Positions 1 to 64,000 of a stretch of DNA of 64,000 nucleotides are shown here, one piece after another. Positions within the stretch are counted from its first letter, which is position 1. Each line of letters opens with the position of its first letter. A program made the translations under genes and the position numbers. The stretch lies in NCBI GenBank assembly GCA_003971905.1, contig RSEE01000062.1:62001-126000 (forward strand), read 5' to 3'. The notes under the pieces are model-generated. The model was given only the letters and a program-made list of their open reading frames with translations. It was not told where the DNA came from and did no database searches. Source of the stretch: Moniliella sp. 'wahieum' (lineage: Eukaryota).

Positions 1-3000
1 GATTGTGGGCAGAGCGGGAGAGGGGATTGTGTGCGAGAGACCTGACACGATAAAAGCGATTGGTAGCGAGGGACGCTTAGAGGAAGTGGATCGAGTGGCT
101 AGAAGTTTGCGCAGTGATGGTGTTAAACACACCTGCTATGCTGACCTTTATATATAGCGGACAGCCACGGAAGCCACAAGCTGGTTACGGTTATAACAAG
201 ACATGGAGGATGACCCCACGGCCTGCCCAAGGGAGACTTGGTGCCCGCATATTGGTGATGCATGATGTCTGATGTCTGATGTGTGACGTGTGACTTTCGA
301 AGGGAGACGTGTGATGTACGATGCATGATCCAAATGATGTGGATGATTCATCGATGATCGATAGTGGATAACGGGCGGTTGCTGAGTCCATGCACCATGT
401 TACACCCGTTTACACCCTGTTCCATGTTACACCTTAATAGCTTCAAGCTTTTCATGCATCATCGATCATGTGCATGGTTTTTGATTTTTAAGGCTTAATG
501 ACTTGTCAATGAACGCGGTTAAGATGATTGTGCTACGTAGCAAGTCCGGAGCGCTGGCACGCGTTTGACGCTCGTGTCGCTCCAGCAGGCCAACCCAACC
601 TGCTGCACCATCCTCTGTGGAGCGCTGTAAGCATGCGATGAGCGCTGAGCGCGAGCGCTCAGGCTGAGGACTGCTTAATGACACCAATGATTAGATCGTA
701 AACATCAGGACAGTTGCACCCTCCCGTAGGTGGCTTCGGGGCCCCATACTCCCAGCGTGGATTTTTGACTCCGCATACAGGGTGTCTTCCTCTTCACGCG
801 CGTAAAACGGGACTTTTCCAAGCGTTCATCGCGATCACCGGGGGTGCTCACGGATCAATGTCACTCCTTGCTGCAGGCCTCGGAGGATCAAGAGCACCCA
901 CCGCCACATCGTGCCCACCGCCAAGGAGCCTGGCCTGGGCAAGTCTGGGCGCCGAGGCCCCCACATGTCGTAAGTCACGCGTGACGTGCCACCGAAACGC
1001 ATAACGCGTAACGCGTAACGCCTCAGGCTTGCGAACAACCTCAGTGTCTCAGCGCCTCAGCTCGTCTGTCGTTTCTAATTCGTGTCGCTCCGTACATTCA
1101 GGCGTACCCGCACCGCGTCACACAAAAATGCACGGTACGGCTCTCCTCCACAGGCCTTGGCGTGTCATTTTTACCTTGATCGATAAGATTAGATATGCCA
1201 ATATCTTATGCCAATGCGGCATGGGCACGTCTGTGCTTGGCGTGCTGTAAACTCAAATTGCGTCCGCGGGTTGTATAGACTAGACAAATTCCGAACAGAA
1301 GGAAGACAAGAGCCAACACAACAATTAAACATCCAAGCTTTTGGACTTCAACGTCAAGTTACCATGTGAAATTGGCATTGAAGCGATCGGACGGCGATAG
1401 CCAATCCCCTACTTCGCGCATCGGGGGTACCGGGTACCCTCCACGCCCATCGCACATTGCTTCCGTCCCCCCCCCCCGCGCCACCGCTGGCGTGATTTCA
1501 CAAAAGAAGCTTTTGAAGCTTGGTTCGCTCTCATATAGAGAAAGAGTATAACATGTGTATACAATGCCGTCTACCATGACGGTTATTCCCTTCGATCCCT
1601 ATTGCCCCTACATATAATACAGGATGCCACATGTGGAATGGGTCTTCTGGAGTAATGCAGCACCGGTCATCATGCATCATGGGAAATTTTTAAGGCCAAT
1701 TGGGCTCAAAATGATTGATTAAAGAATGTCGGTTTTTGAGGCAACGGTACTATTAGTGTACTCAGTCTGAGTGTACCTCGTCTCTTCATCTATCAGTACT
1801 CAGTTGTGTATTCAGTGAGTACACTAGTACTGACACCAAGTCACTGGTCACCGGCCGGTAAGGTCTAACCTTCGCTACACTTTACTTACAGTTACTAGTT
1901 ACTAGTTACTGCCAAGCCGAGCAAGCATGCACTTATCTATGTGTGCATGCTTCCAAAAATAAAGTTTTAAAGGTCCCGGTCACCGGTCACATTCAACGAT
2001 CGAGGATTGTGCCCCAGTGCATATAGTTTGTGGTAATCACGCGTGATATGTGACCAAAAAACGATCTAAGACATGCTACTCACTTCTGAGATCTGACATG
2101 TGCATGTGAGAGCGTAGGTCTTTGTGGGTGCCGCCGGGATTGCTCGCACTTGACCCGTGACCGACAATCTGTCGACACGTCGTCCCAATCGGCTCGGCTG
2201 TAACTAACACTCGACACATGGTGCAGGCATGGAAATATGACGAAGTGCCATCCTCTTGCATCCGTTCAGCAACACCACCTTCCCCTAGTCTATGGTCAGG
2301 ATGAAGTAGTGAAGCTTTTCAAAAGCTTTTCAAGTTGAAGTTCGAAGTGTGACATTTGACACAGGAGTGTCATTCAGCTATAGCGAGCAAAACTTCAGGT
2401 GCACCGCAACGCCCTCAACGTCCTCAACGTCCTCAACGTTCAAACATTTTGTTCACACATCATCCTGATCAGAAACGTACACATGCCAAGCGTCTCTGGG
2501 GAAACAATAATAGATGATTCAAGCACTTTTCTCGTCTCTTCGCTCGTGCCGGTTATGTTGAAGCCTAATGTGTAAATCGCTTATTGGAAGAGTAGAGGGG
2601 TTTTAGCGGGCCTACTTCCTGCGCCATGAAATTCATGAAGCTTGGTACATGATGCATGATGCATGAAAGCTTGATGTATGCGAGAAGCGCGGCGCAATCC
2701 AGCGGATAACGGACACACCTTCAAGCTTCTCTGGCAAGCTTCAATAAGCTTCAATTACGACTTCTCAGCTTCAACATAACGTTCTTCAAGCTTCAACTTT
2801 CCTTCAGTGCCACAATGACGGTCTTTTCGGTTGCTCGCACCGGCTACCGGTTACCGGTCACCATGTACCTTTTGGACTTGAACGTTGAACCTGCCCCCCC
2901 TCTGTCGTTTAATATGTCAGCCTTTTCAACGCCAAGAACTGACATGCTGCCATGATGTCAAGCATATGCTGCGGAACAACGCGATCATCAATCACCGATC

Positions 3001-6000
3001 AACGTTCAACGTGTGCAACGGAGCGTTCACGAGCTTCACTATCATGATGCATGATCGTTAGAAACATTTTGTGATCGATAATCGATGATCATCGATCATC
3101 GATCTCATACCCAATCGGGCGTGCGAGCAACTGTGTCCGAGGACAGGGGCCGCACAGGCTGCTGGCAGATTCTTGTGCGCAGATACCACAGTGTGTGCTG
3201 CGTTTCTCTCGCGCAAGGAAGTTCTCGCTTTTCTTTTTGGTGGCCCCGTACACAGTTGGTCCATGCGCTCAAGCGAAGAGGGTGCCCTGGGGTGCCCGGT
3301 GCACGATGCAACTAGCAATACCCGAAATATCCGAGGCTGAGAGATGCTTGGCCGGAAGGTCCGGCGGAGTGTAGAACGTTATATATGGTAGGGCACCGAT
3401 ACCATCTGAGTTTTGGCGATATGGGGCACGAAGGCCAAAATGAGATATGGCACAACGGTCTCCTCGAGAGACGCATGACGTATGGTGCACTGCATGGTTT
3501 GGGTGCTGCGTTGTGTTGCATGTTGTGCATGCATGTTAGATGGATTTTCTCATCTTTTAGCATGATATGTGATGCACGGCGTGCATCACATGTGACATGT
3601 GACAAGTGACATGCGTGTATATGATAGCGATAGCTGTACCACAGTGCTACACCCTGCTACATGCACTCTACACCCTACCACGCCCTACTACACCTCGGCC
3701 CCAAGTGCCAAGATTTGGAAGAACAAAGATTTCTTCCCGTTTCAGCAGGGTGCATGTTTCAGTGAGTCCGCCTGGGTCAGCGGGTGCGGCTTTCCCGAAG
3801 GCTTGGCAGGACAACAGAACCCTGGCGTGTTGTCTTGTTCAACGTTCAACCGTTCAACATTCTCAACTTATGAAAAGGTCAATTATATCCTTCAAAGCTT
3901 GAAGCTTGAAGCTTTAAGTTAAGGATAAGGCCGGTAACCGGTAAGGTCTAAGAGGCGCTATAAAGGCTGCTTAAAGCACGCAGACCCCAAGGTGAAAAGA
4001 ACCCAGCTATAAAGTACGCGGCACTCAAGAGTCCTTATGTCATCGATGAGACGCTCCGCCGGCCCAGAGGCCAGCCCCGCAAGGCAGCTCAGGGACCACA
4101 GCTTCACCATCATGAGTTAAGCGAAGTATCAATGTGGTTGGAAGGGAGGTGTGAAGTCCACACGCACTGCAAACGCCCGAGGGAAGAGAGGTATCCATCG
4201 GGCTCTTTGCATATGGTGCGAAGCCTGAAGCTGACTAGTGAGGGTCAATTGATAAGGATTTTTTGTTGGCTATGTGCATATATACACATGTGTGAGAAGT
4301 ATGACAGAGAGTCACCCCGATCGAGACAGCTAAAATAATCTACTTCTCGTTCGCCATCTCTTCGCGTAATCGCGACTCTCACATCAAACCGGCAACCCCG
4401 TTAACATATCCGCATTAATAGGCTAAATTGTATATAGAACTTCAATTAGGGACGAACAAAAGCTGCTCCCGCGGGGCTGGCTCAGCGCTCATCGATCATC
4501 CCGCATATGTCGCCCCAACCCAACCAAAAGGTGTTATATATAGTGGTGTTGCCAGTATATGCCAATACTTCCGAATACATAGTCAGTCGCTTAGAAACTG
4601 GATTTTTATATAGCGCGAGCTGAGACGAATGAGCGTGGTAGACACACGAAGCGATGAACGTTGAACCATCTTCAATGAAACTCTTCTTCAGAGTAAGATT
4701 CTTCCAATTCTCAAAGATCTTGTTGGCAGTCTTGTTCGTGACATAGTACACCTACGTGTTGCCATGACAACATAGGGGGAAGACAATCTCTGAGCGTGCC
4801 CCTGATACTTTTTCATGTAATAACATTCTGCTATCTCCAACGTTCGATTCAGCACCTTTCCCACGGTTCCACTAGCGTTGCCGTCTCATCATATATTCCA
4901 CCTTCGGGTACGCAACATTGATCCCATTTAGTACTTGTATACTCGAAAGTTCTCCATATACTGCGTGGCCCACCTACACATCCCTAATTATCCTAAAGCT
5001 CCTGGTCGTCCCACCCTGGCTCACTCGGTAGCGCTACACATCGCCCAGTCCCCCTGTATCATGGCTCCTACTCATCCACTCCGGAACCGGCTCACTGTTG
5101 AGATTATGTCATCCCGGATGGAGCGCGCAATTTTGAGGACCGTCATCCGTATGCGACCTCGTGCAACGCCTCCGCAATTTGGACTGGGTGAGAAGTTCAG
5201 ACCAATATGGACTCCAACAATGATCTCAATCCACATTGGAACACTTTTTCTGCGCTAGGAACTCCACAGAGCGCATGTGTGGCCCTGAAGACCAATTTGA
5301 GTTGACCCTGTTTTTCGGTGAACTCGAGGCACTTGGACCTGGCGTCGAAGAAAGCAAAGTGTATGGTTGAACGCATTTGCTGTGCTCACAATCACATTGC
5401 CATCCGCCGCATTGAGGTACTTGAGTATAGGTCTTTTTGGTCATTCTCATTTTACATCTTCCAGCCGCTCGGGCACTGGGTTGAAAACGCGTTCACCGTG
5501 CACGCGTCCGTGCGAGCCGCGAAAGATTTGGGATCTAACAGCTCAAGCATCCTATTGCACAGTTAATCCAAGTCGCTCACTCGCTCACTCGCTCGCTCGG
5601 CCATCAGCGCTCTCGTCTGTTCGGACACAAAAAGCAATGAAGTGCTCGCGGCGTTTTCAAGCCACAATCCGCCAACAAGGATGAAGCTTGAAGTTATGTA
5701 AAGCGACCGGTGACCGGAGTATTATTGGCGTGGTCGATAACCGAATCGATCACCAGTCACCGGTCACCAGCTATCGAAAAGCTGGTCACCGGTCAGTACT
5801 CAGTAGTCATAGTCACTAGTCACTGGTCACCGGGGTAATGTGTGCATGTGGCTTGTGATGGTGTGACATCATGCATCATGCATTATGCATCATGCCACTG
5901 CAAAATGACTGTGGGGCCTGGGGGCGCATATCCCGCCCTGCTCTGGCCTCCGGGCGTATACGGGATGTCCACAATGTCCAACGCTGGGCTTGAGACTGGA

Positions 6001-9000
6001 AACGTATGAACGGGCAATATGGTCGGCCTCAGCGCCTCAGCCTGAGGCCTGAAGCCTTGGCATCTCGGCGCCGGTGATGTCACATGGCACAACTAAATGG
6101 CACACATGCCTCTTCAGCGTCTCAGCATGCCACCTCAAGCTCCAACTTGAAGCTTCAAGGCCTCCACATTCTATCTTGCGCTCATCTCGATCGATCCGGT
6201 AATCATAAAAAGCACCTTCTCGCTCGGCCTCTCCTCGAAGCAGTGCTCATCAACCTGTGACCGCTGAGCTCACTTTTGCCAGCGCTCAAATGTTCCTACG
6301 CCTGTGGGACCTAATATAAGAATCAGGCCTGAATATCCTGAATCATGAATACTAAGTCCACCGCAGTGAAGGATCGCTCCTGGTGCCTCACAGCCACTGT
6401 CAACGTGTCAACCAAAACCTTCTTGATAACGGCAAAAGTTTCCAGCTGTGTCGTATATATGCTTCTGGATGATATGCTTTTCATGAAGCATTATGGACTG
6501 CCAGGGAGCGAGAGAGAAACAATCTGTTTCTCACAGTTGGAAAACACATATAATAGTAACCCAAAAGAGCACGCCCTCAGCCTGTTCCTCTTCCTCTCCC
6601 TCCCCTGTTTTTGTAGATGACGAAACTTTTGAATGACTACTATATAAGGCAGGTGAGGCCCTGATGCCTGATGCCCCCTCTTTGTCTCCACGCGCGCATT
6701 TTCCCTCTTTCTATGCTCCACGCAAAAGCCTTCAGGGTGCAGGGACCAAATGTTCTCTGTCCATGAGGTAAAGCCACCATTCGCACGCGGTCTTTGTTGC
6801 ACAAATGTATAGTACTATACACCGACACACATGCGTCGAACGTTGTAGTTCGCACTTAGATCAATTTAGTTGTACTGTCCTCGGATATCAGACGCAAAAC
6901 CAGCATAATCGAATACATTTTCACTGAAGGGGAAACGGTGGCAATGGAGGTCAAAGAGACAAGAGTACGAGAGGCTTTCCAAAGGAAAAGCCTGTGTGGA
7001 CAACAGGTCTGATCCGGTGGCCGTAAATTATCTCGGGAAAGCTACAGCAAAACGGTCTCCAATGTAGCCATGGATGCACATAGGGCTAGAGGCTATGCAG
7101 GCAAGACGACTAGGCCAACTATAGGAAGTGTGTTCCCCCTTCCCCCTCTCTCTATGTAGAGTACTGACATAATGCGATGCAGACGGTGTCTGGTGACGCA
7201 TTTGATGCATATAATTGTGCAAGAAGTCAAAAGGAAATTCAATGATGCACATTTGTGCATCAGGGGGATTGAAATGCTCGGGTCAATGTCGATGTACAGC
7301 AAGAGGTCTTTCGACTGAGACGAAGATACTTGTCAAAACATGCCAGTATGGGCGCTGTGGACCTTCGCCAGTGAGCGCCAAGAGCATAGTTGGAGCTTCG
7401 GGCGCTCTCAGTCATAGGCTTCCTCATATCCGCTAGCAACTGGCAGTGTGTGGTTCCCCCGGGCGGAAATCCAACATTTGAGACCCGCCCCATTCTGGAA
7501 TCCTCGGCTATTGTGTTCGCTTCGGCTGTCTTCTTTTCTAACTCCCTTTCATTCCCTCCTTCTCTCTACGCTCTATTCTCTACTTCTACTCTTCACCAGC
7601 AACCAATCATTATCGATGATTCATCTAACCTCTGCTCTTGATTGCCATTTTACTTGGCATCAGCGGGGTTTGTGGCAGTAGTGTGATCGACCCTCTCCGG
7701 CTCACCTGAACGGAAAACGCGTTCGGTTTACCGCATTTTCTCTCTCGCGGCACGATAACCATTGCTGGGGAGGAGGGCCCCTTTGTATGCTTTGACAATG
7801 TTGCTCTCCAGATTGTTCTACACTGGAAATAATGGTTTGCTGGAACATATCTTTCCAATGACGCTGGCCCCCTTTCTTAAATCTCGTCCCACCTTCTCTG
7901 AATACCAGCCATAACCTCTGTTGGTGACATGTGGTCGGTAGCACCGACATTTTCTATCTGGCCAGCCCATGTGCCACTACCAGTGGAACGAGAGGCTGCA
8001 CAGGTCCCGATATCAGACGTTCCTCTTCTCCAGGCCCATCCCCCCCATTCACCAAGACGAGACGAGACCGAATACGACGCAAAGAGTTCGGGCTCGTGTT
8101 GTAGCGTCGCAACACTATATGATCGCACCCCGTAGGAATTTTCGCAACAGTAAGTAAGGTGCACAGCCTGTGTGGTCCCCCCATCATATGTGTCCAGGCA
8201 AAAAAACAAAACCAAAATATTACCGTGTTTTTGTCGAAGGACCAATGGGATCCTTATCTTGAGAATTACTAATGGTATAGGCACGTTTGAAGCATCCCCA
8301 AAGTACAATCTCGTAAAAGGAGTGATGTGGTGTGGCCTGTACAGAGGCCAGAGACAGCTTAATGAGGGTCGATGGGGGGGAACTGGCTCTTGAATTGAAA
8401 GTCCGGTGCTGAAGTACTCTTCGGTTGCTTCCGGATATCTCCCCTAATGTTATACCACATCCATGCGCTGGGGTATTAAGCATGGTGCTCCTCTTGGGAT
8501 CGCTAACAGGATGCGATATTAGTCCATTTGATTGTGACGACTAAGATAAGATGTGGGGCGGATGACCCATCTGAAAAGACAGGTTGTCGAGCCCCCTGCC
8601 TGAGCCTGTGCCCCCCCCTTTGCCTTCCTCGCCCCCGACTTGCTCCCCCCATGTGCCACGGGGCGATACTACGCAGCAGCCACCAGAATATTTCCGTTGG
8701 CGCCGCTGTTGGATATCGCACGCTCTCGGCTTCTGTTATACTAGCCGGTGATCGACGTGATCCGTGTACGCGATCGCGCCGGATTTACCTTCAAAAACCG
8801 ATGTGGTCTCCAACAGACCACAGCTTGGCCGTTTGCCTATTGTGTAGCTCGCGGGCCAACTTTGCCTGCCTACATAAAGACCCCCGCTCTGTACTGAGAA
8901 TTCATAGGGGGCGAGCAACCAATCGTCTTGTCCTGCGCCCCCCGTCAACTGGCCTCGCTTGGACTCAGCCTGGGAACGCGACCGCAAGCAAGGCAGAGGG

Positions 9001-10434
9001 GCGACGACCCTTTGGGGGCGAAGCACGCGCTTCGGGCCTACGTTTGATCCCCTTGTCCGGCGAGCTAAGACGGCTGACTCCCTCTCGGGCCATGTCAGAC
9101 AAGGTTCTCTTCGTCCAGGAGGCCATGCCGTTATGCTACGGATCTACCTCTTATTCCCTGTTCTGACCCCTCCGACCCGATTAGATCGTTCCCAACACCG
9201 TCAACACCTTTACGGTCTTCGATAGTAAAGGAGGCGGATCGCTTTGGATGCCAATGGTACTCACATTCAGGCTGCATGGAATGGTGCTTGATATACCAAA
9301 GGGAAAGGAGAAGCAATCGCACGGTATATCATCGCATGAGAGTCGGAGGGAGAGATACACAAAGGGGTCAAGACCTAGAACAGGGTCACACGCACAGCCG
9401 GTGCGTATGTGTGTGTGAGCCGTCAGACCGATCGTCCTTGCCCGGCGACCGAGGTGGCCATCGACGCGATACGCATCCTTGGCGACAACACAACAGTCGC
9501 ATCTTGTGCCTGTTTGGCTGTCGCTCCTCCAGTACTCACACTGTGCTCTATTTTGGAACACAGGTCGTCTCGCCTCTTTCTACTTTTTCAATCCCTTGCT
9601 TTTCCCCGTTCTTATATATGGCCTTTTGGCTCTCTTTTAGTCCCCGCCGTTTGCCTGTAAAAACGGTTTGGTGCCCTCCTCGCGGTCCATGGCTATTGGC
9701 GTCTTCTCCTCCCGGTTCTCATCAATTATGGTTCAATCCACTGGCATCGTCCTCTTCGAATTGCTTCCATCACCCAATCATCCAACTTCCACCGTTTCTC
9801 CGAGCTCCCAGAACCCAAAAGCAATGATGTCTCCCTCTGCCCCCTCACCTGTACCCGAGTCCGAACCGCGCTTCAGACATGCCACTACTTACCAACGGTA
9901 CAGTACATTACGCAACTTGTCATACAACTAATGAGCCGCTGCATCTGCCAGACACCACAAAAAGCCTCTCCTTGTCCTCTTTTCACTCCGCATGTGTGAG
10001 ATAATTCGATACTGCACCTCTCAGTCGTCGTAGTTCGATGGTTCCCATTGAACCGTCAGTTACGAGAAGTCCAGCGCACTCACGTCCCATATTGACGTGG
10101 AGACGATAACTTGATCTAACCAAACCGTGTGCGCCGCTGACACTAATAGAGGATGCCAGTGTTCTGGCCGTGTGTCTGTGCGCCTTCCTTTTGTGCTCTC
10201 TTGCGTTCCTGTCCCCTCTTCTGTCTTAATTCTCTCCACGACTGACGCCGCTTCCACACGACATTTCGTTCATCTCCGTGCTCATGATCAGCTCCCTAGC
10301 TCTTTCAACCAGTCGAGACCATCTGATTGCGGCCGGCTGAGCAGAGCGCAACTCTACCTACCCACACGCACGCCTTTGGTTTGGTAAATGCATGCTGACG
10401 ACAATTGGGGATTGATCAATGCATCGCGCACCGA

Positions 10435-11285
10435 CTACTGCGCCATGAAGCCGCCATCGACGAGGTACTCGGCGCCGGTGCAAAACTTGGCCTCGCTGCT
10501 GGCCAAGAAGAGACACATGTTGGCGATGTCTTCCGCTTCGCCCAGGTGGCCAATAGGATGCATATTGACAATGCTCTCGTTGACGACGCCCTCGACCATG
10601 GGTGTTTGAATGAACCTGTTAATGACACCGCTCTGGGGTCAGTATCCCCCCAATGGATCGAGTACACTCTACGACAGCTTCTACAGGGTGGAGAGAGATG
10701 TACGTACCCGGGATGAACACTGTTCACGCGAATGTTATGTTTGGCGACCTCCAGCGCAATTGTCTTGGTCATCAAACGCACACCTCCCTTAGTGGCACTG
10801 TAGGGGGAGAAGGAGGGGAATCCTGCAAAGCCAAGGATCGAAGACATGTTGATGATGCTTGCACCACCCTCTGTCGGAGGCTGGTTCGTCTTCATGAGCT
10901 CTACTGAGTGCTTGCAGCCGAGGAACACGCCCGTCAAGTTGACGGACAAAGTGCGGTTGAAATCCTCAAGGGAAACATGTTCAACTTCGACTTGGGGTCC
11001 CTTGATACCTGCATTGTTAACAAGAATGTCAAGGCGGTGGTCGACCTGCTTGATGGTAGCCAAGGCAGCCTCCCAGTCCGACTCGCTCGAGACATCGAGC
11101 TTGAGGCTGGTGGCTTTGCCTCCCTCTTTGACAATCGCCTCAGCAGCCTTCTCGCTGTGGGCAACGTCGGCAAGCCAGACTTTGGCACCTTGCTTGGCCA
11201 GTACCCGGGAGGTCGCTTGCCCAATCCCGCTCGCAGCGCCCGTGACGAGTGCAACCTTGTTGACAACACGGCCGGGAAATGACAT
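10435..11285 (-). CDS. Classical short-chain dehydrogenase/reductase (3alpha,20beta-HSD / cyclopentanol dehydrogenase-like), 2 exons
   Basis: TGAASGIG nucleotide-binding motif, NNAG, YSATK catalytic YxxxK and IRVNSVHPG. Intron 10707..10616 (GTACGT...CTGAC...CAG) restores HPG-FIQTPM...HPIGHLGEAEDIA...YLVDGGFMAQ*. Confidence 0.95.
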
Positions 11286-12331
11286 TTTTGGTGTATAGTG
11301 CAGATGCTAGACCAGTAAAGTGGCGACGGACGCGGGTGGAGGAGAATCCTTAATTGGGGTGGGTGGAAGTGGATAGATGGAGAGAGTTGGTAAGCGTGAA
11401 GCGTCGGGGTAGGGGGGGGGTAATGATTCCTCATGGATGGAGAGAGGGTATATATATTCCCGAGGTGTTGCAATTAATGGAACCATAGGGAGGCCCGTGT
11501 GCGCTACATGATGGACGCCCCAACGCAGCACATGTTTGGGGAGGCGAGAACTGGCAGATAGTCGGCTATGAAGTTGTGCCACCACAATATACTACGCTGT
11601 ACCTTAAATGGCAAGTGTCACGATTTAAGCTTCCAGACCCCAGGCTTCGAGCCAGCTTGACACATGTCTAAAACGTAGCTTGACAGGTCGCTGGTGCATG
11701 TCATTAGAATGTGGGGAGAGATGCTATCATGGATGCAAAATGTGGGGAGAGATGCAATAAATGCTAAGTGCCATCCTCTCTACGATCGAAGTTCTAATAA
11801 GCGCTAAGCGCCCTACTTCCTCACAGCGCCCTCAGCGCCCTCAGCGTTCAGCGCCTCAGCACCAGCCCTCACGGAATAGCCGGATGCGCCCAGTGCACGG
11901 GCCAGTGTAGCAATGCAAGTATGCCAGAACGCAAGCGAGACATCGGATGAGTCTCTACGATGCAGACAGCGGATACAGCGGATGTGAGAGAGAGGAGGAG
12001 TATCGAGTACAAGCGGGAGCGGGTACAGGTGGTGGGAAGGCAAATACAGGCGTTGCTACAAGAAGAAAAGAACCCTTCTGAGTAGGGAAGCTAACTGAAG
12101 AAGACCTAGCCACAGAGCCACGTGGAAACACCAGGGGGGGGGGGAGGTAGATATGACATACACATTCTTTGGAGTATAGAGAGACCTGGCCCTCCCCAAT
12201 CGCAATTGTTACGGGGCGCTCTCTGGTTATTTTCGGACACTGAGCCCCGCATGTCGTATTAGACATCTCAGCCCAACACACGTCAGTCCTGCTAGACTAG
12301 CGAGAGAGAGAGCCAGACGCGACCTGATCTG

Positions 12332-12467
12332 AGTCTCAATGGAGATGTGGTTCACCGCTCGTATGTCTACCATCACGCTCATCCGTATCCACACGTTCGG
12401 CCTTGGGTATGGGAACGGATGGCGGGTACCGGAGGGCCCTGATCTCTCCCCTTAAGCTCTGTCAATG
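12332..12467 (+). mobile_element. Decayed, 5'-truncated relic of the 3' end of a CRE-type retrotransposon related to the element at 43.2-46.2 kb
   Basis: Aligns by eye to the reverse complement of ~43407..43298 (ARMST...IHT..LGYGNGWR vs ARMST...VHT..LGYGTGWR). It also shares the exact 18-mer CCTTAAGCTCTGTCAATG (12450-12467 vs 43199..43182). Confidence 0.85.
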
Positions 12468-13161
12468 ATATATGGTTACAGTATAGAGATGAACAAAGGG
12501 GAAAGGGAAGAGCGAGATATCTAGGGGGTGCACAGGGACTTGAGCGCTTGAGCGACGACAGCTTCTCAATCCTGCAATCCGTCGACATCACTTTTGCGAG
12601 ACGCGAGGAATAGGGAAGGACGTAGCGACGAGGCCGAGGGGCAGTCTTGCGCAAAACACGGTGCTTGCTCCTCCATGTCGCACTCGATTGCGGGCACAGT
12701 CTGGCCTGGTGGACAGGACGTCGCTACGCCAGGACATGGGGGGATGCGGGTGGGGTGGGTGGGCGGCCAGCTGGTGAGCAAGCGAGGATCACGTGCGGGT
12801 GCTGCCTGAAAGCGCGTGTTGGGGTCAACGTTTAACGCAGGACGCACTAGGGTTAGCCGTCTGTGCTGCAGTTGGGCTGGGGCGCATGTACTTTCACGGG
12901 GTTGGGTTAATGCAACGCCGCTCACTCGCCCCGTGCAGCGTGCGGGCGGTGGCACGGGGACAGTGGCCGGTGGAGTGCCAGTGTGTGGCTGCCGAGTGCC
13001 GTGCTGTCCGAGGCTGGGCGGCAGACACGCGTTATGCTTCCCGCGTTGCTCGCGGCCGCCTGTGACATGTGATGGCACGGACATGTCAATCATATCAATA
13101 CCAACCCCATATCCGTCGCAGTGCTCACTGGCTTCACTCGCTTCCCTCCCCCTCCCCCGCC

Positions 13162-14869
13162 ATGGCCGTCCAGTCCACCCTGGCCCTCGCCCCCGTCGAC
13201 CCGGCAGTGTACACGGCGGTGCAGAACGCCCATCGCCCCCCCGGCGCCTGTGGCTCTACCTCCTCCGCCTGCTGCTGCAGTATGCCTTCACCCTCCCCGT
13301 CGTCCTCGCCGCCACGCCCTTTGTCATTCTGCGCAACCTCTTCCCCTTTCTGCGCCACCATCCCGCATGGACCTTCAAGACAGGCGTCAGCACCACCTTG
13401 ATCCGCCTCGCCATCATCTGCATGGGCCTCATTCGCTTTGCCCCCGCCCCCCACTCCCAGTCGGGCTGGCTGCAGGGCAACTCGGCCTACAGCGGGCTGC
13501 TGGCCATCCTGCTCCAGCTCACCGCCTGGCGCAGCATGGGCAGCCGCATCTGGGCCGACACCCGTTCTGTGCCGCATTTGAGCCACCTCCATGGTCGCCG
13601 GCTGGACGAGGTGTGGGTCGCGCCGCCTCCGGTTGACTGGCTCCGGGGGCTGTTGGCCGTGCGGGACACGGCACAGCCACTGGACTGTCAGCTGTCCTAC
13701 TCGCCGCTCTACCGGGGCCGGCCCATGGTCGAGCCGGGCTTTGCCAAGCGGCACACCAAGTGCTACTGGTACCTGTCGCGCGGGACCAAGGTCCCGCCCC
13801 TGCCCGAGGATGCGGTGAAGAAACGTACCAAGCCCGTGCTGCTCTACTGCCATGGCGGTGCGGGCGTCAGCTTTTCAGCCGGGGACTTGTTTATGGGTGC
13901 TACGTTGGCTGCCTTTTTGGCCCGAAACGGCAATATCGACGTGTTTACCGTGGACTATGACTTGGCTCCTTATGCCAAGTACCCCACGACGATCGTCCAG
14001 CTGTTTGGTGCCTGGCTGTACCTTGTGATTGACCTGGGCTACGATCCGAGCCAGATCTTCTTTGGTGGTGACTCGTACGGTGGCTTGGCCACCTTACTGC
14101 TGGACCGGTACTTGCGGGACGTTTGGCCGCACCTCACGCCCCTTCGGCACGATCGTTTGCCGTGGCCGACCAGAAGTATACGTCCGAGTGGATTGAGCAG
14201 CGGGTAGCTAAATTCAGTGAGTTGCTAGGCCCGGCACCGGAACGTGCGCCGGTGAGTACGGCTGGCTTGGTCCTCTTTTCCCCCTGGTTGCATATCGAGG
14301 ACGAAGGGGAACTGTTCCTCAGCCGGGCCAAGGCGATGCGGTATGACATTGTTACCACGCGCTACATGCACTGGGGTACCGATAGTCTTCAAATGACCCA
14401 CAAGCACATCAAGTCCAATGCGTTGCCCGCCAGCTCGCCCTGGATCTCGCCCTGCTTTATGCCTGCTGACGAGTTGGCGCACATGCCGCCCATGTGGCTC
14501 GGGAACGGCGGAGCTGAGGCCCTGTTGTCCGAGGGCACCCACTTTGTTCGTTCGGCCCGCGCAGCCGGGGCCGACATTGAGCACCATGTGCTCCCAGGTA
14601 TGCCGCATGACTTTTACAGCATTCCATTTGAGATCAACAACGCCAAGAAGCACTATTCCTTGCTCAAGCCCTGGTTTCAGACCCATTACCAAGCCGCCCA
14701 ACAGAGGCAAACGCATGCCACGCACTCTCCCTCGGAGGAGAAGCGTGCGTTGGAAGCGGCCTGGGCAGATGCGACGAGCACCACCACCTCGGTTCCTACC
14801 GACGTAGAGGCCCAAGCTGCGCTCAGCACCTCGCTCACCGAATCGGGCGTGGTCGTGCCCTCCAACTAA
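13162..14869 (+). CDS. Alpha/beta hydrolase (hormone-sensitive-lipase-like esterase/lipase) with hydrophobic N-terminal segments; apparent frameshifts near 13240 and ~14150-14200
   Basis: HGGAG oxyanion motif, VDYDLAP..KYP, GDSYGG nucleophile elbow, SPW, and GMPHDF catalytic His, spread over ORFs 13069+, 12816+ and 14123+. Confidence 0.88.
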
Positions 14870-15303
14870 CTCGTCCTCCCGCTTCCGCACCGCCACAGTC
14901 ATCCACCAAGCCCGACGTTTCAGCGTTGGAACCCCCCCCCCCCCCCCAGGCCCCACTCGACACCTGTGATACAGGCTACTGAGGCCACCAAGCCGAATTG
15001 GATCTGAACTACACAAAACAAACAGTGAATATAGATCGAGCTAATGCAACTGCAACAGGAGCGTAGCGAGGGACTAGGGATGTGGATAGCCATTCATGTC
15101 ATGTACGCATGTACAGGGTCCCAGTTCAAAGGAAGGAAGTGCATTGCTAGCGGCGGCCAAGGTAGATGGGAAGAAGGAAGAGGCGAGGGCGGGGGGGGGG
15201 GGAGGGGGAGACAAGGAAGGGCAACCGGGCTTACTTGCCACGGAAAAATTTGCTGATGGACTTGCCCGACAAGCCAGTGCGTTTCGGCACGGTCTTAGTT
15301 TCG

Positions 15304-18300
15304 TCATGGGGGGGCAGGGGGTCGGGTGGGGGGGGTGGCTGGGTCGGCGTCGCTGCGGCGGGCCGAGAGGTCGGAGGAGAGAGAAGGGCGGGTGTGCGAC
15401 GGCCGCGCAGCTGGGCGCGGGGTACGACACTCTTTCGAGGAAAGAGAAGGTGGGTGGATGGATGGGGCGGAAAGCGAGGGTGTCGGGGCGGTCCAAATGG
15501 GTTTAGGTTTGGACTTCCGGGTACGATCGCGGGCGGGAGGAGCACCGTACATGGCCGTTAAAAACGACGCGTCGAGGTCCCGCTTGGGCTCCGAGATGGG
15601 GCCCAAATGTTTCGCCCGCACACGGTGGAAGGAGAGGAGAGAGTTGGGCCGACGCGCATACGCAGCTGGCGCCGAGGCCGTGGTGTAAATGCTGGCTTGG
15701 TCGTCCGAGGTAGAAGACAGACTCAATCGAGAGCCGCGATCGGGCCACAGGACCGACTTGGGAGGAAGACTAGCTCGCTTATCGTCCCACGCACCAGACG
15801 AGGACGAGGCCGAAACCGAAGCCGAAGCTGAGGAGAGAAGGGGACCCGGCCGTGAATGGCTGGAGCTCTTGCGGTGCCCGCGTTTGCGTCGGCGCGGTCG
15901 GCTGGGTTCGACAACCGATCCTTCCTCATCCGATCCTTCCAGCGCATCATCTGGCTGCACCGTGATCGGCGTGGAAGGCGCAGATCCGTCAAAGAAACTT
16001 TGCTCGTGACCCGATGACGACGGATGCGGAGAGGACTCCCTAGCCCCTTCAGGAGCGGAACTGGAAGCTTGCGCGGAGGTAGGCGCGGGGGCAGAGATGG
16101 CAGCAGCAGCGGAGACCGGATCGGAGGGAGGGAGGGGCCGAAATTGAGGCTGAAGTTGGAGTGCAGGTTGGGGCAGGAGCTGGAGTAGATGTGGATGTAA
16201 CGGTTGAGGCAGAGGCAGAGGCAGAAGCAGAGGCAGAGGCAGAGGCAGAGGCAGAGGCGGAGACAGAGGCAGAGGCAGAGGCAGAAGCAGACGCAGACGC
16301 AGAGACACAGGGAGAATCAGGAGCGGAGGCAGATTCAGGGGCAGAAGGGCTGAACCCAAGGGGTGAATGAGGAGAACTGGCACTGCGATCGGGATTGGAT
16401 GCCAAGGCAAGCGATGCTTCAGCTGGCTTGGCCGCCTTGCCATCCCGACCTGCACTCATCGTTCCCTCGGCGCCCAAGGTGGGGTCGACGACGCCAAGGG
16501 TGGGCTTGGCGAGCATGGGCATGCGCGGAGGCCGCATGGGGGTAGCGGACGCCGGAGCAGGAGCAGGAGGGGCAGGAACGGTAGGACCGCGAGGGGCCAG
16601 AGACGAGTCGTCATCGCTTGCACCGTCCGTGGACGGCAGACCGGTTCCCCCTCCGAAAAACTGGATTGGGCCGCACTGGGCGTAGGGGGGATACTGCCTG
16701 GGTACTCGGGCGAAGGGGAAGAAGTCACGCTCTCCTCGCGCACCGTCGACGGCATGTGATGCAATGTATAGCTGCCCTGGGGCGGATGGTCAAACGAAGG
16801 CGGCAGGACACGAGGTTGCGACGCAGGGGATTGGTGGGGCAAGCGCGGGCTAGGGCGGGAGGAAGCAGGCAGCGCCGCGGGCGAGGCCAGGCCGGACGTA
16901 CGCGAGGGAGGACGGGAAAAGCAAAGTGATTCCGTCCGTGACCGCGAGGGCTCAAGGGGGGTAGTGATGCCCATGCTCGCGCCCCTCGAGGGCGCGGGCC
17001 GGTGAGTAGGGGAGGAAACGCCCATGTGCGCCGGGAGCTGGGCCACCCACGTACCAAATTCAGCCGCACTGACGCGCATGCCAGATGAAGCATCGTTGAG
17101 CACGCGCGTGGCGAGGAAGTTGGCAGCCAAAGGCGTCAGGCCATCAAAGGCCGACATGAGAAACCCTTCTGGGTCCTCACGGAAGGCGGCAAAGGAAGGG
17201 CACTTGGCCACCGATGGCTCTTGGAACGGGTTCCGATGGAACAGCATGTTGAGCAAAATCACTCCCAAGGACCACACGTCCGCCACCTTGGGATCATACG
17301 TCGGCTCCACATCGTTGCAGCAGCATTCTAGGGCCCCCAAGCACGGGTTAGTGGACTGTCCAAGTAAGAAACGCAGTGCGACTAAGGGAGAAGGACGTAC
17401 CGTAGGACATGTAAGGCCGTGATCCGCATTCAAAGTCGATGCAACGCTCCTGGTTGGTGGCCAGGCCAAAGTCGGTGAGTTTGACGATTACCTTGCTAGG
17501 CTCGGTGGTGCTGGTAGACGTGTCGGAGACTACACTTGTTGATCCCGCCTCATCCGAAGGCGTCGGCGAGGCCGGCCGAGAGTACAGCAGCGGCAACGCT
17601 CGCCGATCCTCAACGATAAAGTTCTCAGGCTTGAGGTCGCGATGCGCAATGCCGCGATCATGACAAAACTGGACTGCTTCGCACATTTGCTGGAACATGC
17701 GACTGATGAGCCGGAGACGACGCCACGACAGAATGGAGAAGCCATTGGTCATGGCCAGCAGCGAGGGATCGGGCGGGGTGGAGCCAGCGTCAGTCACGGG
17801 CGCGATCAGAGTTTCGTCTTCGGACGACGGCTCGTGATATAAGGGCATGGGACTGTCAATATCATCCTGCGCCTGTTCCAGCCAGTAGAACATGTCCTGC
17901 CCAGGACAATACTCCAGCACGAGGAAGAGCCACTCGGGCGTCTCATACGTGCAGTAGAGGGTCACGATGTTGGAGTGGGGGGGGAGGGACTGGTGGATGG
18001 ACGCCTCAAGCCGTTGCACCTCGAGCATGCGCGGGCTCAAGTCCCGCTTACACAGACACTTGAGTGCAAATTGACGAGGGCCTTGCACGGGCGTCGGAGG
18101 CAAGGTAGCACATGCTCCCCCATTGACGCTCCCCGCTGCACTGGACCCAGGACGGGTGCGTGGATCGGGCCTGTCCAGTTTGTCCTGTCTGTCCAGCTTG
18201 TCCTGCTTATCCTGCTTCTGGAGAAAGAGGGCGGGGGCTTTGCTCCGGACGAAGAGTAGCCTCGTTGAGCTGGAACCCAGACCAGTCGCCAGAAGTAAAA

Positions 18301-20376
18301 TCGTCCTCGTCCTCTTCATCCTCAAAGCGAGACTGCATGCCCATCGGTACCGCGAGGGGGGTTGAGCCAAAGAGGTCCTCAGCATCCGATCCTCGAGGAC
18401 CCTGGACGACCGTATCGACGCTGCCGACGGAGAACATGTCGGAACCGTTGGGAACCGAGCCAGGAGGGGCGGGGTCGAAGGTTGGATGGCCATCGCGCCA
18501 GCTACACTGGGTTCCTGTCCATTGTGCTCCAGGGCACGCCGGCGTAGACGTTCATCCTCTTCCTGCTCGGCAAGGCGCTCAGCTTCGGCGAGCGAGTCTC
18601 TTGGTTCTGTCGTGGGCACTTCTTGCACGAGGTATACACAAGCATAGCTCCCCTCGCCTAACTTGCGCACCACCTCCAATTGGCCCTCAATCTCGCAAAT
18701 CCGTTCCTTAACCCCAGCAGCCGTGTCGGCAACGCGAACGAGGTAGCCATCGTGCCGCATACCGGGAGCCAATCGATCACCCGGCTCAAAAATGTCCACC
18801 ACACCTTCCATGCCCATGCCAGAGGCGAGGCTGGTCCGACGCGACGCAAGGTAGCTGTCGGTGAGACTCATGCTGTCCCTGCTGCCGCGTGACGGCCGGC
18901 CAAATCCCATCCCACGAGCGCCATTGCCTCCATTGGAATCAAGATCGTCCATATCATCCACACCAAACATATACTCCCTCCGGAAAGGGTGGATACTTAG
19001 ATCGGAGCCCAACGACGCCCAGGAGGCCCGGTGCGATCCGAGCTGCCAAGATGGCCGCGGCTCTGGCGCAGGTGGGTCCAGGGTCTCAGTAAGCGTCGTA
19101 TCTTCCGGCGAGGGCCCATCCAGCGCGCTAGGCCGGCGCTGGCCATGCAAGCTTGGCTCCCGAGCCAGATCAAAAGTCTTAGGTGAAGAGAGAACGGAAT
19201 GGACTTCGGTCGGCGAATCGCACTGAGACGGAGGCGGGAAGGACTCGTCGGGCGCCTGAATGGAGAGGGAGGGCTGACGAAAATGGCCTTGGCCACCTCC
19301 TTCCTCATTCTCGCCCTTTGAGAGAGGGGGAGAACCAGGCGGAGGCCGAGGCGAGACGTGGGGTGCTCCTTGGCGTGCCACGCAGCGAGTTGGTGCGCAC
19401 TCCACGATCGTAATGTGCCACGCCGGGAGGGAGCAGGCCAATCGAGTCTTTATGCCGCAAATGGGGAGGACGATAGACTTGGGGTGCATGAGGCGCTTCT
19501 TCTCTCGTCAAGTTTGGTCCCGGTGTAGGGGCGCGCATATCAGGCATGACCGCAGGGGCGTCCGCTGGGATTGGAGACAGCCCTGGTCCACGCGGGAAGG
19601 GGGACAGCCGCCGATTGGGTGGTGGTACGGGGTGAGGCGAGCGGGCTAGGGCCAGCGGAGGACGACACGGAGGTAGGGGCTGGGGCCTGACCAATGGCTT
19701 GCAGGTACAGAGAACTAGCGGACAAAGCAGCGGTGGGAGGAAAGCCCGGATCAGGTGCAGGCGAGTGGGAGTACGCATGCGGGTGGCTCCATCGCGGGGC
19801 AGATGGAGACAGCGCAGGCGAATGAATGGGCGAACGAGAAAAGCCGAGCGGCCGACCAGGCGCACCGGCCACACGGGCAGCCGGGGGGACATACCGCGCG
19901 AGCGGGGGGGCGAGGGTAGGAGCAGTTGCCGATACGGGAGGGGGAGCAGAGCCCGAAGATGATGCGCCGGGCACGGGGGGCTTGGAGATCAGGACAGCAC
20001 TGGCGGCGGGGCCAACGGGAGGGCGGGGGCGGGCGGGAGGCAAGTTGAGGCCAGATGCGGGGGATGGGCGGGGAGGCACGGCGGCAGTGCCGGAAAGGCC
20101 ATTTGGAGGGGGTGGCTGGAACGAGGAGAGGGGGAGGGGGATGGGCCTTGGCATTGGCCTTGGCCCCTGGCGAGTGAGAGCAGCCTTGGCGAACGGGCTG
20201 AGGCCGAGCGGGCGGTCGAGAGTGGAAGCGGGCGGGGGCTTGTGTTTGTTCTTGTTCTTGGCCGCAGCGGAGGCGTGGGTATGGGAGCCAAAGCCAAGCG
20301 TGGCGGCGGCGCGGGAGGCACCGCGGGCAGGCCAAGGCGTCGACGAGGCGTCAGAACGGGCGGATGAGAAGGGCAT
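15304..20376 (-). CDS. Ser/Thr protein kinase of the Ran1/Pat1-Ksp1-Sks1 type with long Pro/Ser-rich N- and C-terminal extensions; several frameshifts, both ends approximate
   Basis: LGEGSYACV, FALKCL, LFLVLEYC, HRDLKPENF, KLTDFGLAT, CGSRPYMSYEC (joined across intron 17400..17328, GTACGT...ACTAAC...TAG) and ADVWSLGVILLNMLFHRNPF. Confidence 0.88.
16205..16307. repeat. GAGGCA hexanucleotide microsatellite, apparently encoding an (SA)n tract in the kinase C-terminal tail
   Basis: Tandem GAGGCA units with GAAGCA/GAGACA/GACGCA variants. The minus-strand frame reads SASASASA. Confidence 0.9.
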
Positions 20377-21814
20377 CAACGCTCAGTGCGGCGCACCTGG
20401 GCTCAGCGCGACGCTCCGACAGCGAGGGGGGGAGAGGGAGGGAGGGGAGAGGAGAGGAGAGGAGAGGAGGAGAGGAAGAGAGGTGGGCGGGGGAGGAAAG
20501 GGAGCGTAGGCGATGGGGGGCACAGCGCAGGCGGTCGGGATGGAGCGTCAGATGGGAGCGGGGGGTGGTGTTGGGTGGGGGTGGGTGGAGGCAACAGCAG
20601 GGGTTGGGTTGGGCAGTGCCGGTTATGTGGCTGTGGCCTGCTGGGCCTGCTGTGGCTGCGGGCGGGCGGCGGTGTGAAGCGTGCAGGGACTGTGCATGGC
20701 TCGAACTCTGAGACGGCGACGTCTTCACGTGATCAGCGTTCCGCCTCCGAAAGAGCAGGCCTTGGGCCTTGGGAGGCATGGCGTGTGACCGTGACACGGC
20801 AGGGTGACAGCGACCGGTGACATGCGACAGAACGCCAGATGGGCGCACCACAGCGCACCTCGCACGACCCCCCACCGCACGATGCATGCCATCCGCGTAC
20901 GTCCCCATGGCTCGGCCCGGAGGGAGCACCAGTCATCGATCACCCATCGTCCCGCTGACGTGTGGCTTTCTGTTGCTTTCTGCTGCGTCTTTGCTTTCTG
21001 TTGCGTTCTGTGCTTTCTTCTGCATCCCACATCCCGTTGGGAGCACTTGTCTCAGAGCAATCCACGGAAGCTCGATAGCGCGAGAGCAGGGCGGAACCAC
21101 ACTAGGCGGAATACTAATAGCCGGCAGAAGGGAATCCCACTGCCGCGTTACGTAGCCAGTGCTCCCCTCTGGCCTGGATCCATTAGCCATAGGTACGTCA
21201 TAGGTCTCCGTCTGGACGTCTCATGCTGTTCAGTCATCTCGCCCTGGCCATATCTACGCTGCGCTACTAGCACGCATTCTTCAGCATTCTGAGTTGACCT
21301 CTATCTTCCCCATGCCTGGTGATGGCTGCAAGACGGAGACAGAGGTAAGCGCTGCAAGAGAACTTACAGAAATAAGGCACGCGGTATATCTACAAGTACT
21401 GCGGTTTAAGCGCTTAGCGCTTAGCCGTCATATACAGTGCCAGGAGAATGACAGCTTTTTGCTAGGCCCCTCAGACAGTGCCGCCTACGGAAAGAAGGCA
21501 TGATAGCATGATGCCATCCATCGACACCTGCAAGCGAGGCTGTCGGGGAGGCATCCTGGGTCTGGTTGGGGCTAAGCGAGGCACATTCGAATCGATGCAC
21601 TCCAACTCAGTGGGATGCAGCCCGTGCGCTCTGTGACAGCCGAAGAAGCACCGCCCTGTGTGCCGCGCGTACGCTTCTATCGGTATCGTGTGCGCAGCCC
21701 CGTTGAGCTATACACAGCATGCGCTACTTGCTTCCGCTCTCTCGACCTGCTCTCTACGCAGCCGCCACCATCTCATCTGTCCTTATCAGCTACCCCCCTC
21801 CCCTCCCCTGCGCC

Positions 21815-24800
21815 ATGAGCCACACTCCTTCTCACCCGCACACTATCGATTCGCGCACACTGCCAGATGCATTCCCACCGCGACCACTACCAGCTCAACA
21901 GGGTCTCATCCCACCGGCGCCGCCGAATCCCAGCCCACCTTCGGCGGATAGCCCTTGAAACGAACCACGATCGTTTTTTCGTCTACATCCCCGTCAATCC
22001 CCAAGGCGAATATATCCTTTCGGCATCCCTTCCTGATGATAACAGTGGTAATGTTAGTGCCCAAGCTGGTGCTGCTGCTACAACTCCCGGTGGCATCCCT
22101 GATGATCGGATGGGGCGGGACCGTCCTGCTACCGTTGTCAGAAATACTGGGCGGGTTGTCTTTCATACCCCGATGCACAGCTTCCCAGGAATCCGCTCCC
22201 TGCTCGGCTTCTTTCTCACGGTTCGCACCTTTATTGTTTATTCGCAACCTTCCAACGTGGAAGACATACGCCTCTCTATGGTTCATGAACTTCGTCAGGG
22301 AAACCGCAGGTATGAAGCTCTTCGCACCCTCAGTTCTTCTGCGCACGTGCCTGACTGTTTGTTATGGATCTTGCTCTTGTTTGTGGTTGGTAGAATAACT
22401 GTGCGAGTGCACCAAAAAGTGATCTACATTATCCACCTACCAGGCATCCCATTCGTCCATGTTGCTGTTCCCGCCACAGTGACCCTCTTGCTTCGCCTGA
22501 ATGAGGTAACAGAGGTCCCGATCCTGACGGAGTGGAATGTCCAGTACTTGTCTTGGCGCGGAACAGCCGTGCCAGCAAATGTTGGTGACGTACCAACCGT
22601 CACCAGACCTACACAATTCCAATCCTGCTTCTGTTGGCTGGTCCAGACCATCCTGTGTCTCTTTCGTATACTTTGGACAGATATTTTCTCCCACCCCGGC
22701 TCCTTTCAGTCTTCCCCGTACCCGGCTCATCGGCGAACCGGCTCTATTCGATGACGGGGTTATTTAGGACCCCGTACAGTCCCTCTACTGAGGGGGGTGG
22801 ATCCCTCCCCACCCAGCTGGGACAATATACCGGTCGATCTGGTGGACGAGACCTTCTCCTCTATTCTCGCCTTCCCAATGCCGGCCGCACCTCCTACCAC
22901 CCCTCTCCATCATTCCGTGGCTCAGCTTGCACACTGCGTTTGACTCTGCAGGGGATAGACACGCATTGCGTAGCACCGCTCGGAACGTAGCCATAAGGGT
23001 AGGAATGGTCACTGCAAGACAAGCCCCCCCCAACAACCCCCAACAACCTGCAAGAGCCAATCGCCCTGAACCCACCTTTGTCGCTTTGAGCCAAGGCAAC
23101 CCACCGGTGCTTCACGCGCCCAACCCTTTCCCATTGTCGTCGCGGCGTCCGGATCGTAGGCACGTTCCTCCTCGAACCATCTTGACGGATCCAGAAGAAA
23201 TACTCAGACAACGTGCGCATCAGATTCGGCGGCAAATAGCCGCAACACGCTTGCGTGCGCGTTCAAGGCTTGGTGCCGATGTGTCCCTCCCTTCAAGAGG
23301 CCGAGGTGGAAGAGGGGGAGGAAAGTGATCACGAACGAGCAGAAGGGGGCGGCGCGACGGTGACCACGATGTCCTCGGTCACGGGTTAGAGGTGGCGGGT
23401 GGCGGACGATGGGGAAGAAAGTGATGAGGAGGAGGAGCCACCAAGCGACGATACTGGTTCGGTCACGCAGGCTGCTCCCACCCTGGAGAAGCGGGGCAAA
23501 CCATTAGTGCCCGCCCCGTGCCCGTCCCTCCGCGCCCGCAAGTGAGAGTTACTCACCCGCATTCGGGTTCATCAAGTGATTTGGCTCCCCCCCTCGTCAC
23601 CGGGAACGGGGCGGGCACCCTTTTTCCCTTGGCCGCGAATCGGACATCACACCAGCCCCTTTCATCGTGGAGACAAAACCCAGAAAGAGATCCCGCCCTG
23701 CCCCAGGGCAGTGACCAACCCGCACCCGAGACCCAAGTGGACCATCCCAACCGACATCGTCGCTTTGGGTCGCTCGGCACGTGGACCCACCGGCATGCTC
23801 CACCGTGTTAGGGACAGAATCCGATACGCTTCGCGTGAGCGTCGAGTGCTTGGCACTTTACCGCCTCGGGTCTCTTCTCCGATCCACGACCCGAACGAGC
23901 CGACAGGATCGGCACCCCTATTACCAGAGGGTATGGAAGGCCTGCGGGACTTCGTACCGGGTTGCAGCAAGAAGCACCGCCCCTCTCCTTTGGATGGGAA
24001 CGTGCCCCGCGGACACAGCCCCAAACCCAAACCCTCGACCAAGAGGGGCGTATTTTGTTCCCCATGGCTGGTCAGACGGTCGACGCATCCCCCCCAGTAA
24101 TACTGGAGCCAAGTCTACAACTCGATCCAAAAATCTCGCCTCAATAGTATCCCCTGGTGTACTCGAGCCATCACGGCCTGCCCCGCCAGTGCCCACTGGC
24201 GTACTCCGGCCAACACGTCCCGAACCGGTACCATCCCCAAGTCTACTCGAGCCAACACGTCCCGCCCCAGCAGTGCCCACGGACGTACTCGATCCAAGTC
24301 CAACTCCGGGAATATCTCCAGAGTTCCTGGAGCCAAGTCTCGTACCGGTATTACCCCCGGAGCAATTACTAGGTGTGCAAGGTCCGTCTTCGTCACTTTC
24401 CGGTTTCCTCCTGTCGAAGGGGACCCGATGAGTTCGGTGATGGCAAGTCAGGCCCCTCGTGCGCCCTTGCGCCAGGAAGGAACACTGCCAAGGCCCAGTA
24501 GTAGGCCTGGATCAGATCGATTATCATACGAGAAAACGTTCAAAGCCCACCGTCCGGGAGTGGCCAGAGGGGCCCGGCACAGCTCCAGCGTCCGCACAAC
24601 GTACTTTTGTGATTGAACCCATCCAAGAGGGGCAAGAAGAACAGTCGAGCTCGAGTGGTCAACCCTTGAACCCTTGCAGGAAACTCCTCAGCGTCCCAGA
24701 GGGTTCGATGGCGATGAAGAAATTACCGCAAACCCTAATGAGGCATTTGTTCTTCCACCGGGTGGGAGTACCGAAGCTGATCCGAGCCCGCACCCCTTTC

Positions 24801-26154
24801 CAGCCGCCCACCAATCTACCATGTCAGACTCCGGCACTCGTTCCAGTCCCGCATTCAACCCCGATCCTGGATTCCTGGGCTCGTTTGGTGCGAGATCGAC
24901 GTCTAGCATGGTCTTCCCCGGGGGGGTGGAAAGAGCACTCTCTCCGTCGCAAGCGTGGGAAGAGTTGTATCAACTCATGATTACGGATCTAGCCGAGAGG
25001 CGCGTGTGGTTTGGATGCGCAATGTATGGGCTTCGCTTGTCAGGATGTACGGCCCTGATGCCCCCGACGAACTGAGAGCAGGTGTACCGCCTATCAGTCC
25101 ACACCTTGCCAATCGGGCTCGCCCTGTTACCACCCAAAAACCCACCGGGCCCATCTTGGCCACCTCTTCTTCCCCGCCGCAAGGCCGAGAGCGCATTCCG
25201 TCCATCCCTCGCAACACTCCCACTCCCACGTCGTCTAATCCTAACCCGACTCGGAATCCGAATCCGAATCCAACTGGCTCTACTTCTACGTGCCTCCCCT
25301 CCCTCACCCCGCGACCTTGGCACCGACACCTCGTCCTGATCCGCGTGGTCTCCCGACGCTGAACCCCAATCCAGCTCAACAAGTATTTCCAGCACCCTCC
25401 TCCGATCGTTTCCCCCCACCCTTTCGATCCACCCTTTCCCCCGGGGCAGCTGCAGGTGTCCGGTGACCCCGTGGCTGCCGCTCAGCTGCGCACCTGGGAG
25501 ATCCAACGCAGGAACACAGTGGAGTGGCTTTCACTAGCAATGCGTCGCAGATTCCCACCACGGAAGAATGCGTTACTCCCCGACAGAAACGGGTCGCGTT
25601 GGTCGCCCGATACCCCTTCGGATCAGGAAGCCAGTGCAGAAGAGAGCAACCGGGTGATCAAGAGGGTGAACAGGCGCCGGAAGAGGGCGGTGGTCAAGGT
25701 GCGGATGAAGGTGTGGAGGGGTTTGAAAATCTGTCGATCAACCACGGCTGAAGAGGAGGGGGATGAAGGGGTCGAAGAAGGGTCGAAGAAGGGGTCGAAG
25801 AAGGGTGTCAACGGCTGCTCAAGCGGAGCAAGAGGATCAGCGGGCTTGAAGAAGAGGCTGGAGTGGAGATTGGGGAGCAGGAGTAGAAGCGTTGTCGGAG
25901 CCACGGTACAATGTTGGAAGAAGTGCACGTCTGCGAGGCTTCTTTTCGGCCAGCAGTTTGCACCATCCCCAACATCTGTGACCATGTTGTCAATCACCTT
26001 TTCTCTCTTCCCTGAGCCATCGCCTAAAATAAAAATCAAAAAGAAGAATCATGACCGTTGTGTCGCTTTCTTTCTTTCTCGGCAAGAGCTTGACGGATTC
26101 AATGTCCTGTTGATATCTCGAACACGTATACATACACCCTTCACTCCAGGGTGA
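21815..26154 (+). CDS. Large hypothetical protein (Pro-rich, internal LEP[ST] repeats), fragmented by frameshifts; may be more than one gene
   Basis: Chain of overlapping plus-strand ORFs (21719, 21867, 22927, 23576, 23781, 24674, 24955, 25456) with protein-like composition. I recognised no domain. Confidence 0.35.
24100..24340 (+). repeat. Degenerate ~42-bp (14-codon) tandem repeat
   Basis: Units translate VLEPSRPAPPVPTG / VLRPTRPEPVPSPS / LLEPTRPAPAVPTD / VLDPSPTPGISPE / FLEPS. Confidence 0.8.
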
Positions 26155-27191
26155 TTGTTGGCCTATGTGCCAGTCTTTTTATCCTTTTCCGGTTTCCTTT
26201 TTCACCCACATTCTACTCAAGCATCCACTCATTCACTCTCGTTTAAGCATCCATCCACATTCGCTCTCGTTGTTTCTTTTTTCGTTCAGCCCTCGTGTAT
26301 TCCCTCCTTCTATTCATTCCGGTGAATAAAGGACAGGGAGATCGTCCTGTATCGCAACTTATGTTTGAAGTCATTGTTCCAATACCTGTTTTTCAACACC
26401 ATTCCCCATTCTCACCAGTTTCCATGTTCAAGTCAATGAAGAGAAGCGTTCCAGGTTCTCGAGAGGGCACCTGTGTTCGCTTCTTAACTGACAATTCTAT
26501 GATTCCTTTTCATGTCGCTTTGGTTGATGCGTATATAGAAGCCGGTATAATACCCACCTGAAGAACAAATGGGCCCACTGGGACTAGAGCCACAATCGTA
26601 CCTTGGCGGTGTTCTACTGTGGAGCCAGCCAGAGTCGATCTAGGAAAGAAGTGAATTCAATTCAGGCACCAAGGTTCAATGTGCAATGTCAATGTGCAAT
26701 GTGCAATGTTCAATGTTCGCAGCTCCGATTTCATTGGGCCGATGCCAATGACGAGAGGGATGAGGTAAGCAGCAGAGCAGGCGGGGGCACAGCAGCAGTC
26801 TGCCGCCGTCCTATATCTCCGTCGGCCGAGCACGAGGGCCAGAAGCCTGCTGCTACTCCGCTGCTGCCCCTTTGGCTTCGCTGGGGCACATAGGCTTGAG
26901 TAGGCTGAGCTTTGCCGTTGCCTTTGCCTTTGTCGCCCCTCGTCTTGGCCCTCGTCCTCGCCTCGCCCCCGTCCTCGCCCCCGCTCGCCCTCGCCCCCCC
27001 GTCCTCGCCTCGCCCCCGTCCTCGCCCCCGTCCCCGCCCTCGGCTTCATCCCCGCCTTCTCTCGTCTTCCCCCTCACCCTCGCTCTCCCGCTCGGATACG
27101 TGTGGCATTTGCCCTTGCGCTGTGCCACCCCTCACCTCCCATCTCGCTGCGGCTGCCCCCTGCCGTCGCCCTCACCTTCCCTTTGCCACTC

Positions 27192-29099
27192 ATGGCTACC
27201 CCCTCTACGCAACGCGCTCACGCACCTGCTGCGCACCCGGCACGCAGTGTTCGGGAAAACATCAACGGCCGAGACCAGTCGGTCATTTGCCTCGACAGCG
27301 ACGAGGATGCCCATGCTTCTTCTGCGCTTTCCCAGGCCGGTCCTGGTCCCATGGGCCGATCCGATGCGCCCCCTTCCCCCCCCTGGGCACTGAGGACGCT
27401 GGATTTAACCTCCGCCCGCTGCGGTTGCGGAACCTGCTGTGCCGGCCGGACCGCGGCGCTCGACGCGGACACGGGTAACGCGGTATGACCCCGCCACTTT
27501 CACATCTCCTCGGGAGCCACGGCCGCGTGCGCGCAAACGCGCAGCGGAGGACGACGCTCCTCCCGCGACCAAGCGTCTCGTGTGGCTGCTCAACATCCTC
27601 CTCCCCCCTCTGTTCCCTCTGTTCCTTCTGTTCCCTCTCGTCGCCCGGAACGCTGCGCACGGGAGTAGGTGCGGCGCGAATGGACGATCCCTCCTTCTCG
27701 CAAGCGAGTGTGAGTACCAGTGCCAAGCGCAAGCGCGGGAGCGATGTCGATACGCAAAACAAGATTGCTCGTACCACCCGTGCACACGTCCATGCCGATG
27801 CGCCCAACTCCCTCTCTTCCTTACCCTCCGTCACCTCTTCCTACCCTATCCCTCCCGTCCCGGCTACCACCTCCACCCGCGGTGCTGTGTCGGCCCATCA
27901 TACCCGCCCCCGGCGGATCAAGCCATTGCTTTTCCTCGGTACGTTGCACCCCCTTTCCCCTCCCCCTCCCCTTCCCTTGGGCTGCCGAAACTGACTTGCA
28001 AGGTAGAATGTTCTCTCCCCGGATGTCCCTCCCAAGACGGGTCTGCCGGTAGACGATGAAGAGGGCCACTTTATTGTTCGTTTGGGCGACAGTATCACGC
28101 CTCGGTTCAAGATTTTGTCTCAGCTGGGGCAGGGTACGTTTGGCAAGGTGGTGGAGTGTTTTGACCGAACGCAACGGACCCGGGTGGCAATCAAGGTGAT
28201 CCGGGCCGTTCAAAAGTACCGCGATGCGTCGCAGATTGAGATCCGTGTGTTGCGGACGTTGCGCGAGCACGATCCACGCAACGAAAATCGATGCCACCTC
28301 GTCTCGACGTTCACTACAAGAATCATGTTTGCATCGTTTCCGAGTGCTGTCCAAATCCGTGTTTGACTTTTTAAAGGAGAACGAGTTTCATCCGTTCCCT
28401 TCGACCCACATTTGGAGTTTTGCCAAACAACTGCTCAAGAGTGTCGCTTTCCTTCATTCCCTTCAACTCGTCCACACGGACCTTAAGCCTGAAAACATTC
28501 TTCTTGAGGATGCCGATTTTGTAACCAAGCCGTTCTTCCGCACTGCCAACTCGAAGCGGTGGAAGATCTCAAGAACACTGCTTCGCCTGATTGATTTTGG
28601 TTCGGCGACGTTAACGACGAGTACCATTCGGCCGTGGTCTCGACGCGGCACTACCGCGCTCCAGAGATCATGCTGGGCATGGGCTGGTCGTTCCCCTGCG
28701 ACGCATGGAGCATTGGGTGCATTCTCATCGAGTTCACACGGGCGATGCGCTGTTCCAGACGCACGACAACCTCGAGCACTTGGCTATGATGGAAGCTGTG
28801 CTAGGCCCTATGCCCGAACCTTTTCGTCAGCGTGCTGAACGGTCCAAGCCCGAGTGGTTCCGCCACGGTCGCCTTCACTTCCCCAACAGCCAAACGTCCC
28901 GCAACTCCCAACGCTACGTGCGCGGCATGAAGAAAATCGGTGACACCCTCACTTACCCAGGCGCGTACCATAAACCAAACATCCACTTCCTTCATCTTCT
29001 CCGTGTCTGCTCGAGTACGACCCAGCCAAGCGGATCACGGTGCACGATGCACTTCGGCACCCTTACTTTGACCTAAGCGCCAACGAGTTTCCCCCCTGA
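27192..29099 (+). CDS. LKH1: LAMMER dual-specificity kinase (Lkh1/Kns1/CLK family); probable intron starting ~27939; several frameshifts
   Basis: [47 protein letters not shown], and the signature [15 protein letters not shown]. Ends [13 protein letters not shown]. Confidence 0.95.
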
Positions 29100-29880
29100 C
29101 CGGGCGACCCGCGCAGAGGGATACGTCTCCCTGGCCGTTTGTATCATCTGCAATCTCAGCTCTCAGCTCTCAACTCTAACTCTTAACTCTCAGCGCTCAA
29201 CTCTAGCTCTCTGCTCTCTGCTCTCAGCTCTTAGCAGGGCCGTCGAGCCGGAGCGTGTGCTCTCCCTGTATCCTCCCCCCCGCCCCCTCGCGCTTCTCAT
29301 TTCCCTTCTCTTTCCTCCCCCGCGTTGACACTTGGCAGTGTATGGCTCAATGTATTCTACCCGTCTGGCTGCCGTTGCGTCTGGCTGGGCTGGAGCGAAT
29401 CCAGCTGGTTTGGTCGTGAGCTAGGGAGCGTCGGATGAACTGGAATTCATCGATGAAATGAGCCAATAGCAATGCCATCGGCTGTTGGACAGAAAGCGGC
29501 AGACGTCAGACGCGCCAGATGTCAGATGTCAGATCCGAAGGACGTTCAACTTGAACGCTCAATGTTCAACGTGGTGTTGTTGAGTTCATTGGTTCGCTAT
29601 CAGTATTAAGCACACGGCCGCCTGCGGCAGACTTCTACATTAAAAATTGAGTGGGGATTAGTCGATTAGAGAGTATCGATTAGGCCTTCGGCCTTAGGCG
29701 GCTGAGCACAGCCTAGCACCCCACTTACGGGTACTCTGGTTTGCAAGGCGGGTAAATTGCCGCGAAGGAGGGAGCGAGACAGGAACCGGTATAAAGCGGG
29801 CCAGGGCGTAGAATGAGGTAATGAGGTGGGGTGCATCGCCTTCAAGCTCCACTATCGACCATTCCTGCTTTGGCACCACC

Positions 29881-30896
29881 ATGTCGTTCCCCACTCAGCC
29901 CTTTTGGATCGAAACGGAAGACTGGCATACGGGGGGAGAGCCGTTCCGTGTGGTGGCCGACTTGCCGTCCTGGGCAGTGCCGGCTGGGACGACGGTAGCC
30001 GAACGACGGAAAAACAGCAATGGCGGGCCACCATCCGCTGGATACGCTGCGGCAAGCGTTGGCCCACGAACCCTGTGGCCATGCTGACATGTACGGTGGG
30101 TTCCTGGTACCCCCGCGGAGGGGCGGATCTGGGCGTGCTCTTCTTCCACAAAGATGGGTTCTCCACCGCCTGTGGCCACGGGACGATCGCACTGGGTTGT
30201 GGGCGGTGCGGCACGGTAAAGTGGCCGTCGAGGAAGGCAGGACGGACGTGACGATTGATGTGCCGTCGGTCGGGTGGTGGCACGGGTACGTGTGAGGCGC
30301 CAAGCAAAGAGGCCGAGTTTGTCAATGTGCCTTCGTACCCCATCGCATGGCATCTGCCCCTCCACCTCCCTTCGGCCCGCACCAGCTCACCGTCGACCTG
30401 GCCTACGGGGGGTGTATGCGGTGTGTGCGGCAGGCGAGGCAGGTGTGCAGCTTACCCCGGCCGGCGTGGACCGCGCCATCGAGCGAGGACGGGAGATCAA
30501 GGCGGCCCTACGGACCTTACGAGAGGAGAGGTGTACGGCACGATCTTTGTCGAGGACCACTCGGACCCGGCCGAGGCAACGGGCGTAGTACGGCAGACGA
30601 ATGTGGTCATCTTTGCTGATGGCCAGGTGGACCGGTCGCCGTGTGGGTCGGGCACGTCGGCGCGCGTGGCGCAGCTGGTGGCGCAAGGCCGGCTCCGGAC
30701 GGGGGGCAAGTTGGTGCATACCTCGGTGGTGGGCTCGACGTTTGAGGCGTGGTGGAAGCGGGGGGGCGGGGAAAAGGGGGAGCGGGGGAAAAGGGGGGTG
30801 GTGCCGTGTGTCAAAGGAACGGCGCACCTGGTGGGACAGATGAGGTTCTACTTGGACCCACACGCGCCGCTTTTCCCAGGCTTTGTTCTGCGCTGA
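29881..30896 (+). CDS. Proline racemase / hydroxyproline epimerase family protein, apparently intronless; several frameshifts
   Basis: DWHTGGEPFRVV, EPCGHADMYGG, FSTACGHGTIALG, NVPSY, VDLAYGG, IFADGQVDRSPCGSGTSAR and C-terminal GFVLR*. Confidence 0.92.
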
Positions 30897-31259
30897 GCGT
30901 GGGGGCAAAGAAGGCAGAAGAATGCGAATGGCACAGGCAAGCCCAGCGCCTATATCCACCACGTAGCAGCAGCAATCATAGCAGCCTGTCCTGAACTCCA
31001 GCCGATTTTCAACGATCAAGCTTCACGCTCAAGCTTCAAGTTGGGTCGCGCGATCCTCGGCCTGGCAGCGTTACCTAATCGCCCCACACCGCCGCATGCG
31101 CCCTGGGACGCTGCGCGGGCAAGCACCCGACACAGGCTGGGTAGATCTGGCGTCGGGCTCGCCTCGGCTGTCCGTCTCTGCGCCCAGCGCCGCGCCTGGG
31201 CAGCCCAACGCTGCTCACTCCGACCGATCGTGGGAGCTGCGCTGCGTCTTCTCCTCGCG

Positions 31260-31854
31260 ATGGGCATTGCGCTCTCCACCCTCTGGAGCTCCCTCTTTGG
31301 CACCAAAGATCTCAAGGGTGAGTCCGTCCCCGCCCTCCCCCGCCTCGGCTTGCGTTGCCACCCCGACTGACCAGCCCCTTAGTCTGCATTCTCGGTCTGG
31401 ACAATGCGGCAAGACGACGCTCATGTACCGCATGACCTTGGGCCAGGTCGTAGCCACTGCCCCTACGATCGGATCGCAGGTGGAGGACTTTGAGTACAAG
31501 GGCATTCGCTTCACGCTGTTTGACGTGGGTGGCCAGACGTCCCGCGCGCCTCGTGGGGTGCCTACCTGGCCGGTGCGAGCGCCGTGATCTTTGTGGTTGA
31601 TGCGACCGACCAGGCTCGGATGGGGCTGGCCGGGAAGACTGCATCACCTTGTGGCGGAAGATGTCGGGGCCGGGGTACCGGTGCTGTTTTGCCAACAAGC
31701 AGGATGTGCCGGCGGCCCTGACGCCACCGATCTCTTTCCGCCCTGCACTGCCCACCCTGTCTGTTTCCTGTCACATCCAACCTTCGTCCGCAACTACAGG
31801 TCAGGCGTTTTGGACGGCCTCGACTGGCTGGCAGCCCAATTGGGCTCGAACTAG
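31260..31854 (+). CDS. ARL5: ARF-like small GTPase, ARL5-like; intron 31318..31382; frameshifts
   Basis: Myristoylation-type MGIALSTLWSSLF start, ILGLDNA-GKTT P-loop, ARL5-type PTIGSQVE, DVGGQ, IFVVDA and ANKQD. Confidence 0.85.
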
Positions 31855-32884
31855 TCCCCCCTTCGCCCTTTCTCCTAGCTTCTCCCTTGGTCATTCTTGT
31901 ACACCCTTGTTGCTGTCGGTCCCCCACCTACTTGTTCCCCGACCAATCGATACCAGGTACACGTTACCAACCCCATAGAGCCATGCCCAAGGCCAACTGA
32001 ATCGCACCTCGCCATCAAGGCACGCACCGCCTTCGTATCCACCAGTCCTATCGGCGGTTCCTCCGCTACTGGTCGGGTGCAATCGGAGAGATACCTGGTC
32101 AAAGGCTGAAACGAAAGTGTTTCCAAGACCACCAATTATATGGCTCTAGAGGCTCCACGGGCCCTGCTCTTCGCCCTCCCAACCAGTACGCCTGGCCCCG
32201 GCCTTGTGCAGATCCACAGCCAACAAGTCCCAACTTGAACGTAAGCCACCGCAGACGCGTGGACGCGTCTCTTGCCCGAACGTATCGCTGCCAGGGTATG
32301 AGAGAGTAGCGACACGGGATAGTTATTTGCTGTTCGCTCACTGCCAGTATACTTGCGTCAATCGTCTCTCGTATATATGTGGTGGGAGCTTCCACCGCAA
32401 AGCGGGACGTGGCCACCAGCGGCGCAAGAACAGTCAGCTGTGATGGCTGAAAATGGTCCATGATGCACGCTAAGGACCAATGACCGACTCGCTCCGACTC
32501 GCCTTTCCTCTTCCTCTTGCTGGTTCTCAGCCGGCCCAACCGGCAGGCCGGGGGTCTACGGGCGAAATGGCAGGCAACTATGCCTAGGTAGAAAAGGGTG
32601 AGCGCTCAGGCTGCCCCTAGTCTTTGTCACGAGCAACTAAAGCAGGGCATAGTGCTCCTCAAGGAGGATAGGGAGACCAACAGAGGGATGTGTCAACTAG
32701 TCCAGTGGGCAATCCATTCCTGAAGGGGCGGGGAGGTATAGAGGGCAAGGTGCAAAGCAGAGCAGCGCTTGATGGACGCAGGGAGGTGCAAGGTGGTATC
32801 GATGGTAGATCTTGCACCAGGACGCAAAGGGGGAGGAGGGGGGAGTACTTTTTTGGGCGATCCTCCCGTGCGCCAAGAAGAGGG

Positions 32885-33316
32885 TTACATGATGGTGCAC
32901 TCGCACATTGCGGCCTGCTGTGGCGCTACGGATCGTCCTTCTTATCGGGCAGGCCCCAGACCGACGGAACAAGCGGGTCGTGGGTTTTTTGGCAGTATCC
33001 GATCAGCCTGGACAAGCGGTAGCTAGTTAACGTGTGCCCGTGGCGCCCCGACACAAACACGGGATAGGTGGGGTAGGTGGGGTAGGTGGGGGAGGTGGGG
33101 GAGGTGGGGAGGTGGGGGGTGGGGGAGGTGGGGGAGGTGGGGGAGATGGGGGAGGTGGGGGAGATGGGGGGGCAAGGGCAGGGGGGACGTACGAGGCGCT
33201 GGCCTCGGATACTTTGATCCGGCGCCGGCTCAGCTCTCTTGGAGCCGCGCATTGTTTTCGGTCAGACGGCGGAGCTTCATCTCGGCCACATTCTGATTGC
33301 GTGGAAGCGCCGACAT
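32885..33316 (-). CDS. Heterotrimeric G-protein gamma subunit (Ste18/Gpg1 family), 2 exons; not called as a unit by the ORF track
   Basis: Exon 1 MSALPRNQNVAEMKLRRLTENNARLQE.LSRRRIKVSEASA, intron 33192..33008 (GTACGT...CAG), exon 2 SLIGYCQKTHDPLVPSVWGLPDKKDDP.APQQAAMCECTIM* ending in CaaX box CTIM. Two single-base deletions must be assumed. Confidence 0.93.
33066..33172. repeat. G-rich 9-bp minisatellite (AGGTGGGG[G/T])n inside the G-gamma intron
   Basis: About 12 imperfect tandem units read directly from the sequence. Confidence 0.9.
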
Positions 33317-34267
33317 GGTGGCCGCTGTGTTGGAAAGGCGCAATGGGGTGGGATGGGGGGGGTGGGGTGGCGATGGCACTTGCCAGATAGTGACTAGTGA
33401 CTCTGGCCCTGGCGATGGCCACCCGCCCTCGTGCGGCTACCCGACTTGCTCCCTCCCCCCAGAACGCGAACACAAGCGGAGCGCGGATTACTTCAGCGCG
33501 CCTCCTCACTCGCCCTGTACCTGTGCCTGGCAAGTGTGAAACGTTCATCCCGCAGGGGGGCGCAGGCGCTTGATCTGCATCATGCATCACATGTCACATG
33601 TCACGCATCGTCCACATGGCTGTTACGCGTTACGTAGCCACCGAAAACCTTCGCCCTCTCCAATCTCACCTTGGAGGCACCATAGCTGCCGGAACGATGG
33701 AGCCTCCGCTTTGCCCCCGTTGCAATGTCAGAGCGCTTGCCGACCAGCCGGAGCATGAGCATGATCATGATGCATGACGTTTCAATGTGACAGGAAGTGA
33801 TGCCAGCAGTCCGTCGAATGCTCATGCGCTCATGGACCCTGATCAAGTCAATGAGGCCTGAGAATGAATGGTTCCCATTCAAGAATGAGTACTCACTGAA
33901 TACTGAGTGTACTGAGTGAGCAAACATGGATTGCCCATGGGCCTGATCTGCCATCGGCAGCACCACCCAACACGCCTTATAACGCGTCTAACCTGGAAAG
34001 GCTCAAAGGCCCCGCTGGTCCAGCGATATGGCCGCTTCTGTTGCCCGCGCATCGAGCACGGCCATGAGACAGCAATTACGTCAAGCAGCCTGCGGCGCCA
34101 TCCATGTCATCCTTGCCGTATCCATCATCGGTCATCCGCTTATTAGTGAGACGATCCGCTCATCACAGGCAGCCAAGGCTCAGTCGCTCATCAAAGCATC
34201 AAATCCCATCCCATCCCATCCATCCACAACCATCCCCATCCGCATCTCCATGCCCCCCACCCCCACC

Positions 34268-35634
34268 ATGCGTCTGGCCCTCGCCTCCCGTCTGCCACGC
34301 ACACCCTCCGCCCTGGCCAGCAAGCCCATCCTTCGCCCCATCCCACCTCCTTGCTCGCCCGCCCCGCTGCCCCGTCGTCCCAATGGCGCTCCCTCAGCTC
34401 CTCCACTGCCACCTCGCCTCCGCCCGCGCCGCCGCCGGCCGATCCCAAGACCGCCGTGCCACCAGAGGTCCCTACAACGCCCTCGTCCCCCGCCGAATCT
34501 CCTGTTCCAATCCCGTCTGCGCCGCCGAGACGCGCGATGCTCTATGTGCCGGGCAGCTCGGAAAAGATGATTAAGCGGGTACGTCCCTATCTCCTTTTGG
34601 TGCGCCTCCGCTCACTCCCTCGCCCCTTCCCATCAGGCTCTTGGGTTGCAGGTCGATGCCCTGATCTTTGATCTCGAGGATAGCGTCGCAATGCACCGAA
34701 AGAACGTGGCCCGAGAGACGGTCATGTATGCCCTGGGGGTACGTTGGGCCTTGCGTTGTCGTACGTAGTAATTCAGCTGATCTCCCTTTTTGGATCCACA
34801 GGCTGCGCCCCGTCCTGGACCGGAACTTTGGTGCGGATCAACCCGCCTTCGGGGGACGCATCGCTCGCGCAAGATGATTTGGAGGTGGTGCTGCCCTCGA
34901 CCCAGCTGCAGGCCTGCTTCTGCCCAAAGTCGAAAGCGCCAATGATATTCGTATGGTTATCGAGCGGGCAGAGAGCCTGCGTCCTAACTTGGAGTGCGTT
35001 CTCTCCCTCTCATGTTGATGGTACCTAACAACGAACATTGTATGAGCAGTGTGCATCCTCCTTTATCGCTCGTGCTTTCCATTGAGTCGGCCGCCTCGCT
35101 GCTGAACATGCAAAGCATTCTGCAAGAAGTTCGGTCCTGGGGAAAGTCGCATGTTGCCTACGTATCGGCGCTGTTGTTCGCAAGTGAAGACTACTGTGCG
35201 TCGACGGGCATCGTGCGGACCAAGTCTCGTCGCGAACTGCTCTTCCCGCGCGCACAGATGGCCACGATCGCCAAGGCTCACCAGCTAGAAGCGATCGACA
35301 TGGTATGCGTCGACTACAAAGACGAGGCGTACTAGTGGAAGAGTGTCGTGATGGCCGTGAGTTGGGGTACGATGGTAAGCAGGCCATTCACCCGTCTCAA
35401 GTGGCCACCATCCACCACGCCTTTTCCCCTTCGGAAAGCGACATTCTCTGGGCGCGCGCATCAAGCATGCCTACCTCGAATCGGTACGGAACAATCGCGG
35501 GGCAGTGGGGTTGCAGCAGGGCGAATCGATGGTGATGATCGACGCTCCGATGCTCAAGCAGGCTGAATCTACCTTGAGCAGAGCTCAGGCCGCTGCCTTG
35601 CCCATCCCCGATGTTCCCCACGAAAGAAGCGTAG
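34268..35634 (+). CDS. Citrate lyase beta subunit-like (CitE/CLYBL) protein, probable mitochondrial presequence; introns ~34579-34651 and ~34739-34801; stop uncertain
   Basis: RRAMLYVPGSSEKMI, DALIFDLEDSVA, LVRINPP, PKVES, IESAA, LFASEDYCA, AIDMVC, GYDGKQAIHPSQV and MIDAPM. The N-terminus is Arg/Leu/Ser-rich. Confidence 0.9.
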
Positions 35635-35666
35635 GCGGTACCGCTCGTCTCAAGAAGGATGACAAT

Positions 35667-35728
35667 CCACGTCCACGTTTGCGTCCACGTCTGCGTCCAC
35701 GTCTGCGTCCACGTCTGCGTCCACGTCT
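35667..35728. repeat. 12-bp tandem repeat (CCACGTCTGCGT)n just after or at the end of the CitE-like gene
   Basis: About 4.5 near-perfect copies. Confidence 0.85.
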
Positions 35729-36578
35729 ACCACCGCTCCCATATCTGTTCATGCTTCAATGGAATCGGCACTTGTACCTGACATGGTATCGTTCACATGT
35801 ATCGGGGGGGCAAAAAGGGACAGATAGCAGGGCCTAAAGACCTGTTCAGCCGCTCCCTTTGATCTTCCGTCTGTAGAGAGAAGAGTTCCCCCGCGAGCTC
35901 GGACGAAGGTCACAGGGCGTCTACCGTACCCCCATTCCCAGAAAGTACTGGGAAACGTAGACGCAACGCATAGACACGTTCTAGTGAGCGCAAGCACCAG
36001 CCATCTGGAACGTTGGCACGTCATTTCCCCTTCTCGGCTATAGTACCCCCATGTTTCCCCCCACCAGCGCCGCATCCTAATACGAAAGCTGGACATTCCA
36101 TTGGAAGGCACTCGTATCGGGCATCTGCCAGACGACCGACCCAAGCAAGGCCATGGATCCATAGACCCGTCCCAAATCCGATGTTCTAGGCCGAGCCACA
36201 GAGAGCTCAGCCGCCCTTCACACAGCAGAGAGGGGTACTCGTTCGCCTCGGCATTTTCCCGCTAGTGTCCCTGGGGGGCTTGGCCAGGTCTAGTACAGGA
36301 CAGAGAACCACAATGGGCCCGAATCAAGGAAGTCAAGGGGTGCGACTGCCAAAAAAGCCCTCCGAGTCTCGATGCGTTGACCAGCATCCCTGGACATCTT
36401 ACTCGCTTCCGCCTACTACAAAAAATCTATCTTGGTACTAGACAATGCTTCCAATAAGAGTTGATGCAGTTGTGGGCCCAGGCTGAACAAAATGATGACC
36501 AAGTCACTAGGCAAGAATACAGGATCAGGACCCACGTCCCCAATGGCTTTACAGTGACCAAGGTAAGCCCAGCGCAGG

Positions 36579-38863
36579 TCAGCGACGATGTACGCCCCGC
36601 TGCACGTTCCGCGCGTGGTCCGTTTCTTGTGCCCGAGCGCCTTGGGCGCCTCTCTTCCCTGGGGCAAGAACTCGTCGGGCCAATCGAGAAAGGGGGCCAA
36701 CGAAATTGGGGTACCAGCCAAGGAAAGTTCTGGCAGCCCTTGGGCGCGGTCGTAGCGCCACCATTGTCGTCGGGCCAACCAGAAGGATGCGCGGCACTCG
36801 GGCGCATCTAGAAAGGCCCATACAGGTGTCGAAAGCGAAGGGCCGGCCGTGACGAGGCCGAGGTCGTTCCCAGCAGCCACGAGGAGATCCGGTGGGATCG
36901 GGGTCAGGAGCTGTACCGCCTCGATTCCGGCTGGACCTACCTCGACTGCCCGGATCAGGCCCAGACCCAAACATTCAGAGTGCGATGCATACCGCGGATC
37001 GCCCGCTGACCTGATCACGCCAACCAAGCGAGCATTGATCTCGGTCGCGGTGCCATGCGTGCGACCCGCATGAAGAGGAAGGTGAATTCCTCGAGGGAGG
37101 GCGTGGGAAGACGAGCGACCAGGGGGGACGGGCAAGGAGCGGGATGGAAAAGTCCCAGGATGGAAGGGGCGGGTAGGACCAGCATAGTGGGTAAGGAAGA
37201 GATATGACATGATTCCCAAAGCCCGAGAGTAGGCTGCAAAGTGGACACCTTCTTTCTTCCGTGGGCTGGGACAGTGAGCAGAGCCTGTTTGTTGACCCCA
37301 AGCTCGGCAGGGGTGAGCTGATTAACGTCTCCCTTTCCATCCGAGACACAGATCAGGTGAGTGGGTCGGGTAAGCTGGGCCAACTCCCGCTCCAAGTCGG
37401 CACCTAGACCCTTGGTCCCCCATGTGTGTTGACCACCAAGGGCATCCGCGTTTGTCCTCCCAGTTGAGGAGCGACGTCCGACTTCCATTTCCTCCGTTTT
37501 CCTTCCCTGGAAACTGGAAACCGGGGCCGGACGCCCGAGGCAAAGGGACTGGTACAACTGCACCAAGTCCTTGGCCGCGTCGAGGTAGGACCGGGGATCA
37601 TCTTGTCCACTGGACGTGCCAAGCCAATGGGCACGGCGTGGCATGTGCAGCGTCGTCCACCGAGGACCGACAAAACTTCCTCCTCGGCTCAAACATGTGC
37701 AAAGCCACTTGACCAGGAGGACCAAACTCGGGCTGGCCCGGATCGAGATCAAGAAAAGCAACGGGTCGGTGGAGCTGGTACGAAGCGCAGTGAGTAGCCT
37801 TCGCGCCATAGTCGATTTCCCTGCCCCCTTGGGGCCGTGGAGAAGGACGATGGGAGGATCGGGGTGGGAGACCACTTTGTTTTGGACCACATCCCATTCG
37901 ACATCCTCCTTCACCGAGCGCAATTTTCCGTACACAGAGTTCTTCCCTCCAGTGCGTAACGGCGCTGTGAATCGCTCGTGCACTGGCACAAACAGGGGCT
38001 TGACCAATTGCTTCGCATCTGAACCCGCAGGAATGGGCCAGTCAAATGGCGAAGGCGAGCAAGGGGCACCGTCCGCCGTCTGTGGCGCCACTCCCAATGC
38101 AATTGGACAGACAAGACCAATTTGTTCCAACCCCACCGTTCCTGGCTGGAAAGGAGTGACCCGGATGGTGCAGGCAAACATGCTTTTGTTCCAGTTTTCC
38201 GGTAACGTGGCCGAGGGAAGCTTGGAATGCTTCTTTTCTGTGCTGGAAACCAGAACAGGAACAGGAGCGGAGCGGGGACAGACGAGATTGATCGCTTGAG
38301 GCGCAGAGAGCGGGACCATCCAAGAAGGCGTGGCCTGCCAGGAGTTGAATGCGGGCCATGCCAACGAACGCAAACCGCTCCCCCGGCGCCAACCCCAGAA
38401 CAAAGGAGGCACCCTCATCAATGCAGTTTCGCTTGGCACCACCAAAGTGAACAGAGAACGTGCTGAGTGGTTCGTCATCTTCCTGCTGCACAGCCTCGTC
38501 TTCGTCGGAAGAGGACGCCGACTCGGCCGCCGCATCCTCCTCCGAGTCGGAGTCCGAGTCCGAGTCTTTGCTGGCCCGATGGCTGTCGGACCGGGCCAAA
38601 ACACGCCGCTTTTTGATACTGCGTTCCTCGTCCTGCTCGGTGGGAGGAGATTGGGTGGATGGGGCGGCAGGGCTGGGGAGGTCGGCTGTGCTGGACTGCG
38701 AGGTGCGGGGCCTCTTGGACGTGGCAGCGGGATCCGACGAGGAGGCCAGGGGCGCAGGGCGGGCCGCAATCGACACGAGCGGTGCATCGACACCGTTGGC
38801 TGGGCTGTCCTTCTTTGCCTGGGCGGCACGCAGCCGGCGGGCCTCGATGGCACTGATGGCCAT
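36579..38863 (-). CDS. GRC3: Polynucleotide 5'-hydroxyl-kinase GRC3/NOL9 (pre-rRNA processing); several frameshifts
   Basis: Start MAISAIEARR, Walker A HGPKGAGKST, FLDLDPGQPEFGPPG, LVVNT.GW.KGLG, CLGLGLIRAV and a basic C-terminus ...RNVQRGVHRR*. Confidence 0.9.
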
Positions 38864-39079
38864 GATGGTGTTAGTGGGGTCGGGCGGTGGGAGCGGCGGC
38901 CGCCGCCCCGGCACCCAGGAGCCCTGCCTGGACTGGACTTTGTCTGGCCCAAAAAAAAAGGCTGGCGGAATCGGCGGCGCAGACCCAAAGAATGCGTTCC
39001 GCCCGGCTGCACCCAGAACCACCGATTTCAGATTTCAGCCTTCAGCTGTCCGACTGGGATTGCACATTTCAGATCTGCA

Positions 39080-40688
39080 ATGCCCACCGTCAATGGCCCC
39101 AGCTGGCCCAGCCTGCGAGACGCGTCGCGTGCGAGCGGCCACGCACCACCACCATCGCCTCCCTCCATGGTTGCCGCCGAGCCCGTCGTCGATCTCGGCC
39201 CGCGCCAGCCGGCCTACCGCGGCAGCACGCTCTCCGTCCCCAGCGCAGCCGCCCGCCGCATGCTCGCGCGTCTCGACAAGCCCCAACTCATCGAGCTCGT
39301 CCTCCACTGGATGCGCGGTCTGGACCCCGACCGCCATCCCCCCCACCTGTCCCGCGCCTCCCGTGCCCCGGCGCTGCCGACCAGGACGATCCAGCCTCCT
39401 TCCCCGAGCTGGCCGATGCCATCAGCAAGGAGCGCCGCGTCGGCTCCTTTGCTGCCGCTCTTGCTCTTTGGGACGGGCCGATGCGCGACGATCGCGTCCC
39501 CAAGGTCCGCGCGCTGGATCGCATCCTCACTGTCGACTGGCCCCATGGTCTCTCCTTCACCATGATTGCCGACATTGACGCCGTCTATCTCGCTTCCCAC
39601 CCCGAGTCACGCCAATGGGCTGCCGCCAAGCTTGTGTTTGACCAGGACAACGGTGTGTTTTTCTTTCTCTTCGCCGCTCCTCACTGACCCACCTCACCCC
39701 CCCCCCGATCTGGACCCATCCAAGCTACAGACCAACCTATCACGTGAACTCAACTCTACTTTGGGCACTACGCGTACCTTTTCCCTCCCGCCGCCGCGGC
39801 CGACAAGGCCTTTGCCACCCCGCAAGCCAATGGGGTAGGGCCCGCCTGGTTTGGCGTGTTTACCGCCATCCGCGTCTGTGCTGCCCCCTTGCCTAATGAT
39901 GTGTGTGGACGAGGTGGTGGGGGGGCACTGTGGTTGCTCTTCATCCCCCACACCCCGTGGGTGCTCTACTCGGGCGCCATGGGACGGCAAGAGTCCCCCT
40001 CGGAAGCAAGAAAGCTGGCGCTGCATGCGTTTGCCAAGCTGTCGGTGCTCAAAGGGTCTCTCTCCCGTCGCAAGCCACTGCGTCGTCCCCTCCTGCGTCG
40101 GAACTCAAGGGAAGGGATGCACTGGGCCTGCGTCTTGCCATCTTGCAGTCTCAAGCTCCTTCCGGAGGGCATGGGACTCAAATGTTAGCTGGCACTGCAG
40201 AGGATGGACCGTTGACGGACGCTTCGCTTCGACGGCGAGAGAGGGACCCAGTACGTGCCTACGGTGTGCCGAGTGCGGTGGCAGGGGAAGCAGAGCGTGT
40301 CCGAGCCGTGCGAGAACGCGAAGCGGCCGACTTATTTGGCACGGGACGAACGCAAGGTCCGGAACAAGCAGAAACCGATGACGGCCTGCCACGGGTACGG
40401 AGGATAGAGTACGAGATGCGCCTCCCGTTCCCCCCCGGTTTGTTGGGGGAGGACTACCGCCTGCCCCCCCACGAGTTGCTGGTTGCCAACCCGATTCAGC
40501 TCCGGTTCGACGGGACCCATGTTGCGTCGGGCTTGCGAAAAATTGTCCTGGCCGGGCTGGATGTGGATGAACCCACCTCCTACCTCGGATTGGACGATGA
40601 AGAGCCCCCTCCCACTGTACGGCAGGGGTTACCTCTCTGGTTGGCTGAAGTGAGAGGGACCAACATCGTGGTTGGACTGCAACAATGA
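39080..40688 (+). CDS. CHL4: Inner kinetochore protein CHL4/Mis15/CENP-N; probable introns and frameshifts
   Basis: LARLDKPQLIELVLHW, LDRILTVDWPHGLSFTMIADIDAVYLASHPESRQW and C-terminal LRFDGTHVASGLRKIV...LPLWL resemble fungal Chl4 blocks as I recall them. Confidence 0.75.
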
Positions 40689-40948
40689 GTAATGATGGAG
40701 AATTGATCTGCACAACATATTGTTTCATGACCGAGCGCAGAATGCTACTAGTACTAATACAGATCCAACACCCACACCGCACTGCTATAAGTATCAGACG
40801 ATTTCATGTCCAATCCGGGCCATCGAGATTGCCAGCAAGGATTGCTGGTTTTGGGAGGGTAAACCTGCGGGCCCCCAACATTGGAAGCAACGGAGATGCC
40901 AGTGCGCGGTGGGGGGAATACATAACACGTCGATAAAAAAGAAGATTA

Positions 40949-42753
40949 TTACAGAGGCCAGCGTTTTCCAACGGGACCACCAGCCGCCTTGATGGCAGCC
41001 CGTTGTTCATGCAAAATCCAGATGGGGAACGTGAGGAACAGAATGGCCAAAAATGCCCAGAGAATACCAAAGTGCTTCAGGATGTGGATCCTCTGTCCCA
41101 CATCAAAGATGATTGTGGTGTAGATGGCCTTCATATTGTAGAAGGGCATGGCGTACTCCCATTTGTCTGCCGAAGAAGAAGAAGAAAGCAAGGTTAGTAT
41201 GCAGCCCAAGAGGCAGCGAGATAAAGACGTACAAAACGAGTTGAGCATCTCCACAGGATAGTTGGCTCCCGCCACACCGGTACAGATAACAATATCAGCC
41301 CAAACGCAATGAACCGCGGCGTCATGATCGAGATGAGGCATTCAATCCAAAAGCCCAACACGAGGAAACCGACGTAGGTCGCAGAGAAAAAGGCAAAAAA
41401 CCCGGCGGCATTGTTAGGCCCCATCTTGTTAAACTTGACATGGAAGGGAAGGTTGATCATGGAGAACATGAGCGCAATCGGCGCATAGGCAATAATCGGC
41501 ACCCCAAAGCGCAGGAGGATAAGCGCACGTGGGGTGAGATAGACTTGCAGCCGTTGTCGCATCTGGTATAGCGCCATGGTCAAGTTAAATGTCAAGATGG
41601 CAGAGTAGATGAGCCCAACAAAGGTGGTGGCGACAGTAACGCTTTGATTAAAGGGGCGGAGGTCTTGGACGGTGTACCAGATGGGTTGGGTGACGGTTTG
41701 AGGAGCGGCCTGGGCCGCGGCGAGGAGCGTAGTCGCGTTGGGCGCACTGGCAACTTGGTTCAGCCAGTGGGTCAATGACGGATTGAGTTGCTTAAGAATG
41801 CTCTCAATGATGCCCGTTGTTGGTTCGAGGATGTAGGTGGTGGCAGCGTTGAAGTTACGGGACGAGGCTTGGTAGACCGTTACAAGGCTAGATGGGTCCC
41901 AAGACGCATCCCCGGTTGCGCGTGCCTGCTCCAGCAGGGCCGTGGCGTTGGGTGCGATGCGAACAATGACCCAGGCAGCAAAACTGCGGACCACAGTATG
42001 CTCAATCGCTGGAATAGGATACTCGCTAGCGGGTTTAGATACCAGTGCAACCGCATCGGGTTGGAAGGGTTGTCAGTGGCTAGGATGCCATGTTCCAACG
42101 CCTGTCCTACTGCACCGTTGGGGTCCCCGTTAACCACCCACGCCGGCAAGCCGGGGAGTGAGATTGTACAATGACCCCCACTGGACAAAAGGTCAGTGTA
42201 TGCGTTGGCAAAACCGGCAGGATAAGCACTCACGTAGATGGGGAAGAGCCCCCAGATGAGAGGCCCACACAAGATCATGACCATGGGGATCACCCCTTCT
42301 TAAAAATACCCGTGAGCATAGGTCGGATACGCGGATCGGAGAGCGTATGTGACTTGAACTGCAGCTCACCGCCGGTTTGGCGCCTTCAGTATCCTCCTGT
42401 TGGGATGGAGCATCAATTTTCTCGTCGTCGGGGAGAGTTGTTGAGAATCATTCTCCCTGAGCGTGTCGTTCCGCTCAAGCTGGAAGACAGGAACAGAAGG
42501 CGTAACCACCACCATCGGGGCCAACGTAGTGTGGAAGAAGCGGAGAGGTGATGGGATGGAAGGGGTGGGGGTGGGGCGGTGGGAGTGCCAGAGGTTCGCC
42601 ACGGCCGCTTAAATCCAGATGGTTCGGCACGGGTGATATCCGACCCAACAACCACCCTCCCGTTGCGCGTTGCGCGCGATCAGCCGGGGTGGGGGCAGAG
42701 TTGGCAGGGGGGCAGTAGGATATCAGTTTCGGATGTCGGCCTTGCTCGGGCAT
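40949..42753 (-). CDS. SNG1/DUF3533-type multi-pass membrane protein; start approximate; introns and frameshifts
   Basis: N-terminal TM ending ..PIYVS, luminal domain WVVNGD...VGQA, W..V.IAPNAT, SSRN, DLRPF, VGLIY..ILTF, several TM helices, and YAMPFYN...IIFD...FGILWAF. Confidence 0.8.
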
Positions 42754-43181
42754 GGTCGCGGCAGGGGGGCAGTGAAGCGATCAGTTTCAGATGTCGGCCA
42801 TATTCGGACGGTATCGGACCTGAGCGGACATGGACGGATATGGACGGACATGGGCGGGCATGGGCGGAACTCCCTATACTGAGCCCTAAAGCGAGCGATG
42901 TAGACTGTCGTTCACGCATTCGCCGGGCTCTTCCCGGCGGTCACCGAAACACAGGCGTCACTTCAGTCCCTGAGGGCCTCTGGCCTCTGGCCCCCAAGCT
43001 CTCAGATACCAAGCCTCAAGCGACGCCTTGGGCAACTGTGACGATTTCGAATAGGCGCATGGATCTCTCTGTATAGTCCAAATCTGATGGGGGAGAGGCC
43101 AGCAGTAGTGCAAGCATAACGTTTTTGACAGCAAAATAATCGAAGAACTATTATATCGTCACCTATATGTTGTGTGCATTC

Positions 43182-46100
43182 CATTGACAGAGCTTAAGGC
43201 TGGGACAGGGGGAACGCTACGTCTAAACCGAACCGTTCATCTTGCGGGGGGTTGTTTGGAAGCGCCACTAAGGTCAAGGAACCAGGGGGATTGCCAGGAT
43301 ATCAGGACCCTACGGCTCTCGCCATCCGGTCCCGTACCCTAGGAAGCGCGTGTGGACACGGAGGAACGTGGTTGACATACGAGCGAGGAACCATTTCCAC
43401 TGAGACTTAGTAGCCAACTCCTTCCAATGCGCAAACAACTTGCCCGCCGTCTTGGTGCCGTAGTATCCTCGCGTCGTCAAAACCAGGGGGAAAAACGGTT
43501 CTTGAGTGCGTCTCTGGTACTTGACGTTCTTATCGCATTCTGTTTGTTCAAGCAGCCGAAGCAGTTCCTTCTCCCGGCGTTCCAAAGGCGACGCAGTGCT
43601 CTCATGCACCACCCGCCGGTATGCGCTCTGCGCCTCCTGCGATCCCGTGTCGCGCAGCGTGTGGTCTACCTCCATTCCGGTTCCTCCCAGTGCTCCGGGC
43701 CCCATCACTCTGTAATCGGTGCGCTGTGCCTTCCGTCCGCGCCTCGTCCCATCCTCTTCCTCCACCATAGGTTCGTTGTGGACGTGGGTGTCGGGGATGG
43801 AGCGTAGGAGCTGGAGAATGGGCTCCCGCACTGCCTCATGCAAATCACCAAACTTGGCCTGGGTGCGGGTGCAGGACATGATGTGTTCCAGCGAGGACAT
43901 GGCGCCGCACTTGCACATGCTGCGCGTGGTCCGGCACAGCGTGCGGAGCTGGAGACCAAACTGGACCTGCTGGTCAGAGAGCTTGAGGTACGGGACGGAT
44001 GGAATGGCGGAGAGCCAGTTGTGGCTCAGCGGGTTGCTGTGCTCAACCACATGGCGACCATCGGCAGCGTCCAGCTTCTGGAGCAGCTCCTGTCGACTTT
44101 GCTCCCACATCTCGCGGCAGCGCTGGCGTTGCTTCGTAAATGCGTTGGCCCTTGCCGTTTGCGGTCCCGAACGGTCAACATAAGTGGTAATAAGATAGTC
44201 GTTGACCTCGTTGGCCGCGGCACGGGCGGGGGCGCGATATACGAGTAAAGCGGGCTGCCACTCCTCCCAGCCGAAGAGGCAGGCTCATGAGCATGTCGAA
44301 GTGGTCGTCCTTGGCACCTTGGGGATCCTCGTCGCCCCGGATCCGTCTGAACTCCGCACAGATGAAGGCATCAATCTCGGCCAGCACGTCGTCTAGCTCT
44401 CCTTCCATCTGCATGGTGCGGAGCAGGTGGCGCAGCTTGGTCTGAGTGCTGAGCCGCCATAGTAAGAGGCGTCCCTGGCGGGTGATGCCATCAAACTTAG
44501 GCATGTTCTCCCTCAGACTGGCCAGTTGGGCCGGAGCCACGATCGACGACAGTCTACCCCTCCCACACAAGTACCCAGAACCTGCAGACCATCCTCCCGA
44601 ATCTGGTCCCGGTCCCGCTCGACACACTTACGCAGGTTGAGCTTGAGGCCTGACGCGTCGTCTTCCAAAATCTCCGCGGCTAGGCCGGTAATGCTTGGCC
44701 CTGGACCGAAAATCGTAATGTCGTCCAGGTATGCCATCACCAGGTGCCCCGGCGGCAGGTCTTGTTCCAGTTTCTCCAGCGTGGGCCGCACTGCGATGAG
44801 AAGAAAAAGGGGGCGAGGGGTCGCCCTGCCGTACGCCCTCTGCCGACAGGACGTTGGTCTCATTTCCGCCCGACGCGACCCAGAGCTGGGTGGGGGAACC
44901 ATAGATCCATCGGCCCAAGGTGAGGAGATGGGGGGCGTAGGCATGGAGCGCCTTGGCGAGTGTGCGACGGCGCACAGTGTTGAAGGCGTTGGTAAAGTCG
45001 AGCATGGCGACGTGGCTGAAGTCGCCCAGTTCCGCATCGTTCTCCCCGCCTGGCGCTGTCATGCGCTCGACCATCCGTACGATAGGCTCCACCCCGTTTT
45101 GCGATGCTACTCCCAACTGGTGGGGAGAAGCCAGCTGTTGGGGGCGATCGCTCGAGCGATGGCCTTGGCGCACAGGCGGTAGACCAGCTCCCCACAGGCG
45201 ATGGGGCGGATGCCTCCCGATGCCTTCTCCAGGGGGGTAAGGCGGGAGGCCAACAGGAGCTCGCGTCCTGGGGCAGTGCCGTGGTAAATACTCTTGGTGA
45301 GGGCGGTGAGAAAGGTGACGAAGCGCTTGCATTCAAGGGCCGTTCTTAGGAGGGGCTGGGTCCACCCGGATAGACCTGCCCCAACGTCGATTCTGAACGT
45401 GGCAATCAAGGCAACAAAGTCGATTTCGTCCAAGTCCACCACGATACGGTCACTGTCCGTCGTGTCGGTGAGGGTGGTGCCCGGCGGTACCACGCGGCCT
45501 GTGTGGGTGGGACTAGTGCGGGTGGTGGTGTTGCCAAAGGCTGTGCCCGGGCCGAGGCTGAAGGGGTTCGCCTCTCCAACGGGGTGGAGCTTTTCCAGGC
45601 TTGCCTGGGTCTCGGGGGTGAGAGGGGCAATGGTGGATTGGCCGACGAGGGTACTTGCTGCGCGGCTGAGGCAGCCCTCCCGAATGAGGCGGTCGGCCTT
45701 GGTGACTGGGTCGAGAGCCTCGCGCGTTGAGAAGTCGGGGGGCGGAGGGAGTTGCCAGGCGCTGTTGGGGTAGTCCCGATGAGGTTATTGTCCTTGTTGT
45801 GGTGGCGGAGTAGTACTTCCTTAGGCACCGCTAGAATATCCATCAGGTGTGCTGACGAGGGCTCCTGCAAGTAAGCATCGCCAGACGGCCGAGCATCTGA
45901 AGGAAAGGGCGCTTCAGGTGTGGCGGTATCTTGCGTGTGCCTGGGCGTTCGGCCAGGGCGGTGAAACGGGGAGGAGGTCGGCCCCCATGTCGGTCGAGGG
46001 GTTGCGCGGCCGTCTGGTGGCGGTGGTGGTGGGGGCGGTATATGTAATTGTTCGTGGCAAACGTAGCACGTGCTGAACCTGCTTGTTTGTGTGGGCGGGG

Positions 46101-46215
46101 CGAGGTCGTCCCTTTCGTAGGCATGCGAACACGCCTGTGAGGGAAGGAGCACGATGCCTCGGGCTAAGACGGGGGCTTGCGAGCCCTTCTCGGGACCGAG
46201 TTTGGCCGAGCCCAA
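43182..46215 (-). mobile_element. Non-LTR retrotransposon of the CRE clade (Cnl1/MoTeR-like): single ORF with RT, Zn knuckle and restriction-like endonuclease; 5' boundary undetermined (may extend to ~47300)
   Basis: GAGLSGWT, LTPLEKASGGIRPIACGE, QLGV, LDFTNAFNTV, GVRQGDP, AYLDD, GLKLNLRKC, SLPLRLGG, WLSAIP, CKCG...HIMSC, and EP..RTD..VDHT..ECDKNVKY..FFPLV. Stop at 43310. Confidence 0.93.
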
Positions 46216-48294
46216 AAGCTCTTTTCCCTCACAGTAGTGCCATGGCGGACAAGATGCAGTAATAGGGCCCCGGATCCGGCGGCTGTGTGTCTACGTATGA
46301 TGCCCCCCGCAGTGGCAGTTCGCCTTCATTGCACCGGCCTTGTCCCCTTCAGGAACTACACACGGCTGTCCTGGTGGTTCTATTAACCCCTCCGAGCTGG
46401 GACGACAGCTGGCTCCCAACCCAACAAAGTCGCGATCGTAGACAAGTCGTCATCCACGATAAGTCTCCTCTTTAATGCATCCCGCAGGGTCCCCCGATTG
46501 CTCAGTCTCGCTATTCCCGTTCCAGTCCCAGTCCCATCCGGGGTCCGCGCACGACAAAATAACGATGGTAGAACGGACGCTATAATGGTGGAAGCCAACA
46601 CTAGTCCTCATCACTCTGGGGTGGATGATATATGTACTTGCCAAACTCCATCACGCGTCTGTACAGCGTTCCTGGGCTCGTCTGCCCTCCACCTTCTCCG
46701 ACATGGAGATGAGTGAGGAATTCGCCTGGCTTGCACTGGGAGCAGGGGAATCATGGACGATAGAGGTTCCCAGGCTGTGTCCCCTGAAGCAGAAGGAGGT
46801 GCAGGAGGGGTGGTGTGAGAGCTCGTGAGGTCCCGGGCGCCAGTTCCCCATTGGCGTGGGCGGAGGCAGTACTACTCAGCCGCCTTCGTTTTCGCGCCTG
46901 ACCCGAATTCCCTCGCCCTGCCCCAGAAGTGCGAGGGGCACGCCTCTGCGGCCAATCACCTGATTGGCCGCCAATTGAGCCTGAGCGGCTTCGACTTACG
47001 GTAGTTTCGGGCTTGGGCTGGTTGGTTGTTCCGAGCGGAGCTAGGGACGAGGAGAGAGGGATTTGGTGGGGCGGCTGCACGACGTGTGGCGAGACTGCGT
47101 CTGCACCGGCTTGTGCCGTAGTAACGTGTCTGAAGCCTCTGGGACTTAGGGACGGGAGGAGGCAGTGGCAGAAACACTGCCTCAACTGAGACTGGATAGA
47201 GACTGGAAATGGACGTGGCCAGAGGAGGGCTCGCGCGACTGGACTGACGGATTGCTGGAGGACAAGGTGGGAGGACAAGTCGGACGCTAACAAGAGGAGG
47301 CTACCTGTACTGGATCAGTTGGCTGGAAAACGGGCAGGAGTCGGACAGGATAGGTGGGAAGGGGAAGGAGACAGGAGACGAGAGAGGACGAGAATGGAGC
47401 GTGGACGAGAGAGGACGAGAATGGAAGGTGGGGAAAGGATCCCCATCAACCAGGGGTACAGGCAAGATCAAAAGGGAAACGGATACAAGAGGGCGTGTAC
47501 AAACGAAGACACTTCAAAAGAGGGGTTGGTCGCCGCAGGCGCGACCGAGAGAAAGGAAAAGGAAAGGGGGCGGGGCGACAGTCGTCGCAACGACACTGGA
47601 AGCTCGGTGGCCTTATTTAGGCCAGCCGACTTGGATTTGGGCGGGGGGACTATTGTCGCGCGGTTGCATGGCCCTTCGGACCACGGACTATTTTAGCCCA
47701 CCATCATCGCACTTGGTTGGCCTGCGGTGCACGCTCTACTGGTCATGTGAGGAGCAGGTGGGCCTTAGCTTGGGTCGGACCATCTCGGGTCCGCCGCAGC
47801 CCGTAACAATGAGAGGAATGGCGAATGAAATACCAGGTGTCAGGGGGGAGAAGGGGTCCGTAGTATAGCGTCTCCCTCATGCATCACCATGACGCACCTT
47901 TCAACACTCGATATACTTCGACCATCGTCCACCCTCCCTTTGGCCTCAGTGCTCGTACTCAGCTCCCTAGCACTTTCATCCGTACTCAGTACTCAACCAG
48001 GAGGCCATAGGTGCCATCAGATTGAGGCCATCAGTTGGTCACGGGGGACTGTACCGAAGACTTTTCTTAACTTCAGCTCCACTCCCACCACCCCGTTTGG
48101 GTTTGGGCGACGCACAGAAGAACTAGAACTACATTGTTTGCTGTTTGCCCGTAAAAGCACGGTGTGGGCAGTGCAATCGGCTGCTAGCTCTGGGTGGCAG
48201 ATAGAGGGGTGAGGCCAGAGGAGCGGAGGGAGTGGAATGTAGAAGAAGAACACATGTACCTATCAAGAACCCCGGGGGACTGGTAAAACACCAA

Positions 48295-48704
48295 TCTATA
48301 CTAGGACACGTGCACTATCCACCAGGCTCTCACCACACAGAGTGAACCTTTATATATAATGCCCTATTAACCCTCAGCAAAGACGGACTGACCTTGTGCT
48401 GTGTCGGACCTTGAGTCCCTCTAATACGTTATTAGAATCCCAAACGGGGTGTGCACCACTCTTTTACATCAGCATTGCGTAAGCCACCGGTGCGCAGCCA
48501 GCCACCCCAGCCACCCCAGCCAGCGCGTATCGGTGATATAACTACGCTGGCGAAGGGGGGAACGGTGGCTAGGTGGCGACGGGGACCGGGGAACGGTGGC
48601 TAAGGTGGCGACGGGGGAACGGTGGCTACGGTGGCGGCTGCGAGCAGCAACCAAGCTGGGGCGAAGCCCCAGCTGACCGGGCCGTAGGCCCGGTGGTCTC
48701 CTCG
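48295..48704 (+). mobile_element. Possible small non-autonomous Helitron-like element
   Basis: A|TCTATACTA at 48294-48303, internal repeats, two GC-rich hairpins (48654-48674, 48676-48694), then CTCG|T. The terminus is non-canonical and there is no second copy in the window. Confidence 0.3.
48553..48636. repeat. Three imperfect direct repeats of GGGGAACGGTGGCTA(A)GGTGGCG
   Basis: Read directly. They lie just upstream of two perfect hairpins. Confidence 0.8.
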
Positions 48705-50945
48705 TACGTTATATCACGCGTCACCTCCGTCTAACGAGAGCGGTCGCGGTCGGCGACCAGTCGGGGCATCAGTGGCAACAAGTAACAGGTTCCCCTCTTC
48801 AGTCGATAGTCTCCATATTCAATCCACACGCACAGGACCATTGATAAGCTGTCATATATATCAGCTGATAGCTCCGCCGATATCCGATATCCGGTCCCGG
48901 CTTTCCCGCCCCCAGTCGCTGGGAGCTCTTGCGTACCGCCATGCATCGGTACCATCAGTATTCAGACTGAGTACTCCTCCCTCGACACTTTCAAATGCTT
49001 CGTCGTTCATCGATCTTCATCAGTCTCGCAGCTTCTGGCAACAGTCCTTGGTCACACGTCACACGTCACATGTCACATGTTACATGTTACATGTCATGCA
49101 TGTCACAGCGCAGCTTCCGTCCCGGTTGCTGCTCCAATCGCAGTCAGGCCCCAGACTCAGGGCTATGTGTGTTCCTCGCTACCGCGCTACCTCTTCTTCC
49201 GTCCGCGAGATGCCGAACGCCTTTTCAGGCACAACGACGTCACACGTCTCAGCTCTGCGCAAACGCCGCGGATCAGAGTCTACACAGGTCTACGCAGCTT
49301 CGCATCGAGCCCCACACACAAGTCGCCTTAATGCATTATCGATGTTACATGTTACGTGTTATACACCCAAAGACCTTTCTCGCATAGCTAGTAACTAATA
49401 GTAACTCCCCTCGGACTCGGTACTCAGTACTCACCGGTCATCACCAACACCCCAAAGCTCGAACATGCTGTGCATGTGAGTACTGAGTGTACTCAACTGA
49501 GTACTGAGTACTGAGTACTGAGTATCGACCGTTCCGACCTCCAAAGGGGTTTGGATCCCTTTGATAACTAGTATGTATACCCCCCACACCAGACTGGGCG
49601 CAAGGCGCACTCAGATGTCAGAGGGGAGTGTGCCCGTCTATGATGCATGATGCCTGACAGTCCCAGGCACGCGGCAGGTGCGGCTACCTCATAGACTCCA
49701 TCCAGTATATACTCTCACATACACTGCAAGCTGTCCAACGTCCTACTCTACTAAGTAGACTTGCACGTGCCCGTGAAATCATTAATCATTAATCGTTAAT
49801 CTAATCAGGCCTCAGGCCTCAGGCCTCAGGGAAGATGGAAATACGCGCGCGGGACCTAGTTAACCTAGTTACGCCGCGCAGTGAAGCTTGAAGCTTGAAG
49901 CCGGTGAGGAAAAGGCCTGGGAGGCCTGGGGAGGCATGAGACCTGAGGCCTCGGACACGGGCGCCCTCCGAAGTCAGCTTTTGACTATTGGTCCCCTACC
50001 ACATGTCACTAGTCACTAGTCACTTGTCACTTGCCACGACTGTATTCGTCGCTGTGGGGTCACCGGTCACCACTCGGTACTCGGTACTCGCAGGTCACCG
50101 GTCACCCGTGTCTGCTGGTCATTCTGCCGCAGCCGGGGCGGGCAAAAATGCCAAGACTTGCATCACTGGGCTTTGGGGGAGCGTAAGATCGGGTAGAGCC
50201 GCTAAGACAGTATTTGTGGGGTATTTGGCTTGGCGCTCACCGATCGACGATGGCTGAGACCCGAGGGAACACATGGGTGGTGGCGCAGAGGGTGGGAAGC
50301 TTGAAGCTGTGACATCTGATGCTGCTTGAAGCTCTTGAAACTTGAAGCTTGAAGATGCGATGCCGGGCGGCAGCCTGCAACACCCAGTCGCAGATCTTTA
50401 CTTTTTGGATGCCACGAAAGACAGTTGCCACCGAGGTTGTCGGTCGTCGGTCGTCACCCGGTGCGAGCATCGCAAAGTGCCAAGTCCTACTTCAGGGTCC
50501 GAAAGGTCTGATTAATGATTAGTACTTAGTCTCTGATCTATACCATCGCGGTTAATGATCGATCACTGGCTCATGCGCTCATGAGTAATGGATTAATGAT
50601 TCATCAAGAGGGGAGGATGCGACGCCCATCTCCGCAGCCGCAACGACTGTTGCCGGACCTGCTCTCCCACCGTTTGACGCACCAGTGGTTCTTTCTTGAC
50701 GCTTGAGGCCTGACCCCCACTGCGCCCGTGCCTTGGACAGTGGAGAGTACTATCCAACGTTCACCATAGTAGGGCACGCCTACCGGCAGAGGATAGGACC
50801 GAAGACCCGAAAGACGATGGAACCAAACATATATAAATCAGGAATCGCTGCATGGATAAACTGGCTTAGAGTAGATCACCGCCCTTCTTCTGCCCTTTCT
50901 GCTCTGCTCCTTCACCTCTCGAACGCACTCCAATCCCGTCCCAGT

Positions 50946-52697
50946 ATGCGCGCCCTTTCCCCCTTTGTTCTTCTGGCGATTTGCCTGGCGGCCGAACCGG
51001 TGGTGAACGCCTTGCCCATGGCAGGCGAGTCGGGTCAATCTCCCATCAAGCGTTTGACAGTGCCGCTGTATCGTCGTGAAACCGCAAGTACGAATAAGCG
51101 CGGCTTGCAGGCATCCCACGAAGAAACGGTGGCCCGAGCCAAAGCTGAAGTTGCCCACCTGCGCGCCAAGTACTCCGTGGGTCAATCCAATGACTCGACC
51201 GTTGCCACCGCGGGTCAGGCCAGCAACAATAAGCGTCAAAAAGAGGTCTTGACGACGGTTGGGCGCGATCGCTTCTACTATGCGCCAGTTACGTTCGGCA
51301 ACCCCGGGCAGACACTGGCTGTTGTGCTCGACACGGGCAGCTCGGACGCGTGGGTGGTAAGCGACAAGTGCTGGGGTAAGTATGTGACGAAGTGCCCAAG
51401 TTCTCTTCCGACGCGTCGACGACATTTAGGATTTCCGACCAGCCGTTCACGTCGGTTTACGGCATTGGAAGGCTGAGGGCACACTGGTCTTGGACACTGT
51501 CTCGATGGGCGGCGCAACGGTTGACCGTATGTCGTTTGGCTTGGCGACCTATTTGTACGACAACCCGGTGTACGCGCCCGCAGCGGGCCTCGTCGGTATG
51601 GGTCGACAGGAACTGAGCGGAATGGGCGTCACGCCATTCTGGCAGGTACTGAGTAAGCTCCATGCCATCGATCCTGTGTTCTCGTTCCAGCTTGCGCGCA
51701 ACCCCGATCCACGCAACCTTACTGTCGAGGCCCCGGGAGGTATTTTCACTCTGGGTCAGCTAGACTCGGAGCAGTACTCGGGCGAGATCACTTGGATGGA
51801 TGTTGATCAACACTCCAAGTACTGGGCCGTGGAATTGGACGAAGTCACAACGATGGGAGACAAACGGCAATACAGCTCCAGCACGACCGTCCTTGACACA
51901 GGTATGTGTGTCTAATAAGTGCGACCATATGTGATTGAGCCTCCAGCAAACTGACGCGGTTTGCCATTGTAGGGACCACACTGATCAGCATGTCGGGTAG
52001 CATGATCAGTGATCTTTATGGTGCCATTCCTGGTTCGGGGCACTACAAGGACGACGCCTCGAGTGGTCTGTACACGTTCCCATGCGATACTGAAGTTAAG
52101 CTGTCGTTCACTTTGGCCGGGAAGGAGTACGCTGTCGATCCTGTCGACTTCAACTATGGCCCTGCGGACGACGCAGGGACCAACTGCCTCGGGGCGGCAT
52201 TCGACGTTGGCTTGACCGGCAGCGGTATGCCCACTGTAGTCATGGGCGATACTTTCCTCAAGTCGTACTTTACTGCTTTCCGGACCAACGACCAGGGCCA
52301 AGCACAAGTAGGTCTGGCCGCGCTCAAGTCGGGAACAGCGGCGCAGACGGCGCAGACGACTGTACCCATTGCGACTGCAACGGATGTGACGGCGTCGCGA
52401 CACAATTACGTCACGACGGACTACAGTCAAACCACTGAGTCAGCCGCAGGTACCGGTATCTACTGGGCCACGGACTTCTCTGCCCCCATCGCCTCAGGAA
52501 CGGGCGGTGTGGCTACAGCTACCTCGGCCCCGTTCGATCCTTCCGCCGCAGCTTCTGCTTCAGCAGCCTACGGCTCGGCCAGTGCGAGCGCGATGAGTTC
52601 AACTACGAGCGCTGGGTCGGTGACTGCCTCTGCCTACTCCCCCCCCATCGTCATTCTTCTCGCAGTGTTCGGAGGAATGGCTGCTGTCTATCTCTAA
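50946..52697 (+). CDS. Secreted pepsin-family (A1) aspartic protease, probably GPI-anchored; intron 51902..51972; frameshifts ~51390-51480
   Basis: Signal peptide MRALSPFVLLAICLAA, KR-ended propeptide, LDTGSSD, second DTGT joined across the intron, MGDTFL, and an S/A/T-rich tail with a hydrophobic C-terminus. Confidence 0.93.
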
Positions 52698-53806
52698 ATG
52701 CGTGCTGGTTGTATGTCTCTCTATTACTTGAACTATATGCTCGTTTCCATATGAAGGTCCCTTCTCTATGTAAAGCGTGCGACGCGCACAATAATTGCAT
52801 TATGATGAAGAGTTGTGGCGTTGTTTGATGTCCTAGTACTGGCGATGGCTTTGCCTCTCCCTTCGACCATGTGACCGCATTTCCATAACACAATGTAACA
52901 ACACTTCTAGGCAAAATTCACGTTTGGGTGGAAACGCGCGTCATACTGATTCTGTCCGTGGCAGCCAACTCTCCAGGCTGTGGGAATTCGAATCGACCGC
53001 CCCTGTATGGCGCCGATATGGGAATGGGATTCTTTACGGGGTATTGTCTTTACAAATCATAGGGGTGAACTCAGCACGGTCCACAGGGGATTGGGTCTGG
53101 GCCAGTTTTCTGTACGAGTAATGATATCGCAACAGTAGATGGCCACCGGGCCTATACGGTCCGGCTTGGGAGGTATACTAGGGAGATCATCTACAGTCCA
53201 CCTTTTCCCATCGTCTGTGACCCCCTTACTCTCCTGTGGCTATCGAAGCCAGCGCGACTCAAAAGGAATCGCCAGATCGCAAGTGCTATAATATCTGTTG
53301 TCCGTGGGGTTTTCAAGGACCTGTGTCGTCCCTTACTAGGCTTTATGCCTGTCATATGGTGACTTTTGATACTCTTCCCCGAGAAATGACCTGTGACTAC
53401 ATGGCCGACAAATGACCACTGGGTTTTCGGACTTATGGCGTCGACCTTGTGTTCGATCCGGCTCTGTACAACGTCCGTCTGCCAGCAAGCCCGGCGGGAA
53501 ACGCACGAAGAAAGCTTGCACAATTCCAACAGCGTTCCGAGCCGACACTCCTGTTTTAATGAATCACTCGGCCACGGAATCCAAACGCAAGTCAATTGGC
53601 CAGGCTTGTTGAAGCGTCTTGACCCTAACCCGCTCAAAAATGCTACGAACACAGACGAATAAGTTGCTTAATGCAGCATAATTTTTGGAAAGGGTGGTGG
53701 TGGAACAAGCCTGTCACTGAGCACAGAGCGCTGAGTAGAGGCTACAGAACAACGACGATCTGAGCAAAGGAGCCACTGTGCTCGACGCGGCTCACCATTC
53801 CCAACC

Positions 53807-54329
53807 TTAGTCCGAGGTGGCGCGAGTGTAGACCAATTGAGCATGGTGGTGAACCACACGCTTAATCTGGCCTTCTTGCTCGAGGTGCTTAATGGCACGA
53901 CGGGCGAGGGAGCCATTGATCTTCAACCGGTCAATCAAGGTGGACTGGGATGAACTTGAAGGTGGGCACCTCCTTGATGATCCGGTCGTACGTGGCCTTG
54001 TCAAGCACGACATTGTTCTGAGCCTTGTCCTTCACCTTGCCCTTGGACCACTTCTTTTTCTTCGCCGACTTGGTGGCCGAAGCCAGGATTGCAGACTTCT
54101 TAGGAGGCACTGCAAAAACGAGACTGGGGTCAGCTACCGTGTCGGCCCAGCGATCGTCCATCGTCGTCCCGCCACTTGGACTGGGGACAAGCGACGACCA
54201 AGGCGGCAAGGCGGCCTGGGCGTAGGGGAAAGAGGGGCACGGCGTATGCCCCGCACTGCGCTACGCGCAGAATGGGTTGTGCCTCTCGTTCATCGCCGAC
54301 ACCGCTTTGGATAAGGAGGAAAACTCACT
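53807..54329 (-). CDS. RPS25: 40S ribosomal protein S25 (eS25); intron 54328..54110 splits the ATG; one apparent frameshift ~53947
   Basis: [34 protein letters not shown]...[40 protein letters not shown]. Confidence 0.97.
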
Positions 54330-54531
54330 TGTGACCACTCCGGGAAATAGGCCTGGTGGGGAAGAAGAGCGGACTGGGCTGCCCACGACCCGGTAAGGTT
54401 TTCGCTCGGGCGGGTGGCGGGGCGGGTGAAACGTAGGGTTACAGAGGGTGACAGGCTCCATGCCAAAGCCATTGTTATTGCGCCTCTTCCGCAGCACCAT
54501 ATGCGTGCTAGGGTTATGCATGAGCAGCCGA

Positions 54532-54580
54532 TGACTAGTGACTAGTGACTAGTGACTAGTGACTAGTGACTAGTGACTAC
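54532..54580. repeat. (TGACTAG)6 + TGACTAC heptamer array upstream of RPS25; longest perfect member of the intergenic heptamer family
   Basis: Counted directly. Confidence 0.95.
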
Positions 54581-55907
54581 TGCTGCTCCTTGTTTTCCGC
54601 TGGCGCGGGTTGGTTTACCCACCAGGCTCCTGGTTCTGTGCCCCTGCTGCCACTGTTAGGATGCTCGTCCCTACAATTGTCAGGATGACTTGCATTTCTT
54701 CATTTTGGTAGGCACTCAAAGCGCATTCGCTCGGGCTGTGAGGACCAAACATCACTATACCATCACTAGATCACTACTGAATGGTGCAAGCATGCCTTCA
54801 TTTGAACGTTTTGAACACAGGTGCGGCGGACCCCCATTCATCCGCAGCCCTCCACATCGCCGGCGGCTCACAACGATAATTGTTTTGACGGCGATCGATC
54901 AATATTCAATGCGCGGTGGCGGTGGCACAACAAAAGAGCTGTGGACTCCTAGCCTATAAGTGGAGGAGTTCTCAGCTGAGATTCAGCCCTGAGGTTCAGG
55001 CCATTCAAACCTTTCAGGGGTTCAGGGTTAGGATGGTTGGGACACTGAAGGGATCCGTCATGCATCTTGGGCTTGAAAGCATCTTCCAGCCTCGAGGGAC
55101 AGGCGACATGAAACCTGAGGATCAGGAATGAAGCTTGAAGCATGGGCCCATGGTGCGCGGTGCATGAGCTATGCGAACTTAGGACAAGAGATCATGAGAA
55201 GAGTGCTAGTGCTAGTGAACGTTGAGCACGTTCAACACGTACAGGCAACACTGCAGTCTGTCACATGAAGCACCACACCTGGGGCTTTACGCGGTACGCA
55301 GTACGCTTTATGCGCGACCGCCAATATCTGTCACAAGGGGGCTGGCTTTCTGGACCGGCCAATGTGCAAGCAGAGGCAGGCCGACCGTTAAGAGTGGAGA
55401 AAGACCACATGCTAATACCATACTAGAGGGGGCAAGAGGAAAAGAAAAATGCAAAATGAGTGAGGGTGGTGACGAGGGTTAGGGGCAGGGAGGTGGACCA
55501 AGTCCAGCTAAGAAAAAACACAAATACTGGACCAGAGCCCACGGATGGCAATAACAGAGAAGGGGGACAGCCCCGTCCACTTGACCGAGGCCGAGGCGTG
55601 GAGCAAGACATTGGCCCTAGGATACCTCGCGAGTAACGGGGGCAAAGCCAGAAATGACAAACAAAAGATAGCAGTGCAGCAAGTAGCATGTGGCATCTCG
55701 TCACCAGGACGAGAGACGAGATGGGAAGGTGTGGACAGATCTGATCTGGGTGTTCGACTACCGGGAGGGAAGGGGGGCATGCGCGTCCCGGTTCAGTACG
55801 CTGCCCAGACTGGAGATGGACAGAGAGCGTTGAAGCCAGAGAGAAAGCACCATGACAAAAAAACGCCATGGATGCATAACAAGAGAACCGGGGAGGAGGG
55901 GATGCGC

Positions 55908-56626
55908 TTAGAAATCGTCGGCCGACAGAACGCGGTAACGCAGCGGCTTGAGCACGCCCACGTCGAGGTCGGCAAGCTCCCGGAAGACGCCCTTGGTCAT
56001 GTCGACACTAGACGAGAACAATGATGTGACGGTCAATATGGAGATCATCTCAAAACAGGGAAAGTAAACGTACCTGTGGCGACCGCAGCCAGCACATTGG
56101 TCAACAACCTTGGCGGCAACCATCTTGCCGTTGCTAGAGGTAAGAAGAAGCAAGTCAGTATAAAATGCACGCACAAAGTCACTTATGGTGAAGCCAAATA
56201 CGAACTAGTCTGGGGAGAGGAAAACAGGTTAGTGCAAGGTCGATGAGAGAGGCAATGAAGGAGTCAGTTGGGAGGGGTAGGACATACGAAGATGGAGCCA
56301 GCTGCCGCATGGGGGGCCGCCAGCGGGAACGGCAACAACCATGTCGTTGTCAGAGGGGGTGGGGCCGCCGCAGGCCGGGTTGTCGAGCTGCGAGCAAGAA
56401 GCACAAGTTAGCGAGCGTGAGAGACTGGGAATGGAGAGAGAGTGCGCACCTGGCCACCATAGTAGTAGGTGCCCTGGCCGCCCGAGTAGACGCGGTAGCG
56501 CTTCTCGAGCGCCGTCTCCGAGTGGCGGGCCTTGCGCTCCAGAGCGCGCGCCTCGCCCGAGTTGAGGAGGTCCGAGGCAGCAGCGAACGAGGCGGCGGCG
56601 AGAACAAGGAGGCTGGCAAACTTCAT
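55908..56626 (-). CDS. Small secreted RlpA-like double-psi beta-barrel (loosenin/expansin-like) protein, 5 exons
   Basis: Signal peptide MKFASLLVLAAASFAAA, LEKR Kex2 site, GQGTYY, ACG, MVVAV, CG, YNGK...VVDQCAGC and VDMTKGVFRELA. Introns 56449..56388, 56287..56210, 56205..56134 and 56073..56008 give an uninterrupted frame. Confidence 0.92.
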
Positions 56627-58078
56627 CGTGGCAAAGAGAATGGGTGGGAGGGGGGAGGCTCTGGCTAGCAGAGGGCGGACGAGAGAGTGTGGTGGGGAGA
56701 GGAGATGGGAGAGCAGGCTCTCTCGCTGTTTTCTGGGCAGACGAGGGTGGGGAGGGTGGGTTGGCTGGGCTGATGCGCTGATGCGCCGGTGCATGATGCA
56801 TGATGCATGATGCATGATGGCGCTGGCCCTTGGAGCTGTGTGCTGTGGTGTGCTGTGGGGTGTTGCTACTGGCGCGGTGGCTCCGCGGTGGCTCGCGGCA
56901 GAAGGGCAGTGGGGCGCAGCAAGACTCGCCACATCATGCATCAAGCTTCAAGCTGCATGCACAGCGCTCATGCTCATGCGTCACCCTAGTGGCTGGCTTT
57001 GCCCCCAGGTGTGCTGTGCTGCCTTGAAGCTTTAAGCTTCAAGAGCTTTAAGCGCTAAGCTTTAAGGTGCGTTACATTACGCGTTGCGTTTCAGTAGCTT
57101 CCCTATTCCATGTGTTAGTGGCGCCGTGCGCGGTGGACCGAACAGCACAGCACAGCGGCGCAAGCGGCGCTGCGGCACAGGGCGTTGAGGGCGTTGAGCC
57201 GGTGGGAGCGTGTGAGCATGTGAGATGTGAGAGTGCTGCAGCGCCTGTGGGGCCGCCTGGGGCACCCCTCGGCCACGGTGGCGATCGGGAGGGTTCGGCG
57301 CTTCTCCGGCCACCGGCCACCCTTGTCCTCGGCGAGTCGGCGCACCGCTCGCAAGGCACCAGGGCAGTCGGCGATGTGGATCCGGGCGGTGTCGGCCACA
57401 GGGGAAGTGTCCTCTACTTTGAACATACTCACTCACATGTGATGCGGGTGATTGCGATTGAGCACTTGCGCGCGGGAGCGCTCTCCTGCGGCCGGCGCTG
57501 GCCATGTGGCCATGTGATGCGCGTGACACGTCACACAGAAATCCCACGAGCAGCCGAGGATCGACACTATCTCATCAATCATTAATCATCGATCCATCCT
57601 CAGCGCCTCAGCGCCTCCGCCTCAGTATCAATGCTCCATTTGACCGGCTCAGCGGTGGGGGCAGGTGGAGCCTGGTGGCTAGTATCTAGTACCTAGTGGA
57701 GCCAGTGGAGCTACGAGCTCGCAACCGCTCCTTTTACATTTCAATGTTCCCTCATGCCCCCCTCGCCACTGCCAGTATTATGTTACCTCAGCACATTCGG
57801 CGCTCGGAATCGGCGTAGCGCGTAGACGGATAGCGCCGGTGCAATCATTAATCAAGTGCGGTTCAATTTCCATACTGAGCGCACGAGCCTCCGCCACACG
57901 AGTTCCAGATAGCAGAATCCAGATACCGCAAGTGATGCTCGCACAGTGATGTGATGGACCGGGAGCGCCGGCATCGCCATCCCTCCCATATTGGTTGCTA
58001 GCCCTGCAGCACACCCATCTGGCTCTCTCCCGGCCCTGCCCCCGCATCCTCTCTTAGAAACAGCACGCATGCGTCACG

Positions 58079-59530
58079 CTAGAGATCCTCCCTGCTCCCG
58101 CGGAGCACCGAGCGCACACGCTGCCACCAGCGCTGCCCCGAGCCGTCGGCCCGAGCCCCCCGAGGCTCGAGGATGTGGCGACCGGCGGGCGGGAGCGCCG
58201 TGAGGTCTGGTGCGGTCACTCGCAACCCCGTAACCAAGTACACCCGATCCTCTCCTAACAGCGCCATGCGTCCAGCTCCGGCAAATGCCATGTTAGCCGC
58301 GCCGGTGGGAACGAACATTTTGAACAGCGCCGCGCCCGATGCGCCATCGTACACTTGCACGCCGTCGGCAGTGCCGGCATACACACGTCCTTCGTCGTCC
58401 ATCTTGATGCCATCGCAGATGCCCGAGTGGGGCCAGGCGAAGACGCTGCGTGGGCCCAAGGAGTGGGTCAGGTTGCCATCGGGCAAGAGGTGGTGTGGAC
58501 GTCAAACGAGTAGATGGCTGCGTTCTGCCGTGGGTTCAGTCCAAAGCCTACGGGGGCCGTGTCGCACACCAAGGCGCGTTTGCCATCGGGGCTGACCACC
58601 ACCCCGTTGGGCACATGCACTGTATCGTCCAGCACGCGCAGCGCGCCCGTCACCGGGTCAAAGCTCCATGTCATCAGCGGCATCGAGGGCTCGGGACGAA
58701 AATGTTGCACATAGCCATACCAAGCATCGGTAAGAAGATGTGGCCCGAGATGGGATGAATCGAAGCATCGTTGGGCGAGGCAAAGGGACGTCCAAACGCA
58801 TTGTTGAGTAATACAGTGGGAGGATGGTGAGGATGATCTTTGTGTACGAGCGAGAGGGTGCCCGGGAGCGAGCCGCGTCCTTCACTAACGAGAAGCACGT
58901 GGTTTTGACCATAGGGAGTGCCGCCATTGATCATCTGGAGCGCGAGGGAATCCAGCGCAATTTGCACTACTGCCCCGTCGAACGATGCTTGCTGCCCTGC
59001 CTCGGCCTGCTGGGCCACGCGCGTCACGTTGGGCAGTTGGAACAAGGCGTTATTCTTGTCGAGCCCGTTGCGCCCAGCGGGCGCACCGGCATTGGAAGAA
59101 AACAAGAGGGTCTGGTGTAGAGGAATCAAGTAGGCAGATGAGCGTGGTAAGTTTCCCAGATCGCCAGTCTCAAGACAGCACACGTACATCCTTCTCGGGA
59201 TCGTATACGGGGCCTCGTGAGCAAATGCCCACCCGGTCGGTTCGCACACCAGCTCAATGATCTTGGTGTCGGGAGCGAGCAAGTCGGCTGCAAACGGGGC
59301 CTGGATCTGAAAGTGAGGGTGCTGCGTACTTGCCTCTTGTCCCTTTTCAGCCGAGGTAGGATGGGAAGGAACGAACGGTGGCCCCAGGGACGAGGGTCAA
59401 GGGGAAGAGGAAGCACTGCATCCTCCACATGTTCAGCGTGCACTTTCGTGGCCCAGACAATGTCCGAGGCGCGGGCAAGCACAGTGAAGAGCGTGCCGAG
59501 CGCAAGCACCAGTTGGGCGCCCTGAACCAT
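58079..59530 (-). CDS. Secreted SMP-30/gluconolactonase/LRE-family lactonase; probable intron ~59186..59119; frameshifts
   Basis: Signal-like N-terminus, FAHEAP, FSSNAG, MINGGTPY, LLNNAFGRPFASPND, PNGVVVSPDGK and GICDGIKMDDEGRVYAG. Confidence 0.9.
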
Positions 59531-60346
59531 TTTACCACCGATGAAGTGGGCGGGAACGCAAAGCCCAATGGCCGCGCCGGGAGACAGTAAGGCAGATACC
59601 GGGGCAGGGAGTGGTGCGTGCGGTAGTGAGTTGGACACGGTTACTGGTCTGGTTACCGGTTACCGGATGACTGCTGCGTACGTCATTAACGTCATTACTC
59701 ATTGCCCGTGCAAGTGTCCGTTAGTACCGGTGAAGTGCACATCAGAATGGCGTTCAAACGTTCACTTTTGCGCGATGGTAATCAGAGCCTTATACACAGT
59801 ACTGACATGTCTCAAAAACTCAGTACGAACACCCTCTCATAATTCAGTGGAGAAGAGAGCCAACTAGCTGCGAGCGTTACATCGATGTTGCTGTATGTTT
59901 GAGAGAGTAGTCAGGGCCAACTTGGCATCCAAATATGGGCAAAGTAAAGGTGATTCTTACAAGATCGATGGCAGAAAAGACAGAGTAATCAAGGAGAACA
60001 GAGTGTCTAGTCTTTATAGGAGAGTATCCTACTGTTGGTACACTAAAATTGGCCAGCGTGTGTGCAAGGTGCGTAAAAAGAGAGAAAGAGGCGGGGAAAC
60101 AAAGCCTTAGGGGTCATTGAGACGCCATCCGTATCGGAGCCAACCCAAGTGCAAGAGGAAGACAGAACGAAGGAGGGGGGGTACTAGACAAACGATGGTT
60201 ACACCTGTTGTCACAAAAAACATGACCAGCGCACCCTGTTTTCATAGGGAACGGCCAAAGATCTGTTTTCGCATCGAGCTGGATAAAGACTGTAACCGCA
60301 GATGTTTCGTCCGTCCGGAAGGCGGGGAGAGAGGATCCCCTGCGTC

Positions 60347-62096
60347 TCAGCTGGTTACGACAAAACTATTTCGAAACGCGTCAAGAGTTTGACCCCCTCC
60401 CCCGTTATCGGAACTCTTTTTAGTTAGGCAGAAGACGGGACGAGTAAGGGTGGAGGTCGTAGGGCTCTTCTTCTGCCCGGCAGAATCCCGTTCTTCCTCT
60501 TCCACCAGTTCTTCCAAAAAGATCCGAGTCGGTTGTCCACCTTCAACGTCATCCATCACGATGCCGTTCTCAATCCTTGGGCCTTGATGCGGATTGCGAG
60601 CGGTGGGAGTAAGAGCCGGAGGGGTATTAACGGGGAAATAGGTCGCTCTGCTCATCCAGTTCTTCGTCCACCAGTTGGTCCCATTCGGCTTTTCTGGATC
60701 GACCAGCGCTGGGTCAGGTTGAATCGAGGCGGAGCCATTCACTGGTGGATCATTGCTCTTTCTCGCAACTTCTTCAGTTGATGGGGTGGGGTGGAGACGG
60801 GTGCAGTTGGTCCTTTGATGGTCCCACCATCTTCTGGGGTACGGGGCTCTTGCATCGCAATTTGTCCGCTCTCTTCTTTCTCTCTTCTTCTTCTCTCCTT
60901 TCTCTCCTTTCTCTCCAGCCAACCCAACGGTATCGACCGAAGAGAGGGGGGAAGTGCCAACGGTAGACACGGGGGTGAAGAAACTTCCAATCCGACCACT
61001 CCAAATCTTGAGCGTGTCGGACGCTTGGCGCGCCGGCTGGGAAAGTGCAGTGGGGTTGGCAGGATTGGGAGATCCAACGGCAGGTGTCGAGACTGATGAG
61101 AGAGAGTTGGAATCGTGGGCCAGGGCTAACGTTGACGTGGCCGACTTTTGCCATTGGTTACGCAACATTCTCAACTCCTGTTCCTGTCTCGTGACTTCTA
61201 CAATAAAGGGAGAGAATCGCATGTCAGCTGAGGCTCAACCCTCAGGGGAAGGGCAATTAAGGGTGATGAAGTCGAACCAGGAACTCGGTGACAGCAAAGC
61301 ACGTACCTTCTTTCAAGTCCAGCAGGCGCCGTTCGCGGCCTGCAATTTCGCTCAACAGATCGTGGCTACGTGACACCAATGTTTCCCCTGCAGGGCGTCC
61401 TTGTGCGATGGGGACAGCAGGATCGAGTCCCCTGCCGTGGGGGTAGATGCTCCTTGACCCGCACCAGGCGGGATGCGACCAGAGGGCTGTCCTTCCTCCC
61501 GCCCGGAACGTTGGTAGCGCAACGAAGGAGAGCGACCGATACGGCTCGGCGTGCTAGCTACGGACGAGACAGAGGTACTGCGTGAGAGGCGCGTGGTGCT
61601 GTGCAGGTAGAAAGGGTGGTCGGATGCGGCGCTGGAGAGACCTTGTTCGGCCTGGAGGCCTTCTGTGACGAGACGGAGAGAGGGGCACGGGAAGGTGGTT
61701 GCGTATGGGAAACGTACGAAAGACTTCCCCGTCTGGCCTGGTGTGGCGCTCGGCGGCCCCTGGCCGAGCGCTGCGAGGCACTTCGACCGGGCAGGCCAGT
61801 GTCCGAGGGATGAATGGAAGCAGTAGGCAATAGGCGATGTGGTAGCTGGCCGTCGGCGGAGCTGGTCGAGTTGGGGTGGGTGAGCATATCTTGATCCGGG
61901 CTGAGGCTGGTGGAGGATGAGCTGCCCTCGGCGTCGGGCTCGGCTTCCTGGTCGCTTGGGGTGCCGGATGAGGAGGCATGTGGGGCCAGATAGGGACCGC
62001 TGTGGTCGCGAGGAGGGAGGACGAGGGCGCGGGGGGGATGGGGGGCAGTCGCTGGGCGATGTGGCCGATGCCGAGGTCAGAGCTGCCTCCTGCCAT
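60347..62096 (-). CDS. Hypothetical S/P-rich protein with a central coiled coil; probable intron ~61307..61200; ends approximate
   Basis: Chained ORFs, with a coiled-coil-like segment IAGRERRLLDLKE / VTRQEQELRMLRNQWQK flanking a GTACGT...GCTGAC...TAG intron. No family recognised. Confidence 0.55.
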
Positions 62097-62489
62097 GGCT
62101 GGCGTAGAACAGGTGCCCGTAAGCGATGGGGGGCAGGGAAACGGCAATGGTGTGCGATCGATAGCCCTGTCGGCGGTGCGTCTCTCTTCTGCCCGACGTC
62201 CCACACATGGCGCTTGGGCAAGCATGCAGCGCTGCGCTGCCCCTGCCGCACAGCGCCACTCATCGCCACCCCCCGATCGGCTGCTGCCCCACACACAGCC
62301 CCCGCGCTTTCCCTCGCCACACCCCCCCCCCACGGCGCCAGTCTCCCCCCGCGCTGCAGTCCTGGCGGTCGCTCTCTCTGGCCCCTTGCTGGCCCTCGGG
62401 CCTACTGCCCATACTGCTACACCCGAGGTGCGCCCACTCTCTCGCGACTGGGCCGTCATCATCAACGGGGAACGTCAAGAATGGTTGAT

Positions 62490-64000
62490 TCATTGATTGC
62501 CTTCCGAGCTGCTTGAGCGCGTCCAAGCCTGTCTCCCTCTCCGGGCACCCCTCTTCCCAGCACAACTTACATCTCTGTCGCGCAGGCCAGCGCACGCCCC
62601 ACTTCCGGCCGGGCAGCCGCCAGCGAGGTCAGGATGGCCTGTTCGTCGCCCTTCAACGACGCCACCGGTCGCGACCAGCAGTTGGGCGACACTGGTGTGC
62701 CCACCTCGAATGGCCGAGAAGAGCGGGGAGAAGCCGTACATGTCGCGCAGGTGTACGCTCGCGCCGCCTCCAACAACAGTCCCACCAGGTTCGTCGTGCC
62801 TGCCATCGCGGCCACGTGAAGCGCACATTGTTGGTCCAACATCGATACGGGTCCCCCAATCGCCTCCCCCCGGGCAAACGGGAGACCTGTTGTTGCTCCT
62901 CGATTTTGCTCAAGTAGTGCCGTACCGCCACCTCGTCTTCGCTCTGCACTGCTCGCAGCAGCAGCAAAGGCAGCATCACCCGTTCCGCCGCCGATTGCAC
63001 ATCGTGCGCCGTGATGGACCAGGGGCGGCGGGCGTCTGGGCTCCTTCTTGGTCGTTTCCGGGGCCAATGAGGTGGGAACGAGTGGCGTGCAGGATTGAAC
63101 AGAATGTCGCCCACGAGTTGCTGCACCCCAGGAAGCTTCAATGGCATATTGCCTTCCTCATCCGCCTCCAAGCCAGGTGGGTCGGCGGTCAACTCGCCCC
63201 GAAGCGAGGCACCGACCAAGGTACGTACCTGGTCTCGACTCAACTCGGGTTGCCCAACAGATAGGCCAACTTCATCAGGGCACACTCGGGAGTCATATCG
63301 GCTCCCGACACAACTCCTGCCTCGGCCAACTGTTTGCCAGCGGCATAAATCCCACTCACTGTGCCTTGCAGGCACTGGGTCACGTTGACCAGAACCACGC
63401 CTCGTTGGACGCCTCGGCAAACAAGTCTAGCAGGCTGGCGCCGGCATTGCCCGCTCCAAACGTCTCGATCACAGCGCCCTGGACAGGCGGCGCAGCGCTC
63501 GCACTGCGGTCCGCGACAAGCCCGGCACCAAGCGTAAGATCACCACGTCGGGACTGAGCCGGGTGGCAGGACGAAAACGACGCAAGTCACGTGGCCTCTG
63601 CACCAGCTGCCAGTTGACGCTAATGTCGATCCCTACGACCGCCAAAGGAGGCATGTTGGGCGAGTCAACGCGGCCAAGGCATCGTTGGATACCTTGGTGG
63701 ACCGGTTGCCTCGGAACAGCTTGGAGGCAAAGTACAGCGTCACTTCTGGAATGATGTACTTGCCCGCAAGCGTCAAGGCGCCGAGCACATTCTCGATCGC
63801 ATCGTTGCGCAGTTCGCTTAGAGGGACTTGGGCCCCTGTCACAATCACCGACTTGCCCAGATTTTCCAACAGCATAGACAAGGCACTTGCTGTGTAGGCC
63901 ATCGTGTCGGTGCCGTGGAGAACGATGAAAGAGTCAAAGTTGCATAGTTTAGTCCAATGTCCCGAGCCATACGCTTGTAATCGTCAAATCCATCTCGGAC
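62490..64000 (-). CDS. Type I L-asparaginase / 60-kDa lysophospholipase with C-terminal ankyrin repeats; 5' part lies beyond the window
   Basis: VLHGTDTMAYTASALS, VTGAQVP, RGNRSTKV, ETFGAGNA, VNVTQC, DMTPECAL.KL.YL, LRGELT, and ankyrin-like LHVAAMAG and VHLRDMYGFSPLF. Confidence 0.93.

Follow-up and report, generated by a model that had tools for sequence, protein, structure and literature searches.

Intergenic TNA heptamer arrays of Moniliella sp. 'wahieum' as probable excision footprints of a transposon family that duplicates seven bases

Introduction

The non-coding DNA of Moniliella sp. 'wahieum' contains short tandem arrays in which TNA trinucleotides recur every seven bases around usually palindromic four-base cores, which raises the question of what could build repeats that share one period and one scaffold while their cores differ. 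The arrays were noticed in a 64,000-nucleotide stretch of contig RSEE01000062.1 (positions 62,001 to 126,000; assembly GCA_003971905.1), referred to here as the window. An original prediction from the sequence alone offered two answers, namely a protein or chromatin system that reads TNA-n4-TNA, or a mutational process of template switching plus slippage. The shape of the repeats points elsewhere: most probably, the arrays are stacked excision footprints ("scars") of a cut-and-paste transposon family that duplicates seven bases.

Extent and specificity of the arrays

The TNA arrays are real. Pairs of TNA at a spacing of seven bases number 270 in the window, compared with 137±7 in local dinucleotide shuffles, and triplets in register 78 compared with 9.4. 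When spacings of 1 to 30 were tested, excess beyond 7 was found only at 14 (177 vs. 135) and, weakly, at 20–21. Palindromic 4-mer cores occur 124 times between TNA, but only 8, 23 and 13 times between ANT, CNG and GNC, respectively, and TNA encloses palindromic cores of 2, 6 and 8 bases 22, 4 and 2 times. Among hexamer palindromes, A..T forms alone are in excess (354 vs. 172 expected), whereas C-, G- and T-initial forms stay at or below expectation. These A..T palindromes are a by-product, the true unit being a 7-bp target of the form ab-TNA-xy.

The arrays and their 7-bp period are thus borne out. All 17 stretches listed in the original prediction contain the named hexamer, which stands single rather than repeated at 2089, 2999–3012 and 5750–5770. 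The claim that 13 of the 16 possible cores are used holds for the hexamers listed, but not for the three given as missing (AAATTT, AATATT and ATATAT), whose cores are rare but present. ATAT was located at 54899 and TATA at 48350, and in an 864-kb sample all 16 palindromic 4-mers are in use, with AATT, TATA and ATAT accounting for 8, 8 and 19 of 935 cores.

Genome-wide, TSAAGCTTSA occurs 8,700 times (control 65), and runs of five in-register TNA number 3,761 against a control of 1,002 that is itself not independent of the arrays. The TNA-specific tandem excess at period 7 amounts to 343 vs. 16. TNA–palindrome–TNA junctions number roughly 55,000–70,000 per genome, with separate homeologous contigs carrying the same junctions again. 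One non-palindromic core, ACCT (112), proved to be a coding repeat on contig C4, and 10.5 kb were masked in later counts. No such excess was seen at 80 metagenome Rps25 loci (658 kb; TNA 53 vs. 33–39 for other scaffolds), none of which was recognised as closely related to the host.

Placement in the window

Coding DNA (19,172 bp in hand-drawn intervals) contains a single junction and the remaining 44,828 bp contain 123; the density is therefore not equal, in keeping with the intergenic location originally described. A cluster of 38 junctions at 256..4664 lies upstream of a minus-strand gene that resembles MFS transporters by reading of its translation and whose TATA-like box (147..156, minus strand) is kept in the homeolog on C33. 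Further clusters comprise 11 junctions at 5682..6332, with a mixed array at 5786–5830, 8 junctions at 33391..33895, upstream of a gene at about 34.2 kb and including a +8 scar (33820–33834; see below for scar classes), and 32 junctions at 47877..50713, upstream of an aspartic protease gene, with arrays at 49052, 49498, 49779, 49805, 49882 and 50006. Ten junctions at 54514..55225 lie upstream of an Rps25-like gene, together with the longest pure array (TGA CTAG, 54532–54576) and a +9 scar (54801–54816), and the window count gave 11 more at 56794..57854.

This placement could suggest that selection built and maintains the arrays for a protein or chromatin system that reads TNA-n4-TNA. DNA 5′ of genes carries 83 scars in 20,090 bp, compared with none in four convergent gaps (2,629 bp, for which their TNA content would predict about 9), and the promoter of the MFS transporter-like gene and its C33 homeolog, which are 75% identical, are both rich in junctions. 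However, the C33 promoter bears its 18 junctions with other cores, core identity and place differ between homeologs, all 16 palindromes are in use, and the cores are set by their local flanks in 287 of 356 junctions. A protein-read scaffold predicts neither flank-copied cores nor homeolog differences, while insertion into open promoter DNA may account for the location without selection. As an origin of the arrays, this half of the original prediction is considered extremely improbable.

Cores copied from flanking bases

In 287 of the 356 isolated palindromic junctions with the same N on both sides, the core mirrors two bases of the flank, which leaves 69 exceptions. Three forms contribute, a right-flank form xy-y′x′ (122 vs. 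2.3 expected), a left-flank form b′a′-ab (101 vs. 1.5) and a palindromic-target form (64 vs. 0.2). They are exemplified by single +7 scars at 4655..4666 (TGA ACGT TGA AC, copied from the right flank) and 13061..13072 (TG TGA CATG TGA, copied from the left flank) and by a palindromic-target scar at 50058..50071 (GG TCA CC twice), which represents the class by which arrays grow while staying exactly in register. Isolated junctions with complemented N do not obey the flank rule: exactly two bases match on one side only in 5 of 76.

Rarer than these are +8 and +9 scars, in which the full 7-mer is kept twice with one or two mirror bases between, as in TGTCAAC twice around G (6398..6412), CCTGAAT twice around AT (6328..6343) and a stack of +9 scars at 2413..2437, where CCTCAAC occurs three times, separated by GT as the mirror of AC. 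In TNA-centred exact 7-mer direct repeats, the spacer is a mirror in 25 of 28 cases at 1 nt, 20 of 26 at 2 nt and 0 of 7 at 3–4 nt; for non-TNA 7-mer repeats the figures are 28 of 63 (1 nt) and 17 of 110 (2 nt). Direct repeats bearing TNA are few as 8-mers and almost absent as 9-mers. The mirror stretch spans at most two bases and is placed exactly at the edge of the centred 7-mer. Fillers of two bases mirror the adjacent flank in 144 of 229 cases, with P bases from the other end found once.

Both copies of a target duplication are hence present, either complete or shortened on the inner side, and the filler mirrors the flank rather than an element. Judged from the scars themselves, the flank rule and the mirror spacers together constitute the P-nucleotide pattern expected if the flank is closed by a flush hairpin, as happens in RAG/Transib excision. 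A 5-bp duplication with two P bases was rejected in view of the other-end P bases (1 vs. 144) and of the seven bases seen in +8/+9 scars, and the scars likewise gave no support to a 9-bp duplication offset by one base.

Alternatively, replication template switching might seed the palindromes and slippage expand them. The double symmetry of the arrays would suit this idea, plain 7-mer duplications do occur (one retroelement copy, for example, carries CTTCAAC three times), and non-TNA 7-mer repeats likewise vary between homeologs. Template switching nevertheless predicts a complemented N, whereas N is copied directly in 755 of 934 palindromic junctions, and it should act at ANT, CNG and GNC too, which show no enrichment. 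The termination of the mirror stretch at two bases, exactly at the 7-mer edge, also speaks against it. Slippage in turn cannot produce the first +7 scar, because that scar repeats only five bases, and the arrays do not behave as an ordinary slippage microsatellite, i. e. one with whole units, any phase and no scaffold preference. Thus, the mutational origin put forward at the outset is retained, but this particular route to it is scarcely credible.

Homeologous and repeat copies

Homeologs on C17 and C62 (92–94% identical) differ by a clean +7 at three sites, by +9 at one, and by one 22-base difference that equals 7+7+8, the direction of change being inferred from the pair itself. Among the 15 indels of at least 7 bases in this pair, 7 do not fit the scar model and 3 fit only loosely. 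A second pair (C9/C18, 9.7 kb) displays two 7-base indels, neither of which is a scar. In the window's retroelement, a mirror scar was looked for across the aligned 2.9 kb of 20 copies and none was found, the indels including one 14-base plain duplication at TCA. A solo-LTR set of twenty copies contains at least one mirror scar among the rows listed, which is located around GAA and not TNA.

A candidate element

A plausible candidate for the agent is a young TIR family with CT-CACTG ends, which consists of elements about 4.9 kb long, five of which (C11, C23, C29, C34 and C35) measure 4.85–4.97 kb, and of a MITE of 378 bp. A pattern search returned 14 ends (control 0) and a DNA search with 148 bases 19 ends, including six young copies that are 97–100% alike over these bases. 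Five pattern matches that have their flanks in common and two matches from a possible subfamily (C12 and C15) were left out of this count, as the 148-base search did not return them. An nnTNAnn motif adjoins 17 of the 18 ends whose flank was read, and five of six paired copies (C20, C23, C29, C34 and C35) exhibit an exact 7-bp nnTNAnn duplication, that of C29 having been predicted first and then confirmed by reading the flank. The exception, on C11, has two different flanks, both of which are TNA-centred. Element sites and scars share a preference for G or C as N (11 of 11 and 240 of 287, respectively) and for a weak–strong xy. Weak–strong half-sites make up 19 of 22 at the elements (hand count), 41% at the scars and 29% in the background. 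CT-CACTG sites are thus more selective than scars, and the family alone can therefore not explain all of them. The agent is likely the CT-CACTG family or older relatives.

Behind the inverted ends, TTCCGT-rich subterminal repeats extend over about 400 bases. Such repeats are typical of CACTA elements, and the CT-CACTG agent is probably CACTA-like. Instead of the 5′-CA..TG-3′ termini of CACTA/EnSpm elements (CMCT clade), all 14 ends have CT..AG termini, CACTG beginning two bases further in. Elements of that clade encode a Tnp2 transposase with DDE, C(2)C and H(3-4)H; domain searches with Tnp2 and its relatives returned no match inside CT-CACTG copies, which were read at their ends and flanks. 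A de novo search of about 1 Mb for inverted ends inside 5–9 bp duplications returned no element, as is expected if 69.5 Mb hold about ten copies. The window's two small repeats were rejected as the element, one of them being a solo LTR flanked by a 4-bp duplication. Genome-wide Pfam searches for MULE, hAT, KDZ, Harbinger, DUF4218 and Plavaka gave no match, several of them without a responding control. MULE was dismissed on the basis of a 7-bp rather than 8–10-bp duplication and 0 matches to PF10551 (three controls responded), and PIF/Harbinger, which duplicates just the 3-bp TNA, on the basis of a duplicated unit that exceeds TNA by two bases on each side and 0 matches to PF13359 (DDE_Tnp_4).

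Scars exceed element ends by thousands to one, and the genome encodes two TIR-less Tnp2-like genes, one of which is syntenic in two subgenomes at 92%. Conceivably, therefore, the scars could stem from an element-free enzyme, such as a host-kept transposase or other nuclease that cuts TNA sites with a stagger of 7 bases, the ends then being filled and hairpinned without a transposon ever occupying the site. Yet both genes look inactive in profile alignments, with H at the first catalytic D in the C17 gene and W at a conserved E in the C34 gene. Moreover, real elements with an exact 7-bp duplication exist, and +8/+9 scars require both copies to be filled before hairpinning, which insertion supplies. 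An enzyme of this kind is regarded as improbable.

Proposed mechanism

For the preferred transposon footprints, the process would begin with insertion at ab-TNA-xy and duplication of the seven bases, as seen in five of six paired copies. Upon excision, each flank may then close into a flush hairpin, in the manner of RAG and Transib, as the shape of the scars suggests. A host nuclease could open these hairpins 0–2 bases off the tip to leave overhangs of up to 4 bases, xy-y′x′ and b′a′-ab. If end joining retains one overhang and drops the other, the main class, +7, would result; if both 7-mers are kept together with one or two mirror bases, +8 or +9 would be formed. At a palindromic target the overhangs would be complementary and afford a clean 7-mer doubling. 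As a +7 scar would turn its TNA into such a palindromic target, re-hits in open promoter DNA could lengthen pure arrays, slippage may add some units, and coding insertions would be purged. Since the scars run to tens of thousands and the element ends to about 19, this account has to assume a very large flux in the past.

A further-reaching possibility is that the host tolerates or even keeps, as a promoter-targeted mutator, a lineage related to CACTA that duplicates 7 bp centred on TNA and forms flush hairpins like RAG. Its quick passage in and out of open promoters would leave palindromic heptamers that rewrite transcription factor sites, would in this lineage generate most of the variation in promoters and most of the tandem repeats, and would still be running. 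This is thought unlikely.

Relation to known systems

V(D)J recombination and Transib combine a flush hairpin geometry with P additions of 1–2 nt, and Transib duplicates 5 bases. According to the passages of PMC5499845 consulted, flank hairpins are documented for hAT, Transib, RAG and MULE. With the joints of V(D)J recombination and with Transib excision, the scars would share the flank hairpin, short mirror additions beside a full-length end, and host end joining. In contrast, the duplication described here is 7 bp long and TNA-centred, the main product loses two bases of one copy, and the scars run to tens of thousands and give rise to repeats. Read as flank-hairpin footprints, they are notable for their scale, at roughly 55,000–70,000 junctions.

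With fungal CACTA/EnSpm elements, the CT-CACTG family shares the CACTG end motif, inverted ends and short subterminal repeats, and Tnp2-like genes are present in the host genome. CNIRT6 of Cryptococcus neoformans starts with CACTG and has a target duplication of 3 variable bases (PMC12810828, in part), whereas the present family, compared by its ends, starts with CT-CACTG and duplicates 7 bases around TNA.

The greater selectivity of the CT-CACTG family could leave room for another superfamily with 7-bp duplications, hAT7 or Kyakuja, now lost or missed. Such duplications are made in basidiomycetes, including 7 bases by hAT7 of rust fungi (available passages of PMC12730594). Ac/Ds and other hAT elements produce P-nucleotide footprints that are short in a yeast host (PMC5873905, in part), but the hAT palindromes described there centre on one complemented base, the counterpart of the base that adjoins the element, whereas the scars are even and flush with the 7-mer. 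Only 5 of 204 isolated junctions have the hAT-type form, and hAT dimerisation and KDZ domains were found 0 times in the genome, in weak tests to which no control responded. This alternative appears very improbable.

For Ustilago maydis, "10-bp repeats" have been suggested to be transposon footprints (PMC4081816, in part). The likeness lies in many short intergenic basidiomycete repeats proposed as footprints, TNA-n4-TNA also spanning 10 bases. The passages of PMC4081816 seen give no sequence, rule or element, in contrast to the present case, where the core follows the flank and an element with a matching duplication is present. A literature search, with subscription papers and Repbase outside its coverage, returned no description of the TNA scar pattern.

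Significance

Transposon footprints are familiar from individual loci and from assays, and, to our knowledge, the excision chemistry of the group with CACTG ends has been predicted rather than shown. Tens of thousands of natural scars would reveal its cut geometry, namely a flush hairpin, opening within two bases and three product lengths. They would also point to a route to tandem repeats that begins without slippage, and document an enormous transposon flux in the past that does not show in copy counts. The duplication of 7 bp, found in five of six paired copies, falls outside the 2–5 bp given for the CMCT clade in the available part of PMC12730594. Finally, the flank rule makes the footprint suggestion for U. 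maydis testable, and the same test is applicable to any genome.

Junction Counts in the Window and Genome

The noted period and scaffold are borne out by counts: in the window, TNA pairs spaced by 7 bases occur 270 times (137 expected) and in-register triples 78 times (9.4 expected), A..T is the only enriched class among hexamer palindromes, and TNA-palindrome-TNA junctions number 124 versus 8–23 for other self-complementary scaffolds. An additional 800 kb was sampled (400 kb blind, 200 kb of contig C1 selected as rich, and 200 kb selected as homeologous or adjacent), and the combined 864 kb contain 935 junctions with all 16 cores, including the three hexamers originally listed as unseen. Scaled up from the blind sample (320 junctions in 400 kb) and from the share of the AGCT core (116 of 935), the genome total comes to about 55,000–70,000 junctions; one TNA-palindrome-TNA 10-mer occurs 8,700 times genome-wide (control: 65). 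No comparable excess was found in 80 fungal Rps25 loci from metagenomes (658 kb; TNA 53 versus 33–39 for other scaffolds). Four of these loci (L153, L184, L186 and L187) hold 4–6 junctions versus 0–3 for other scaffolds, possibly by chance or as a weak version of the phenomenon elsewhere.

Flank Dependence of the Cores

With the 7-bp target written as ab-TNA-xy, among isolated same-N junctions 122 have a core of xy followed by its mirror (2.3 expected), 101 have ab preceded by its mirror (1.5 expected), and 64 have a palindromic target, at which the two forms coincide (0.2 expected). This rule covers 287 of 356 such junctions, leaving 69 misfits, and is weakly visible at near-cognate centres, e.g. 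TNG/CNA. The flank match has its peak, with 66 and 43 cases, where exactly two bases agree on a single side. Template switching plus slippage had been considered as a source, yet such a one-sided peak is beyond slippage, and the lack of a two-base peak at complemented-N junctions (5 of 76) argues against template switching.

In direct repeats of the exact 7-mer with central TNA, the spacer is a mirror in 25 of 28 cases with one base, 20 of 26 with two bases and none of seven with more; this behaviour was not found for off-centre TNA and non-TNA words, and direct repeats of TNA-bearing 9-mers are almost absent. Hence, the duplicated unit comprises 7 bases and abuts flush on a palindrome of even length, and additions do not exceed two bases. 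By these rules, the window holds 81 +7, 11 +8 and 7 +9 junctions (insertions of 7, 8 and 9 bases, stacked ones counted).

Differences between Related Copies

The window spans 62001–126000 of contig C62 in the host assembly (223 contigs, 69.5 Mb), which contains homeologous blocks at two identity levels, ~75% and 92–95%. The assembly appears to be that of a hybrid or polyploid comprising several subgenomes. Window positions 12329–42868 are colinear with 55–98 kb of contig C33 (~66–86% identity), C9/C18 and C17/C62 form homeologous pairs at 92–95%, and a LAMMER kinase has a third copy on C24. The window genes are fungal, and the best named matches of a kinase domain are Malassezia proteins (~50%), then rusts and other basidiomycetes, which makes the host a basidiomycete with no close annotated relative. 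Frequent frameshifts in housekeeping genes of the window (e.g. 12810–14869, 36416–39027 and 50700–52697) suggest an indel-rich assembly with single-base errors.

Between C17 and C62 (stretch L137 versus L139 and L140; ~6 kb aligned, 92–94% identical), 15 indels of at least 7 bases were found: three loose fits, seven misfits and five exact fits, the latter being +7 at L137 711, 2115 and 6111, +9 at 5949, and a 22-base indel (7+7+8) at 2326. The C9/C18 pair is poor in scars, and its two seven-base indels are no scars. Among repeat copies, L026 and L019 differ by a two-step scar in one, and one retroelement copy carries a 14-base plain duplication at TCA. All these differences are unrooted, and we infer their direction.

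Several other repeats were encountered. The frameshifted, multi-copy block at 43160–48710 (36 long matches at 92–98%, no Pfam match) appears retroelement-like from its translation, and some copies are inverted pairs (L017, L026, L028). A solo LTR (TG..CA; 11906–12130, 38 genome matches) has a 4-bp duplication, CCAG, and two of its copies carry a mirror scar outside the TNA consensus, GAAGA-TC-GAAGA. A ~480-bp repeat (8652–9133) has ~17 copies at 71–80% identity among the matches listed, and a Glu/Lys/Ala/Pro-rich coding repeat of ~10 kb lies on C4 (317–327 kb; L098–L099). Several ORFs at 21800–26200, between two kinase genes and outside the C33-aligned blocks, have no Pfam match and no copy elsewhere in the genome.

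A Candidate Source Element

Searches with TNA-anchored ends, the unanchored end motif and 148 bases of one end gave 19 ends of the CT-CACTG family, a young element with terminal inverted repeats, six copies of which are 97–100% alike over the 148 bases. The ends read CT-CACTG, with TTCCGT-rich subterminal repeats. Exact 7-bp duplications flank the copies on C23 (4,968 bp, GATCATG), C29 (4,970 bp, GTTGATG), C34 (4,945 bp, GTTGATG) and C35 (4,856 bp, CATCAAC) as well as a 378-bp MITE on C20 (GATGATG); the right flank of the C29 copy was predicted beforehand and confirmed by sequence. The young C11 copy (G000:C11:228241-233089, 4,849 bp) lies between two different TNA-centred 7-mers, perhaps owing to adjacent deletion or between-copy recombination. 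The pattern nnTNAnn adjoins 17 of 18 ends with flank read, and no copies were found in the window. Four insertions (C29, C34, C35 and C38) share GTTGATG or its reverse complement in differing surroundings, which points to a sharp target preference. Weak-strong flanks make up 19 of 22 half-sites in this family, 41% in scars and 29% in the background; the family is choosier than the scars, so that older relatives are needed for the remaining ones.

Genome searches for Tnp2 gave no match inside these copies, known here from their ends and flanks; hence, the family is not assigned to CACTA. Two Tnp2-like genes that lack inverted ends are candidate domesticated transposases, and in a profile alignment each is short of one catalytic acid. 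One, syntenic on C17 (L137:2500-5725) and C62 (L139), adjoins a P-loop ATPase gene, and H replaces its first catalytic D. The other, on C34 (L138:1965-5570), is located 8 kb away from a CT-CACTG element and shows W at the conserved E. According to an excerpt of PMC12810828, CNIRT6 of Cryptococcus begins with CACTG and duplicates 3 bases, whereas the CT-CACTG family has CACTG two bases inside and duplicates 7. Duplications in the CMCT clade measure 2–5 bp (PMC12730594), and those of hAT7 and Kyakuja 7 bp (excerpt of PMC12730594).

Proposed Origin of the Arrays

The 7-bp target, three scar lengths, mirror fillers, homeolog differences and an element with matching duplication were shown, and the arrays are probably stacked excision footprints of a cut-and-paste transposon. 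Transposon footprints and P nucleotides are already known, as is a two-base offset in hairpin opening by Pso2/Artemis-type nucleases. The element would be excised via flush hairpins on its flanks, which would be opened at most two bases from the tip by a Pso2/Artemis-type nuclease and sealed by end joining. Flank hairpins are described for hAT, Transib, RAG and MULE (excerpt of PMC5499845), and a nuclease of this type is named for hairpin opening (excerpt of PMC5873905). The hAT geometry, in which footprint palindromes centre on one complemented base (same excerpt), does not fit, and this isolated form accounts for 5 of 204.

A +7 scar would create a palindromic target, where the next scar would be a clean doubling. 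With rising unit number, pure arrays count 600, 64, 14, 3, 0 and 2, a fall-off near the scar load per TNA in hot promoters (10–20%; 16/144 and 29/142). Hence, repeated hits may be enough to build pure arrays, to which slippage may contribute. The '10-bp repeats' of U. maydis have been proposed as footprints (excerpt of PMC4081816). In the text of open-access papers, no account was found of genome-wide flank-templated heptamer scars or of CACTG-type ends with 7-bp duplication.

Location Relative to Genes

The arrays had been described as non-coding, and within hand-drawn intervals only one junction falls into 19,172 bp of coding sequence (in the retroelement) versus 123 elsewhere in the window; ten 5′ regions contain 83 junctions, and four convergent gaps contain none. 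At the start of the window, the promoter is junction-rich in both 75% homeologs, with different cores, and is a hot spot rather than a conserved code. As a side effect, the arrays may influence gene regulation.
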